Below are positions 1 through 64,000 of a stretch of DNA of 64,000 nucleotides, piece by piece. Every line of letters begins with the position of its first letter. Within the stretch, counting starts at the first letter, position 1. The stretch covers positions 21,826,001-21,890,000 of the forward strand of contig CM075987.1 in assembly GCA_038087875.1 (NCBI GenBank), written 5' to 3'. The DNA comes from Malacoraja senta (lineage: Eukaryota). Under the pieces are notes generated by a model. It saw only the letters and a list, made by a program, of their open reading frames with translations. It did not search any database and was not told the DNA's origin. The position numbers were made by a program, and so were the translations under genes.

Positions 1-366
1 TGGATATCCTAAAACAATGAAAGGACTTGCGCAAATCCAAGTTCTTCTTTCCAGAGTGCAAAGATCAAGCCACCCCATCTCCCAACTTTCGAAACTGCCC
101 ATAGTATCCCCAAATTAGTTAACCTTGAGTACGTAAATGAGACTGCCATTTCAAATACTCGTACCTACTGACTAGAGTCCGAACTCCTAAATCTCCGTTC
201 TGTTCACTAAACTTAGCCCAAAGAAGATTTTTGTTACAGTACTGTTACAATAAAAGTCTACTAGGTCTTCTAAAGAAGGTGGAAAAAAAGGCGTTTGGTA
301 ACCCACACTCCCAAATCCCTCAAGCAGAAGTGCAAGGCCATCACTCTTTGTGTTACATCAGCATAC

Positions 367-511
367 CTGGATTCCGCAGGTTCCAGGCTGCCAAGCGACC
401 AAAAATTTCAAAGAAATCAAGGAGATACTGCTTCCCAGCCTGCGGGATCATTGGCAGGAGGATGATTAATACAAGAACTCCAGTAGTCAGGAATACAACC
501 TCCGTGTCCGT
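367..511 (-). CDS. TSC1: TSC1 (hamartin) coding exon 4 (equivalent to human exon 6); gene continues left of the window
   Basis: Acceptor ttctctacag| and donor CCAG|gtatgc; 145 nt; translates [48 protein letters not shown](G), matching the hamartin N-terminal domain and the human exon size. Confidence 0.96.
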
Positions 512-919
512 CTGTAGAGAAGATCAAATTAACAAAGGCAGACCATGAGAAATTTAAGAGATTGGATAACAAAACATGAATGGCATCCCTCAATGCCCGA
601 GGCAATGAGAATAGTTTTAAAATAATGCTTCTGTTACATTTTAGCAATCAGAAGCCTGCTCACTGGCTTGATCTGTCCATTTAATAAGATCATAGACGAT
701 TTGTATTTACCCAGTCTGTATGCTTATGATTCCAGATGCTTTAATAATCACACCCCATAAATCCAAGGATTTAATAATCATATCCCATAAATCCAACCCC
801 AAATTGACAACTTTCTGGAAGACATGATTCCAGTTTACCACATGACTTTACCAGGCACAGAAAAGCCTTTTCCCCCCCGAAACCCTAGCATTAAAATACA
901 CAAAATCTGATGCGTCAGC

Positions 920-1150
920 TGTAACTCAATGGGCAACACTCAGAATCACAAGGTTGCAGGTACAGGCCCCACTTAATGTACTCTAGTACACAATGCAGGC
1001 AGACATTTCCATGCAGTAACAAAGGAATAGTGCAGTGTCAGGAGGTACTGTCTATCCCATTTGTGGATTCTGAAGACTAGAGAGGTCTTCCATGTCCTGC
1101 CCAATATTTATCCAAACACCACAGCATAACTCAACCAGGTTTCTTGGTCA
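920..1150 (+). mobile_element. Old DeuSINE/SacSINE-like remnant (similar remnants near 9120-9420 and 56830-57160)
   Basis: Degenerate motifs gtgcagtgtcaggaggtactgtct and gtcctgcccaatatttatcc resemble the Deu-domain SINE core. Confidence 0.45.
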
Positions 1151-1154
1151 TTAG

Positions 1155-1245
1155 CAAAACAAGTGCTGGAGGAACTCAGCAGGTCAGGCAGCATCTGTGG
1201 AGGGAATGGACAGGAGATGTTTCGGATCAGGATCCTTCTTCAGAA
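1155..1245 (-). mobile_element. Penelope-like element (PLE) terminal-repeat fragment with hammerhead-like core
   Basis: Minus strand 1216-1243 reads CTGAAGA-A-GGATC-CT-GATCC-GAAACATC. Confidence 0.7.
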
Positions 1246-1780
1246 CGATACCAGGTCATTGCCTCACTGAAGCCCTTGAGATAATGTATATTATTATTTT
1301 TTTAAATTACCCAGTGACCAATGACCAAAGACCAAAGAGTTGTTTTGGCCAAAGAACTTTGGTATTCTCCAAGACATCCAAGAGCAAAAAATACTTTTCA
1401 GGCAAGGGACAAAAACAAGTCACAGACTCATCTATATAAAATATCATTCAGAGACAATCCAGTCTGATTATTTGGAAGCGTCCAATTGGAAATCAAAAGG
1501 ATATGGGGGCTATGAGGATTGAGAGAGAAGGGGAGGAAAGGAGATCTGACTTTATATTCAGATTATTTCAAAATCTTCATGGACAAAATGACGAAGTAAG
1601 CCACTCAAGTCCACTAGTAACGCAATTATAATTTAAATCCATACTCTGCCATCGTTAAGCAGGTAAGTCATTGTGAAAGCACATCTTGTGTGGAAACATG
1701 AAATAAGATAGAAACACTGGGGGCATGAAGAGAAAAATAAAGTTCAGTTAAAGAAGATTTAAAAATTATGAATACTGAAC

Positions 1781-1933
1781 CTTCAGACACTTGAGCAGTG
1801 AAACCAGCACAGGTGCACGGCAGAGTTTATGAATCCAAGTTGGTTCGCGTCGGATAACGTGACCCAATAATGTTACGGCAGATAGTCGAGTGACTGCCTT
1901 CCCCATGCACTCGTTTAGTCGATCCAAAAGATG
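1781..1933 (-). CDS. TSC1: TSC1 coding exon 3 (equivalent to human exon 5)
   Basis: Pyrimidine-rich acceptor ending ttttcag| and donor AAG|gttcag; 153 nt; [51 protein letters not shown]. Confidence 0.96.
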
Positions 1934-4094
1934 CTGAAAAAAGAAAGAAGTGGACTGAATTCTGGAGACTCCCCCAATTTACCCACCAAATTTGGATTAA
2001 AAACCAATAGGCATTTGTGAGTCTAAGACATAGACACATATCATATCACATGCATAGTTACATAACTAGACTAGTAGTTTGGAATGTGCGGTCAAATCCC
2101 ATTATAGCAGTTAGTAAATTTAGAACCATTTGAGTGATACATCGATACAAGTTATTTGGCCCAGGTCTGTGCCAGAACTTTGAATTCAGTTTTGTTGTGC
2201 TAAATTCTGGGATCAAATCCAGAATCAGTAAAAAATAATCCATGTTGTGAATCGTTACAATGGGTCAAGCAGCTCACTAATGTTCATTCAGATAGCAGAC
2301 TGCAGTCGTGGACATTGTGCAACTCTTGTTCCCTACCTAGGCTATTTTAAAACTTCTCAAATGCATTAGTGCTGCTAGCCTTGCTTATTAAGATTCCCAC
2401 CAAGATGATTTTAAATAGGCTAATCCCAGTACTAAATCACAGTTAAACTTCCAATTGCAACTAGCCTGACAGGTTCTTAATGTCACCTCTCCTTACCTCA
2501 TTGATGGGAGGGGGATCCGAGTGTGGTGTTACAGTAAAATTTGCTCTCCTTGCAGACAGCAATTTTTCTGGCAGCAGTAATATTTAAGATCCCCATCGTT
2601 CAGTTGATGTACACAGTAGTTGGCATGGAAAGGACTCTTGGACATGAGCCTTTACCAGATACAGAGGGATTACTCCAATGCCCTTGAATATCAAGTGGGT
2701 CACGAGAAGAAAACAGCTGGGAACCTTGCTATTGACTTTTAGCCAATGCTTAAAAAACAAACATGATACTTGGTCGAGGCAGATGGAAAAAGGCCAGATT
2801 GCGTGGAGTGCAGTAAGCAATCAGTGTCCATATGTGAACACTCGCACAATTTACCATCTTGCCAAGAGAAAGGTCTGAAGATTGAAACACATTTGGTCCT
2901 CTCAAGGCTACGGTTCCCATCACCATCTTTCTTTTGAATGTTCTCAGGCATCCAGTCCCAGTGGTCTTTGAGAAGATGGGGATGGATCATTTTCTTAAAT
3001 TAATCCAACCTGTGTTGAAGGTTCTCATGCTGGACTGGTAGAGAGGAAGACCAAAGAAATGCATCTAACATCAGTGAATAATGTATGTACACCATCCACC
3101 TTAAGTAAATTGTTTTGAATCCTGCAGATTATGTTTGGTGCAGCCATGGTGCACCAGCAGTGCAAGGAATGCACTTTCCACTACAAAAAGTGGGTACTGT
3201 ACAACTCCCCCTAAATATAACCACACTATAGTACAGAAAGGCACGACTGATAGTATTTTTTAATATAAAGGCAATTATGAGAGCATGAAAGCAGAGCTCA
3301 AGTGAACTGAAGTTAAGGGAAGGTCAATCAAGATACAGTGGCAGGCATTTAAAAAGGGCCTTTCAGAATACAGCACAATACACTTGAATGAATAAGGAAG
3401 AGGTAAAAAGTATGAAACTTAATGAAAACTCATAATTGTAAAAAGATAGGTGGCGTGTCAAAAGATTAGACAAAATATGAAAAGCTGCAAAGAATGACTG
3501 AAAAATTAAGGAAGGAAATAGTTTACAAGATAAAAAATGGAAAGCAGATCGTAAGAATTTCCACAGATATTTAACAATTAATTAACCAAGTGAGCATTGG
3601 TCATACAAACAGCAAATCTGTGAAGATGATAATTGAAAATAGCAAAATGGCAGATGAGTTAGGCCGATCTTCAACAAAGGATACAAGTTTCAAAAATAGA
3701 TTTATATTGGGAATCGGATCAAGAAAATTACAACCACTGAGGCAGCGAAACGGAAGAAATTGTCTGAACAGACGATAGCCAAGTCTTGGAGCACTGAAAC
3801 TTCATTCAAGAGAGTTAATGCCGTTTTTAATTTTCAAAATTTGCACAGAGGACTCTATTAAAAGCAGCAAATTTAACTTCTTTATACAAAATGGAAGCAA
3901 GGCAAACCCCAAAAACGCAGGAGAATTTGCTTAACATTGGGGAAAACATTAGAAGGCAATATAATGAATATTAGCACAAGGGGCTTCGGAAAATTCAGAG
4001 TCAATGTGGTTTCTTTAAAAGGAAATCATGTGCAATCACATTATTTGAGGTAACATGTGCTGGAGATAAAGGGGAACCAATGGATGAACTGGCA

Positions 4095-4780
4095 ATGTAT
4101 TCCAGGTGCCCACCACTCTCTGTGTTAAACTTGCCTCGCGCATTATCTTTAAACTTTGCCCCCGTCACCTTAAGCTCTGCCTTCTAGTTTTTGACATTTC
4201 CACCCTGGAGAAAAAGGTTCTGTCCATCCACCCTATCTATGCCTTTCAATTGTATAGACTTTTATCAGGTTTCCCCTCCAAATTTCCAGAGAAAACAATC
4301 CAAATTTGTCCAACCTCTCTATAGATTACACCTTCTAATCCAGGCACCATTCTCCATTCTTCCTGTAATGGGGCAACCAGAATTGCACCCCAAACTCCAT
4401 ATGCAGCATAATCAAAGTCTAATAGAGCTGCATCATGACCTCTTGACTCTTATACTCAATGCCCTGATCAATGAAAGCAAGCATACAATTTGCCTCCTTT
4501 ACCACATGTTGCCACTTTCAGGGATTTATGAACTTGGACCTCAAGATTCCCCTTTATATCAATGCTGTTAAGGGTCTTGCCATTAACTCTATACATTCCT
4601 CTTACATTCAAACTCCCAAACTGCAACACCTCACACTTTCTCAGGTTATACTCCATCTGCCATTTCTCCGCCCACTTCTGTAACTGATCCATATCCTGCT
4701 GCATACTTTGACAACCTTCCTCCCTGTCCACCACACCACTGATTTTGGTGTTATCTGCAAACTTACTAATCAATCCATCT
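4095..4780 (-). mobile_element. CR1-clade LINE fragment (RT C-terminus to 3' region)
   Basis: ORF 4468-4773: ISKFADNTKISGVVD...LQKWAEKWQMEYNLRKCEVLQFG, a typical CR1 RT motif. Confidence 0.9.
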
Positions 4781-4950
4781 ACAAGTTGCTTTGATTTCCT
4801 TCCACCTCCCAGACATATTGGTAGATTAATTGGCCACTATGAATTAATCCTTTTACCTCTTATCTACACTAAGGAGTATCAGGGCACTTGGTGATTGTGC
4901 AATTAAATGCATAAATATAAATATGTCTTCAAAGTCACCACACTGCTTAC

Positions 4951-5054
4951 CTTATCATGAGGCTCCTGTACAGCTGCAAGAATCTGCACAGCAGGCAGAG
5001 AATTATTTTCCAAGTAATGATCGACTAATGAGTTCAGCATCAAGGGGCCACGTT
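4951..5054 (-). CDS. TSC1: TSC1 coding exon 2 (equivalent to human exon 4)
   Basis: Acceptor tctgcag| and donor AAG|gtaagc; 104 nt; (E)RGPLMLNSLVDHYLENNSLPAVQILAAVQEPHDK. Confidence 0.96.
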
Positions 5055-5749
5055 CTGCAGACATATCAACAAATAGTTGACACATACACGGAAATTTTAC
5101 CAGTTGAGCAAGAGTTCACTCAACTTTGCAAAATGGCATTTCAAAATACATTGGTTAAAGAGGATGACTCCATGATCCTTTGCATGAAATAATGTATCTA
5201 GTTCAATCACTCACTGAGCCTCGACTGGGAACAACGTGATCACCACACTACGATAGTTGCAGAGGTAAAACAAAATTAACCACAAGGAGAGCCAAGAGAA
5301 ATTGGGATTGGTGTTAGATGAATGTTTGAGGTAAATATCACTGAGGGTGCTGCAGGTTTGACAGGCTGTCCACTGACTAAAAAACAAACTGTTGGAGGAA
5401 CTCGGCAGGTCAAGTCACATTTATGGAGGGGGGGGGGGGAAGAAAATGTTAATGATTCAAGTCAAGACACTGCATTAGGAACGACACAGAGTCTCGACAC
5501 AAAACGCTAATAATTCCTACTGTCTGCACCCCCACAAAACAGATGCTGCTCAAAGCGCTGGTTCTTTTAGCAATTGTATTTTTGCTCCATCTGCAGTCTC
5601 ATATTATTTTTACTCACTTGTTAATGAATTAAGCAGTATTTAAGGAAATTGGCACGAAAAAGGGGTAGGTGCAGAGAATATTACATAAAACGGATTTTTA
5701 AAATCTGAAACGCAAAGGTTACAATGATCTATTTTCCATTTTACTTAAA

Positions 5750-5945
5750 CTTCATCCCCTTTGTCCTGTTTTCACCCCTTATTTTTCCTTTTCTATGTAT
5801 CTCCCTCTCCCCTGACATCAGTCTGAAGAAGGGTCTCGACCCGAAACGTCACCTATCTCCAGAGATGCTGCCTGTCCCGCTGAGTTACTCCAGCATTTTG
5901 TGTCTATCTTCGGTTTAACTAGCATCTGCAGTTCCTTCCTGCACA
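5750..5945 (+). mobile_element. PLE terminal repeat with intact minimal hammerhead core at 5823-5850
   Basis: CTGAAGA-A-GGGTC-TC-GACCC-GAAACGTC followed by the family tail ...agagatgctgcctgtcccgctgagttactccagc...gcagttccttcct. Confidence 0.85.
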
Positions 5946-6224
5946 GGAACATTAATCTGGAAATACTCTTGTGTCATTGAAGGCCAATTTAAGAGAGTTG
6001 TCCTCCAATTCTTTGTACTTCTGCCAAAGTTTAATGAAAATATAGGAAATTTAAGATTTTCCATTACCAGAGATGGAGTAAACCGAGATACCTAAACTGC
6101 AAGCCACACATTGTGGCTGAAAGGAAGATTTTCATTGTATCTATAACTTGCCATACTTGTGCATATAAACTTAATTCACCTCCATTTAATTTACTGGAAG
6201 GCTTTTTGGTTAGAGGGCAATAGC

Positions 6225-6633
6225 TATAATATGAGGCTGAACAAACTTGGATTATTTTCTCTGAAGCGTTGGAGGATGAGACCTGATAAAATTATATAAC
6301 ATTATCTGAGGCACAGATAAGGTAGAGAGTCAGAACTTTATTCTCAAGGTGGAAATTTCAAAGACTGGAGGACATAACTTTAAGGTGAAAGATGCAAAGT
6401 TTTGAGGAGATGTGCAGGGCAAGGTTTTTTTTACACTGAGAATGGTGGGTGTCTGGAACATGCTGTGGAGGGTGGTAGTGGTGGAGGCATAGAAACAACA
6501 GTGGCAATTAAGAGGCTTCTAGATGGGTACACAAATCTGCAGGGAATGGAAGAGTATAGATTAAATTAGTTAAGCTTGGTATCATGTTTGGCATAGACAT
6601 TGGTCTGTTCTTGAGCTGTACTGTTCTATGTTC
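6225..6633 (+). mobile_element. CR1/HER1 LINE 3' end
   Basis: Degenerate GLFSL..RG..FFT..VVGVWN coding remnant ending in the tail gctgtactgttctatgttc. Confidence 0.8.
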
Positions 6634-6835
6634 CACTTCTCATAGTTGTAATCTCAGAAAAATATTGTGTAACAATGAGACTCCTAAACTAACCCGTGGT
6701 GATGCAAGCACTGCCAAAGTCTAAAAGATATTAACCAAAATATACTTTGTGATTTAAAAAAAAAAGTATATTTAAACAAAAAGAAAAACCCCAACAGGAC
6801 GAGCGTTTGAGAGACAAGTCCCAGCACAGCCTGAC

Positions 6836-6941
6836 CTGAGCGAAGGTGGTCCACAACAAGTCCTTTCACGTCCTCAAAGATTTCAAGATTTGTAGATTCC
6901 AACAGCAGAACCAGGTCACCAACATTCACCGGCTGCGTCAT
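6836..6941 (-). CDS. TSC1: TSC1 first coding exon (ATG at 6941; exon including 76 nt of UTR spans 6836-7017)
   Basis: MTQPVNVGDLVLLLESTNLEIFEDVKGLVVDHLRS resembles human MAQQANVGELLAMLDS; 106 coding nt, donor CAG|gtcagg, acceptor tcttgtattttag| at 7018. Phases of all four exons are compatible. Confidence 0.95.
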
Positions 6942-7689
6942 GCTGTGTGCGCTTCACGTGTATCGCCTCCTCGGTTCCACCCTCTGCAACGCTAAACTGC
7001 CGACTAGCAGGGCAGCACTAAAATACAAGAAGATGGTAACATAAGAAATAAGAGAAGGCTATTCAGCCCCAGATGCCATTCAATATCACAGCTGGTTTTT
7101 GACACCCGCATCACTTTCCTGCAGTTTGAAGAAGGGTCTTGACCCGAAACGTTACCTATCCATCTTCTCCAGAGATGCTGTCTCTGGGTCCACAGAATCA
7201 CTCCAGCACTTTGTGTCCTTTTGTCACTTTCCTGCACAAACTCCATGTCCCATGATTCCCATTGCATTTAAAATCCACTGGTTTCCAACTTAAATACACC
7301 CAGCAATCAAGTCTCCAGACGCTGCTCGAGTAGAAAATTCCAAAAATTCACATCCTCAAGCTATTCAGGAATTTTCAAAGGATCATTCTCATTCTTCTAA
7401 ACTCAAGCGAAAACAGTCCCTATCTGACTAATGTTTAGATAAACCTTTGTTTTCCTTCCTGTCTCACAGATATATCATTCTTTACAGAGGAAGGCACCTC
7501 TCCCGATCTGATCTCACCAGCACACTCTATAAGTAGATCAAGATGTCCCTATTCAAACTTCAATTCTCTCGTAATGAAAGTCAACATACCGATTACTTTT
7601 TAAATTGCTTTTTTATACCTGCCGCATCCTCAGGACCTGAGCGGATCAGCTGTCAGAGGTATTTATTGACATCTTTAACCTCTCACTAC

Positions 7690-8400
7690 TCCATTCTGAA
7701 GACCCCACCTTCTTCAAAAAGACCACCATGGTCCCTGTGCCAAAGAAAGTAAGGTAGCGTGCCTCAATGACCACTGTTCAGAATTTCATTGTCCTATCTG
7801 GGACATATGACAATAAAACACTCTTGACTCAGTGGCTCAGACAACCACCAACCACCATGAAGTGCTTCAAGAGACTGGTGGTGGTGCACATTATCGCCAG
7901 CCTCGGTATAAGGCGCCCGTAAATAAATTCATTATTATTATTACCCTCTTGATGCATTCCCTCTGCCCCAAGAAGGACAAAGGAGCTAGTTATTGACCGG
8001 GAAGCATGGCGGAATGCATGCCTCAATCAGCATCAATGCTGCAGAATTGGAAATGGTGGAGAGCTTCAAGTTCCGTAGCGTTAATATTACCAATGATCTG
8101 TCATGGACATCGAGGATGCCACAGCCAAGAAGGCACAACAACATGAGGAAATTCTGCAGGTCTCTAGTGACTCTTACAAACTTCTACAGACCTTAGAAAG
8201 TATACTGTTGGGTTGCATTAAGGCTTAGATTTTGAACTATATTCTGCACTCTGTATCTTACCCGTTGCTCTATCTATGGTACTTCAGTTTGACTTGATTG
8301 TATTTATGTATAGTATATCTAATCTGTTTGGACAGCATGCAAACTAAAGCTTTTCACTGTACCTCATTACACGTGACATTAAACCCAAACCTGCATGCTG
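7690..8400 (+). mobile_element. Rex1/Babar-like LINE fragments
   Basis: Remnants PT.FKKTTMVPVPK, TTMKCFKRLV and SINAAELEMVESFKF.SVNITNDLSW, plus tail aagcttttcactgtacctc...cacgtgaca. Confidence 0.7.
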
Positions 8401-9419
8401 ACTTCAGTGATGCAGGGCTTTTTGACAAACATCTCCTTTCAATCTCTCACCATTAAAAAAGATACTGTGCGCTTATATTTTATGCCAACATAGATCTCAG
8501 GAATTAATCTGGTGAACCTACACCACAATCCCTTGATTGCTTTCTTGAGCAAAATGACCAAAATTGCTTAAGATACTCCAGGAGTTACCTCATCAAGCCC
8601 TATACAGTTGTAGATATTCTTACTTCTGTACTCGATTCTCTTGCCAAGAAGACCAACATTCTATTTATCTTCTTAAATGCTTGTAGCAGTTACATGTTTG
8701 TTTTCAATGATTGGTGTACATCCACATCAAGGTTCTTTTTTTCCTTAGTATCTCCCAGTCTATCACCATACATATAACATGCCATGTGTTTGTTTTTTCT
8801 TCCAAAAGGAATAACTTCACATTCATCAACATTACACTGAATCAGCCATGTTTGTTTTTAACTAGGCAAGCAATCTGTGTAATCCATCTTTGCATTCCTC
8901 AATAGATAAATGTAGAGGGTCTTAACAATCTAAATGATTGATGTTTACGGATCCAGTGATGAGGTAGAAAATCACCACCATTGTTTGAAACTTTCCTGGC
9001 TTTATAACTGACCTCTGGCTAGCTGGTGTTCAACCATGCTCCTATCTGCAATACAAGTGTGAAAAATCTCAACTAAGAAGCTTCAGCTTTTCTTGCTGCA
9101 GCTCAGCAGACTGCAATTATTTCCATGTCAGATTCAAGTTCACGTCAGAGTCATGCACACTCCTGGCAAACACTCCTAATGCAGTACAGAGGCTGTACTG
9201 GCTTGTCACATCCACTGTCTTTCAAATAGGATAACCAGTTCTGTGAGATAAAATTGATCCCATGCCACAAATTTGAAGTGAATTATTGCCACATTTTGTC
9301 CAATATTTATCCCAAACCATTGCTGGAAAATACATAAAATGGTCATGAACTCATTGGTGTTTTTAAGGCCTTTGCCACGCACAAATTAATTGCCATTGTT
9401 CTTAGGTTACAATGCCAAC

Positions 9420-10183
9420 GGGTGGCGCCGTCAGCGATGGCAGCCGCGCCAACGGTCTGTCAGTCTTTTTGTCTCTTTTGTTATTTTTAGTGTTTTAAAG
9501 TATGTGTTAATGTTCTCTGGTTTGTTTTATGTGGGGGGTGGGGGAGGGGGTCAGGGGAAACTTTTTTCAATCTCTTACGTTGGCGGAGATGCGATTGTTT
9601 TCCGGATCGTATCTCCGGTCGCTCTGCGGCCTAACATCATGGAGCTGGCGACCTTGCTCGAGACTGACTTTGAGCCCCACCGCGGGGCCGTGGACATACC
9701 ATCGGAGCCTGCGATCCCTTAGCCTGGGATCGACGCTCCAACCACAGCCTGCAGATTTCAACATCGAGGACCTCGCAGTCTCGGGTAGACTGATGTCGGG
9801 AAGCTCCAAAGTCGCAGGAGGTTCGACCAGCCCCTCCAGGGGTCCGATCGCCCGGCGCAGGGGAGCTGAGACCCCCCCCCCCGATGCGGGAGCTTGATCG
9901 CCCCGACGCGGAGGGCCTGACCGCAGGCTATGGGAGACAAGATCGTCCCATCAATGAAAGGCTCGAGGCCCCCGACCACGAGAGGACAAAGAAGGAAAGA
10001 GATTGGACTTTTTTAACTTCGCCTTCCATCACAGTTATAAATATGGAGGAGTCACTGTGGCGGATGTTTAAGTTAAAATGTATTTTGTGTGTTTTGTTGC
10101 TTTTTTTATTGGCATGACTGTATGGCAAATCAAATTCCTCGTATGTTGCAAAACATACTTGGCTAATAAAGTATGATTATGAT
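9420..10183 (+). mobile_element. Young CpG-rich non-autonomous retroelement with LINE-type tail
   Basis: Abrupt CpG-rich block in an AT-rich intron, ending aattcctcgtatgttgcaaaacatacttggctaataaagtatgattatgat; no credible ORF. Confidence 0.6.
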
Positions 10184-12078
10184 AGTCAATACAAGTCAAA
10201 TACAGTCCAATGAATGTAAAAGCCGAGTACTGAGATGCTATGAAGATCTCGCAGTGGAGTAGACAAAGTGTTATATGAAGATCTATGGAGCTATGAAGAT
10301 CTGTTTGTCTGCATGCAATCCACATCATTGATGTAAATTGCGCAACATCTTCAGTGGATCCTGCCGGCAGACCACAGCAGCGACCCATCTGGTTGACACC
10401 AGACCACTCAGCTCGGTCTCAAATAATCATCCTCTTCATGTCGAAGGTCTTCATGGTCAGATGCACCGATGTCATGCTGGTACTCTTCCCTCACCATTAC
10501 CTCCCTTAGGATTCCTGTCTCCTACAAGAAGGCCAAATGACAGGCAGGAGGTGCAAAAGCTGAACGTCAAGCTGCTGATCTCAGCGAACACAGGGAAACT
10601 AAATAATGATTTTGCCGTTTGGAGAAACATGATTCCCCCCTTTAATTCCGCGATGCACAGTTGAGAAGCAACCAAGGAGAACATCAAGAAGGTCTTCATC
10701 CTCAAAGGTGTTTAGAAAGCAAAGTCAGAGAGAATTATGCCATTTCCAATCAAACTTCTTCTATCGAAGGGAGACAATATGGAGGGGGAGAGACTCATAG
10801 GCGAAGAGCTGCCATGCCATGCTCCTTGCCTGGGAATCATCCAGGATTATCTTCCAATCCTGAGTCCGCTCCATGGAGCAGAACAAGATGCCCTCATGTT
10901 TCTTGCAAATGGTTCACAGGGAGAACTCTGATCCACAGCCTTAAGGAAGAGGACAGACAGACAGAAGATATGTGGATCCTTTCCTAGCAGTCAAAACAAC
11001 AAAGAGGCCACTGTTACATTTGTCTACAGCTGTGGACAGAGTCTACAGCTACTAGAGCTTCCTGTCCTCTATCACAGAGGTCTTAGGTCTGGACCAACCA
11101 CTGCCCTGGAGCGGACAGGCTCCATTCATTCCTTTGAGTTGAAGAAAGCACCCAGAAATAACTGCTTACATGCTGTTATACTCACCTCCATGGGAATGAA
11201 TGGGCATAGACCTGCTGGAACACTACACTTCTGGCCAGCAACACGAGAAAGCATAACCACCCTCTACTACAAGCAGAAAAAGGATTGCATCCTGAATTGG
11301 AGATCCATGTTTAAGGTCAACTGTGGATCCTGTCCCAGGCCATTGCCAAAAGGTCAAGTCTGCTCTGGGACAGGTGAAAGATGTGCAAGTTGTAGCAAGA
11401 AATCATTGCCCCTGGACTTAAATCTCTTGCTATGAAGACCAACACGAGTCACTAAAAGTACAAAGAAATCCACCAGCTGGCATGATTTGAAATGTAATGG
11501 AGTTAAAGTGCACTTCAAAAGATTACTTAAATAAAGAAAAGAATGCAATGCTATGGACTGACACAACCCACATAACTGTTTAAACTGTTGAACCTACCCA
11601 ACGAAAAACAACTAAGCAAAGGGGAAATTTGCTTGCAAGGATGATGCATTTGACCGAAACGTTTAGAACGAAAGTGATGGGCGTCTCCACACGACACTGT
11701 GTCCTACTGACCAATTGCCAGCTGGTTCTATTCATTAGCTGTACAGTTGGTGCCAGCACTCACCACATGTCACTGCAGCCAACCCCAAAGATTCACATAG
11801 ATATAACCACAAATGCAACTCCCATCTACAACAATATATAACACAATATGTGCTAACCATATTAATCACTGATCAAGTCCATTTGCAGGAAAGCATGTGA
11901 CAATTGATGGTGCTGTTTCTATTGTGATATCTGTTGACTCCATAATACTGCCCCGTTGTTCACAACGTTTGTCTTGGAACGGTCGGGGGGACCCAAGTAA
12001 ATGGTGAAGACCCCACATTTATTCTTCTGGCAACCCATTAGAAAAAGCCTGCCAGTTGAAAATTAACCATTTACTCAC

Positions 12079-12101
12079 AGTTTTAAGAGACATTTCAAAT
12101 G
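12079..12101 (-). other. TSC1: Candidate 23-nt non-coding (5' UTR) microexon of TSC1
   Basis: Long polypyrimidine tract tcttcttccatctctttttctcctgtag| followed by CATTTGAAATGTCTCTTAAAACT and |gtgagt, in unique sequence between exon 1 and the first coding exon. Confidence 0.55.
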
Positions 12102-13249
12102 CTACAGGAGAAAAAGAGATGGAAGAAGATTAATTGGAAATGTTTTTAGAGACCAATAACAAATATGAGCACCATCTTCAATCAAGCAGACCATTCTAAT
12201 GTTGGAGCATTGTCATCACTATCAAAAGGTCAACAGATCACATGAAATGCTTTAGCATGATTTAATACTGTGGAAGATGGTTTAGAATTGCTTTCACAAA
12301 TATTGGCAATTGTTACATAGGCTCTGGTGAATAAACTATCAGTAAAATTGAAAACATTCTATGGAGTGACCCAGCTAAGTCCTCAAAATTTTTTTCACTT
12401 TGTGTAAAATAAGCAACATTGTGAAAAACACTCCACTGCCATGGATAAGTACAGCACCAAAAATGAAGTAAATCAACACTGCAGATAAATCTATTTCTTG
12501 AATGTCAAAGCTAATACCTCAAGCATTCCCATCATCCAATGTCAGTGCATTGAGACTTCAGAGGGTACTCCCTTTTACAGTAATCACCAAAACTACTTCA
12601 ACAGCATCACTCAGAACTGCGACCTACAAAACTTAGGCAAAGGACAACAAATGCATAATAATATCACAACAGTCTAAATAGGGGGGAAAAAACAACCCTT
12701 CAATGATGAATCAAAATTCCAGAGGTGTGCATAACATAATGAGGTATCCTCACCACACAGACAATAGTTCATGAGAAATAGAAATTGACAGTATTTATTG
12801 AGCAAACTTGCAAAATAAGTAACATATCCTTGTTCTCAGTGGAACAAGTCTGAACGGAGAAAAAAACCCCATAACTGCATTAATATGCCTCCAACCCCTT
12901 CTCAAGAACACAAGAAAAAAATGGGCCATTCAGCCCACATCTGTACCACTGTTCAGTAAAATTATGACTGATCTTTCATGCATTATTAAAACAATGGCAG
13001 GAGCAAAAACTTGCACACAAAATAATCATAGTTCAAAGTCAACTGACAGAAAAGGAGTTGAAAGGATCACTACAGCAAGAACCTTAAGTCCCTTGCAACC
13101 CATACGACACTTGTTTAAACCCCATTCTGGAGGTGGTTGGGGGCGGGACCCAGGAGAGAGAATGCAATAGGAAGATCAGACTTGGCAAATACTTTCACAC
13201 ACCGAGCGATTGCTATACAATGAAAAGTGATCGGAGAGCAGTGAAGGAC

Positions 13250-14020
13250 TGCCTGCCACGGGTGCATCTGTAGACATTGCATTCATTCATGTCGCCCCAC
13301 ATACCAGGCACCCACGGAGCGGAAGGCCGCTGATCGGCAGCCCCCTGGACTGACGGAGGATCCACAGGACGCTTCTCTTCCCCCTATCTGTCCACTCGAC
13401 GGCTCCTGTCCCCACAATTGTGGGGGGGGGGGGGGGGGGGGGAGTCCTCTGCGCCCTCGCCCGCTCACTGCACCCAGCCGAGCCGAGCGGGTGCGGAAGG
13501 CAGGAGCATCCGAAGGCGGACTCCCCTCCCGTCCCGTCAGCCGGAGAGCGCAGGATTTTACCTCTCACAGACCCCGCATTCCACAGGGCGCCGCCATCTT
13601 GACCGCCGCACCCCCTCCAACCCGACCCGACCGCATCCGCCGCGAGTGATAAACAAATAAACCCGAACTACTTCTCCATCTACTCCTCACAAAGCAACAT
13701 GCTCCTTGCAAAGTCTCCCCTCAGCAAACTACAACTTGTCTTCTCCCACGAACAGAAATATATCTTCCTATAGATGTTTTCCAGAGAGATTTTGTCTTAA
13801 CAATGTAGGTAGATTGTTGTTTTAACGCCTCTTTTCCCCGATTCTGGTTTGCGGAGGGATACCACGCGGGGCGATGCGGTTGCGCGTGATTTAAGGGGGC
13901 CAGAGCGCGCCTGCGCAGACTGTCCGAAGGACCCCGCCGGCTCGGCATGACGTCACTCCATTCTGGTAAACAGGTTATTGCCGGGCAAAGGGGCGTGTCG
14001 GCAGAGCTGCCAATCACAAT
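13250..14020. promoter_or_regulatory. CpG island / TSC1 promoter
   Basis: CpG-rich unique sequence with NRF1-like GCGCCTGCGCA (13907-13917), CRE TGACGTCA (13948-13955), forkhead GTAAACA (13966-13972), GC box near 13990 and CCAAT (14010-14014). Confidence 0.85.
13562..13625 (-). other. TSC1: TSC1 non-coding exon 1 (5' boundary approximate) containing a YY1-type motif and a uORF
   Basis: Minus strand GTCAAGATGGCGGCGCCCTGTGGAATGCGGGGTCTGTGAGAG|gtaaaa inside a CpG island; resembles the recalled human TSC1 exon 1. Confidence 0.75.
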
Positions 14021-15011
14021 CTGAAGTGAAGCTTTTCATGATTGCAGCAAAAAGGTGTGGGGAAGACAAATAAATGTATGAGTTACATGGAGCGTTAATG
14101 ACTAACGCCCTTGGGAAAAACAGCACCACGGTTAATATTCATTTGCATTAGACATAAAAAGTGAATTATGAAATTTAAATGAAGATCCCCCCTTTGCTCC
14201 TCCACCTATTGTAATTGTGTTTGCCTTCTCAACTCATAGGGTCATAGAGTCTTACAGCGTGGAAATAGGCCCTTCGCCCAACTTGCCCACACCAGCCAAC
14301 ATGTCCCATCTACATTAGTCCCACCTGCCTGAATTTGCACCATATCCCACTAAACCATGTGCTAAATGTTTCTTAAACATTGCGATAATACCTGTCTCAA
14401 CCCCCTCCTCCAGTAGCTGATTCCTTACACCTACCACCCTTTACCCCTCCGGTTCCGATCAAATCTTTTCCCCCTCACCTTAAACCTATGTCCTCTGGTT
14501 CTAGATTCCCCTACTCTGGGCAAGAGGCTCTAGCCGATCAATTCCTCTCATTATATTTATATTTATGCATTGTCTGAGATGACTGGATACCATGTGAAAC
14601 AAAGCTATCACTATATCTCATGTGACAATAATAAACCTAACCTAAGATGCTGGGATTTTTACTAAAATGCAAAGAGAGTCAAGAATGTTTAATTGTCAAT
14701 TGTACTGAAACAGAACAATGAAATTCTTACTTGCAGCAGCACAACAGGTTTGTAAACACAGTACCCAATAAACAAATAAAAAGTTCAATTAAAAAAAATA
14801 TATAGTGCAAAACAAAACACAAGCCCAAATTCCCTCGTGTAACCAAGGCAGTTCATTGTTTGATGTTTGTAGTGTTCAATAGCCTGATAGTTATTGGGAA
14901 GAAGCTGTTCCTGAACCTGGAGGTCATGGTTTTGAGACTCTATTAATTTCTTGCCAATGACAGGTGTTATATACTTATAAAACAATATAATCAAAAAATG
15001 ATTATTGATGA

Positions 15012-15492
15012 AAAGGAATAGATGACGTTTCAGGTCGTAACCCTTCTATAGACTGAGAGTCAAGGGAAAGAGAAACAAGAGATATATTTGGTGATATAGA
15101 GAGATATAAAATAAATGAATAAAAGATATGCCAAAAAGTAATGATGATAAAAGCAATAGGCCATTGTTAGCTGTGGCCTGGGTGAAAATGAGTTACAGTC
15201 AATCAGACTCAACAAGATGAGTTTGAAGCTGTACAGCGACTTGGGTGGGGGAGTGATGGAGAGAGAGGGAATGCAAGGCTTATTGAAGTTAGAGAATATT
15301 CATACCACTGAGTTGCAAGCTTCCCTGCGAAATATGAGGTGCTGTTCCTCCAATTTGCGTTTGGCCTCACTCTGACAAAGGAGCAGGCCCAGGACAGAAA
15401 GGTCAGTGTGTGAACAGGAAGGGGAATTAAATTGTTAGGCAACTGGGAGATAGGTAGGTCCAGGCAGACTGAGCAAAGGTGTTCAGCGAAAC
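15012..15492 (-). mobile_element. PLE 3' part: frameshifted GIY-YIG endonuclease C-terminus plus terminal repeat
   Basis: Minus strand FAEHLCSV...HTDLSVLGLLLCQSEAKRKLEEQHLIFR, followed by a degenerate hammerhead core near 15023-15052. Confidence 0.8.
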
Positions 15493-18400
15493 TAAACAAT
15501 TGATCTAAGCGTCCCCAGCTCTCTTTTCCAGCTTTCTTCCCCTTACCTCAATCAGTTTGAAGAAAGGCCCTGACATGAAATGTTTTTTGTCCATTCCCTC
15601 CATAGATGCTCCCCGACCCTCTGAGTTACCCCAGCACATTGTGTTTTGCTTGTGGTTGCAGCATCTACAGTTCCTTGTGTCTCCACTTATCACATTCCTT
15701 ACTTAACAGATTCCAGAATCGACTGCCATGTGTTGTCCCCACTTGTCACCTTCTGGCCTCTGTCTTTACTTCCTGATTGCCCACCATCCACCTGGCTCCA
15801 TCTGCCATTATCCCCCTCCTCACCTGTTCCACCAATCGCCTATCTGCTCCTGCCTCACCCATCCCCTCAATTCATACTGGATATCTCCCCTCTACATTCT
15901 CAGTCCTGATACAGACTCCTGACCCGAAATGTCAACTATCCCTCTCCCTCCACAGATATTCCCTGACCTGCTGCGTTTCTCCATCAGTTTGTTTATTGCT
16001 CCAGATTCCAACATCCGCAGTGTCTTGTGTCTTCAACCAAATCTGTTACTTTTGTTCATCACCAAACAGATGTGTGCTTGCTGGCTTCGATCCACTACCT
16101 TTCCCTAATGCTTTAAATTAAATTAAATGGTCCTCCCCTCCCCCATCTAGGCAACCTCCTCCAATCCTTCAACCAAATCCCAGAATCTAAATTATTCAGC
16201 CCAAAAGATTGATTGACTGAAAGATATGGCATGGAAACTGTCCCCTCGGCCCACCAAGTCCCCGCCGACCATTGATCACCCGTTCACACTAGCTATAGGT
16301 TATCTCACTTTCTCATCCACACCCTATGCATTAGTAGCGATTTACAGGGGCCAATTAACCAACAAACATGCACATTTTTGGTCTGTGAGAGGAAACCCAC
16401 ACAGTCATAGGGAGAACGTGCAAAACTCCACACAGACTACCAGCTGCACCACTGTGCCACCATGCTTGCATATTCTCCCCTATCTTTGCCAGAAGTGAAA
16501 TTAATCACTTTATTTGCAACCGATACAATAAAGTGCAGTAAAGGACTGTCAAGCCATTTTGAATTGCATCGTACTCCACGTGCTCCAAGTTTTTGGTCAT
16601 CCATCACAGAAGGGAAGGGGTCTATGGGAGAGTTTGCCCCTAGATCAGCAAACGCTAATGTTATTAGGATCATAAAGAGCACGGTTTACTGCCTGCTGCG
16701 ATAGCCTGCCTATATTTCCTGTTATGTTTCTATGCTGTTGTTTTTGTGGGAACAGCATGATATAAAATCACACATAAAATTCAATCTGAATGTTTAGTTT
16801 ATTTTATTTATTGCCACATGTACTGAGGTACAATGAAAAGCTTTTGTTGCATGCCATCCAGTCAGCAGAAAGACAATACATGATTACAATCGAGCCATTC
16901 ACAGTGGCTTGATAATGACCCTGCTAAATGATAATGCCATTGCAGGAAAACGTGAACATTTTATTCTGTATGAAGCAATGTTTTGTAAACAAAAGGTGGA
17001 GACACTGCCATCTGTTGAAAAACCGAAGGATTACAATATGGAGTCTCAAGGATTACAATATCTCTTGCAGAGCACAAAGTGTTGGAGTAACTCACCGGGC
17101 CAGGCAGCAGCTGTGGAGGGAATGGACAGAAGAGATTTTGGGCCAGGACCATTCTTTACAAGTAGAAACAAGAAACTACAGATGCTGGTTTACAAAAAAG
17201 ACACAAAGTGCTGGAGTCAGTGGGTCAGGCAGCATCTCTGGAGATCATGGATAGGCAATGTTTCAGTTCCCCACCTGAAACATTAGCTATCCATGTTCTC
17301 CGGAGATGCTGCCTGACCTGCTGAGATACTCCAGCACTTTGTGACCCTTCTTTACAATATTAACGCATCTTTCCATGTTCACATATTTACATAGTAATAT
17401 CACCCCAGACTTTTAAACATTTACAGTTTGTGTTTTGCAAGCACAAATGCTCTCCTCATATTTCCTCTTTGAGTTACATATCATTCTCTCTCTTCCCATT
17501 TTGATCTTATCCTTCAAAGTGCCCTTCAATTTTACACATTTTTGATAGAACGGTACATCAGAAGCTACAAATGCCTAATTCCCCTGCTGGCTGCTTATAG
17601 TGATTTCTGTTTAGCTTTCAGATCTTTAAGAATTCTACTATTTCTATTAGTAGCATATCCACCATTGCTCACCTTATAACATTGAGCCAATCTGTGCTCA
17701 ACCACTGACTGACCTATCAAATCTGTCTTTATTGATGAACATTGGTCCCAGCCTCGAGTAATTTTCTTTCCCCCATTTCTGTAAATTCATCCACTCACCA
17801 CCACCAACACTTCAAGTTCCTTCAACCCTGACATTGAACTTTCCTCCCTCTATCATTTAAGTGTTCAGTGGCTGAGTTTTCATACCACCAGACTGGCATT
17901 CTGGAATTCTGTCCTTAAATCTCCTTGGAACATTTTCCATGTTGAAGGTGTTGTGTAAATGAAATGTACTGTATATGTTCTTAAATTACACTGAACCACC
18001 TAATATATATTCAGATTCAGATTCAGATTCAGATTCAACATTATTGTCATTGTGCAGTGTACAGTACAGAGACAACGAAACGCAGAAATATATGTGTAGG
18101 AACGAACTGCAGATGCTGTTTTAAACTGAAGATAGACGCAAAAAGCTGGAGTAACTCAGCGGGACAAAATCATCTCTGGAGAGAAGGAATGGGTGACGTT
18201 TCGGGTCGAGATCCTTCTTCAGACACCTTATATATATATATGTATTGTTAATGGTACAACACCGCCACCTATTGATTGAAATCTGGGGATACATATTTAT
18301 TTTACATCATGAGCAATGCAATACTTGCACCTCTTTTCTTTCCTTCATCCAGGGACCAGGCTCCCTTTCCAGTAGGTACAACATTTTAGATATTCTTCGT

Positions 18401-19589
18401 TAACTTTAATATACTTTAGTTATTGTTTTACAAATCCTGATGCCATGACTTCGTTGATTGGGCAACCACTCTGTTGAAGCCACAAGCATGACTCCAAGCC
18501 ACCGAGTATGTTGATTTTCAGCAAAGTTATGGCACAGTAAGTGGCCATTTGGCCCATCCTTTATCGCTCGGTCAAGGATATAGATTTTAAGTTTAGAACC
18601 TACTTCCTATATCTTGGTCACAACCCTTCATGAGTTCATCCAGTTCTTTACACACATGGTGTTTGTTTCTCTCCACCATGATTTTATGTATGTCCACAGT
18701 ATGCCCTAAGCCACTACTACTCATTGATTTTCTTTTCTTAACTGCCCTCTAATCCTTCAACCAATTGACTTAAATCTACAGCAAAAAACAAACTGCTGGA
18801 GGAACTCAATGGGTCGAACAGCAGTTAAATTCCTTCAGCAGTTTGTTTTTCACATCAAATTCCAATTTCTGCCATCTCTTGTGTCTCCTTTCTAAGTCTC
18901 TCTCCCAAGGGAACTAGGTCATTTTAATTTCATCTTAATTATATCCCCTCCCAGTTTCAGAAATGTGCCCAGAGAATTTCCCTTTTCATTCTATATTCCT
19001 AACTCACGGTGTAAATGTGTATTCTTAGACCTGTGTCTGGAAATGTCCAATGCAATATGTCAAAGGATTGCAACATATGTATGAGTTACCCTGGACCAGT
19101 CCTAGTTCATGTTCGGGTCGTTAAAACCCTCAATTATCACTGCTTGTTATTTTTGCACTTCTTGAAAATTTGCCGAAGATAGACTCAAGGAGCTGGAGTA
19201 ACTCAGCAGGACAGGCAGCATCTCTGGAGAGGAGGAATGGGTGGCGTTTCAGGTTGAGAACCTTCTTCCCGAAATGTTACCCATTCCTGCTCTCCAGAGA
19301 TACTGCCTGTCCCGCTGAGTTACTCCAGCTTTTTGTGTCTATCCTATGTGTTATTGGTCACTCTGCACCTTGTGTAGAATTATGGGCAGCTGTGGGAAAG
19401 CTCTCATCTGGTGTGAGCACTAAGCTCGTGGAATCTTAAACATGTTTCCGGACCTGCATTGACATGATCATAATTGTTCTATGATTTCTTATAGACTAGC
19501 TAAGATTTCTCTGATTTTCTGGGATGTTATTGACAAATCATTGAACGGGAACAGCGCAACAGTGCCAACCAATGGTTGTTAGTGGTGTG

Positions 19590-19980
19590 GGTACACAAAA
19601 ATGCTGGAGAAACTCAGCGGGTGCAGCAGCATCTATGGAGCGAAGGAAATAGGCAACGTTTCGGGCTGAAACCCTTCTTCAGACTGATAAGGGGTGGGGA
19701 GAAGAAAGGAAAAAAGGAAAAAGGCGGAGGAGGAGCCTGAGGACTGGGGGAGGGGAGGAGACAACCAGAGGGCTGATGAAGGGGAGGGGACAGCAAGGGC
19801 TACCAGAATTGAGAGAATTCAATGTTCAAGCCCCCAGGATGTAGACTGCCCAAGCGGAATATGAGGTGCATTTCCTCCAATTTACGGTGTTGCTCGCTGT
19901 GGCCATGGAGGAGACCCAGGACAGAGAGGTCAGATACGGAATGGGACGGGGAGTTGAAGTGCTGAGCCACCGGGAGGCCA
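19590..19980 (-). mobile_element. PLE: GIY-YIG C-terminus plus terminal repeat with hammerhead core (19655-19682)
   Basis: ORF 19800-20063 contains LPVAQHFNSPSHSVSDLSVLGLLHGHSEQHRKLEEMHLIFRLGSLHPGGLNIEF; downstream on the same strand is CTGAAGA-AGGGTTTCAGCCC-GAAACGTT. Confidence 0.9.
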
Positions 19981-20689
19981 CCGGTTGTCAGTGGTGTTGC
20001 AGGTAGAGCAGGAGAGACAATTTCAAAAGGCATTAATGAAAGCAGAAAATGCTGGAAAAACAAGCAAACAGAGAAATCATCACCATTTTGGGTTCAAAAG
20101 CACTCTGAAATGAGAAAGAAAGACATCAAGAGTCAAGAGTATTTTCATGTGTACCAAAAACGAAACAATGAAATTCTTTATTTGCAGCAGCATAACAAGT
20201 CTGCAAACACAATATAACGCAATAAACAAATATATTCAATAAATTAAAAAAATCCCATTATTAGTGTAAAACAAAATCCTAAAGTCCCTAGTGCAACCAA
20301 GACAGTTCGTACTTTGTAGCTTAGTTGGTGTTGGTCGTGTTCAAGAGCCTGCTGGTTGTTGGGAAGAACATGGAGGTCACAGGTTCCTGTACCTTCTTCT
20401 CAATGGCAGAAGTGAATCATGTGTCCTCACTCTTCTTGGGCAATCATAGAAACATAGAAACATAGAGACCATTTGGCCATTCGAGCCTGCAACCGCCATT
20501 CATTGTGATCATGGCTGATCATCCACAATCAGTAACCCGTGCCTGCCTTCTCCCCATATCCCGTGATTCCGCTGGCCCCTAGAGCTCTATCTAACTCTCT
20601 TTTAAATTCATCCAGTGAATTGGCCTCTACTGCCTTCTGTGGCAGAGAATTATTGATCCCCTTTTAAAGCAGGTTGGAAACTCAGATAT

Positions 20690-20935
20690 CAGTTATGAGT
20701 GGTTGAGGATCTCCGCAAAAACTCCGGACGGATTCCGAGAATGGGACCAGGTACTGACACCATCAGGTACTGACACTTTCCAAGGGTTCACCCTCGTGAA
20801 GGATCTTCTGACATCGGCCTCAGTGACAACAATGCTAAGAAGGCATATCAATGTTTTCCAAGAAGGCACATCAATGTTTTCCCTTCCGAAACATGTGCAG
20901 CACATATTGAGCTCGTCCAGGAGTGATTTGTGGTG
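20690..20935 (-). mobile_element. Rex1/Babar-like LINE fragment
   Basis: ORF 20693-20938: LDELN...VTEADVRRSFTRVNPWKVSVPDGV...GVFAEILNHS. Confidence 0.7.
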
Positions 20936-21947
20936 CATTTATGATGGAGACTTCCACTGCATTGCATGGCATTTTACAGCACCTGAAGGACTTTTGCTGG
21001 TGAAGGACTTTTCCCAGGACTTGTTCTTCCCATGTAAACGTGTTGTTTAAGAGGCTTTTAGATTATGCACATGGATATGCAGGAATATGGATCATGTGCA
21101 GGCAGCTGAGATTAGTTTATCTTGGCATCATATTCAACACAGACACTGTGGGCCAAATGACCTGTTCCTGTGCTGTACTGTTTTATGTTCTGTGTTCAAA
21201 GCATCCAGCAATCTCTCAGTTCTGGTCTGGAATATCAGTCTTTATACTTGTGCTTATTTCTGGAGCAGGCTTGAACTCACAACTTTATGACTGAAATATG
21301 AGTGTGTTATCAACTGCAGCATGCAGTGGGAAAAGGAAGTTGATAAAGGATAGCAAATTCAACAGCTCGCTAATTGCAGAACAGTGCCTAAAAACTCCTT
21401 GCAAACTGTCGGAACTCTGGCCACAGAAACCATGTGAAATGTTTTCAGCAAAACCTGTGCCATGTTTAGTGCTAGTCCAGCCCTTCCTTCATATCTAGTC
21501 TGAATATATGTTGAAACATTCTTGTCCTGACATACCCCATCTCTGCACAGTGTGTATCTACTATTGTCTTCTCCCCCTGTCTTGCTCAAAAACAATCTGC
21601 ACAAATAATTTCAGCGCTTTAACATTTATTTTGTTCCAGTTTAAAGAAAGGAAAGGTAGAATGAGTTGCATTGTTATGATTGAAAAATGTCAGATGATGG
21701 AAATTTGGTATAAAAGCAGGAAGTTCTGGTAATGCTCATCAGGCATGAGGTCATTGACTTGAATGATGGAATTATTCAATGCAATGATACTTTATTGTGA
21801 CGTACCTAGGTACAGTGAAATGCTTTGTTTTGCATACAACCTGATAAAAGCGTACAGCAGACCTTACCTAGGCTGTGCACAAGAGACACCACGTGTCTGG
21901 CGTCAACAAAGTCACAAATTTTCACCTTCTCAAAATTGAGATTGAAG

Positions 21948-22258
21948 TGGCGGCACAGTGGCGTAGCTGGAAGAGCCGCTGTCTCACAGTGGAAGAGATC
22001 CAGGTTCGATCCTGACAATGGGTGCTGTCTCCTTGTGACCGCATGGGTTTTCTCCGAGTGCTCTGACTTCCTCCCACATCCCAAAGACGTGCAGGTTTGT
22101 AGGTTAATTGGCCGTTGTAAGTTACCCCCAGTGTTTAGGGAGTAGAAGAGAAAGAGGGATAATGTAGAACTAGTATGAACGTGTGATCGATGGTCAGCAT
22201 GGACTCAGTGGGCTAAAGGGCCAGTTTTCATGCTGTAACTCTAAACTCTAAACTTTAA
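21948..22258 (+). mobile_element. HE1-like tRNA-derived V-SINE
   Basis: A/B-box head (gtggcgtagctgg...ggttcgatcc), V-domain (ttcctcccacatcccaaagacgtgcagg), and CR1-like tail with (ctaaa)n. Confidence 0.85.
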
Positions 22259-23583
22259 ACCAGCACTGTCACCCAACTTTATATCTTCAGCAAACCTGGA
22301 TATGTTACACAGGGCTCTATTATCAACATCATCTGGGGCCTTGGCACCATTCACTTTAGCACCGCACTAATAAATGCTTCCCAATGCGAAAATGATCTGT
22401 TCATTCATACTCTCTGTTTTTGGCTGTTCAACAATCCTCAGTCCATGCCGGTCTAATATCACCCAACTACTGTAGTCTAATTTTGTTTAATAATTTCTTG
22501 CCTGGGACCTTATCAAAGGCCTTCTGCCAGTTCAATCCACTGGTTTCTATTCTGTGGCTTACAACCACAAAAACCCAGGCAGATTTGTCAAATATCCAAA
22601 AAATTCACGTTGATTCTTTCCAATCCCAGTATTATTTTCTAGCGCTCTGTTCCCAATTCAATGAGAGATTCCGCTTTGCCAGGTGAGACAGGGTTTTATT
22701 GAAATCCTCTCTCCGATCAAGATCCAAATGTTAGATTGATACATGATAGAGGGGCAGAGATTTTAATGCCGGATTCGCAGCTGATCACTTGCTGGCACAG
22801 GTGCTGTCACCGGCATTTCCATGAAACTCTGTTCCACCAACAGTTCCCACAACAGTTGTACACAAATCAGATGGAAACATTTGAAGAAATTTCCAATGCA
22901 AATGTGTTATTATGTCAGGATTGCAGGCTCTCACCCTGCTTCTGTTGAGAGAGAGAGACTGATGGCATCTGACCATCAGGAACACGAGCTACAAGGGCAA
23001 GAGCGATCTGGAGAGTGATGGGGAGTGCGTTAGCCAGAGGGAGGAAGGGAGACGTGGGGACAGACAGTCTTAAAGAAAAAAGGAATGAGATAAAGTGTGA
23101 AAGAAACCAAAATAAGCAAGTAAAAAGAGGAGTGAATTTGTCGAAAATCATAACCTATGGAAGAAGTGGCAAATGGATAATGGAGAGATTATCAGAGGGC
23201 TAAGGTAAGGTCAGTGGGATAATGGAGGGAGTATCATGGATAATGCAGAGGATATCAGAGAGTCAATGGGGAATACCAGAAGGGTATTTGGACAATTGAA
23301 AATAGAGTGACTGTCAAAGATTTAATGGAAGAAATCAAGATAAGGGACAGCAGATGGAATGATTAACTGACAACGGAGGAATATCAGACACATTTGGAAC
23401 TAGCAGGCAGTATTTAGCTCAGATATAGACACATTGTCAGTTATGTCTTGAAATGTTGCCTTGCTGGAAGCTGGCTTCTTTTTTCGTTGGCCTAATTTTA
23501 ATGTTTGTGGGTGAGCTTTGCACTTTTATGAACATTTTGTTTGGACAGTGGAATCTCTGGTGGTTCCGCGACTTGAGCCCATG

Positions 23584-23878
23584 GGGCGGCACGGTGGCGC
23601 AGTGGTAAAGTTGTTGTCTGACAGCGCCAGAGACCCGGATGGTGCTGGCTGGACTGAGTTGGTACATTCTCCCTGTGACCTCCAGTTTTCTCTGTGTTCC
23701 CCGGTTTCCTCCCACGCTCCGAAGAAGTACAGGTTTGAAGGTTAATTGGCTTGGTACAATTGTAAATTGTCCCTAGTGTGTGTAGGATAGTGTCAGTGTG
23801 CGGGGAACGTTGGTCAGCGTGGACTCGGTGGGCCGAAGGGCCTGTTTCCGCGCTGTATCTCTAAACTAACCTAAATTA
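23584..23878 (+). mobile_element. HE1-like V-SINE
   Basis: ggcggcacggtggcgcagtgg...ggactcggtgggccgaagggcctgtttccgcgctgtatctctaaac. Confidence 0.88.
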
Positions 23879-25276
23879 ACCAATAATCTTGAGTGAGACA
23901 TTTCTATGTGATTGTCAAATGTTAAGTAAAGAAGACCCAATACGGGTTGATGCAGGGACATTAGGAAGAGAGCCCCTGAATGATATTCTTTGTTCTCAGC
24001 CTGGAATTAAATGACCAGCAAAGGTTTAGAGAAGCAAAGGTTTGTGGCTTCAAGTCGCCCACCAAAACACAATCCAGGTGAACACTCAAATACAATACCA
24101 AGGTACTGCTCAAATGAAGTGTGGGGACATTTTTTATTGATGTCTTCAGCAATATTTATTGTTCTACCATTAATAAAAATATATTTATCTTACTCCTGAG
24201 CGTGGGACACTGCATACAATGACTACACTTTGAAAGCATTGACCAGCTCTAAACTATTTTGGGACTTCCAAATATTTAATGGATGTTCTATCTTCATTAC
24301 AACCTCAATGTTTCCAAAAAATATCTCCATTTAATCACACATATGCCTGCATTAGTCTATAGCCACATGGCTTCCCAAGAAATAGGAGGTACTTGGGACT
24401 GCCGTCACCTGCAAGTTTCTCACTGGATTACATGCCATCATGACTGGAGATACATTGCCACCCTTGGTCCCTATCTCTACCTAACTGCATATGTTTACAG
24501 GAAGAAATATAGCAGATCTTATAGAGGTGTATGAAATCATGAGAGGAACAGATCAGGTCAGAGTGGGTGAATTGAGGACCAAAGGACATAGGTTTAACGT
24601 GAAGGGGAAAAGATCTAATAGGAATCTGAGGGATAACTTTTTCACACAAAGGGTGGTGGGTGTATGGAACAAGCTGCCAGAGGACGTAGTTGAGGGAGGA
24701 ATTACAGTATCCTAATGTTTAAGAAGCAGTTAGACAGGTACATTTGGAGGGATATGGTCCAAACGCAGGCAGGTGGGACTGGTGTGTAGCTGGGACATGT
24801 TGGCCGGTGTGGGCAAGTTGTGCCAAAAGGCCTGTTTCCACTCTATGGCTCTATCAAGAAGACAGTTTGCCCTATTCTTCTTGAGGCACATGATGGCTGG
24901 CAAATATCTCGCCTTGCCAGTTACCATCTCCACTATTATAACTGTTAAAAATAGTAGACTTGCAACAACATTAAATAACATTATTTGTTACTGCATTGAA
25001 GCATCAATCTCCATTAAAGTAACAGTCTGCGCCTTATATGAAGAAAGATGCCTAATCTATTAAATACATCCAACGTATTATGGAGTGCTTTTCTAAAAAG
25101 CCATTATATGTGAGCGGTCACGATCATCAATCTACCATGTACAACAACAAACAGTAACAACTCTGTCCTTCTGCTGCTCCTTGTGCTTGAGTTTCCATTC
25201 AATTAAGTAATTTAGTGATTAAAAAAAGGTGAGATTGGCCAGTAGTTCTTGCCTTATGTATCCTGTAAAAACAAAG

Positions 25277-25860
25277 TCATAGAACAGTATAGCATGGGAA
25301 CGGGCCTTCATTCCACAAACATGATGCCAGGTTAAACTAGTGCCAAACATGATGCCAGGTTAAACTAGTCTCCTCTGCCTGCACATGATCCATATCCCTC
25401 CATTTCCTGCATATTCATATGCCTATCTAAAAGTCTCTTAAATGCTGCTATCATAACTGCCTCCATCACCACCCCTGGCAATGCGTTCCAAACACCCACC
25501 ACCCTCTGTGTAAAAAAAAACTTGCCCCGTACATCTCATTTAAACTTTGCACATCTCACCTTAATGCTACGCCAATCTAGTCCTTGACATTTCCACCCTG
25601 CGAAAAGGTTCTGACTGTGTATCCCATCTATGCTCTCATTATTTTATGGACTTGTATCTGGTCTCACCTCAACCTCTGACACTCCAGAGGAAAGAATCCA
25701 CATTTGTCCAACCTCTCCTAATAGACAATACCCTCTAATCCAGGCAGCATTTTGGGAAACCTCTTCTGCACCCCTCCTAAGCCTTTGCATCCTTCCTGCA
25801 CGGGGTGACCAGAACAGCACACAATACTCCAAATGCAATCTAACCAAAGTCCTGTAAAGC
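25277..25860 (-). mobile_element. CR1/HER1 LINE 3' fragment
   Basis: ORF 25644-25847 begins LVRLHLEYCVLFWSP (CR1 RPHLEYCVQFWSP motif); 3' tail near 25280. Confidence 0.85.
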
Positions 25861-27743
25861 TTTTATTTTTCAGAATCCATTTCTCTAATTGAAGAGCATC
25901 TCACCTGCTCATTCATGGTCTAAAATCAACGAACCCTTGCAATCTCTCACCCATAATTTTGGGCTCTGTGTATATCCCCACATACACATCCCTGTTTGCT
26001 TAACTAACACAATCTATGTTCATTCCTGAATGTATAAATCTGTTTGTTTATTTGCCTTTATTTGCCCTCTTTGTACATCATTCACATTCACATCCATATT
26101 CTCTTTCACTCCATGTGAACATATAATACATTTTTCATATTTCAGATATTTTAGTACACAACAGTTAGTATACATCTGAGTGGACTGTACTGGATCTGTC
26201 AATATTGAGCATAGGTTAATATGGGATTGCAAAATTATATCTATGCAGCTGTTTATGTTAAATGCCTTTTACTTTCAATCATAATCTTCCCCCTTCTGGT
26301 TCTCGTTATTTTTCTCCCTTCATTTTCTCCTTTCTTCTTCCTGCTCTATCTCGCTACATCACTTGGTTTATTTTTCTGTTTTCTCCGTATCTTGAACAGG
26401 GCGGTTTTCTGTCCTACCAACCCCAAAGCTTTTTCTGCACAGTCGAGATAAGAATTCCGTTATCTGGGAGATGCAAGTGTGGTATTTAAAAAGAAGACAT
26501 GCAGAAAATTACATTGTGCGTTGATATTGTGCATTACAGTTATTTTCAGGCTCGAGGGATATGTTTAGTAGTGTACCCCGACCACCAAGGTCCTTAATAT
26601 ATAATAATCACTTGGTTTTTGGGCTTGGTCTTGTAATTTCCAAAATCACACAGACCTTAGAATCATGGTAAACTCTAAATGGGACAGTTGTAGGTTACAG
26701 ACAGAAGCAACTGCAGATGCAGAACCTGCAGTACCCTTCTTCAGAGTGCTTGCAGTAAGCCCTCAACTATAATCAGTCTGAAGAAGGGTCTCGACCTGAA
26801 ACGTCACCTATCCATGACCTCCACAGATGCTGCCTGACCTGCTGAGTTACTCCGGCATTTTGTGTTTGTTATTAGTTGTAGGATAGAGACAGGCTGGTGG
26901 TTTGGGCAGTTGCAGCCAGGGAGGTCAAAATCTAATGCAGTGTTACATTTACATGGGGAGAACAAGGAGTGACAATGTAAACTAGGGGGCATAATTCTAT
27001 AAGGAGTATTGGAAAGGAGAGATACTGGGTGTATATGTGTAAATAATTAAAAGGGGTTGAGCAGATTAAGAAAGAGGCTTTAAAAAGCATTCTGAGCATC
27101 AAAAATAGAAATATAGAGAGCGTTGAGATATATGGAGAAAGACAGAGGGTGTTGAGTGCCTGGAACACACTGCCAGGGGTGGTGGTGGAGGAGGCAGGTA
27201 CAGTAGTGGCATTTAAGAGCCTACTGGATAGGCACATGGATCGAACGTGGAATGGAGGGGTACGGATCACGTGCAGGCAGAGGAGATCAGTTTGACCTGA
27301 CATCATGTTTAACAAGGACACTGTGGGCCAAGCGGGTTGTCCCCCTGTGCTGTACTGTTCTATGTTCCTGGTTCTAATCCTTACAAAAACATTGGTTCAG
27401 TAAAATATCAATTTCTGGGCAGGAAAGACGTGAAGATCTTTTAGTGAAATGTATGTGAATGACTCTAGGCTACGTCTGGTTGAGAAACTTTAATTACATC
27501 AATAGACCAGAGAAACTGGGGTTTGTTTTCCTTGGAGCAAAGAAGGTTATGGGAGGGTGGGGAGGGAGGCATTTAAGACTATGAAAGGTCTATACAGAGT
27601 ATACTGAGACATTGATGTAAGGACAAAGAGCCAAGGGACATAAGATGAGCATGTTTGGCCATCCCTAATTGCCCTTGAGAACATGGTGGTGAGCCACTTC
27701 TTTGAACCATGGCAGTCTTGGGTAAGACATACCTATAGTATGC

Positions 27744-28264
27744 ACCCGAAAAAGGGACCACATCACCCCGATTCTGGCCTCTCTCCACTGGCTCCCAGTG
27801 CGGTTCCGAATCAATTTCAAGCTCCTTCTTTATGTATACAAAGCCCTTACCGGGCTTGCCCCCACCTACATCAAAAATCTGCTTACCCACCATACCACCT
27901 CCAGGTCCCTCAGATCGGCCGACTTGGGGTTACTGACCATCCCGCGGTCTAGGCATAAGCTCAAGGGCGACCGCGCTTTTGCGGTTGCAGCTCCTAGACT
28001 ATGGAACAGCATCCCTCTTCCCATCAGAACTGCCCTGTCCATCAACTCTTTTAAGTCTCGACTTAAAACTTATTTCTACTCTCGCCTTTCTTGAGGTCCT
28101 CTGAGAGAGCGCTGTATGTATGTATTTATGTATGTATGGTAAATCTATGTCCCACTGTTTGTAGCACGTTAGTACCTGCACTGATGTAAAGCACTTTGGT
28201 CAACGAGAGTTGTTTTTAAATGTGCTATAGAAATAAAATGGACTTGACTTGACTTGTCTTGACT
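27744..28264 (+). mobile_element. L2-clade LINE, 5'-truncated, with uninterrupted ORF2 C-terminus
   Basis: TRKRDHITPILASLHWLPVRFRINFKLLLYVYKALTGLAPTYI...GDRAFAVAAPRLWNSIP...FKSRLKTYFY; AATAAA at 28232 and (GACTT)n tail. Confidence 0.93.
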
Positions 28265-28514
28265 ATTGCACTGTGTGCTGGGATTCCAGATTTAGACCCA
28301 GTGATGATGAAGGAAAGGTGAAATATCTGCAACAGAATGGCATGCAAATTAAAAGGAAATTAGGAACTGGTTCCCGTGCACCTGAGTCTTTGCCCTTATT
28401 GATAATAGAGACTCTGTACCTGGGAGCTGCTGTTGGATGAGACTGTAGATGGTCTGGTGAACCCATGGTGCGGGGATTATCAACGTTCAAGGTGGTGAAT
28501 TAGGAGCATCATCG

Positions 28515-28825
28515 AGTCATACAGCATTAAAACAGGCACTCCAGACTAACTCGTCCATGCCGCTCAAGATGCCCCATCTAAGCAAGTCCCATTTGCCCAC
28601 ATTTGGCCCATATCTCTCTCTATAAACTTTTCCTATCCATCCACCTGTCCCCAAGTGTCTTTTAAGTACAGCTATAATACCTGCCTCAACCACTTCTTCT
28701 GGCAGCTCATTCCATGTACCCATCACCCTCTGAGTGAAAAAGTTACCTCTCAGGTTTGTATTAAAACTTGCCCCTCTCATCTTATAACCACGCCCTCTAG
28801 TTTTTGATTCACCTACCCTGGGCAA
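28515..28825 (-). mobile_element. CR1/HER1 LINE 3' end
   Basis: ORF: SKTRGRGYKMRG...NFFTQRVMGTWNELPEEVVEAG. Confidence 0.9.
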
Positions 28826-29425
28826 AAAAAAAATGTTATGAAGGTCTTAAAGTGGCAATAAGGCACTTATGTGAGAAGCTGGGTTAGGCTTCTTAGCACA
28901 AAGGGGGAATAAGAGTTATCAGGGCAAGGATAAAGTCGTGAAGGTCTATGCGTGTAGACAGCAACTCTACATTAATTATGCTGTGCTTTTATTATCACAG
29001 AAATAAACCGTGAATTGTTTACACATTATAAAATCAGAACAACCCACACTGGGGAAATGTGATGCCTAAACTGGATGAGTGGCACAGGTTTCATTGTCAA
29101 CACAAAACGGAATGTCTATTATGAATGTTGTGCGTCAAAGCGTTTTTAGTTTTACACCAAAAATGATTGGCATTCTTAATAATAGTTCTAAATTTACCGA
29201 TATATTGATTTGTAAGTGGATCAGTCACTATCACCTCAGTTTATGCCTGTATGCCTTTTGTTTATGTTCACGTTTATCTCTTTCAGTGTCTCTTCCAAGC
29301 ATTTCTGTCTGGTTGTCTTTACTCTCTGCTCCCTTCTCCCCCTCTTTTTAGACGAGTTCTCTTCGGATTTAAATCTGTCTTTGTGGCTCTGACATGGTGT
29401 TTGAACATTTTTTCCAAGTTTTCAT

Positions 29426-29511
29426 GTCTCTCTCCCTCTCTCTCCACACCCCCCCCCCCCCACTCTCGCTCTCTCTCTCTCCCTCTCACTCTCTCGCTCT
29501 CTCTCTCTCTC
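29426..29511. repeat. (CT)n microsatellite with poly-C tract
   Basis: Directly visible tctctctc...ccccccccccc...ctctctctct. Confidence 0.9.
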
Positions 29512-30185
29512 CAACTCATAAAGGAAGAATAAGCATATATCAAGCACGTGCCAAGCAAGTTTGCACCCCGGGCAGGATTAGAGTGGTGCTAATCGCAAAA
29601 GGAGTTCCAAAGGAGAGAACGGTTGCTCTGTCGGGAGATGTGGATGTGGATGGGGATCAGAGGGTAGTCCAGATGGAATTATGAAGGTAAGCTGTTAGTG
29701 GATATCTCTGCCTCTGATATCTGTGTACATACCTCTGAAGAAGGGCTCAACCCGAAACGTCACCTATCCACGTTCTCCGGAGATGCTGCCTGACCCGCTG
29801 TGTTAGTCCAGCACTTTGCGTCCTTTGCTGTTTATTTAAGTCTGAATTTCCTTTCATTCTATTGTGTTTTGTTTGTCCGTCTCCATTTGTGGGATATACC
29901 CGATTAAACAGCAGGCGCTAGAAATACTCACAAGGTCAGGCAGCATCCGTGGTGAGAGAAATGATCAATGTTTCAGGTGAAGGACACCGTCGGTTCTCTC
30001 AAACGCAGAGGCTGCCTGACCTTTAAGTACTTCAAGGACTTTATGCCTTTATTTTAGATTTCCAGCGCTCGCTGTGTTAGACTATTCTGTCAAACTCTAT
30101 AACTCCCGTGTTTGTGTCTGCACCTCTCTCGCCCCTCTGTTAGTCTCCCCGTCAGAACAGCCTTGTCCCTTTACTCCCCCATGCT

Positions 30186-30267
30186 ATTGGCTATCGCATG
30201 ACTTGCAGAGGGGGAAAAACACAGATTTGCGGAGAAAATAATTATCAGATTGAAAAATCAGGGCGGG
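30186..30267 (+). promoter_or_regulatory. GFI1B proximal promoter
   Basis: ATTGG (30186-30190) one base from TATC (30192-30195); TTATCA (30242-30247); AATC/GATT cores at 30224-30227, 30248-30251 and 30256-30259; GGGCGGG (30261-30267); lies just upstream of an exon-like segment with a consensus donor. Confidence 0.75.
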
Positions 30268-30309
30268 CTAAAAAAAAAGAGAGAGAGAAAACGCCAAAGC
30301 ATTAGAACC

Positions 30310-30484
30310 CAGCTGGATTGAACGCGTAGATTATACATGCAGCAGCCAGAGTGAGCCGAGAGTTTGTACAAGTTCAGGTGCAACCTGCCCCGCAGGTCCG
30401 GGAGTTCGGACTCCGGTTACAATTCACACAGGAACAACCAACACGGGCTTCAGCGACACGTCCCGGCTGCAGCCTGCAAACTGG
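30310..30484 (+). other. GFI1B: GFI1B non-coding first exon (start approximate)
   Basis: CpG-containing unique segment downstream of the promoter motifs, ending in consensus donor CTGG|gtgagt at 30484/30485. Confidence 0.65.
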
Positions 30485-31884
30485 GTGAGTGTTAAAACGC
30501 AGCGGGACTAGGGGTTCGCAAACAAGATCCAGGAAAAGCGAAGCAACGAGTCCGTGTGGACGCGAGGAACTGCAGATGCTGGTTTACAACAAAAAAACAA
30601 CCCAAAAGACCCAAAGAACTGGAGTAACTCAGCGGGTCAGGCAGCATCCATGGAGAACATGCCATGGATTCTGCCTGACCCGCTGAGTTACTCCAGTCAC
30701 GAAATGGGTCACATTTCGGGTCGGGACCCTGCGGACAAGTTGGTGTTTGAGGTGCATGCGATGAATGTTACAGGGGGGCGAGGAAAGTGGTCCATGGAAT
30801 TGGTGGTCCACAGGAAAGTGTGCTACAGAATAGTCTTGGTTTGTGTATTGTGCTCGGGGCGGTTTATCAATCGGATTTGAAAGGTAACCGGACCTGAATA
30901 GTAGATTTATCCTGGTCCCTGTCTCTGCTGGGGCCAGTTCGAACCCCCGCCTCACAGTTATACACTCAGTCTCAGAGAACCATCCCCGTCTCCCCCCTTT
31001 CCCAGCCTCTCTCGATTTTATCTCCCCCCCCCCCATCCCAGTCTCTCCCCAACCCAGTCTTTCTCCAATCCCAGTTTCTCGCCACTCCCAACAAATGCAG
31101 ACTATTCCCAAATCCCGATTTCCTCTCGATCTTATTCACTTTAAATATCGATATCGCCACGAAATAGTCTCCCAAGAAACCCAAATCTCCCTAATGCAAA
31201 TATTTCCCCTCTCACGCTGCATCTCGAGCAAACTAATCCCACTTTACCCCAATTCAAATTTCTCCCCAGTTCTCAGGTCCGATTTAACTATGGTTGATTA
31301 AAGGACTCCCCATCAATGTGGTCAATTGTTTTTTTTAATGATATATTTATAAGAGATCGTCGGGATGTTGCCTGGGCTTGCGGGCTAGAGTTGTAGAGAG
31401 TTGCAGAGAGAGGTTGGATAGGCTGGGGCTTTATTTCTTTGGAGTGTTGGAGGCTGAGGGGTGAGTTTAATGGTTCAATTGTTTCTTTATTGTCACGTGT
31501 AGCAGGTACGGTGAAATACATTTTTTTTTGCATATAGCTCAGCAAGTTTACTAAGATGTACAAGATCACGAGGGCCATGGGTAAAGTTTACGCTCGCTGT
31601 CCTTTTCCCAGGGGTGAGGATTCTAAAACTAGAGGGCATAGACTCAAGGTGAGAGGGGAGAGATTTAAGAGGGATCGCAGTGGGCAACTTTTTCCCCCAC
31701 ACATATCTGGAATAAACTGTCAGAGGAAGTTCCCGAAACGGATATAATGAAAATTAAAATTAATTAAAAAAACATTTGGACAGTCAAAGGTTTAGAGGCC
31801 TGTGACCCAAATGCAGGCAAATGGGACTAGTCCAGTTTGCCAACTTGGTCGGCATGGACAAGATGGGCAGAAGGGCCTGTTCCC

Positions 31885-32042
31885 GCCCTCGTTTTCACAC
31901 CTCACCCTTCCAAATCTCTGTGTCTCCCTCTCCCCTGAGTCTCAGTCTGAAGAAGGGTCTCGACCCGAAACGTCACCCATTCCTTCTCTCCAGAGATGCT
32001 GCCTGTCCCGCTGAGTTACTCCAGCATTTTGTGTCTATCTTC
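31885..32042 (+). mobile_element. PLE terminal repeat with intact hammerhead core at 31947-31974 (sense to GFI1B intron 1)
   Basis: CTGAAGA-A-GGGTC-TC-GACCC-GAAACGTC plus family tail. Confidence 0.85.
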
Positions 32043-34323
32043 CGTGTGACTCTATTTGTCTAAACGACTGAATTGCTTGGTTTGGCTGAGATTATCATGT
32101 CAATTTTCACTTCGCTATGTAAACGCCACCAAGTTGTAGTACAGGATTTATATTGAAAAATAAACACTTGTCGATTTATTTTTGGCTTAATTTTGAATAA
32201 CATTCCTAATGTACATAAATCTGGTGATTTTGTTCCCGTGGACCTTTCAAACTCCCCTCAACATTTCTAGCGAGAGGGCGAAATAGCACCAACACACCAA
32301 GTGTAAAGGTGTGTAGAAGGAAGAGTCGCCTGCCCATTCCTCCACAGATGCTGCCCGAGCCGCTGTGTTTTATCCGAAGTGTAAAGGTGTTCGCAGGGAT
32401 CTTAGTGTTAATACAATCACAGTTCCGCAGGAAGGCAGCGTTTCACTCCTGATGAAGAGCAGACACTAAGGCCGGTTTCTCTCCTCTCCCAACCTCCCTC
32501 CAGTTCCTTGGCGCTCACGCCTTTGATCGTTGTTTATCCCAACAGCGAATGCCAGCCAACTTTTCCACCACCGGGTCCCTGAAGAAGGAGCTCATGTATG
32601 TCTGTCCACCGGTACCCACTGGTTAAAGACTAGGAACAAGAGGCACAAGAGACGCTGGAATCTTGAGCGAACGTGAAGTACTGGAGGAACTCAGCGGGCC
32701 GGGCAACGTATGTGGGGGGAATGGACATTTCGGGTCGGGACACAAAGTGTTAAACTCATCAGTTCAGGCAGCATCTCTCCAGAACATGGATATGACCCTT
32801 CTTCAGACTTAGATTGGGAGCACTGATATCCCCCTCCACCCCTCTCATCTCTTCACTCAACGGGACAATTGTAGCAAGAATGAGATGAGCTCACTCGATA
32901 ATAGTTTGCCTTTGAGGAAATAAACTTATTGCATAAGATTAAAGAAGATTTCCCGAGTGAAATTTCAAAGGAAATCCAAGTCAGAGGTGGAAAGGAGACC
33001 ACGGGGTTACGGATAAGGACAGAAGAGGGGGTGCGGGATGTACAGCCGGAGGGAGGGATCGACTTTGTCTCTTTTCTCCCGGCCCAACATGTCGTCTGTC
33101 CATTCCCTCCACAGATGCTGCCTGATCCGCTGAGTTACTACTCCATCGTTTAATCGTGAAAGCGGTTTCTCGTCAACCGTGGCAGCGCGGCCGCTTTCTT
33201 ATCTTTCGGGCAGCCAAACATGAGTTCAACCTCACTCCAGAGAGTCCAGGTGCATTAGTTGCATTCTATTGCCCTATTCAAATCCGAATGATTTTGATAA
33301 CCCCGCTGACTCACAGAGGCCACAGTGCCTGGTCGGTCGGAGGTGCTATTCCCCAGGCGAGTGGCTGGACCCTAGTCCCATCTGCTTTCCGGGGCTCCAG
33401 TGCAGACTCGCTAGTGTTATTTTAGTAAGGAGTTTTCTTCAGTGACACCATTGCCAATATTTACTCTTTTAGGTTTTGATTTATTAATGTCATTATACAC
33501 ATTTGTGTATTGTGAAAAGCTTTTATTATTTTGCACGCTGCCAATATCATTGTTGGTCGTGGTACCTTGCGTGGTGAATCTGTGGGATTCATCGGCACAG
33601 AAGGTTGTGGAGGCCAAGTCAATGGATATTTTTAAGGCAGAGATAGATAGATTCTTGAGTAGTAAGTGTGTCAGGGGTTATGGGGCGAAGGCAGGAGAAT
33701 GGAGTTGAGAGGGAAAGATAGATCAGCCATGATTGAAAGGCGGAGTAGACATGATGGGCCGAATGGCCTAATTCTGCTCCTAGAAATTATAAAATAATGA
33801 GTCTTGACATCATGTTTGGCACCGACATTGTGGAGGGAAGGTCCTGTTCCTGCGCTGTACCTTTCCATGTTCTATATAAAATAGTCTTGAGTGTCAACAG
33901 GTATAACTCTGCCGAATGGCCTAATTCTGCTCCTAAGACTTATAGACTTATGAACTTGTGAGGAACTTAGCTGCTGCTTTTTATCTAGTTAACAACATTG
34001 ACGACCTTTCAAAGTTGGTTCATTGGCTGTAAATTGCTTGGAACATCCTGGTGTCAGGATTGGAGCTTCCAAACCTGGCCAATCCAGCATCAAGAACCCA
34101 GCATCGACTGTTCATTGTATCTTTCTTCTTTCCTCCTTTGTTCCATCATTTAATCTTGAAAGCCTAAATTTTCTTCCATGGTATTTATCAGGGAGTCTCA
34201 CTTCATGGATTCACGGATTAGAGGAAAGCATATTATTGATTATAAATCACTTGAGATAGTAAAAGGTTTTATATCGAACTCATCTTTTTTAATTGAGGAT
34301 ATAGAGATTTTAAGAAACAATTA

Positions 34324-34522
34324 AGATAGACACAAAAAGCTGGAGTAACTCAGCGAGACAGGCAGCATCTCTGGAGAGAAGGAATGGGTGACGTTTCGGG
34401 TCGAGACCCTTCTTCAGACTGATGCCAGACTGAAGAAGGGTCTTGACCCGAAACGTCACCCATTCTTTCTCTCCAGGGATGTTGCCTGTCCCGCTGAGTT
34501 ACTCCAGCATTTTGTGTCTGTC
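34324..34522. mobile_element. Inverted pair of PLE terminal repeats (about 95-bp arms) with a hammerhead core on each strand
   Basis: Minus core at 34390-34417 and plus core at 34430-34457; arms are near-perfect reverse complements around a short spacer. Confidence 0.9.
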
Positions 34523-35217
34523 CCCCTGTGACCACATAGGTTTCCTCTGGGTGCACCACTTTCCTCTTTATCCTTCGTGAATGTTCTAAAGTTTCAGAGA
34601 CTTTATCCAGTTGGGGTTATAGTATATTTGGGAATCTATTCATGCTTTTTAATACGATATACCGCTCTATACAAATGTCATAGTCATATTGGTTGGGCTG
34701 GTTATTTTTGCCAATACTGAACATCGCAGTCTGCGAGACACACGTCGAAAAACCACAAATATGCCTGAAATACATTGAAATGCCAACATGTCAAAAATTC
34801 ACAGGAAAACCTCAGCCAGTCTTTGAACCTCCTCATTCTGTCAATAAGCTTCCGTCAGGCCTGGGGAAGGGGGGGAGGGTAGAAAGGAAGAAATGGTGAC
34901 GTTAGAAAGAAAGAAAGCACAACGGCAAAATAACAATTAGATATTATTTACTTTTGCCAAGATTTTCCATTGCACTTCCTCCCTTTCTCATCTCTTTTGG
35001 TGACTTTGAGCCTGGCAGGGTGGAATATGTGGGTGAGTTACAGGATGAGACAACACAGAATAAGGCCACTTTTCCCTTTGTGACTCTGCTGCTTCTCTGA
35101 AAGAGCTTTTCATATACAAAATAGGCAGGCTGTCCACTCCTCAAATCTGTTCTACTTTTCAATAAGGTCACAGCCACATTTTTACCTCGCCACATTGTCT
35201 TGAATACACTCAGAGCA

Positions 35218-35495
35218 AGATGGTGCGGCTGTAGAGTTGCTTCCTTACAACGCCAGACACCCGGGTTCGATCCTGACTAGAGGTGATGTCTGTACAGAGT
35301 TTGCATGTTGTCCCTGTGACTGTATAGATTTTTCCAGGTGCTCCGGTTTCCTCCCACACCCCAAAGACGTACCGGTTTGTTTGGTACAACTGTAAATTGT
35401 CTCTAGTGTTAGTGTACGGGATCATTGCTGGTCAGCGTGGACTCAGTGGGCTAAAGGGCCTGTTTCTACATTGTATCTCTAAACTCTAGTCTAAA
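35218..35495 (+). mobile_element. HE1-like V-SINE
   Basis: tRNA-like head (ccgggttcgatcctgact), V-domain and CR1-like tail. Confidence 0.85.
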
Positions 35496-36377
35496 CCATG
35501 TCTCCTCAACCCTTATGGATAGAACATTTTGAACGGACATTACCCACTGAGTGAAGATGTCTTGAATGACAGGCTCCTGGTTCTGTTCACCCTGGTCAGG
35601 GGAAACACAAATCAGACATTTATTTTATAAGGTCCTGTTCTTCATTCTTCAAACTATAGAAAACCTGTATCCACTTTACTTAATTTCTCCTCATCTGACA
35701 TTCTGCTAATCGATGTAATGGACCTATGTTACTCCCATTCTATTGCATCAGCGAGATCAGACCTGTATACAATATACTAGGTGTAACTTCACTAGGACTG
35801 TATGTAATTGCCATAAGGCGCCGTTGCTCCTGCATGCAAATCCTTACGCTATAAAGGTCAAGTTACAATTTGCCTTCCTAATGTCGCGGTGCAGCTACAT
35901 ATTAACTTTAACTTATCTATGTCCCTCTTAATACCAACACCTTTTAATCGTTCTTAACTTAAAAGATCCTCTATTCCTATTTATTTTTACCATTAATTTA
36001 ATAACCTCTTGTGTGGCACCTTGTTAAAGGCTTCTGGAATTATAAAAGCACCACACCGACAAGTTCACAATTAACTATTACTAGTTACAATGTCAAAAGA
36101 TCCTATTAGATTTGTCATAAAATGATTTATTTTCCTTTGGCTCCACCTGGTCCTATTATTATTTTCTAGTCATTTCATGACTTCATTAATAGTAGCATTT
36201 TTGTATTAACCAATGAGCAGCTAGCTGGTCTGTTTCTATTTATTTATCTGTTTACCTTGTCCCCCTTTCTTAAGCGGTGGGATTACATTTGCTACCTTCC
36301 AATCTATGGGAACCATTCTAAAGCCAATGGAGCTGTAGGAAGTGATAACCAGTACATCATCATCATCATGATCATCA

Positions 36378-37160
36378 TCTCTGTAGACAATCCCTCAAAA
36401 TCAAGGATGATTTGCTTCTACTCCAGTTCTGGTGGGATCTAAGGTGATCTAAGGCTGATGTGGGAAACACAGCCTCCTTTATAGATTGGGCAATGGGTTT
36501 CTAACAGGACAAACAAGTGGGAAGTTTGTGAGGTGGTGTGGTCCATCTTCATTCCTGACACGTGGACCTCGGTGCTTCTCAACTCCTCTTTCTTTTGTAA
36601 TTTAGTTGACAAGGAGGCTGTGAGAACACCTTTGAATCTTTCCCAAGTCCTTTCCCACTGTCCATCTTTTAATCTCTTCCAGAGATAGAGATCGGAATCA
36701 AGTGTTTGTTTCTGGAGTCTGATATTGAGCTTGCATATGAAATAGCCTGCCCAATGGAGCCAACTGGATTTTACTTGGATACTTGCAATCCCTCAAGAAT
36801 CTGAAGAAGGGTCTCGACCGGAAATGTTACCTATTCCCTTTTTCCAGAGATGCCGCTTGACCCCCTTTATGTGCCTATTTGCGATCCCTCACTTGGATGT
36901 AATCAAATGGTGCCAGTATTTGGACCAGGGGTGCTGTCACCTTTCTGATGGGTTTTGATAAGTAAATGTTCTCAGCGTTTTGTCAGAAGGACCCTGTTGG
37001 AGTTAGCTTTCCCTACTTGTTTCATGCCAATTGTGCTTAGCCAGAGGGTTGCCGGAGGAGATCAGTTTGTCTCCCTCTTGGATGCTGATCAAGGTCAAAG
37101 CAGAAATTTTGCTTGGTCGCTTGACAACGTGCTGTTGAAAAGAACATCATACTTCAGTTT
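36378..37160 (-). mobile_element. Degenerate RTE-clade LINE 3' part, interrupted by a PLE remnant near 36800
   Basis: Minus strand remnants GQWERTWERFKGVL and HVGRIMP-like segments; RTE-like 3' end ccctcaaaatcaaggatga on the plus strand. Confidence 0.55.
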
Positions 37161-37888
37161 ATTCTACTGATTACTTTAAATCAAATCCGAAGTGACATTT
37201 CTGCTGTTGGAAACAGTTTCTTCTTATTTACTCTGTTAAAACCCTTTCATAGTTTAATCCCCCCCCCCCCCCTTAACTGCCTGTGCTCAAAAGAAAACAA
37301 CCCAAGCTTCTCTATTCTCTCTATAATCCCTCACCAGCGGCAATTTGATGCAGCTGGTAGAGCTGCTGCCTCACAGTGCCAGAGACCCGAGTTAGATCCT
37401 GACCGCGGATGATGTTCCCTTTCTTTCTGTGACTGCATGGGTTTCTTGCAGGTGCTCCAGTTTCCTCCCACATCCCACAAAATGTGCAGGTTCATACGTT
37501 AATTGGCCTCTGTAAATTGTGTAGGGGGAGGATGGAAAAGTGGGAAAACAGAACCAAAGTGATCGATGGTCGGCTTGGACTCAGTGGCCAAAGAGCCTGT
37601 TTCTAAGCCACTCAATTCAATCAATGAAACTGAAGATCCATATCGCTGAATCCATTCACATAAACCTCCTCTCACCTTTTGTTAGTGTATCAAGACTTGG
37701 AAGTGACCTGCAGAGGGATGGTTGGGAAGGAGTGGGAGAGAATGTTTGCAGTTAATGGATGCTGTAGTGGATGGACACTTGGGGTGAATGATATGAATGT
37801 CCTTCATCAGATTTGGAAATAGCAATTTATGATTTTTAAAACATTTTTTCCACTCTTTACTCCCCTCCCCAGTGCTCTAGAGTTCACA

Positions 37889-38000
37889 ATGCCGAAATCA
37901 TTCCTGGTGAAAAGCAGAAAAACTGGCTCTTTTAACCAGCCTCGATACAACGATGATAAAGTATCAAGCAAACTGGAGCCGGTGTTGACACCTCCTGTTG
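37889..38000 (+). CDS. GFI1B: GFI1B coding exon 1 (gene exon 2; SNAG domain)
   Basis: Acceptor cccctccccag| at 37872, ATG at 37889, MPKSFLVKSRKTGSFNQPRYNDDKVSSKLEPVLTPPV, donor TTG|gtgagt; phase 1. Confidence 0.95.
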
Positions 38001-38627
38001 GTGAGTTTCAAAAGTCAAGAGCTTTACAGCCCAATTAAAGCAATAGCTCAACAAATAAAAATACAATCAACAATAAATCAATAAATTAATAATCAGTATA
38101 ATACTCGGTGACTAGACCGTTTCCTGTAGGCCATGGGGAATACGAGGTGTTATCCCGTGTTTCTTGTCATGATGGGAGATGGAGTTCACGAACTGATTAT
38201 GACATCATTTTAATCTCAGTACTTTTCCTCCTATCTTCCAATTTCTCTTCTTCATCATCATGATTTTTTTTTGTCTCACCACACTCCTTTTCTGGTCTCT
38301 CTGAAAGCCCCTTGTTTCACCTTAGTTGAACTGCTCCATTACTCAGAAATGCTTCTGGAACAAATCTTAGTTATTATAAAAAAGGAAAACTTAATATAAA
38401 GCGGAATAAATGTTATTAGAATTTTATAAAATTAGATCGGAAGGACTTTATAAATTGTGAGTACTGAACCTGGAAAGGAAATGGTGATCTTACACAGGTG
38501 TGGTTGATTGGACTAATGTTACCAGAGTTAACATAAATAAACACAGTTAGTGTTTACTGGAATATGGAAGATTAAAGAATGATTTGATTGAGAATTTTCT
38601 GATTTTTAAATGGACACAAGAGTAAAC

Positions 38628-38972
38628 CGCGAGCAGCACCGGATATTGGAGGAAATGCACCTCATATTCCACTTGGGCAGTCTACATCCTGGGGGCATGA
38701 ACATTGAGTTCTCCCAACTCTGCTAGCCCTTGCTGTCCCCTCCCCTTCATCAGCCCTCTGGTTGTCTCCTCCCATCCCCCAGCCCTCGGGCTCCTCCTCC
38801 GCCTTTTTTCCTTTTTTCCTTTCTTCTCCCCACCCCCTATCAGTCTGAAGAAGGGTTTCGGCCCGAAACGTTGCCTATTTCCTTCGCTCCATAGATGCTG
38901 CTGCACCCACTGAGTTTCTCCAGCATTTTTGTGTACCTTCGATTTTCCAGCATCTGCAGTTCCTTCTTTAAC
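38628..38972 (+). mobile_element. PLE: GIY-YIG C-terminus plus terminal repeat with hammerhead core at 38845-38872 (sense to GFI1B intron 2)
   Basis: EQHRILEEMHLIFHLGSLHPGGMNIEFSQLC* then CTGAAGA-A-GGGT-TTCG-GCCC-GAAACGTT; closely similar to the 19590-19980 copy. Confidence 0.9.
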
Positions 38973-39197
38973 ACAAGAGTAAACCTTTTTCCTTGTGGGC
39001 AACAAAGGACATAACCTTAACATCTGAGCCATACTCTGGTTTAAATGCTCGGGAACATGCAAAGGGTGACAGCAATATGAAATACTCTTCCACAAATACA
39101 GATTTTAAGATTATGTCCCTTTTATTCTTGTGCCATTGCTAGCAGAATTGTGAAATTGGACAAATCTGGTCATTTCTGTATAAGTAACAGTATTCTG

Positions 39198-39647
39198 TAT
39201 ACAGAGAAAGGTTGAACAAGTTAGGTCTATTCTTTGAAGCGCAGAAGGTTAAGAGGGGACTTGATAGAGGTATTTAAAATTATGAGCGGGTTAGACAGAG
39301 TTGACGTGGATAAGCTTTTCCCATTGAGAGTAGGGAAGATTCAAACAAGGGGACATGACTTGAGAATTAAGGGACAGAAGTTTAGGGGTAACATTAGGGG
39401 GAACTTCTTTACTCAGAGAGTGGTAGCTGTGTGGAATGAGCTTCCAGTGGAAGTGGTGGAGGCAGGTTCGATTTTATCCTTTAAAAATAGATTGGATGGG
39501 TATATGGACGGGAAAGGAATGGAGGGTTATGGTCTGAGTGCAGGTAGATGGGACTAGGTGGAAGTAAAAAAAAATATTTTTTTTTAAAAGTGTTCGGCAC
39601 GGACTTGAAGGGCCGAGATGGCCTGTTTCCGTGCTGTAATGGTTATA
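39198..39647 (+). mobile_element. CR1/HER1 LINE 3' end, relatively young
   Basis: ORF 39234-39557: KRRRLRGDLIEVFKIMSGLDRVD...TRGHDLRI...FFTQRVVAVWNELP. Confidence 0.93.
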
Positions 39648-40438
39648 AGTAACGCGAAAACATCTCGTTTGGCTACTAGCAATGGAAGACACGTTGCTTT
39701 TAAAAAAAAATCTTTGAACACTTTTCTGTTTATTAGTTCTTGAAGTTGATGGAAAATGTAAAGAGGTTTATTTGACTGACTGTCCAAAAATTATCCTGTC
39801 GTGTTTTGGAAGGCGGGAAAATTGCCAGAATTGACATTTCAGGTGACCTATGACAGGAGAGGGTGGGAGAGTTAAAGGAGATCAGATGACAACACTCGCA
39901 GGTAGAGTCTGAGTTCAGGAAGGTAGTTAGTTCTATGAGGAGGGTGCACTGAAGAGAGACTTGAAAGCCAGGAGACCATATTCCAGCCAAAAATCATAGG
40001 TGAAAGGGAAGAAGAAACTGCCGAAATAAATGCTCAACCAGCCAAGAATCAAGTGTTTACATGTAAACCCCGACCTGATTGTTATTAATCTCTTCAATAG
40101 GAGAAGGGTTTTGGCAGACAGTTGGGTTTGTGTTGCTAATAGTAAACAGAGAGATCATTATCTTTTCGTGACCAGTACATGTGACAGTGTTTTCATGAGG
40201 GGGACGAGTCTGAAAACTGTAATCCCAACTGCAGCCAGGGGGTAGTGAGATTTGCATAACCCGGGCGATGAAGGAGGCTCCACTCTGTTATATAAACAAA
40301 CCAGAGGAACAGTCCGCCACAGGCAAGTGATCGCTGGCTCGCCCGGGAAAGGTGCTTTGCGAAGTGCGAGAACACTTCTGATTCCACTTCACAATTCTGT
40401 CCCAGAGAAGTGGATTGAGCTTCCCCGGATTGCCTCCT

Positions 40439-40700
40439 TATATATTCAGGATATACAATCTTGAATTATATATTATAGAGTATATATAAGCACATACGAT
40501 AATATAATATACTATTATATACTATAATATATATATAATAAATATAAGTATATATATATTATATATAACTATATATACATACTTGTTTATTAACAATATT
40601 TAAACAAAAAATATATATAAACAAATATATATATATATATCAAATAATTATATTATATTATATATATCCTGAATATATAGTCAGGATATATTAATATCCT
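40439..40700. repeat. AT-rich low-complexity tract bounded by 17-bp inverted repeats
   Basis: tatatattcaggatata (40439-40455) and its reverse complement tatatcctgaatatata (40663-40679). Confidence 0.85.
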
Positions 40701-43700
40701 AAAGATTGTTGTGTGCAGTTCATGGGACAAATACATCAGTGATCAGAACCAAAACGTCTCCAATGTTCTCCAGAGATGCTGCCTGACCCGCTGAGTTACT
40801 CCAACACTTTTTGCTTTTTTTGTGCATTAACCAGCATCTGCAGTTCCCTGTTTCTACTTTTAAACCACCTAAAGTCATGCAGCACAGAAATTGACCCTTT
40901 GGCCCACTGCATCCATGCTGGCCCTCAAATACCTCCCTCCACTAATTCCATTTGCCTGCACTAGGGCCACACTTCCAACTGCTCATTGAAATACTTATTA
41001 ATTGTTGTGAATATTCCTGCCTCTTTGGTGTTCCAGATTTCAACCACTCTCTGGGTGTAAATATTATTCTTTAAATCCCATCTAAATCACTGAACTCAGT
41101 TTAAAACTATAGTCTCAGGTTTAGGTTTATTATTGTCGTATCTATGAAAGTGAAAAACTTTCTTCTGCATGCTATCCAATCAGATCAGATCATACGATTC
41201 ATTAATACAATCAAGACAAACTTAAATACAATGGTAGAGCAAAGGGGAAGATACAGAGTGCAGAATATAGTTCTCAGCATTGTAGCGCAACAGTTCCATA
41301 GACAAAATCCCGTGTCCGCTATGGGATAGATGTGAATCGGACAGTACTCTAACTTATGGAAGGACGATGAATTGTAGGATTGTCAGACCTGCAGGAATAT
41401 TGAAGAGAATATAATTAGAAAACTTAGAAATGGTGCTGTATTTACAAGTAGAAAAGAGAATTAGAGTGAAGCAATTGTATCGGAGGAAAATAGATCCTTT
41501 GGGAAGAGCACACAAAGAGGGAATAAATGAAGACCCTGTTCCATCTAAAAACATCCCAAGGCTCTGTTCTGAAGATAGATTGTTTTTCCTGTGTTTTCAC
41601 TAATGTTATCCCTTAACCAATAATATCATCATTATATTGCTGATATCCTACATGGTTTAAATTTTTGATTGGTTATAACATGTCCTGAGTCATTTTGAGA
41701 ACATGAAAATATTATATAAACTTACTATATTTCTCAATTTTTCTAACTAAATCGTCATGTCCTTAGCATAAGTCTATGCAAATCTATTCACAATCTCTCC
41801 CAGAGAAGATCATGAATACAATGAGGAGGAAATTGTACAGAACTTGAACAGAATACAACTGGAATAACTAGATTTCATTCTGTTTGCTGCACTTCAGCAC
41901 AGATACGTTTGTTTTGGAGAGAGTGCAGCACAGATTCACCAGATTTAAACAGGGGATTAAAGAGTTTGATGATGAGAACACGCCTTGCCTTTATTTGTAT
42001 TAGGAAGGTAGGATTGATTTAATTAGGATGTTTAAAATTATAAAATATTTTGTGATAGATTTGAATAAATAGTTTCCTTTGGTATGAGGGCATGTTGTTA
42101 GTCTTGGCAGGATTAATTGGTCATGGTTTCCCAATTTAATGGGATGCAAATGAGAAAAACGACTATGATCCCTTTGCGGCAACTCCTCTGGAATATTGTC
42201 TGAAGATAAACTCAGAGGTGAATTCTAGATGCCCAAACAGCTGGGCGTCCACCATGTTAGCTGATAGGTATCTCAGCGTAAAGGTCTCCATAAGGTGTTT
42301 ATACACCAGTTTCAATGGTTCAATGGTACTTTATTGTCACAGGCATTTAAATACAGTGACATTCCTTGTTTGCATACAGTTCAGTAAAATCTTACTGAAC
42401 ATGAGTGCAAATATACCTAAGTACAAAATTGCAACGTTTGTAGTGTAAGAATAATAGATTACACTGAGGCAGTGCACAAAGAGTCCCCATGTTTCCGTTG
42501 CCATCTTGTATCCTTCAAGTTTCAAAGTTCTTAAAAATATAGAGTCTTATCTTGGAGCAGAGACGAGAGCAACACCACAATCACACTCATTACACCTGTC
42601 CACCCTGAAGATAGACACAAAATGCTGGGGTAACTCCGCGGGTAAGGCAGCATCTCTGCAGATGTACAATCAGTGCTATTTTTGTGACTATCTGTCTGCA
42701 CGTGGTGTTGTACCTGAGCTCTAAAAAGTTAAAAACTAAATTTTCACATTTTTTAAATGACAAAAAGATTACTAATGTCCAAAAAGAAAGACATTAATGC
42801 AAAAACACAATTAGAGAAAAAATGTCCATGGTAGTGCAGGAGGTGGTCCGTAGGTTTCCGCTGTTGAGGTAGGATTAGGATTGTACAGGACGATTCAAGA
42901 ACCTGTTGTTGTAGGAAATATCTGTTCATGAACCTGGTGCTATTGGACCTCTGTGCCTCTTGCCGGATGATTACATGATGATCAAAACGAACACGCTCCC
43001 ATACTCCACTGTCCATTTATATACTTCCATCAGTCTTCCCACAGCCTTCTCCAAAGAAAGAGATCAAGTCAAGTCAAGTCAAGTTTATTCATCACATACA
43101 CATACGAGATGTGCAGTGAAATGAAAAGTGGCAATGCTTGCGGACTTTGTGCAAAAAAAAAAAAAAAAAAAAAAAAACTACAAACAGAATGGAACAGAAT
43201 CACATATTCTTTTACATATTACATATTGTGGGAGGAAGGAAAAAGGAATTTTTAAAAAACAGCAATTAAAAAAACCCATTAGAATGGTACAGTAAAGTTA
43301 GTCCCTGGTGAGGTAGGAGTTTACAGTCCTAATGGCCTCTGGGAAGAAACTCCTTCTCAACCTCTCCGTTCTCACAGCATGGCAACGGAGGCGATCTAAT
43401 CCTTCCTGATTTAGCATCCATCATCCCAGAATCCATTCTTCAGTTGTATTCTCACGGATCTTTCCTGAATTCTCTCTGTTATCTTCAAACCCTCTCTACA
43501 ATGTGGTGACTACAATTGATGACAAGACTCCAGTTGAGGCCAGACCGATGCTTATAAAGGTTCAGCATAATTGCTATATACTCTGTCGTTCTATTGTTAA
43601 ACCCCAGAATTGTGCACACCATATTAACCATTTTCTCCCACCTGTCAAACATTTATGTAGACATATCCTTGGTTCCCTTTGCTCTTGCACTCCTTTTCGA

Positions 43701-43799
43701 ACGGTATCTTTATTCTATATTGTATGTTCCCATTCTTCCCAACAAAATCCACCACTCTATTTCTCTTTGTCAGCCATGCATCTGCCTATTCCACTGGCT

Positions 43800-44218
43800 T
43801 GATTATAGGATGAGAGGGAATCTTATAGAAACATATACAATTCTTAAGGTATATTGGACAGGCTAGATGTAGGAAAAATGTTCCCAATGTTGGAAAAGTC
43901 CAGAACCAGGGGTCACAGTTTAAGAATAAGGGATAGGCCATTTAGGACTGAGATGAGGAAAAACCTTTTCACCCAGAGAGTTGTGAATCTGTGGAATTCT
44001 CTGGCACAGAAGGCAGTGCATGTCAATTCACTGGATGTTTTCAAGAGAGAGTTAGATATAGTTCTTAGGTTCCTACGGAATCAAGGGATATGTGGATAAA
44101 GCAGGAACAGGGTACTGAATTTGGATGATCAACCATGATCATATTGAATGGTGGTGCTAGCTCGAAGGGCCAAATGGCCTACTCCTGCACCTATTTTCTA
44201 TGGTTCTATGTTTCTATA
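43800..44218 (+). mobile_element. CR1 LINE 3' end
   Basis: RMRGNLIETY..., SRTRGHSLRIR...FTQRVVNLWNSL; tail cctactcctgcacctattttctatggttctatgtttcta. Confidence 0.9.
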
Positions 44219-44679
44219 TTGTACTGCAGTCTATCACTATATTAGCAAGTGCTGCGTTACCTGCAAATTAGCTGCAATGATTATTTTCCTTATAATACTT
44301 TAAATGTACTTCCTTGGTCAGGACATCTTGACTCTATAGATGCCACTTAGAAATGCATTCTCTTTTCCTTCCCCAACATAACTAGACAATAAGAAACAAG
44401 ATCCTGCGACGTTTCTTTGTGCTAATATTAAAATCTTGTGTATTTTTTATACATAATATCAAAAGCTGCAGCATTGAGCAGTTCAACCAAGGTACCGGAT
44501 TCAAATCAGTTGTATTCAAATCTGACCTACTGACTTGTTGAATGGAAGGTGGAGGGTAACAGGCATAATTCGCAAATCGCTTACATTGTTGGAGTGACTT
44601 CACACAAGGAAAGGCCTTTAGCTGAATTAAAATTGGCCCAGTTTCCTTACAAAGAGAGCTGAGGTGTGATTAGGAGTCT

Positions 44680-44990
44680 AGTTTAGTTTAGTTTAGTTTA
44701 GAGCTACAGCGCAGAAACAGGCCCTTCGGCCCACCGAGTCCGCGCCGACCAGCGATCCCTGCACACTAATGCTATCCTACACACACTAGGGACAATTTAC
44801 AATTATATCACGCCAATTAACCTACAAACCTGTATGTCTTTCCAGTGTGGGAGGAAACTGGAGCACCCGGAGAAAACCCAAGCGGTCACAGGGAGAACGT
44901 ACAAACTCCATGCAGACAGCACCTGTGGTCAGGATCAAACCATGGTCTCTGGTGCTGTGAGGCAGCAGCTCTAGGGCTGTGCCGCCGTGC
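44680..44990 (-). mobile_element. HE1-like V-SINE
   Basis: Reverse complement of the SINE with a (tttag)n tail at 44680-44700. Confidence 0.88.
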
Positions 44991-45076
44991 CGAGTCGGGG
45001 TTAATATCGGTGTGAATATATTATTCTTTCGTGTAAGATTTCAGAAATATGATGAGCTTTCATTGCTTCTCTGTAG

Positions 45077-45238
45077 ATTTACCCATATGGTCTCCAGTAG
45101 AAAACACGGGCCCCTCCACTGGGCCGAATGTCCATGACCGTGAACATGAGCAAGAAGACACTCCATGGGAGAATGGCGGAGATTATCAGAGAGGGTCCTT
45201 GAGTCTGACTAAAGCCGCTACATACGACATCCCTCCAG
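45077..45238 (+). CDS. GFI1B: GFI1B gene exon 3 (intermediate domain)
   Basis: Acceptor gcttctctgtag|, 162 nt open in phase 1 to 1 (DLPIWSPVENTGPST...YDIPP), donor CAG|gtaccg. Poorly conserved region, called from splice signals, phase and position. Confidence 0.8.
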
Positions 45239-47727
45239 GTACCGAGATCTTATGCATAGAACCGGCACATCAGCTCACCCTAAAAAGGCTTGGTAGGGTA
45301 TAGAAATGTTCATTTGCATACTTGATTGTCACAAGACCCACTTTACAAACAAATCTTATGAGCAAGGAAAGGCTTGCATGTTATGGTGCCTTTCATTATC
45401 TAAGAATGCCCCAGGAATTTTTTTAAAATCAAGTATTTTTAAAGCAGAAAATATAACAGTGATTTGTACACAGCAATTCCCATGGAGCCTGATATTTGAC
45501 CAAATCACTGATATTGGTAGCCACAGCACGGTAGTTGACTGGCCCCATTTCTTTTCAATTTAGTGCATGGGGTTCTTTAGAATCCGCCAGAGAGGACAGA
45601 AGTCACACCTGAAAGAAAGAATCTCCAACTGTGGGGCACGTCCACCGTGGAGAGTTGCCAATTGCAGTTAGATGTAGATCTGATAGATTGGATGACTGCC
45701 ATAGACCGTCATGTGACAGTCAGTCAGCACTGGGTGGGTCCTCCTGCAGTTGTATATCTTTCTACCCAGTAACTGCCAGTATCTTAATGAGTTGAAATAG
45801 AGAAAATGGGACAATATTGCAAATTTGTCCCCTTAAGTCATGAACGGACGTGCATATTCATGGTAAGTTCAGACTGAGTTATTGAACTACCCAGCGTTTG
45901 TTTCTAATCATAAATGCAGTAAAACAATAACCTGCTATCCCATTGATCGTGGCATTTGGCATATTGGGTGATGTTTCCCACACTCCCTTTAACTCATTTG
46001 TGTCCCGTATCCTGCACTCCCATTAAATACACTGGGGCCTGTTTCCCGTGCTCTCTTTAAACTCTCTTGGTTCTGTGGAAACGTTATTAGACTGCCATGT
46101 AACATCTAACAAAAATGAATTAGAAGTTGGGAATTAACAGGAATAGCATCCATAGGGCCGGACAATCTGTCAGGCAGGCATCATCTAAGCATAGAGCATG
46201 ATGGATTAATTGAAATTTCACTGTATGTTGAATTTATAGACTTACCGTTGATTATTTTGATTGAACAAACAACCATTATTTTATAAGTTATAGGAGCAGA
46301 ATTAGGCCATTCGGCCCATTAAGATGACTCCACCATTCAATCATGGCAGATCTATCTTTCCCTCTCAACCCCATACTCCTGTCTTCTCCCCATAACTTCT
46401 GACACCTGTATATAGAATAGGTTTGAATGACATACACTTTAGTTTATTGTCACTTGTATCGAGGTACAGTGAAAAGCTTTTGTTGCGGGCTATCCTGTCA
46501 GCAGAAAGACGATACATGATTACAATCGAGCCATTTACAGAATGTGAGTTTGAATTAATACTGAACAGCGGTTTTAACATTATGAAAATATCTCACTGGA
46601 GTTTTATCAAGCAACGTTGAACAACAAGGCGTGCAAGGACACATATTAAGGATTGCTGAAGTGTATCTTTTAAAGGACATAAATAAGGAAAGAGGTGGAG
46701 AGGGAGTTTAGTTGGGGTAGGGGAAAGGCATGAAGTGAAATTCCGACGTATGTGGTTTAGCAGCTGAAGGTTGGCCTGCAAATAGTACAGTGATTGAAGT
46801 CAAGGGTAAGTGAGAGGACATCCTGATGTTTTGGAGCTTAGTGGAAGCAGCGACCAAAGGGGTGAATGGTATGTGAGTCTTGGTGCGAGTGAAGGTAAAA
46901 CCAGCAGAGTTTTAGATTTAAGATATATACAAAAAGCTGGAGCAACTCAGCGGGACAGGCAGCATCTCTGGAGAGACCCTTCTTCTCGACCCGAAACATC
47001 ACCCATTCCTTCTCTCCAGAGATGCCGCCTGTCCCGCTGAGTTACTCCAGTTTTTTGTGTCTTTCTTCTGTTTAAACCAGCATCTGCACTTCCTTCCTAC
47101 ACATTGAGTTGTAGATGTCGTGGAAGGAATGTGGAAGCTGTGAGATCACCCAGCTTTGAGCTGGGAAAGATGCATCAAGATTCATAAATTAGCTGAGATT
47201 TGAGGGAGAGAGTCTGAAATTTGTTGTGGTAGAAAGAAAAATGAATTTCGCTGCACCGAGGCACATGTGACAATAAAGTACAGTACCGCTAACCCATGAT
47301 CACTGTTCAGTGGATCTCATTTCAAGGATCTTCAACTGGATACATTCCTGGATATTTCATCGTATCAGTTTGAAGGGGAACAGAGTTATAGCTTCAGTAG
47401 CAGGTAGTTAGAATATAGAACATAGAACAGTAGAGCTCAGGAACAGGCCCTGCACATGATCTACGCCCTGCATATCATGTGCCTATCTAAAAATCTTTAA
47501 AACACCACTATCATATCTACTTCCACCAATACCTCTGGCAGCGCATTCCAGGCACCTGCCATCGTCTGTGTTAAAAGTCATGCCCCACACACTCCTTTTA
47601 GACTTTGCCCCTCTCATCTTAAAGCTCTGCTCTCTTAACTTTGAGTTTGGAGGGTACAGAGGGTCAGGTAGCATCTCTGGAGGAAAAGAATAGGTGACGT
47701 TTCGGGTCGAGGCCCTTCTTCAGTCAG

Positions 47728-48020
47728 TTTAGTTTAGTTTAGAGATACAGTGGGGACACAAGCCCTTTGGCCCACCGAGTCTGCCAACCAGCGATCACCC
47801 GTACACTAGTTCTATTTTACTCTCTAGGGACAATTTACAGAAGCCAATTAACCTACAAACCTGCACATGTTTGGAATGTAGGAGGAGACCAGAGCACCCG
47901 GAGTAAACCCACGTGGTGACAGGGAGAACATAACAACGCACAGACAGCACCCGTAGACAGGATTGAACCTGGGTCACTGGCGCTGTAAAGCAGTAACTCT
48001 ACCGCTGCGCCACCGTGCCG
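47728..48020 (-). mobile_element. HE1-like V-SINE immediately upstream of GFI1B exon 4
   Basis: taccgctgcgccaccgtgcc head and (tttag)n tail. Confidence 0.88.
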
Positions 48021-48097
48021 TTGCAGATGGACTTTGGTGGAAATATGAAATGAAAAATTGTGCACCTAATTTTCAGTTGTGTTCATTTCTGTTGCAG

Positions 48098-48363
48098 GGT
48101 CAGGAACCCTTCTCTCAAGATCTTCTGGCAATAAAGAATGTTTGCTGACTTCCGCCCACAAGCCAGGCTTTCCCTGGGGCTCGTTCCAGAACATATACAA
48201 CTTCTGCCATCTCTCCCCCAGCTTCCAGTCCTCTCTCTTGGTCGACACAGGTGGTCTGTACAGGACCCCTGTTTCAAGACCACTGGAAATCGACCAGCCC
48301 ATTGATTACAGCACACATTACCCCTCAGGATCAAATGCTTACCACTGCATAAAGTGTAATAAG
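48098..48363 (+). CDS. GFI1B: GFI1B gene exon 4 (intermediate domain to start of ZF1)
   Basis: Acceptor ttctgttgcag|, 266 nt, ends ...DQPIDYSTHYPSGSNAYHCIKCNK, donor AAG|gtaatt; YHCxKCNK is GFI1B-like. Confidence 0.93.
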
Positions 48364-48614
48364 GTAATTGCTGTAGATGCTCAGTAAAATTGGGGTTTTA
48401 TCAGTGTGATGAGGCTGTGGAGATAGTTGGCCGCCTTCAGTCAAATTGTAGCATTCTTGTTGTCTTTTCAGAAGGTTGTGGGTTCAAGTCCCACAAACAC
48501 CCCTCAAATCCAAATCAGATTTCCTTTCATTGTGGGATTGTTCCCAATGAGATGGACTACACTGATCTTCTGACAGTAGAATATGAAATTACTGTAAGTT
48601 AATGTTAAGTTAAG

Positions 48615-48938
48615 GACGGCACGGTGGCGCAGCGGTAGAGTTGCTGCCTTAAAGCGCTTGCAGCACCAGAGACCCGGATTCGATCTCGACTACGGGTGCT
48701 GCGTGTAGGGAGTTTATACGTTCGCCCCGTGACCGCGTGTTTTTTCTCCGAGATCTTCGGTTTCCTCCCACGCTCCAAAGACGTACAGGGTTGTAGGTTA
48801 ATTAGCTTGGGTTTGTATACTTGGGATAAGTGTAAAAAATGTCCCTAGTGTGTGTAGGCTTGTGTTAATGTGTGGGGATTGCTCGTCGGTGCGGACTTGA
48901 TGGGCTGAAGGGCCTGTTTCCGCGCTGTATCTCTAAAA
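48615..48938 (+). mobile_element. HE1-like V-SINE (other copies near 16225, 37345, 51980, 56480 and 58820)
   Basis: ggcacggtggcgcagcggtagagttgctgcct...gggcctgtttccgcgctgtatctctaaa. Confidence 0.88.
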
Positions 48939-49528
48939 CCTGTGTTAATAGAGAGATGCCATTTTGTTGCCAAAACTCTCTCCCTCTTACTTTAAAGTAA
49001 GTTTAAAAGCTTCACTTGGGACTCATTCCAGAACATGTATGACTTCTGTCATCCTGACCCTCTTAGTCATTATCATGATGCTATTTGTAGTATCTTATTG
49101 TGTGCAAATTAGCTTTCTTATTTATTTTATAACAACAGTTAATGCATTCTGGGAAAGAACATTTTTTAACTGTAAATCACTTGAGATAGTGAAAGGTTCT
49201 ATATCGAACTCATCTTTTTTCAGAGAGGATTGAGATTTTAAGAAAATATTATGTCATTGTTATATGTGTGGGAGCTAGACACAAAAAGCTGGAGTAACTC
49301 AGCGGGTCAGGCAGCATCTCTGGAGAAAACGAATAGGTGATGTTTCGGAACGAGACCCTTAACGTCACCTATTCCTTTTCTCCAGAGATGCTGCCTGACC
49401 CGCTGAGTTACTCCAGCTTTTTGTGTCTATCCTCAGTGTAAACCAGCATCTACAATTCCTTCCTACACATCTGTGGGAGAGCAGTTGAAGCCCCCTTTGG
49501 GAGCCATGACCTGTAGAATGTGGGGACA

Positions 49529-51458
49529 ATAAGGGAACACAACAAACATATAATACAACAATTTCCATTTAAAATAGTAAACGAAAAATTCAAATACCTA
49601 GGCATTTACGTAACTAAGATATATACATCATTATTTAAAGCAAAATTTCCCCCATTACTGAACAAACTACATAAGAATATTCAATATTGGAAAACACTTC
49701 CTATCTCAATGGTTGGCAAAATTAATGCCATAAAAATGATTTTTTTTACCGCAAATATTATACCTTTTTCAGACAATTCCGATATATTTGTCAAAAAACT
49801 TTTTTAAAAAATTGGATTCCATTGTTAATGGTTTTATCTGGGATTATAAGAATCATAGAATAAACAAAAGACATTTGTGTAAATCAAAAATAAATGGAGG
49901 CTTGGTTTTACCAAACTTTCTGTTTTATTTTTGGGCAGTTAATATTAAAAATATGAATTTCTGGTTGGAAGAAATAGATCAACAACCAGATTGGTTAAAA
50001 ATGGAAAAGGAAGATTGTTTACCTTTTGATATCGGCTCGATATTATTTGCTACGTCTAAATTAAACAAAACCATTTATATGGAAAACCCTATAATATTTA
50101 GTGCTATACGAATTTGGAAACAATTAAAAAAGACATTAAAATTAGATAATTCATCACTTTTTCTTCCAATTGTGAATAACACTTTGTTTAAGCTCTCATG
50201 GTTGGACAGGGGCTTTACACAATGGAAGAATTATGGAATTAAAAATATGGGACAACTTTACAAGGAAGGCACTTTTCTTACATTTCAGGAGTTGCAACAG
50301 ACTTATGGACTTCGAGGAAATGATTTTTTCAGATATCTTCAACTCAGAGATTATGTAAAATCGAATACTCAAAATTTTCGAATTAGAAATTCAGAAATTC
50401 TTGATGAATGTTGGAATAAACATCCTAATACAGAAAAATTAATATCTTATATATATAATATTTTATTAGACAGTGACATTCCATCGACGGACTTACACAG
50501 ACAAACATGGGAAAAAGAATTAAATCAAATAATAACGAAAGATACTTGGGAAGAAAGTTTACAACACATACATTAATGTTCATTAAATGCCAGACATTCT
50601 TTAATACAATTTAAAGTAATACATAGGTTACATTATTCAAAAACAAAATTACCTAAAATCTTTCAACATATCTCACCTATATGTGATAAATGTCAACATT
50701 TAGAAGCTAACTTATCTCATATGTTTGCAAACTGTATAAAAATTAAAAAATTCTGGGTAAATATTTTCAGTATAATATCTAAAGTGACCAGCACACAATT
50801 GGACCCGGATCCAAAATTAATAATACTCGGAATATTAGAATTAAATCAAACATTTACAACAACACAAAGAAACTTTATTGATTATAGTATAATAACGGGA
50901 AAAAAATTAATTCTAAAATTTTGGAAAGGCCCTATAACCCCCACAATCAAAATGTGGTTTATAGAAATGACGGAGACCTTAAACGTGGAAAGAATCAGAT
51001 TTTCCCTGTTGGACAAACAGGAATTATTCGTTGGAACATGGTCTCCCTTTATTGATTATTTAAAGGGTCAGAATGGTTCAGCACAGGAACCTGACTAACA
51101 CTCGGGCTAAAGAATGGATGAAATGTTATACTCTGAAATGTACGAATATATCTCGAACGAAGTTTTTTATCTTAATAAATTTTTCCATTCTTCTTTAACT
51201 ATCTTTTTCTTTTTTGTTTTATTTATTTTTTTGTTTTTGTTTTTTTGTTTTTTTCTTTCTCTCTCTTTTCTTCTCTCTCTTTTCTTTCTTTACTTCATCT
51301 ATCTTTTTAGTTCTATCTAGTTTAAAAAAAAAAAAAGGCAAAAGGTATTGGAGACAATGTAATAATAATTGACAATATTATCAATTTAAAAATGCAAGAC
51401 TGGTAATGATGTTAATATGTTATGTACTTATCTCCAATAAAAAATATTTTCAAAAAAA
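49529..51458 (+). mobile_element. 5'-truncated L1-clade LINE with 14-bp target-site duplication in GFI1B intron 4
   Basis: ORF2 remnants FKYLGIYVT, WKTLPISMVGKINAIKM, GGLVLPNF and ICDKC...HMFANC; one frameshift near 49740 and one stop at 50574; AATAAA at 51436 plus A-tail; TSD agaatgtggggaca at 49515-49528 and 51459-51472. Confidence 0.95.
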
Positions 51459-52370
51459 AGAATGTGGGGACATTCAAAGGTCAGTGTGGTCCATCTCATT
51501 GAGAGCAAAAACACAAAGTGCTGGAGTAACTCAGCCGGGCCGGCAGCATCAGTGGAGGGAATAGACAGCGATGTTTCTGGTTGAGATCCTTCTTCAGCCT
51601 GTTCTGTCCTATTGGGAGTGAATCGCAAAGTGCTAGCATAACTCAGCGGGTCAGCCAACATCTAGAAGAAATGGACAAGCATCTTGATTTGGTGCCCTTT
51701 TACAGACCCCAGCTGAAACATTGCCCATTCATTCCCTTCAGAGATGCTGCCTGACCCGCCGAGTCACTCCATCACTTTGTGTTTCACTCAAGATTCCAGT
51801 ACCTGCAGTTCCTTGTAACTCCATCTCGTTGAATAATCCCATTATGAAAATTAATTTGATTAGGATTTGAAGTGTAAATAAGAAACTGAATTGGAATGAG
51901 GAAGAGAACGGGATTTGGAGTAAGAACAGGAATGAGAACGTGAATTAGAATAAAAATGAAACCAATAGTGGGAATTAGAATAGGGTGCTGTCTGTGTGGA
52001 ATTTGTACGTTCTCACTGTGACCACAAGGGATTCCTCCAGGTGCCCTGGTTACCTCCCATGTCCCAAGGAGGTGCGGGTTTGCAGCTCAATTGGCCTCTG
52101 TAAATTGTCCCTAGTGTGCAGGGAGTGGGTGAGAAGTGGGATCGCATGGAACTAGCGTAAACGGGTGATTGATGGTCAGCGTGGGCCTGTTTCCATGCTG
52201 TATCTAAACTAAACTAAGAATGAACAAAAAGCCTTTTTTGCTTGACTTTGTTTCTCGGGTGAGAAGCCTCACATGTGTGACATAGAATGTGAAATAAAAA
52301 TAGAGAGATCCCTCTTTCAGTGGGGAAGCCTCGTGTGGCCCTTGCACTGATAATGGTCTTCTGCCAGCAG

Positions 52371-52508
52371 GTCTTCTCCACGCCTCACGGCCTGGAGGTC
52401 CACGTCAGGAGGTCTCACAGTGGCATACGACCCTACGCCTGTGACCTGTGTGGGAAAACATTTGGCCATGCCGTCAGCCTGGAGCAACACCTGAACATCC
52501 ACTCACAG
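52371..52508 (+). CDS. GFI1B: GFI1B gene exon 5 (rest of ZF1 and ZF2)
   Basis: 138 nt, phase 0-0; [46 protein letters not shown]; donor CAG|gtattc. Confidence 0.97.
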
Positions 52509-53047
52509 GTATTCCAACCCTTTCCAATCTTTCTGATGTTAGCAACGTGGCACTTTGATGTCAAGAACCCATGAAGTCGTGGGGGGGGGGGGGGAGGGGG
52601 GGAAGGGTGTGCTGTGTTCAGGAGCATCTTCAGGAGAGGAGTTGTCCCCATCCCTCAGTGAGAGCTCTTTCACGAGGATCAAAGCTGTACCTCAATTAGA
52701 GTCTGCAATACCCAGGAAAGAAAGACTGTAAGATTCAGTGGGACGTTGAGGAGAGGAAGGGCTCCACCCATAAAGTGAAAGTCTAGATCAAAGGAGAGGA
52801 GGGGACCAATGAGATTCGGCACCCTCAGGGTTGGGCAGAACCCAGTGATAGGGAGACACAAGGAACCAGTTAATGCTGGAACCTTGAGCAAAGCACAAAG
52901 TGCTGGAGGAACTCAGCAGGTCAGCCAGCATCTGTAGCGAGAATGGCTTTGTGTTTAGTTTATTGTCACGTGTACCGAGGTACAGTAAAAAGCTTTTGTT
53001 GCATGCTAACCAGTCAGCGGAAAGACCGTACATGATTACAATCGAGC

Positions 53048-53586
53048 TTCCTGGCGAGAATGCGGATATTATCCGAGTCACGTCCTCGCCCCCCCCCCCC
53101 CCCCGGGACCGGACCAGAGCTGCAGCAGCGGCGGCGAGGCGCTGGAAACATCGCGGAGCGGGCGAGGCCTTCCTGGGATCGCTGCTTTGAGCTCCGGAGC
53201 TTTGCCGGGGGTCGCCAGCGCGAATCTCTGCCCAGCGCGGCCTGTGGACATCGGGAGCCGCGGACTCCGGTGGAAGGTGGCCGACGAGAGGTTCCCTGCG
53301 AGAGGGCCTGAACATCGGGCCGCCCGTAGCGATGGCTACGGGGTGCTCGGGAGGCCCCGACCACGGGTGAACATTGGGGAACATCGGCGAGGAGGTTGAC
53401 TGGACTTTGGTTCCTTCCCTCACAGTGGGGAATTTTGGTGCTGCTGTGGGGATGTTTGTGTTGAGGACTACTGTGTTCTGTGTTTTGTGTTTTTTTGGGG
53501 GGGGTTTTGTATGACTAAGGGAAAAATAATTTCGTTGTCTCTTCATTGAAGACAATGACAATAAATTAAATCAAATCAAATCAAAA
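53048..53586 (+). mobile_element. CpG-rich non-autonomous retroelement nested in an older minus-strand element
   Basis: GC/CpG-rich body ending aatttcgttgtctct...gacaatgacaataaa(aaatc)n; the host repeat is split at acaatcgagc|...|cattcaca. Confidence 0.65.
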
Positions 53587-54196
53587 TCATTCACATTGTA
53601 CAGATTCATGATGAAGGGAATAACGTGAATAACATCCAGTGCAAGATAAAGCCAGTAAAGTCTGATCAAAGATTGTCCGAGGGTCTCCAATGAGGTAGAT
53701 AATTGTTCAGGACTGCTCCCTGGTTCTCTCTAGGATAGGTGACATTTGGGCTGGGACTCTTTGGACTCTGGTGAGTGGGAGCCTGTACCCCAGAGGGAAT
53801 CAGGAATTTCAGGATCAGAGATGACCTGTATCCCAGTGAGTGGAGTCTTTGGGGGAGGAGTCAAACACTAGGAAAACCGTAAGCTTGTAAATTCCATCAA
53901 GGAGTGTGATTTTGTTTCGAGGAACATGCAATTGAATTTCAGAAGAGGTTGCAGAAATGTGCTCGGTCTTTAAAAACCATACTGTTTATCCTGGCACATC
54001 TGGGCCTGGTGCAGCCTGAACAGCTGCACACACTTACTGTGCACCAACTATAGTGAAGAGTTACACGCTCGAAACGGATAGGCATTGCCATGAGGATCAG
54101 TTTGGAATACCATGCACTGGTATTTACAGGTGTGGGCTTTGGTTTAGTTCACCATTTCAGTGAGAATGAATTTCTTGCCAAAAACTGTGAACTTGA

Positions 54197-55740
<1,544 letters not shown>

Positions 55741-57826
55741 AGGACATAACAAAATATAAAATGACATCAGTTGGCTTAAAGTGGGATTTGGGCAGAAACA
55801 GCTGTCCCACCGAATAATAACAAGGGTAAATTTAATAGAACCAAATGTTGGAACCAATGTAGGACACAATGTGCTGGAGTAACTCAGCAGGTCAGACACT
55901 ATCTCTGGATAGTGTGGATAGGTGACGATTCAGGTCAGGGCCCTTCTTCAGAATGCATATCTGTAGTTTTTTTGCATGCTCTCCAGAGATGCTGCCTGAC
56001 CTGCTGAGTTTCTCCTTAACTTTGTGTCATTTTGTGTATTAACCATCATCTGCAGTTCTTTGTTTCTACCTTTGAAACCACTGTTGAGTTTTATATTCAA
56101 CACAAGGAACTGAGGGAGAATTTCTGCAACTCAGTGACAGAAGGAGGAAGGTAGATTGTAAACAGTCTTCTTTTAAGGTTCAGGCAGAGTGTTTGTTTCA
56201 TTTAGCAAGCCTATTCCACTATTTAATGAGATCACGGTTGATCTGACTGCAGCCTCAACTGTGCTTGTGGCAATCATTCACCCCTCACATATCAAACAGC
56301 TATCGACCTCTACCTTCAAACCATTCAAAGACCCTGCCTCCACCACCCTTTGAGGAAGAGCATTTAAACACTCATGACCATCTGAGAGAGAAAATAATAA
56401 TTTGAAACCACCACCTTTGTATCAAAGTGTGAGTAGATTCTATTTTTGAGCTGCAGCTGAGAATCTGACTTTGGATACTGTCCGTGTGGACTTTGCAGGT
56501 TGCTCCAGTTTCCTCCCACATCACAAAAATGTGTGGGTTTGTAGGTTAATTGGCCTCTGTTAATTGCCCCTAGCATGTTGGGAGTGGATGAGAAAGTGAG
56601 ATGAAATAGAACTAGTGCGAATGGGTGATGAATGGTCGGCATGGACTCGGTGGGCCGAAGGGCCTGTTTCCCTGTTGCAACTTAAACTAAACTAAATGTG
56701 GTGTTATGAAATTTATGGACAATATTACTTACTCATGACATTCAATAGAAGTCCTTCAGAAAGGCTTCCTTCCTGCGGCTGTAACAGTACTCCCGCTTAC
56801 TCCCCATCCTAATGTTACTACCCATGGCGGTTCTTATAACTCTAAAGCAGAGATTGCAGGTTCAATTCCTCTACTAGAGATTTAAATTCTAAGCTGATAT
56901 TTCCTTGTAATACTGATGGGATGTTGACTGACTAGCTTCAAAACGCACTTTGTTGGATGTAAAGTACTTTGGATGTTATTGAAAATTGCTATATAAAATG
57001 CAGGCCTTACTTTCCATGCTACCTTTTAGGAAGACATTAACTTACTCCCTGTTTGGCTTGCCTAGGGTAGATTAAAAACGATTCTGTGATGTTATTTCAA
57101 AGATAAAGGGAAGCGTTCTCTCTGTAGCATCAGCTAACGTCTTATTCCTTAAACCAACATAATAAAACGATTGGAGATACCAAGAACTGCAGACGCTGGA
57201 ATGATGAACAAGATATCAATTGGTGAACAAACTCATCGGGTTAGGCAACATTGGTAGAGGGAATGGACAGGCAACGTTTCAGGTAGGGACATGATCTGTC
57301 CATTCCCTCCATAAATGCTGCCAGACCTGGTGAGTTACTCCAACACTTTGAGTTTTGCTTAATAAAACAACTCATCCAGTCATTATCACATTGCAAAGAC
57401 CTTTGATTAGTACGGCTGTCAGAGGTTTCAGGGAGAAGGCAGAAGAATGGCGTTAGGAGGGAGAGATAGACCAGCCATGATTGAATGGCGGAGTAGACTT
57501 GATGGGCCGAATGGTCTAATTCTGCTCCTATCACCTGTGATCTTATGACCATTTACCCGAAATGTTAATTTGCTTTCCATCCCCATTGATGCTGCCAGAT
57601 TCACTGAGTAATTTCAGCATTCTCTTTTTTTAAAAATCATATTGGTAGTGGTGGAAGATTGCTGTGAGCAAAAATAATAGCACATTTTTGAAAATGACCA
57701 CTGCATTTTTGATACTAACGCCAAGAACAAGTCCGTTCACTAATGTCCTGAAGTGCTAGCGGACATTTTGAAGTGCAAGTTTGTTCTCCTATTAACTTCT
57801 GCCTTTTGCTCTGCTTTGTGTCTCAG

Positions 57827-58008
57827 GTGAGAAGCCTCACAAGTGTCAGGTGTGTGGGAAATCGTTCAGCCAGAGCTCCAACCTCATCACCCACAGCCGC
57901 AAACACAGTGGCTTCAAACCCTTTGGTTGCGAGCAGTGTGCCAAGGGCTTCCAACGCAAAGTGGATCTCCGCCGTCACTGCGAGACTCAACACGGCTTGA
58001 AGTGTTAG
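57827..58008 (+). CDS. GFI1B: GFI1B last coding exon (ZF5-ZF6, stop TAG 58006-58008); total CDS 1026 nt, 341 aa
   Basis: Acceptor tttgtgtctcag|; (G)[59 protein letters not shown]. Paralogue assignment is supported by adjacency to TSC1. Confidence 0.97.
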
Positions 58009-58017
58009 GACTCAGGC

Positions 58018-58180
58018 GCAAGGAACTGCAGATGCTGGAATCTTGAGTAAAAGCACAATGTGCTGGAGGTACTCAGTGGATTAGGCAGCATCCATGGAGG
58101 AAATGGACGCGTGATAACACCCGTCTATTCCCTCCACAGATGCTGGCTGATCCGCTGAGTTACTCCAGCACTTTGTATTT
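58018..58180. mobile_element. Degenerate inverted PLE repeat starting about 10 nt after the GFI1B stop codon
   Basis: aggaactgcagatgctgg...tgctggaggtactcag...ctgagttactccagcactttg. Confidence 0.75.
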
Positions 58181-59264
58181 CGTTGAAGTGTTGGAAGCCT
58201 CTCTTGGAAGTGCAGGGTGAGGGGTGGGAGGCTGGGAGTGCAGAGGGGGAATATGAAAACAAATGACCATCATCAGCCAGAATGAACGAGCCCCTGCCCA
58301 CCCCCTCCACCCTCTCCCATTGACTTGCTGTGCACTGAAGTGAAACACTGGCTGGAAGCTGGGGAGATTCAAGTGGCTCCATGCACCCAAGGAAAGCCCA
58401 ATCCCTATCGGTTTGGTTTTTCCTCAGTTGTCCTCTCAGCTGTTTTCCAGATACTTTGAAATAATTTTGCTGTAATGTCTTTTATTCTGTTCCCTCATTG
58501 ACCCACACAGATTGTCCATTGCTTCAAAACTCTCCAACCCTTTCTCATTCCTCCTCCCTATCTGTAACTTCTTTCATCCTTGGAAATATTGGAAATCGTT
58601 ACTTATTTCCGATTCGAGCTACTTGCCCTTGGTTCTACCATTGGTTTAAGCTGCCCAAGCTTCAAATCCCAGAATCTCCTACCTATACTGCCACCTCTCC
58701 CAATCTTCCCCTTTTTAAGAACTTTTCATAGCCTATCTCTCTGACCATGCTTTTGATAAACAGTCCTATTGAGTGACATTGAGCGCCTGAATGTCATTTG
58801 TCTGAAGCAATGTCTGAATGAGTGGCGCAGCTGGTAGAGCTGCTGCCTCACAGCTTCAGAGACCTCAGTTGAATCCGGACCTCTGTGTGGAGTTTGCATG
58901 TTCTCCCTGAGACCGAGTGGGATTTTCCTGGGTGCTCCAGTTTCCTCCTACATCTTAAAGGTTTGTAGGTCAATTGGCCTCTGTAAATTGCCCCAAGTGT
59001 GTCGCGAGTGGATGCGAAAGTGGGATAACAAGGACGAGTGTGAATGGGTGATCAATGTTGACGTGGACTTGGTGGGCCGAAGGGCCTTTCTCGATGTTGT
59101 ATCTTTCAATCAATTCAATGAATCAATTCCACTCTGATAATATCCCCATGAAGTTTCTGCAGGTGATTTACAGTGATAAAGGCACAGTTTAAATGCACTT
59201 TGTTGCTGGTGTATTAAAACTAGAAAATGTTGAGGATACCCAGTAGAGTGACAGTCAGAGCTGC

Positions 59265-59915
59265 ATAGAGTCATACAACATGGAAACAGGCCCTTTGGCT
59301 CAACTCTGCATGCTGACCAAGACGCCCCATTTAAACTACTCCCATTTGCCTGCATTTTGTCTATAATCCTCTAAACCTACCGTATCCATGCACACGTCCA
59401 AATGTCTTTTAAACGTTGTTATTCTACCTCCTTCAACTACTTCTTCTGGCAGCTTGTTCCATATACCCAGCACTCTCTGTGTGAAAAGTAGCCCCTCAGG
59501 TTTCCATTAAATCTTGCTCCTCTCACCTTAAAACTAGTTATCGATTCCCTTATCTTGGGATAAAAAGCTTCTGTGCATTCACCCTATCTATTCCCCTCGT
59601 GATTTTATAAACCTGTAGGATCACCCCTCAGCCTGCTGCACTCCGATGCATAAAGTCCTAGCCTGTTCAACCTCTCTCCATAGCACAGGTGCTCAAGTCC
59701 AGATAACATCCTTATAAATATTCTCAGTACTCTTTCCAACTTAATGGCACCATTCCTATAGCAGAGTGACCAAAAATGAACAAGTGTAGACTCACCAATG
59801 TATTGTTTAACTGTAACATAGCATACCAACTTCAATACTCATTTCCCTGTCTGATGAAGGCCAGTGGGCCAAAAGACTTCTTCACCACCTTATCTACCTG
59901 CAACACCACTTTCAA
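59265..59915 (-). mobile_element. CR1/HER1 LINE 3' part
   Basis: ORF 59605-59835: VHFWSLCY...LERV.R.F.RMLSGLE...YGERLNRLGLY...RLRGD. Confidence 0.88.
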
Positions 59916-60299
59916 GGAACAGCAGCAGGACAGGTAGTATCTGCAGAGAGAGCAAGGAAGCTGGAAAAGTAAGAATACAAGCATGTTTTGTATTGCAGAG
60001 AGGAGTGAAGGGAGAGAGTAACGGCAATGTCTATGACCAAGTGAAGACCAGTGGTGTCGAGGGACACAGTTGTTAGCGCTGCTGTCTGTGGGAGGAAAGG
60101 GTTGCTTGCTCATCATTGCTGATTTGCCTGGAGAAGTGTGGAATAAAGCAGTGGAAGATAGTCCTGTCGAACTATGAGATGCAGACCACAGCAAGTTACT
60201 GGAAATCTGAAATAACAGAGGATGTTGAAATACTCGGTAGATCAAGTAGCATCTGTGGAGAGGTAAAAACTGAGGATAGTACAGATGGACAATCTCACA

Positions 60300-60720
60300 T
60301 CTGAGCTGGCCGGTTCTGACACAAAGAGGAAAGTCTGTTTATCTGAACCTGTTGAATTGTATTTGAATTCCCAAGGGCTGCAATAGGTATGGACGGAAGA
60401 TGCTTAGGCTGGGCTTCGCTGGGAATGTGCAGAATCACTGGGAGAGCACAGTGGGAGTGGGATGGAGAATTAAAGTGACAGGCGACAGGAAGCTCAGGGT
60501 CAGCCTTGCAGACCAGACTGGAGATGCTCTGCGAAGCTCTTGCTGCTGTTGGTTAGCGGACCCAAACCAAACAAACTGACTTCCTGTGTAGGAAGGAAGT
60601 GCAGATGCTGGTTTAAACCGAAGATAGACACAAAAAGCCGGAGTAACTCAGCCGGGGCAGGCAGCATCTCTGGAGAAAAGGAATGGGTGATGTTTCGGGT
60701 CGAGACCATTTCTTCACACT
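60300..60720 (-). mobile_element. PLE remnants (old GIY-YIG fragment at 60300-60540 and younger terminal repeat at 60585-60720)
   Basis: SFAEHL...LPVACHFNSPSHSH remnant on the minus strand; gtgtaggaaggaagtgcagatgctgg...tttcgggtcgagacc on the plus strand. Confidence 0.75.
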
Positions 60721-62325
60721 TCGTAGTTTATTCCCCAATTTGTGTTCAACTGGTTGATCTCAGCTAAAGAGCGAAGTTTACGACTGACTTTGTGCTGTTG
60801 GATGTTGTTGGAGAGAGGCGGGTATTTGACAGAACATCCATCCTCTTCATCAAATGTAATTTGGCCATCAGCATCGCCACTGGGACAGGGAAGTGGTGAG
60901 GGTGAGGCGTTGGGGTTGGGGAGTGGGTGGAGAAGAAATAAGTGGCTCAGTACATGCTGTGATTTGAAATCCTTCTTTAGTTTCATGGATACAGAATTGG
61001 ACAGAAAATGCTGCAAAGAAAAGGTCATTGACTTAACAAGTCCTTGTCAATATTTGTGCTCCACTCAAACATCATCTTGGCACCTCTTTACCTTCCTTAT
61101 TTGCAAATCTAATTTCCTATTGATTGCATCTGTGCTTCATATACTTCAAATGTTTTTATAGTTGCATGTTCCCATATTCTTAAAACCTTCTGGTTTAAAA
61201 AAAAGTATCTCCTGGATTTGCTAGTGCTTCTTTCATTCACACGGGTTCCAGTTTTATTCTTCCTGAGAAAGTGGGTTAACAATTCACGCGCGTTCACATC
61301 TGCTAAACACGCGGTATTGTTGTGGCTGCACAATGTGCTCTGTCTCTGAAATTTGTTTCCATTGAATGGAATCAATGGATTCATTATCCTGCAAGCAAAC
61401 TGCATCCATCCCACAAGCCGTGTTGTGCAGGTACCAGCAATAATACAATACAAAGGCCTCGCCAAATGATATTTTAAGGCAGAGATAGATAGATTCTTGA
61501 TTAGTACGGGTGTCAGGGGTTATGGGGAGGAGGCAGCAGAATGGGGCTGGAAGGGGGAGAAGGCAGGCACGGGTTATTGATTGGGGACGATCAGCCATGA
61601 TCACAATGAATGGCGGTGCTAGCTCGAAGGGCTGAATGGCCTCCTCCTGCACCTATTTTCTATGAAGAGATAGATCAGCCATGATTGAATGGCATAGACT
61701 TGATGGGCAGAATGGCCTCATTCTGCTCTGATCACTTGTGAACATGTTGGCCCAAATGTTCATGTTCATGTTCACATGTTCTGGGAGCAGAATAAGGCCA
61801 TTTGGCTCATCAAGTCTACTCCGCCATTCAATCATGGCTGATCTATCTTTCCCTCTCAACCCCATTCTCCTGCCTTCGCCCCATAACCCCTGGCACCCTT
61901 ACTAATCAAAAATGTGTCAATCTCCGATTTAAAAATATCCATTGACTTGGCCTCCACAGCCATCTGCGGCAATGAATTCCACAGAGTCTGTGTGACATAA
62001 ATATTATCTCCAGGACCCTGCTGAAAGAAGTCCCAGAAGGAATATAATGGAGTGCATTATCACTTTTGGTTTGTTTGAGTGATCCAGTTCATTTATGGAA
62101 AAGCTTTCTCTTCATTAAAAGATAAGAATCATCCAATATTATAATAGAGTTATTTCCTTTCCAATTTACTGCAAGGCCCGATGTGGGCATTTGTATTTAT
62201 GTGTAAAGAAGGAACGGTGGGTTTGCATTAAACACAGTAAGGACAAGTGCATACGTGTGCGTAATATGAGTCTTTTCAAATGCGTCATTTTCTGTGGTTA
62301 CATTATGGTCACATCTTGGTCTAAT

Positions 62326-62396
62326 GTGGGGATTAGACCAAATTATGGTCTAATCCCCACGTAAAACCAATTAGACCAAATTATGGTCTAATTGGT
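62326..62396. repeat. Two adjacent perfect hairpins sharing a 23-nt core
   Basis: GTGGGGATTAGACCA-aatta-TGGTCTAATCCCCAC (62326-62360) and ACCAATTAGACCA-aatta-TGGTCTAATTGGT (62366-62396). Confidence 0.9.
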
Positions 62397-64000
62397 CTAA
62401 TTCTGTGGGGAGCCACAGAAGGTATTGGTCACAAAAGTCTGGAGTAACTCAGCGGGACAGGCAGCATCTCTGGAGAGAAGGAATGGGCGACGTTTCGGGT
62501 CGAGACCCTGCTCCATATGGGTGACCAGAATGTATTAGTCACAGCCACAGAATATTTGTCGCGTTCTGTGGGTGAGCCAATGATAGTGTAGGGAAAGGAT
62601 AACTGAAAGTCCAGCAATATGTTCAAACAAGTTGGAATGTCAGCATGTGTGATGGAGAATTTTTATCACAGTTTTTGTTTCTTTCTTATAAATACCAGTT
62701 AAGCTTATTCAGAATAAAATCAGTGAAAATTTGCCTGTTTTGTGTTGTTTGATTTTTTTCATTCCCTTAGCTTTATTGTGGAGAAGGGTCCCGACCCGAA
62801 GCATCACCTAACCTTGTTCTCCAGAGATCCTGCCTGACCCACTGAATGACTCCCATGCTTTATATCCTTTTATCTCTAGTTAATGTTGATTCTCGGAGCC
62901 AACCTTGATGATACGAAACTGTAACTCATGACGATGATACTTGGGGTACATCTCCCTTGCGGGAGATGGAATCTTACGCCACACATTGTCACAAGAGGTT
63001 CCCATCCCGTGACTGAAATGGGTATGTTCACTGTTTGGATGAAGGAAAGGCTAAAGATATGCAGGGCGTAACTGAAGAGTTCATGCCTAGGTATGGGGTT
63101 GCGATGATGAACTCAGTGCCTGGTGCTTGGGGGGAGGAAAAATAAATGAGGTTCCCATTCCTGATCCGTGCGGAAGTGCACATCAGAGCAGGACTATGTA
63201 GTCTTGTAGTGATACTAAAATGGAGACATAAAGAACTGATTTATAAAAAATACAAACTGCTAGAGTAACTCAGTAGGTCAGGCAGCATCGCTAGAGGATG
63301 TGGATAGTTGACACTTTGGGTCATTGCCCTTCTTCGGATTGTAATGGGGGGGGGGGTAAAGTTGGAAAAGAGGTGGGATAAGGTCTTGACCTGAAACATC
63401 ACCTGTTCCTTTTTCCAGAGATGCTGCCTGACCCGCTGAGTTACTACAGCACTTTGTGTCTAAAGCTTGGCAAGTGATAGGTGGATACAGATGAGGGGCA
63501 TTTGATTGGCAGGTGGGTGGACAAAGGCCACAGATGAAAGGGAGCCAAACGGCTGTGAGATAAAGAGAGAAGAGGAGCGGTGTGAAGCCAGAGGAAGGGG
63601 GAGAGGTGGGAGGGGACAGGGGAGATGGGGTGGGGGGGGGGGGGAGGTGTAGGGGAAAGATAGTGGGGCAGGATAGTGGAAGACATTGGTGCACACCAGG
63701 GTAGGTACAGGGAAGGGTGGGGGGGAGGGGGAATAGGGAGGGGTACCGTTGTGCAAGAACGTGTGTGGTACAACATTACGGGGTCATTGGACGTGTTGTG
63801 GGCAGCTACAGGTATTTACGGATACTGCTATGTGAAGAACATGCCAATACTGATGTGGGTTGGTACAAATATGCACAAGTGGAATTGTTCTCTCCCTGGA
63901 CAGACTCAGCTCAAAATAACGTAGCTAGTGTTGAAGGAGTTAACAGATTTACCGCCTTGTCTCTAATCCATCTGGAGAGCGCCATGTGATAGGATGTTGC

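What the first reader, a model, noticed from the sequence alone, without database searches (positions are those of the whole stretch)
1216..63460. Window is seeded with Penelope-derived minimal hammerhead-ribozyme cores, including sense copies in introns
Seen: the most abundant repeat (roughly 30 fragments by eye) carries CTGAAGA-[hairpin]-GAAAC-GTY. Near-intact cores are at 5823-5850(+), 19655-19682(-), 26778-26805(+), 31947-31974(+), 34390-34417(-), 34430-34457(+) and 38845-38872(+). Helix II varies while staying paired (GGGTC/GACCC; GGATC/GATCC at 1216-1243; GGGT-TTCG-GCCC). In two copies the core follows a GIY-YIG C-terminus on the same strand. Established: Penelope-like elements encode minimal type I hammerheads (CUGANGA...GAAA, NUH site) whose loopless palindromic helix III (ACGU) needs dimerisation. 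Inference: this is a large non-autonomous, retrozyme-like family, and three intact cores (31947, 34430, 38845) lie in the sense strand of GFI1B pre-mRNA, where they could pair and cleave it. Caveats: helix I is only about 2 bp (GU/AC) in most copies and there is an extra A before helix II.
Basis: partly seen in the sequence, partly recalled or inferred. Interest (0 to 1): 0.7.

Follow-up and report, generated by a model that had tools for sequence, protein, structure and literature searches.

The report
Penelope retroelement tails with hammerhead motif
The window is littered with short, dead end-pieces of a Penelope-like jumping gene that carry that element's known minimal hammerhead-ribozyme motif; they behave like ordinary decaying repeats, not like a device that cuts the host gene's RNA.

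Summary
CTGANGA-hairpin-GAAAC occurs 12 times against 1.2 expected, inside a 95/131-nt repeat with 56 fragments in the window.

The repeat is the 3'-terminal module of a Penelope-like element (PLE). Two window copies run on into a GIY-YIG C-terminus. The same genome holds a 1092-aa RT-endonuclease frame followed about 114 nt later by the same module.

PLE hallmarks are present:
- An optional 36-nt tail.
- Head-to-head inverted pairs: 29 of 35 adjacent pairs.
- A tail on one arm only: 19 of 24 classifiable pairs.
- Partial tandems.

The motif matches the published PLE minimal hammerhead, with a 2-bp helix I.

The GGAT/ATCC double change occurs at the neutral expectation (124 observed, 117.5 expected). 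There are no retrozyme-like tandems. The GFI1B cleavage idea fails: only the 38845 core is surely intronic, 34430 sits in a -184 kcal/mol hairpin, and strands are balanced (9+/11-).

This is a new member of a known kind, of low interest.

The parts
5789..5949 (+). PLE 3'-terminal unit (older CUCG-loop family) with 36-nt tail. Intact hammerhead-type core at 5823-5850.
19590..19985 (-). 5'-truncated copy of the younger UUCG-loop PLE family. It holds the GIY-YIG C-terminal coding part (19803-19985), a 3' UTR, an intact core at 19655-19682 and a short 3' end without tail.
26763..26879 (+). Unit with core 26778-26805. G.U at 10.1-11.1. No tail.
31911..32050 (+). Unit with intact core 31947-31974. 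The predicted site GUC|A lies at 31974/31975. It is 5.9 kb upstream of the GFI1B ATG exon.
34297..34524 (.). Head-to-head inverted pair: minus arm 34297-34431 with part of the tail, plus arm 34419-34524 without it. Both cores are intact (34390-34417 minus, 34430-34457 plus). As RNA it folds into a hairpin of about 95 bp.
38610..38973 (+). 5'-truncated copy of the younger family. It holds the GIY-YIG C-terminus (38610-38723), a pyrimidine-rich 3' UTR, an intact core at 38845-38872 and a tail to 38973. It lies in sense orientation in the GFI1B intron after the ATG exon.
1161..1254 (-). Decayed unit with GGAUC/GAUCC helix II. The ACGU palindrome is lost.
18093..18224 (-). Unit with tail that starts within 2 nt of CUGAAGA. 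Helix II has an A.C mismatch.
17168..17345 (.). Head-to-head inverted pair of 5'-truncated units.
19172..19355 (.). Head-to-head inverted pair.
46888..47104 (.). Head-to-head inverted pair, both arms with tail. It also gives the sub-threshold Rfam miRNA-like hairpin hit.
49271..49469 (.). Head-to-head inverted pair, tail on the plus arm only.
54781..55001 (.). Head-to-head inverted pair, tail on the minus arm only.
57182..57361 (.). Head-to-head inverted pair, tail on the minus arm only.
58019..58189 (.). Head-to-head inverted pair, tail on the minus arm only. It begins just after the GFI1B stop codon.
37889..38002 (+). GFI1B first coding exon (SNAG domain, MPKSFLVKSRK...). The donor GTGAGT follows 38002.
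52371..52508 (+). GFI1B zinc-finger exon.
54296..54463 (+). GFI1B zinc-finger exon.
57829..58005 (+). GFI1B last coding exon, up to the stop codon.

Best explanation
The repeats are dead insertion products of endonuclease-bearing Penelope-like retroelements (PLEs) of a cartilaginous fish. The linker motif suggests the Neptune type.

Each unit is the element's 3'-terminal module. It holds the PLE minimal type I hammerhead motif (CUGAAGA, a bulged A, a 4-bp helix II with a tetraloop, GAAA, the palindromic CG and UH). About 67 nt follow, ending at one of two alternative 3' ends 36 nt apart; the difference is the PLE 'tail'.

Shown here: the module, its autonomous parent, the two 3' ends, the head-to-head pairs and the neutral decay.

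Inferred from published PLE biochemistry (Frangieh et al. 2024): the PLE protein cuts both target strands and primes reverse transcription at two internal sites of the RNA. That would give short inverted pairs with a tail on one arm only.

My inference: the hammerhead motif is carried along because it lies about 95-131 nt from the reverse-transcription start sites. It serves, if anything, the element's own RNA. After insertion it decays neutrally, fastest at its three CpGs. It has no role in GFI1B expression.

The sharp 5' boundary of many units lies 0-3 nt upstream of CUGAAGA and is preceded by a conserved TCAGT. [quoted passage not shown]
For: Repeat and motif:
- The motif is enriched 10-fold over shuffles.
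- The unit has 56 fragments in 64 kb of window and 84 in 200 kb of random genome.
- 44,987 + 25,034 exact cores of the two main helix II types occur genome-wide.

PLE parentage:
- Two window copies continue upstream into ...PVAQHFNSPSHS...LGSLHPGGLNIEF*.
- That 61-aa piece matched at all 150 scored places in the genome, each at E<=2.1e-30, inside open frames of up to 1092 aa.
- In locus L013 the 1092-aa frame matches RVT_1 (E 1.3e-5). Its C-terminus matches GIY-YIG (E 0.0011). It carries a C-x4-C-x2-C linker.
- 518 relatives were found. Nearly all of the 120 listed carry PF00078, and some also PF01541.
- The unit lies about 114 nt after the stop. A truncated upstream copy, tail included, abuts the element's 5' end, which is a partial tandem.
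- Same-strand arrays with about 2.45-kb spacing exist on contig C1.

Insertion hallmarks:
- 3' ends are bimodal: 61 of 140 at model positions 121-144, 56 at 157-174 and only 5 between.
- 29 of 35 adjacent pairs are head-to-head.
- 19 of 24 classifiable pairs have exactly one tail, binomial p=0.003.
- These match passages in Craig et al. 2021 and Frangieh et al. 2024.

Decay and 5' ends:
- Neutral decay: 124 double variants against 117.5 expected.
- Non-CpG core columns are no better kept than the downstream columns 80-117.
- 5' ends: 50 of 140 start at model positions 31-42. Only 8 start at 61-72, around the ribozyme site.
- 29 of 37 copies with unrelated flanks end within 3 nt of CUGAAGA.
Against: - Pfam scores for RVT_1 (25.5 bits, cut-off 29.6) and GIY-YIG (19.6 bits, cut-off 22.6) fall below the curated cut-offs. 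The domain calls lean on the precomputed families of relatives and on motifs read by eye.
- No RNA data could be obtained, so the transcription start, cleavage and expression are all untested.
- The 200-kb genome sample is small.
- The sharp 5' boundary could also come from reverse transcriptase falling off at the motif, or from an independent short element.
- Column conservation across copies mixes subfamily differences with decay.
Confidence: 0.85

Rival explanations
1. The units form a retrozyme-like non-autonomous family, and the sense copies at 31947, 34430 and 38845 pair through the ACGU palindrome and cleave GFI1B pre-mRNA.
For: - The cores are intact by motif.
- 38845 is sense and intronic.
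- PLE minimal hammerheads showed some activity as dimers or trimers in vitro (Cervera & de la Pena 2014).
- An anole PLE hammerhead cleaved in vitro with C3/G8 rescue (Frangieh 2024).
Against: - Cores at 31947 and 34430 lie upstream of the ATG exon.
- 34430 is locked in a -183.7 kcal/mol hairpin with its inverted partner.
- The sense cores are 2.5 and 4.4 kb apart, joined only by a 4-bp palindrome. Helix I is 2 bp.
- The predicted monomer prefers a fold that sequesters the core, by 5.1-5.6 kcal/mol. The predicted dimer does not use ACGU.
- There are no tandem arrays in the window.
- Strands are balanced in the gene, 9+/11-.
- Helix II double changes occur at the neutral rate.
- In vitro activity of metazoan minimal hammerheads is described as low.
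Confidence: 0.03
2. The 95/131-nt unit is an independent short non-autonomous element (a 'mini-PLE'). It would be transcribed from its own start at the conserved TCAGT and copied in trans by the PLE protein, rather than being a by-product of full-length element RNA.
For: - The 5' boundary is discrete: 50 of 140 fragments start at model positions 31-42. 29 of 37 copies with unrelated flanks end within 3 nt of CUGAAGA.
- TCAGT is kept at 0.84-0.89 while the three columns before it drop to 0.43-0.47.
- In contigs of four runs of four coded organisms the cover is 100-1000 times deeper over 38842-38973 than over the coding part. Loose ends with no consensus lie at 38839-38844.
- In the anole PLE a short RNA around this region suffices as template.
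Against: - The unit holds nothing that the autonomous element's 3' end lacks.
- Copies that extend upstream by varied lengths exist: 22 of 71 anchored copies have a pyrimidine-rich PLE 3' UTR upstream.
- A solo unit lacks upstream promoter sequence of its own.
- No RNA evidence could be obtained.
- Contig depth is not copy number.
Confidence: 0.12
3. The CUGANGA...GAAA resemblance is not a working ribozyme in this family. On this view the conserved module is mainly a protein-binding and priming structure for the PLE reverse transcriptase, and the hammerhead-like boxes are retained for that reason or as a relic.
For: - No Rfam hammerhead family matches even at E<=10.
- Helix I is 2 bp.
- The hammerhead-compatible fold is 5.1-5.6 kcal/mol above the minimum-energy fold. 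A conserved alternative stem, GAAGAAGGGU/ACCYAUUCCUUC, appears in the consensus fold of 14 intact copies.
- The downstream columns are as conserved as the core.
- Unit 5' ends are not at the cleavage site.
- In the anole PLE, ribozyme mutants did not affect insertion, and no RNA-seq ends were seen at the cut site.
Against: - Every diagnostic detail of the published PLE minimal hammerhead is present: the bulged nucleotide, G10.1-C11.1, palindromic 15.2-16.2 and H at 17.
- The two main subfamilies differ only in ways that keep the rules: U-A to U.G in helix II, C17 to U17, and 2.1-1.1 U-A to U.G.
- The anole motif does cleave in vitro.
Confidence: 0.12

Closest known systems
Minimal hammerhead motifs (min-HHR) of metazoan Penelope-like elements (Cervera & de la Pena 2014, PMC4209133)
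   Same: [quoted passage not shown]
   Different: Helix I is 2 bp here, against 4-5 bp in the main consensus. Helix II is 4 bp plus a tetraloop, against 7-8 bp in Schistosoma. Cartilaginous fishes are not named in the main text I read, and the supplements were not seen.
Drosophila virilis Penelope hammerhead variant (same paper)
   Same: A 2-bp helix I. An intron 3' end maps to the 5' edge of helix I there. Here a pyrimidine tract plus CAG stands at the same spot.
   Different: The D. virilis motif has a bulge in helix II and a 2-nt insertion in helix III. No intron is shown here.
Poseidon_Ac (PAc) of Anolis carolinensis (Frangieh et al. 2024, PMC11167929)
   Same: Tandem locus structure, two adjacent internal reverse-transcription start sites that define a 30-40-nt tail, cutting and extension of both target strands, and a hammerhead about 100-150 nt upstream of the start sites.
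   Different: In PAc the motif overlaps the ORF start. Here it lies about 114 nt after the stop codon, in the 3' UTR. The biochemistry was not tested here.
Non-LTR retrozymes of animals (Cervera & de la Pena 2020, PMC7229834, listing only; Li, Clavereau & Pollet 2026 bioRxiv, abstract and Results read)
   Same: Non-coding hammerhead-bearing repeats related to PLE pseudo-LTRs. One chondrichthyan was reported to hold them.
   Different: Retrozymes are head-to-tail tandem repeats with canonical type I hammerheads that give circular RNAs. These units are solo or head-to-head and carry the minimal motif.
Conserved intronic hammerheads of amniotes (RECK, CTCL; reviewed in PMC6155905, passages read)
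   Same: Type I hammerhead motifs in sense orientation in introns, thought to derive from retroelements.
   Different: Those are single-copy, canonical motifs with tertiary contacts, conserved across orthologues. These are multicopy, minimal and decaying.

Membership tests
Penelope-like elements, endonuclease-bearing | A single protein with a reverse transcriptase followed by a C-terminal GIY-YIG endonuclease. | tested here: met
   The 1092-aa frame in L013 matches RVT_1 at E 1.3e-5 (25.5 bits, below the 29.6 cut-off). Its C-terminal 166 aa match GIY-YIG at E 0.0011 (19.6 bits, below 22.6). Relatives carry PF00078, and some carry PF01541. The evidence is weak by Pfam cut-offs but consistent.
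Penelope-like elements, endonuclease-bearing | Pseudo-LTRs formed by partial tandem insertion. | tested here: met
   In L013 a truncated upstream copy ending in the tail abuts the 5' end of the full-length copy. Same-strand arrays with about 2.45-kb spacing lie on C1.
Penelope-like elements, endonuclease-bearing | An inverted 5'-truncated copy adjacent, giving inverted-repeat structures. | tested here: met
   29 of 35 adjacent fragment pairs are head-to-head. There are 1,818 tight head-to-head core pairs genome-wide.
Penelope-like elements, endonuclease-bearing | [quoted passage not shown] | tested here: met
   Two 3' end classes lie 36 nt apart: 61 and 56 of 140 fragments, with 5 between. 19 of 24 classifiable pairs have one tail.
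Penelope-like elements, Neptune/Nematis type | A CX2-5CxxC zinc-finger-like linker between RT and EN. | tested here: inconclusive
   C-NRKR-C-NT-C precedes the GIY-YIG part in P0001. No phylogeny was made.
PLE minimal hammerhead (min-HHR) | Conserved boxes CUGANGA and GAAA, with H at position 17. | tested here: met
   Of 73 core-covering copies, 52 keep CUGANGA, 46 keep GAAA and 71 keep H17. 15 keep everything.
PLE minimal hammerhead (min-HHR) | [quoted passage not shown] | tested here: met
   A46 is kept at 0.95, G47 at 0.88, and C58 at 0.70 (a CpG site).
PLE minimal hammerhead (min-HHR) | Palindromic 15.2-16.2 in place of helix III. | tested here: met
   GAAA-CG-UC gives ACGU. It is intact in 34 of 73 copies and is a CpG site.
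PLE minimal hammerhead (min-HHR) | A helix I of 4-5 bp. | tested here: not met
   Only U-A and G-C (or U.G and G-C) can form, which is 2 bp, as in the D. virilis variant.
PLE minimal hammerhead (min-HHR) | Compensatory changes in the helices within a genome's families. | tested here: not met
   For pair 10.3-11.3 the double change was seen 124 times against 117.5 expected from the singles. Between the two main subfamilies only wobble-compatible changes are seen.
PLE minimal hammerhead (min-HHR) | Self-cleavage. | not testable with these tools
   This needs in vitro transcription or end-specific RNA libraries. No raw RNA reads were on offer.
Rfam hammerhead families | A match to a curated covariance model. 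| tested here: not met
   No hammerhead hit appeared at the gathering score or at E<=10. This is expected for a motif without helix III.
Non-LTR retrozymes | Head-to-tail tandem repeats with one hammerhead per unit. | tested here: not met
   TRF finds no array of period 100-500 in the window. Only 4 of 35 adjacent pairs lie on the same strand. The apparent 348-nt repeat at 15545/15893 is two unrelated copies.
Non-LTR retrozymes | Circular RNA products. | not testable with these tools
   No RNA reads were available.

The most novel reading that the evidence does not exclude
The genomic 'fossil record' of about 10^5-10^6 units reports on PLE RNA biology.

Template RNAs would start at the A of a conserved initiator-like TCAGT, 3 nt before the hammerhead's C3. 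The motif would then sit at the extreme 5' end of the element's RNA, which would also explain why helix I can only be 2-3 bp.

Solo units would be complete run-off cDNAs primed at the upstream pseudo-LTR's start sites.

Hammerhead-cleaved RNA would almost never be the template: 8 of 140 5' ends lie near the cut site against 50 of 140 at the motif's 5' edge. If the ribozyme acts at all, it would sever a capped leader of about 31 nt rather than resolve tandem transcripts.
Probability: 0.3. Interest if true: 0.45.

Novelty: new member of a known kind. Interest (0 to 1): 0.2.

Why it matters
The result mainly shows that a striking-looking 'ribozyme-seeded' gene region is ordinary retroelement debris. 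Minimal hammerheads in PLE terminal repeats, inverted pairs and tails are all in print.

The value is modest and has three parts:
- It documents a very abundant PLE 3'-module family in a cartilaginous fish genome, with at least 74,852 exact-flank cores.
- It gives a clean genome-scale negative test for post-insertion helix II covariation.
- It offers genomic counts that agree with the two-start-site, both-strand priming model and argue against ribozyme-cleaved RNA as the usual template. These are the one-tail asymmetry of inverted pairs and the 5' ends that lie at the motif's edge rather than at the cut site.

The inverted pairs are also a large source of perfect hairpins inside introns, which could matter for small-RNA annotation.

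Tried and rejected
- Rfam. At the gathering score and at E<=10 there was no hammerhead hit. The sub-threshold miRNA-like and Plastid-psbJ-4 hits are the inverted pairs.
- Pfam on fragments. The two short window GIY-YIG fragments alone gave no family.
- RNA evidence. No RNA holder was listed. All 24 runs are kept as contigs, so read starts and ends, strand and level cannot be told. Laying four runs showed no begin/end places. Cleavage at 31974/31975 is therefore untested.
- Retrozyme-like tandem. The same-strand copies 348 nt apart (15545 and 15893) are only about 60% alike outside the unit, so they are not a tandem.
- tRNA-derived SINE head. ARAGORN finds nothing in the window.
- Second covariation test on pair 10.4-11.4. 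GGGC..GCCC occurs 108 times and GGGU..GCCC 25,034 times. I left it unfinished because the two backgrounds differ in age, so rates are not comparable.
- Larger genome sample.
- Pattern for inverted pairs with full cores.
- Earlier findings of this scan. A look-up by sequence returned nothing.
- Literature. Three searches were made: 'Penelope-like'+'hammerhead', 'Penelope'+'hammerhead'+'shark', and 'Penelope'+'elasmobranch'+'transposable elements'. None found a paper on this unit in cartilaginous fishes. The supplements of Cervera 2014 and of the 2026 preprint were not seen and may name such families.
- Pfam on other window frames. Four other open frames in the window (five queries) and the second frame of L013 gave no family.


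Full report
**Observation**

The pattern CTGANGA-N8-30-GAAAC occurs 12 times in the window. The 100 dinucleotide-preserving shuffles gave a mean of 1.20 and a maximum of 6, and none reached 12. All 12 matches share flanks. The core is followed by GTC/GTT and about 70 more conserved bases ending in ...CTCCAGCATTTTGTGTCTATCTT.

Self-comparison and a profile of the unit find 56 fragments at E<=0.01, about 9% of the window. A strict check asks for five things: CUGANGA, GAAA, four standard pairs in helix II, the ACGU palindrome and H at position 17. It passes 15 of the 73 copies that cover the core, out of 140 fragments in 264 kb (the window plus twenty random 10-kb stretches of the same genome).

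The copy at 1216-1243 is on the minus strand and has lost the palindrome.

**What the repeat is**

Two window copies, 38610-38973(+) and 19590-19985(-), are 94.6% alike over 312 nt. Upstream of the core they read a protein C-terminus...PVAQHFNSPSHSVSDLSVLGLLHGHSEQHRKLEEMHLIFRLGSLHPGGLNIEF, then a stop and a pyrimidine-rich spacer of about 110 nt.

That 61-residue piece matched at all 150 scored places in the window's own 1.94-Gb genome, each at E<=2.1e-30, inside open frames of up to 1092 residues. I fetched the longest, locus L013. Its features are:
- The frame matches RVT_1 (E 1.3e-5, below the curated cut-off).
- Its last 166 residues match the GIY-YIG catalytic domain (E 0.0011, below the cut-off).
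- It carries a C-x4-C-x2-C linker before LIYCIRC...LIYIGET.
- 518 relatives were found. Nearly all of the 120 listed carry PF00078, and some carry PF01541.
- The best named relative is an uncharacterised shark protein at 68% identity.

The same repeat unit lies about 114 nt after the stop. Upstream, a truncated earlier copy ends with the unit's longer 3' end and abuts the element's 5' end. This is the partial tandem that defines a pseudo-LTR. Same-strand cores spaced about 2.45 kb apart on contig C1 show longer arrays.

**Insertion hallmarks**

3' ends of the 140 fragments fall into two classes: model positions 121-144 (61 fragments) and 157-174 (56 fragments). Only 5 lie between, and 18 end earlier. 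The difference is a 36-nt extension, CGGTTTAAACCAGCATCTGCAGTTCCTTCCTGCACA.

Of 35 pairs of fragments lying within 60 nt of each other, 29 are head-to-head with 3' ends outward, 2 are tail-to-tail and 4 are on one strand. Of the 29 head-to-head pairs, 19 have the extension on exactly one arm, 3 on neither and 2 on both. In 5 pairs an arm ends elsewhere. Against the solo-unit frequencies (37 short, 31 long) this gives p=0.003. Genome-wide, 1,818 places hold two cores head-to-head within 30 nt. 16 of the 50 places listed have a single base between the arms.

These features are the ones described for PLEs:
- A high degree of 5' truncation.
- Partial tandems.
- An adjacent inverted 5'-truncated copy.
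- A 30-40-bp tail, often at one end only.

They are described in passages of Craig et al. 2021. Frangieh et al. 2024 (passages) give a biochemical basis in the anole element: both target strands are cut and extended, and reverse transcription starts at two adjacent internal sites whose distance is the tail. That this mechanism made the copies here is an inference.

**The hammerhead motif**

The main text of Cervera & de la Pena 2014 lists traits of PLE minimal hammerheads that emerged beyond their search descriptor:
- A conserved G10.1-C11.1 pair.
- Palindromic 15.2-16.2.
- Families with compensatory changes.

The first three are met here: A46 is kept at 0.95, GGG.../...CCC flanks the loop, and GAAA-CG-UC gives ACGU. 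Helix I is only 2 bp, as in their D. virilis variant. No Rfam hammerhead model matches even at E<=10. That is expected for a motif without helix III.

**Covariation**

I counted exact cores in the whole genome:

| Helix II form | Count |
|---|---|
| GGGU-N4-ACCC | 44,987 |
| GGAU-N4-ACCC | 2,255 |
| GGGU-N4-AUCC | 2,344 |

Independence predicts 117.5 for the double change, so it is what neutral decay gives.

Non-CpG core columns (0.88-0.98) are no better kept than downstream columns 80-117 (0.83-0.98, with one column at 0.65). The three CpGs are the worst kept (0.68-0.79).

Between the two main subfamilies the differences keep the rules, but only through wobble-compatible transitions. The subfamilies are CUCG loop with GUC|A, and UUCG loop with GUU|G (25,034 cores). 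The differences are U-A to U.G in helix II, C17 to U17, and 2.1-1.1 U-A to U.G. This is weak evidence of constraint in the active lineages.

**Folding**

- A 99-nt unit folds no better than shuffles (z=0.18).
- In both subfamilies the hammerhead-compatible fold lies 5.1-5.6 kcal/mol above the minimum-energy fold.
- The minimum-energy fold pairs GAAGAAGGGU of the core with ACCYAUUCCUUC downstream. This stem also appears in the consensus fold of 14 intact copies.
- Predicted dimers do not use the ACGU palindrome.

This agrees with the low in vitro activity reported for metazoan minimal motifs. It is only a thermodynamic prediction.

**The 5' boundary**

50 of 140 fragments start at model positions 31-42, and CUGAAGA begins at 39. 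Only 8 start at 61-72, around the predicted cut at 66/67.

Of 71 copies anchored on the core, 22 continue into a pyrimidine-rich PLE 3' UTR and 12 into the inverted partner. The other 37 have unrelated flanks, and 29 of those end within 3 nt of CUGAAGA.

The five bases TCAGT before the core are kept at 0.84-0.89, while the three columns before them drop to 0.43-0.47. In contigs of four runs from four coded organisms, loose ends without consensus lie at the same spot (38839-38844) and at the two 3' ends.

[quoted passage not shown] TCAGTC fits the initiator consensus as I recall it, not from any call here. It does not look like a ribozyme product. A pyrimidine tract plus CAG at this spot also recalls the intron end at helix I in D. 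virilis Penelope. None of this could be tested without RNA reads.

**Host gene**

Zinc-finger exons lie at 52371-52508, 54296-54463 and 57829-58005 (stop), and a SNAG exon starts at 37889, all on the plus strand. The last exon is 93-98% identical to proteins named Gfi-1b in rays and sharks. The gene call is therefore right.

- The cores at 31947 and 34430 lie upstream of the ATG exon, and no 5' exon was identified.
- Only 38845 is surely in an intron, in sense orientation.
- The 34430 core is one arm of an inverted pair that folds at -183.7 kcal/mol, z=-23.
- Within the ATG-to-stop span there are 9 plus and 11 minus fragments.

The 2026 preprint of Li et al. (abstract and Results read) reports retrozymes depleted from introns in Xenopus.

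**Scale**

The random 200-kb sample holds 84 fragments (0.42 per kb), against 0.875 per kb in the window. Extrapolated, this is of the order of 8x10^5 fragments. That is a rough figure from a small sample.

**Verdict**

The covariation, retrozyme and GFI1B-cleavage parts are not supported. This is a new member of a known kind.

Noticed in passing
window 30622-30692, 46941-47047, 49295-49412, 54854-54957: Sub-threshold Rfam hits (Plastid-psbJ-4, mir-9186, mir-1270) are simply the long hairpins formed by head-to-head PLE unit pairs. Such pairs could be mis-annotated as miRNA precursors, or could yield small RNAs.
   Followed up: partly
model positions 41-50 with 67-78 of the unit, e.g. window 31949-31958 with 31975-31986: A conserved alternative stem, GAAGAAGGGU/ACCYAUUCCUUC, would sequester the hammerhead core. 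It is the predicted minimum-energy and consensus fold. It could be an off-switch or part of a protein-binding structure.
   Followed up: partly
window 38790-38844 and 19683-19740; L013 2550-2610: A long pyrimidine tract followed by CAG stands directly 5' of the motif. It looks like a 3' splice site and recalls the intron end at helix I of D. virilis Penelope. The same bases (TCAGTC) also fit an initiator.
   Followed up: no
G000:C1:3997402-3997470; joints 38882-38885 back to 38849-38853: A variant of the unit has a tandem duplication of about 33-38 nt in the core segment. It shows as two cores 38 nt apart on one strand in this genome, and as 'goes back 33-35' joints in contigs of other coded organisms.
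   Followed up: no
G000:C1:3870305-3892415 and 4002237-4035111: Same-strand arrays of young-family cores spaced about 1.9-3.2 kb and about 2.45 kb apart. These are probably tandem arrays of internally deleted PLE copies.
   Followed up: no
L013 5217-6344(-) and 2663-5938(-): In the longest copy a 376-aa open frame overlaps the 1092-aa RT-EN frame in another reading frame. Either this copy carries a frameshift or the N-terminal part is read separately. The 376-aa frame has no Pfam match.
   Followed up: partly
window 4468-4836(-), 27726-28094(+), 39225-39557(+), 49740-51098(+): Open frames that by recall resemble LINE (CR1/L2-like and L1-like) reverse-transcriptase or C-terminal parts. Pfam gave no family at E<=0.01, so these names are unverified.
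   Followed up: partly
window 18225-18245; L023 about 9050-9090: Some units abut short (TA)n-like stretches. This may reflect the microsatellite or AT-rich target preference described for PLEs. It was not counted.
   Followed up: no
window 38003-52370: The middle coding exons of GFI1B (the region between the SNAG exon and the zinc-finger exon at 52371) were not located.
   Followed up: no

Follow-up and report, generated by a model that had tools for sequence, protein, structure and literature searches.

Haploinsufficiency of TSC1 leads to tuberous sclerosis. One route explored to increase the hamartin output of the healthy allele is to lift the repression exerted by upstream open reading frames (uORFs), and the work in question (PMC12822670) describes for human TSC1 one ATG uORF in each of three 5′UTR exons, with lengths of 21–63 bp and all of them terminating upstream of the main ATG. 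Two of these three uORFs are reported there as present in several Ribo-seq sets, and the one in exon 1 is listed among the 'high-confidence' ATG uORFs. An unlabelled panel of Supplementary Figure 3 of the same article, which alone has an axis of ~200 nt, indicates 'ATG 4, ATG 5, ATG 1' over exons 1–3, and if this panel corresponds to TSC1, four studies called the exon-1 uORF. In the full-length human 5′UTR given in that article, the ATG of this first uORF (uORF1) is found at nt 12, which leaves a leader of 11 nt.

Functional data on the human uORFs were obtained with dual-luciferase assays in HeLa cells, in which ATG1 was mutated to ATC (PMC12822670). Loss of ATG1 by itself had no significant effect (+0.04, p 0.256), nor did its loss on the ATG3 mutant (+0.037, p 0.336), whereas gains were obtained on the ATG2 mutant (+0.187, p 7e-8) and on the ATG2+3 mutant (+0.353, p 6e-12), all p values being those of the Tukey table of the article. 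Recalculated from the 5.4-fold value of the triple ATG mutant, the effect of ATG1 loss amounts to ~1.28-fold alone, ~1.14-fold on the ATG3 mutant, ~1.78-fold on the ATG2 mutant and ~1.85-fold on the ATG2+3 mutant. The gains on the ATG2 and ATG2+3 backgrounds indicate that the human uORF1 AUG is used and repressive, and according to these tabulated values its effect is partly masked while uORF2 is present. In this regard, a translational role for the exon-1 uORF, which had been advanced for the fish locus described below, agrees with the contribution of human ATG1 to reporter repression in the data of that article. Two features of the assay bear on how it is to be read. The reporter UTRs were placed in an internal NheI site, so that the AUG is not cap-proximal and the reporter does not probe the TISU mechanism; moreover, the ATG-to-ATC change also removes the YY1 core.

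TISU itself (consensus SAASATGGCGGC with an invariant ATG, as quoted in PMC5577775) was described as a YY1-type core promoter element that occurs in a single orientation at +5 to +30 from the transcription start (PMC2518114). Acting as RNA, the same element allows efficient cap-dependent and scanning-free initiation from very short leaders (PMC2518114, PMC3177215), and in the reported experiments on cap-proximal TISU mRNAs the 48S boundary was placed 15–17 nt past the AUG (PMC3177215). TISU mRNAs have also been reported as strongly dependent on eIF4E and independent of eIF4A. TISU is not the main start in 36% of the TISU genes, where the AUG of the element lies either in another frame or ahead of a stop codon, and the discoverers viewed such a non-main AUG as 'likely' a strong translation inhibitor (PMC2518114).

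The locus analysed here lies in a window of 64 kb, which is the whole stretch of DNA under study and to which all coordinates refer. Four open reading frame pieces of its minus strand were scanned with Pfam, and three of them matched Hamartin (PF04388) above the curated cut-off, at 4903–5115 (E 7e-9), 1766–1978 (5e-24) and 353–523 (2.5e-23); the piece at 6684–6953 gave no Pfam match in the same scan. For the piece at 1766–1978, the best 13 of 28 hamartin protein matches were all chondrichthyan, with a skate protein at the top (96%). The Hamartin domain matches and the chondrichthyan proteins among the best hits identify the gene as TSC1 of a cartilaginous fish, the same assignment that the original prediction had made. 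Its first coding exon was delimited as follows:

6836..7017, minus strand: first coding exon of TSC1, with the acceptor ...tattttag/ before 7017 and the donor cag/gtcagg after 6836

The main ATG of this exon is found at 6941–6939 (protein start MTQPVNVGDL...) and is preceded within the exon by a 76-nt leader devoid of any ATG. About 6.6 kb upstream of this exon, and on the same strand, lies a short uORF with the following features around it:

13565..13597, minus strand: TSC1 uORF1, from ATG to TGA, ten codons, peptide MAAPCGMRGL and stop, read from the sequence
13590..13601, minus strand: TISU/YY1 element CAAGATGGCGGC holding the uORF1 start codon, a 12/12 match to the consensus
13583..13601, minus strand: invariant 19-mer, −4 to +15 from the A of the ATG, identical in human and in a third lineage (L056, see below)
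13556..13564, minus strand: donor-like GAG/GTAAAA directly after the uORF1 stop, a putative donor with its GT at 13561
13634..13636, minus strand: upstream in-frame ATG in a weak context, giving a frame of 23 codons if used
13500..14100, no strand: CpG island that spans the putative promoter together with exon 1, CpG observed/expected 0.9–1.1

Read on the minus strand, the region is C AAG ATG GCG GCG CCC TGT GGA ATG CGG GGT CTG TGA GAG GTAAAA, with the start codon at 13597–13595, the stop codon TGA at 13567–13565, a GT 3 nt past the stop, and a start context with A in position −3 and G in position +4. This direct reading bore out the coordinates, the peptide and the context that had been proposed for the uORF. 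A scan of the window with the TISU consensus revealed the element around the ATG as the sole match, even when one mismatch was allowed, and in the orientation of the gene. The YY1 site noticed in the original prediction is therefore present, but it forms part of a full TISU with an initiation mode of its own, beyond a YY1 site combined with a Kozak context. In the outer flanks (beyond ~13200 and ~14000) the CpG observed/expected ratio falls to 0.0–0.45. By reference to the human orthologue, exon 1 would be spliced to the TSC1 coding exons, and we infer the transcription start, the splicing and the translation of the uORF in the fish.

Two related species, diverged by ~2% and available as DNA contigs (15 and 16 substitutions per ~820 nt), keep uORF1 unchanged. 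With ~0.7 changes expected in 33 nt and none seen, these two close relatives are uninformative on the constraint of uORF1 itself. Both of them carry, however, a 1-nt deletion at 13619, between the upstream ATG at 13636 and the TISU ATG, which indicates that the 23-codon extension is not kept in frame and that constraint starts near CAAG.

A comparison at much greater distance is provided by the human TSC1 5′UTR, which according to Supplementary Table 3 of PMC12822670 contains CAAG ATG GCG GCG CCC TGT AGG CTG GAG GGA CTG TGA, followed by GGTAAAC. The human exon-1 sequence given in the original prediction, with its ten codons, seven of ten identical residues and one synonymous Gly codon, proved to be exact when set against this table. 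Fish and human uORF1 are identical at 27/33 nt and 7/10 residues with no indel, they have the same length, frame and TGA stop, and 19 identical bases follow in a row from −4 to +15. Judged from the alignment, a gap-free match over 33 nt that includes 19 consecutive bases is beyond chance, whereas a bare ten-codon ORF is trivial, and the fish frame is orthologous to the human TSC1 exon-1 uORF. The neighbourhood of the stop behaves differently. Inserts of the human reporters with and without exon 2 (WT and Noexon2, as deposited with PMC12822670) indicate that human exon 1 extends ~30 nt beyond GGTAAAC until exon 2, which means that the matching GT is not the canonical human donor; the spacing from the uORF1 stop to GTAAA is also 2 nt shorter in human than in fish. 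Thus, of the proposal that the uORF ends 3 nt before a donor, the GT 3 nt past the fish stop stands, but the arrangement as a donor is not conserved, the human GGTAAA lying inside exon 1.

A third lineage came from a scan of metagenome contigs with the 18-mer AAGATGGCGGCGCCCTGT, which gave 56 loci, mostly bacterial, among them one plausible orthologue, L056. This AT-rich and eukaryote-like contig reads TTC AAG ATG GCG GCG CCC TGT GGA GTG CAG CTA CTC TAA CAG/GTAAAC, a frame of ten codons (MAAPCGVQLL) with the stop TAA in place of TGA and with the same layout of stop, 3 nt and GTAAA as in the fish; as a result of the 18-mer search, 18 of the 19 block bases, including the first 15 nt of the frame, are identical here by ascertainment. 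Alignment of L056 with the flanks in the window is limited to the block of exon 1 (78% over 68 nt) and to a second, collinear block upstream of it:

13874..13889, minus strand: conserved promoter block TCACGCGCAACCGCAT, ~280–290 nt before the uORF1 ATG, 15/16 identical and collinear with L056

This block, TCACGCG[A/C]AACCGCAT, precedes the two ATGs by ~283 and 292 nt, and in 300 shuffles a match of 15/16 at 40 nt or less from the diagonal was never obtained. On the strength of this collinear block, L056 is taken as the putative orthologous promoter and first exon of TSC1 from a distant animal. A less biased pattern (TISU, 19–30 nt, AGGTAAA) yielded 101 matches in prokaryote genomes, none of them TSC1-like, and the six matches of a scan of viral contigs were all unrelated.

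The three lineages allow a view of what has been maintained in exon 1. All of them keep the 19-mer, the length of ten codons, termination at codon 11 (TGA, TGA and TAA) and a nearby GGTAAA, which in L056 is found in CAG/GTAAAC and in human within canonical exon 1. Codons 2–5 are identical throughout, third positions included, and this indicates a constraint at the nucleotide level. Leu10 is also shared (CTG in fish and human, CTC in L056), but residues 6–9 vary (GMRG in fish, GVQL in L056, RLEG in human). The fish and human frames differ by five non-synonymous changes and one synonymous, and between the fish and L056 frames the counts are again five and one, with a further change that preserves the stop, so that in neither comparison do synonymous changes exceed the non-synonymous ones, as would be the case for a conserved peptide. 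Such variability of residues 6–9 argues for a uORF acting in cis and against a micropeptide. In a simulation where codons 6–11 were mutated at the observed per-site divergence, the ten-codon frame was kept in 0.28–0.35 of the cases per lineage and in ~0.1 for both. With a passive retention of p ~0.1, the three sequences suggest, but do no more than suggest, selection on the uORF1 frame itself.

Altogether, we regard it as fairly probable that the fish uORF1, a TISU-started orthologue of human TSC1 uORF1, is a cis-acting frame that tunes hamartin synthesis and whose peptide has no function; uORF1 would thus most likely be an ancient brake on hamartin translation and not a working peptide. At the DNA level, the TISU/YY1 motif would help to place the transcription start from a few to ~30 nt upstream, whereas at the RNA level the same motif would make the cap-proximal AUG efficient with no need for scanning. 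Some ribosomes would then translate the ten codons and, after termination, return to scanning only in part, a reinitiation step that we infer, and the outcome would be that hamartin synthesis is lowered and tuned. The start element (−4 to +15), the small size of the frame and its stop would be under selection, but not the peptide. The end of the 19-mer at +15 would fall just short of the 48S boundary determined for cap-proximal TISU mRNAs.

The 19-mer is not exclusive to TSC1. Five exact copies occur in the 1.94-Gb genome, and 87 at two or fewer mismatches in comparison with three for a reversed control. Apart from the copy in TSC1, the other four exact ones are all 5′ ends of a LINE, so that within this genome we found no support for the idea that the bases from +9 to +15 stem from an extended YY1/TISU motif of general occurrence. 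Seven of the other loci were compared and found to be 94–99% alike from the motif on and unrelated upstream of it, a sharp boundary which reveals them as the 5′ ends of a young repeat. Its ORF1 begins with MAAPCTAAATPAP / MAAPCTAAATPAPDSD at the TISU ATG, ~4 nt from the first base of the element, and its ORF2 combines an endonuclease-like domain with one of reverse transcriptase (RVT_1, 54 bits), which identify the repeat as a LINE. This MAAPC LINE family is active in the genome. Among five ORF1 homologues, four start with MAAPC and the fifth matches an internal segment only. A candidate for the same LINE in the source of L056 (locus L014) has 72 nt following the motif. In human LINE-1, the 5′ end carries a YY1 site too, a likeness to the present LINE in having a YY1-type motif at the very 5′ end. 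ORF1 of human L1 begins far downstream of that site, whereas the motif ATG of the LINE described here doubles as the start of ORF1. The original prediction had held that a YY1 site explains the first third of the human match and nothing else, a view that does not hold now that the nucleotide-level block is seen to reach +15 and the same 19-mer to head a LINE family.

The meaning of this coincidence can be framed in several ways. TSC1 exon 1 (in three lineages) and the LINE share seven bases beyond the TISU consensus, for which the chance is ~6e-5 per family, and on these sequences a chance origin of the shared 19-mer seems unlikely. The link could reflect an optimum for near-leaderless initiation that both have in common, or else common descent, whichever its direction. 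It is unlikely, in our opinion, that exon 1 of TSC1 and its uORF arose from a LINE 5′ end, as a beheaded ORF1 start, or that the LINE captured the host start, even if the excess of the 19-mer over the control, its 5′ terminal position, the MAAPC starts, the reverse transcriptase in ORF2 and the seven extra bases would all fit such a history. The likeness of TSC1 exon 1 to the LINE stops at 19 nt, of which 12 belong to the TISU consensus, an optimum for cap-proximal initiation that both had reached would look alike, and a LINE 5′ end unchanged for >400 million years would be required. There is a small chance that a LINE promoter with a near-leaderless TISU start was captured before the divergence of jawed vertebrates, or else that the LINE borrowed the start of its host. 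If the capture is true, a LINE start would have acted from then on as the promoter of hamartin and as a brake on its translation. The LINE-origin hypothesis is compatible with the cis-acting brake that we favour.

Other readings of the locus need to be weighed against this brake. An unlikely one, although not negligible, sees in exon 1 nothing else than a DNA and RNA-processing element, made of a YY1 core-promoter site and a U1/donor-like GGTAAA, with ATG, frame and stop as by-products. The ATG does form the core of the YY1/TISU motif, in which it is invariant, and codons 1–5 are conserved at the nucleotide level in all third positions, but a cap-near AUG in such a context is expected to be used. 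The single ATG1 mutant of human was not significant in the reporter tables, as by-products would predict, yet in the same source uORF1 represses once the other uORFs are absent and counts as a high-confidence uORF. Likewise, the retention of GGTAAA in three of three lineages and the ~0.1 for passive retention of the frame fit this reading, whereas the stop is not covered by the donor consensus, L056 retained it through a change from TGA to TAA even though three of the nine surrounding bases changed, and the sole indel in the three lineages (2 nt, in human) falls just beyond the frame. As for the proposal of the original prediction that the frame encodes a micropeptide, extended here to a sequence-specific nascent peptide that stalls the ribosome, we consider it very improbable. 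The 7/10 residues shared by fish and human, together with Leu10 in the three lineages with one synonymous change, are what would speak for it. Five of those seven residues (MAAPC) lie inside the nucleotide-invariant block and are also found at the LINE 5′ end, and with the 19-mer at the head of a LINE family, MAAPC can be accounted for without invoking the peptide; residues 6–9 differ in each pair, mostly through non-synonymous changes and including Gly/Arg and Arg/Glu, with a ratio of five to one in codons 6–10 in both comparisons. Moreover, ten residues would scarcely clear the exit tunnel.

A stress switch of the GCN4/ATF4 type, where a reinitiation-permissive uORF1 would let ribosomes skip inhibitory uORFs downstream, seems to us improbable, and with similarly low expectation do we regard the related notion that hamartin output is set by the eIF2 ternary complex or by the factors of TISU use (eIF1, eIF1A, eIF4E/4E-BP). 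The reporter values of PMC12822670 show a smaller effect of ATG1 with uORF2 (1.28- and 1.14-fold) than without it (1.78- and 1.85-fold), as partial shielding predicts, and counting in the sequence of that article gives 35 nt between the stop of human uORF1 and the ATG of uORF2. The masking is therefore compatible with ribosomes that translate uORF1 and bypass uORF2, whereas the authors of the article interpret the same uORF effects as additive. The reported dependence of TISU mRNAs on eIF4E and not on eIF4A would also suit such a switch. The downstream partners are harder to find. The ATF4-like architecture of two uORFs anticipated in the original prediction does not fit human TSC1, where all three uORFs (21–63 bp) end without overlapping the main ORF. 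The ATG-free leader of the fish coding exon means that human uORF3 has no fish counterpart, and the 15-nt motif of human exon 2 gave no meaningful match in the window (2 against 2.46 expected, both outside the fish intron region), so that downstream uORFs are not visibly conserved. In the fish coding-exon leader one frame is open through the main ATG, and judging from this frame an upstream microexon could in principle yield an overlapping uORF.

The function of uORF1 is already known from the human reporters (PMC12822670), and hence is not new. Within the literature searched, the depth of its conservation, its identity as a TISU and its coincidence with a LINE appear to be new. In the accessible literature on TSC1 uORFs and TISU we found no paper on the conservation or the TISU nature of the exon-1 uORF, and no discussion of either subject was found in the available parts of PMC12822670. 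Neither for Chew et al. 2016 nor for a zebrafish 5′UTR MPRA preprint did the supplement files examined contain a TSC1 entry, and one paper on TSC diagnostics had nothing on the function of exon 1. The conservation of uORF1 between fish and human in start block, length and stop, with the other two human uORFs not found in fish, points to it as the ancestral and constrained TSC1 uORF. The brake proposed here would have consequences at several levels. A start codon embedded in a TISU makes native short-leader mRNAs the proper setting for testing it. The use of TISU depends on eIF1, eIF1A and eIF4E, which opens a possible route from translational status to the TSC complex. In the original prediction, a feedback on this complex had been put forward as a possibility for eIF2alpha or mTOR status. 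Variants in the 19-nt block would in turn affect transcription and translation together.

When set beside the systems described so far, the fish locus is closest to human TSC1 uORF1 (doi 10.64898/2025.12.07.692584), with which it shares the location in the first non-coding exon, the 19-nt start block, the ten codons, the TGA and the GGTAAA, although residues 6–8 differ and the human gene has two further uORFs not found in fish. The GCN4/ATF4 switches resemble TSC1 in having a very short 5′-most uORF, followed in human by more uORFs, and in a reporter epistasis compatible with partial shielding, but human TSC1 is without a uORF that overlaps the coding sequence and the downstream uORFs were not found in fish. 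With the TISU class, as defined in PMC2518114, the fish element has in common the 12/12 consensus, the strand of the gene, the CpG-island promoter and a non-main AUG that is followed by a stop. Most members of this class are housekeeping genes with the main ORF at the element, whereas here it starts a uORF of a growth-control gene. A further parallel is the TISU uORF in exon 1 of USP12/USPL, kept in the lncRNA JPX (Hezroni et al. 2017, PMC5577775), which is short, located ~20 nt from the transcription start and conserved in vertebrates, and whose AUG represses downstream translation and also adds to transcription. The USP12/USPL/JPX uORF typically runs across the main start in a different frame (PMC5577775), whereas the frame of TSC1 stops far before it.

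The features seen around uORF1, the ten-codon frame in putative exon 1 of TSC1, and in the first coding exon are as follows:

14232-14450: very high-copy repeat, with a summed contig depth of up to millions in all four sequencing runs
13874-13889, minus strand: promoter block TCACGCGCAACCGCAT, with 15 of 16 positions common to L056, a metagenome contig taken as a distant TSC1 promoter and exon 1 orthologue, where it lies equally far from the ATG
13556-13561: GGTAAA past the uORF1 stop, kept in fish, L056 and the human 5′UTR (PMC12822670)
13422-13442, minus strand: C run of about 21 nt, some 120 nt into putative intron 1, in the GC-rich part of the CpG island
6942-7017, minus strand: leader of the first coding exon, without ATG

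Many joints and loose ends of the run contigs fall at the repeat, which resembles a SINE of a type common in elasmobranch genomes. After the promoter block, ATCCCTCC and a CCAAT-like stretch were recognized by eye in both the window (~13845-13870, minus strand) and L056.

As for the conserved GGTAAA, the canonical human exon extends around 30 nt beyond it, and the motif could serve as an alternative donor or bind U1 close to the transcription start. A second donor-like motif, GTGAG, overlaps the uORF1 stop codon in fish and human. Further into putative intron 1, several small indels close to the C run are found in two related species (13476, 13497 and 13527). In the leader of the first coding exon (6942-7017, minus strand), one frame stays open through the main ATG and terminates about 25 nt inside the coding sequence, so that an upstream exon entering in that frame would create an overlapping uORF.

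The TISU-type start of uORF1 also opens a young LINE family of the skate genome, whose copies (L057-L064 and L172; e.g., G000:C4:37890594 onward in the same assembly) are 94-99% alike and begin exactly with (C/A)AAGATGGCGGCGCCCTGT. Their ORF1 (MAAPCTAAATPAPDSD...) is opened by the TISU ATG at about 4 nt from the first base of the element, and ORF2 comprises RVT_1 and an ALKBH8_N-type segment. Such a near-leaderless TISU start, if indeed used for ORF1 translation, may be of interest in its own right.

The 18-mer shared by these starts also occurs in five more AT-rich, eukaryote-like metagenome contigs (L001, L006, L014, L038 and L053), where the sequence after it is unrelated and where it opens a frame MAAPC... 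in each; L014 (MAAPCPAAAASAP) resembles the LINE ORF1 start in a comparison spanning just 72 nt. Among proteins, P0005, annotated as hypothetical in the teleost Coryphaenoides rupestris, matches the skate ORF1 at 86% over ~37 residues and also bears an unrelated Pfam domain, PF04437, so a chimeric gene model is probable. Were the similarity genuine, a teleost would harbour a close relative of this LINE.
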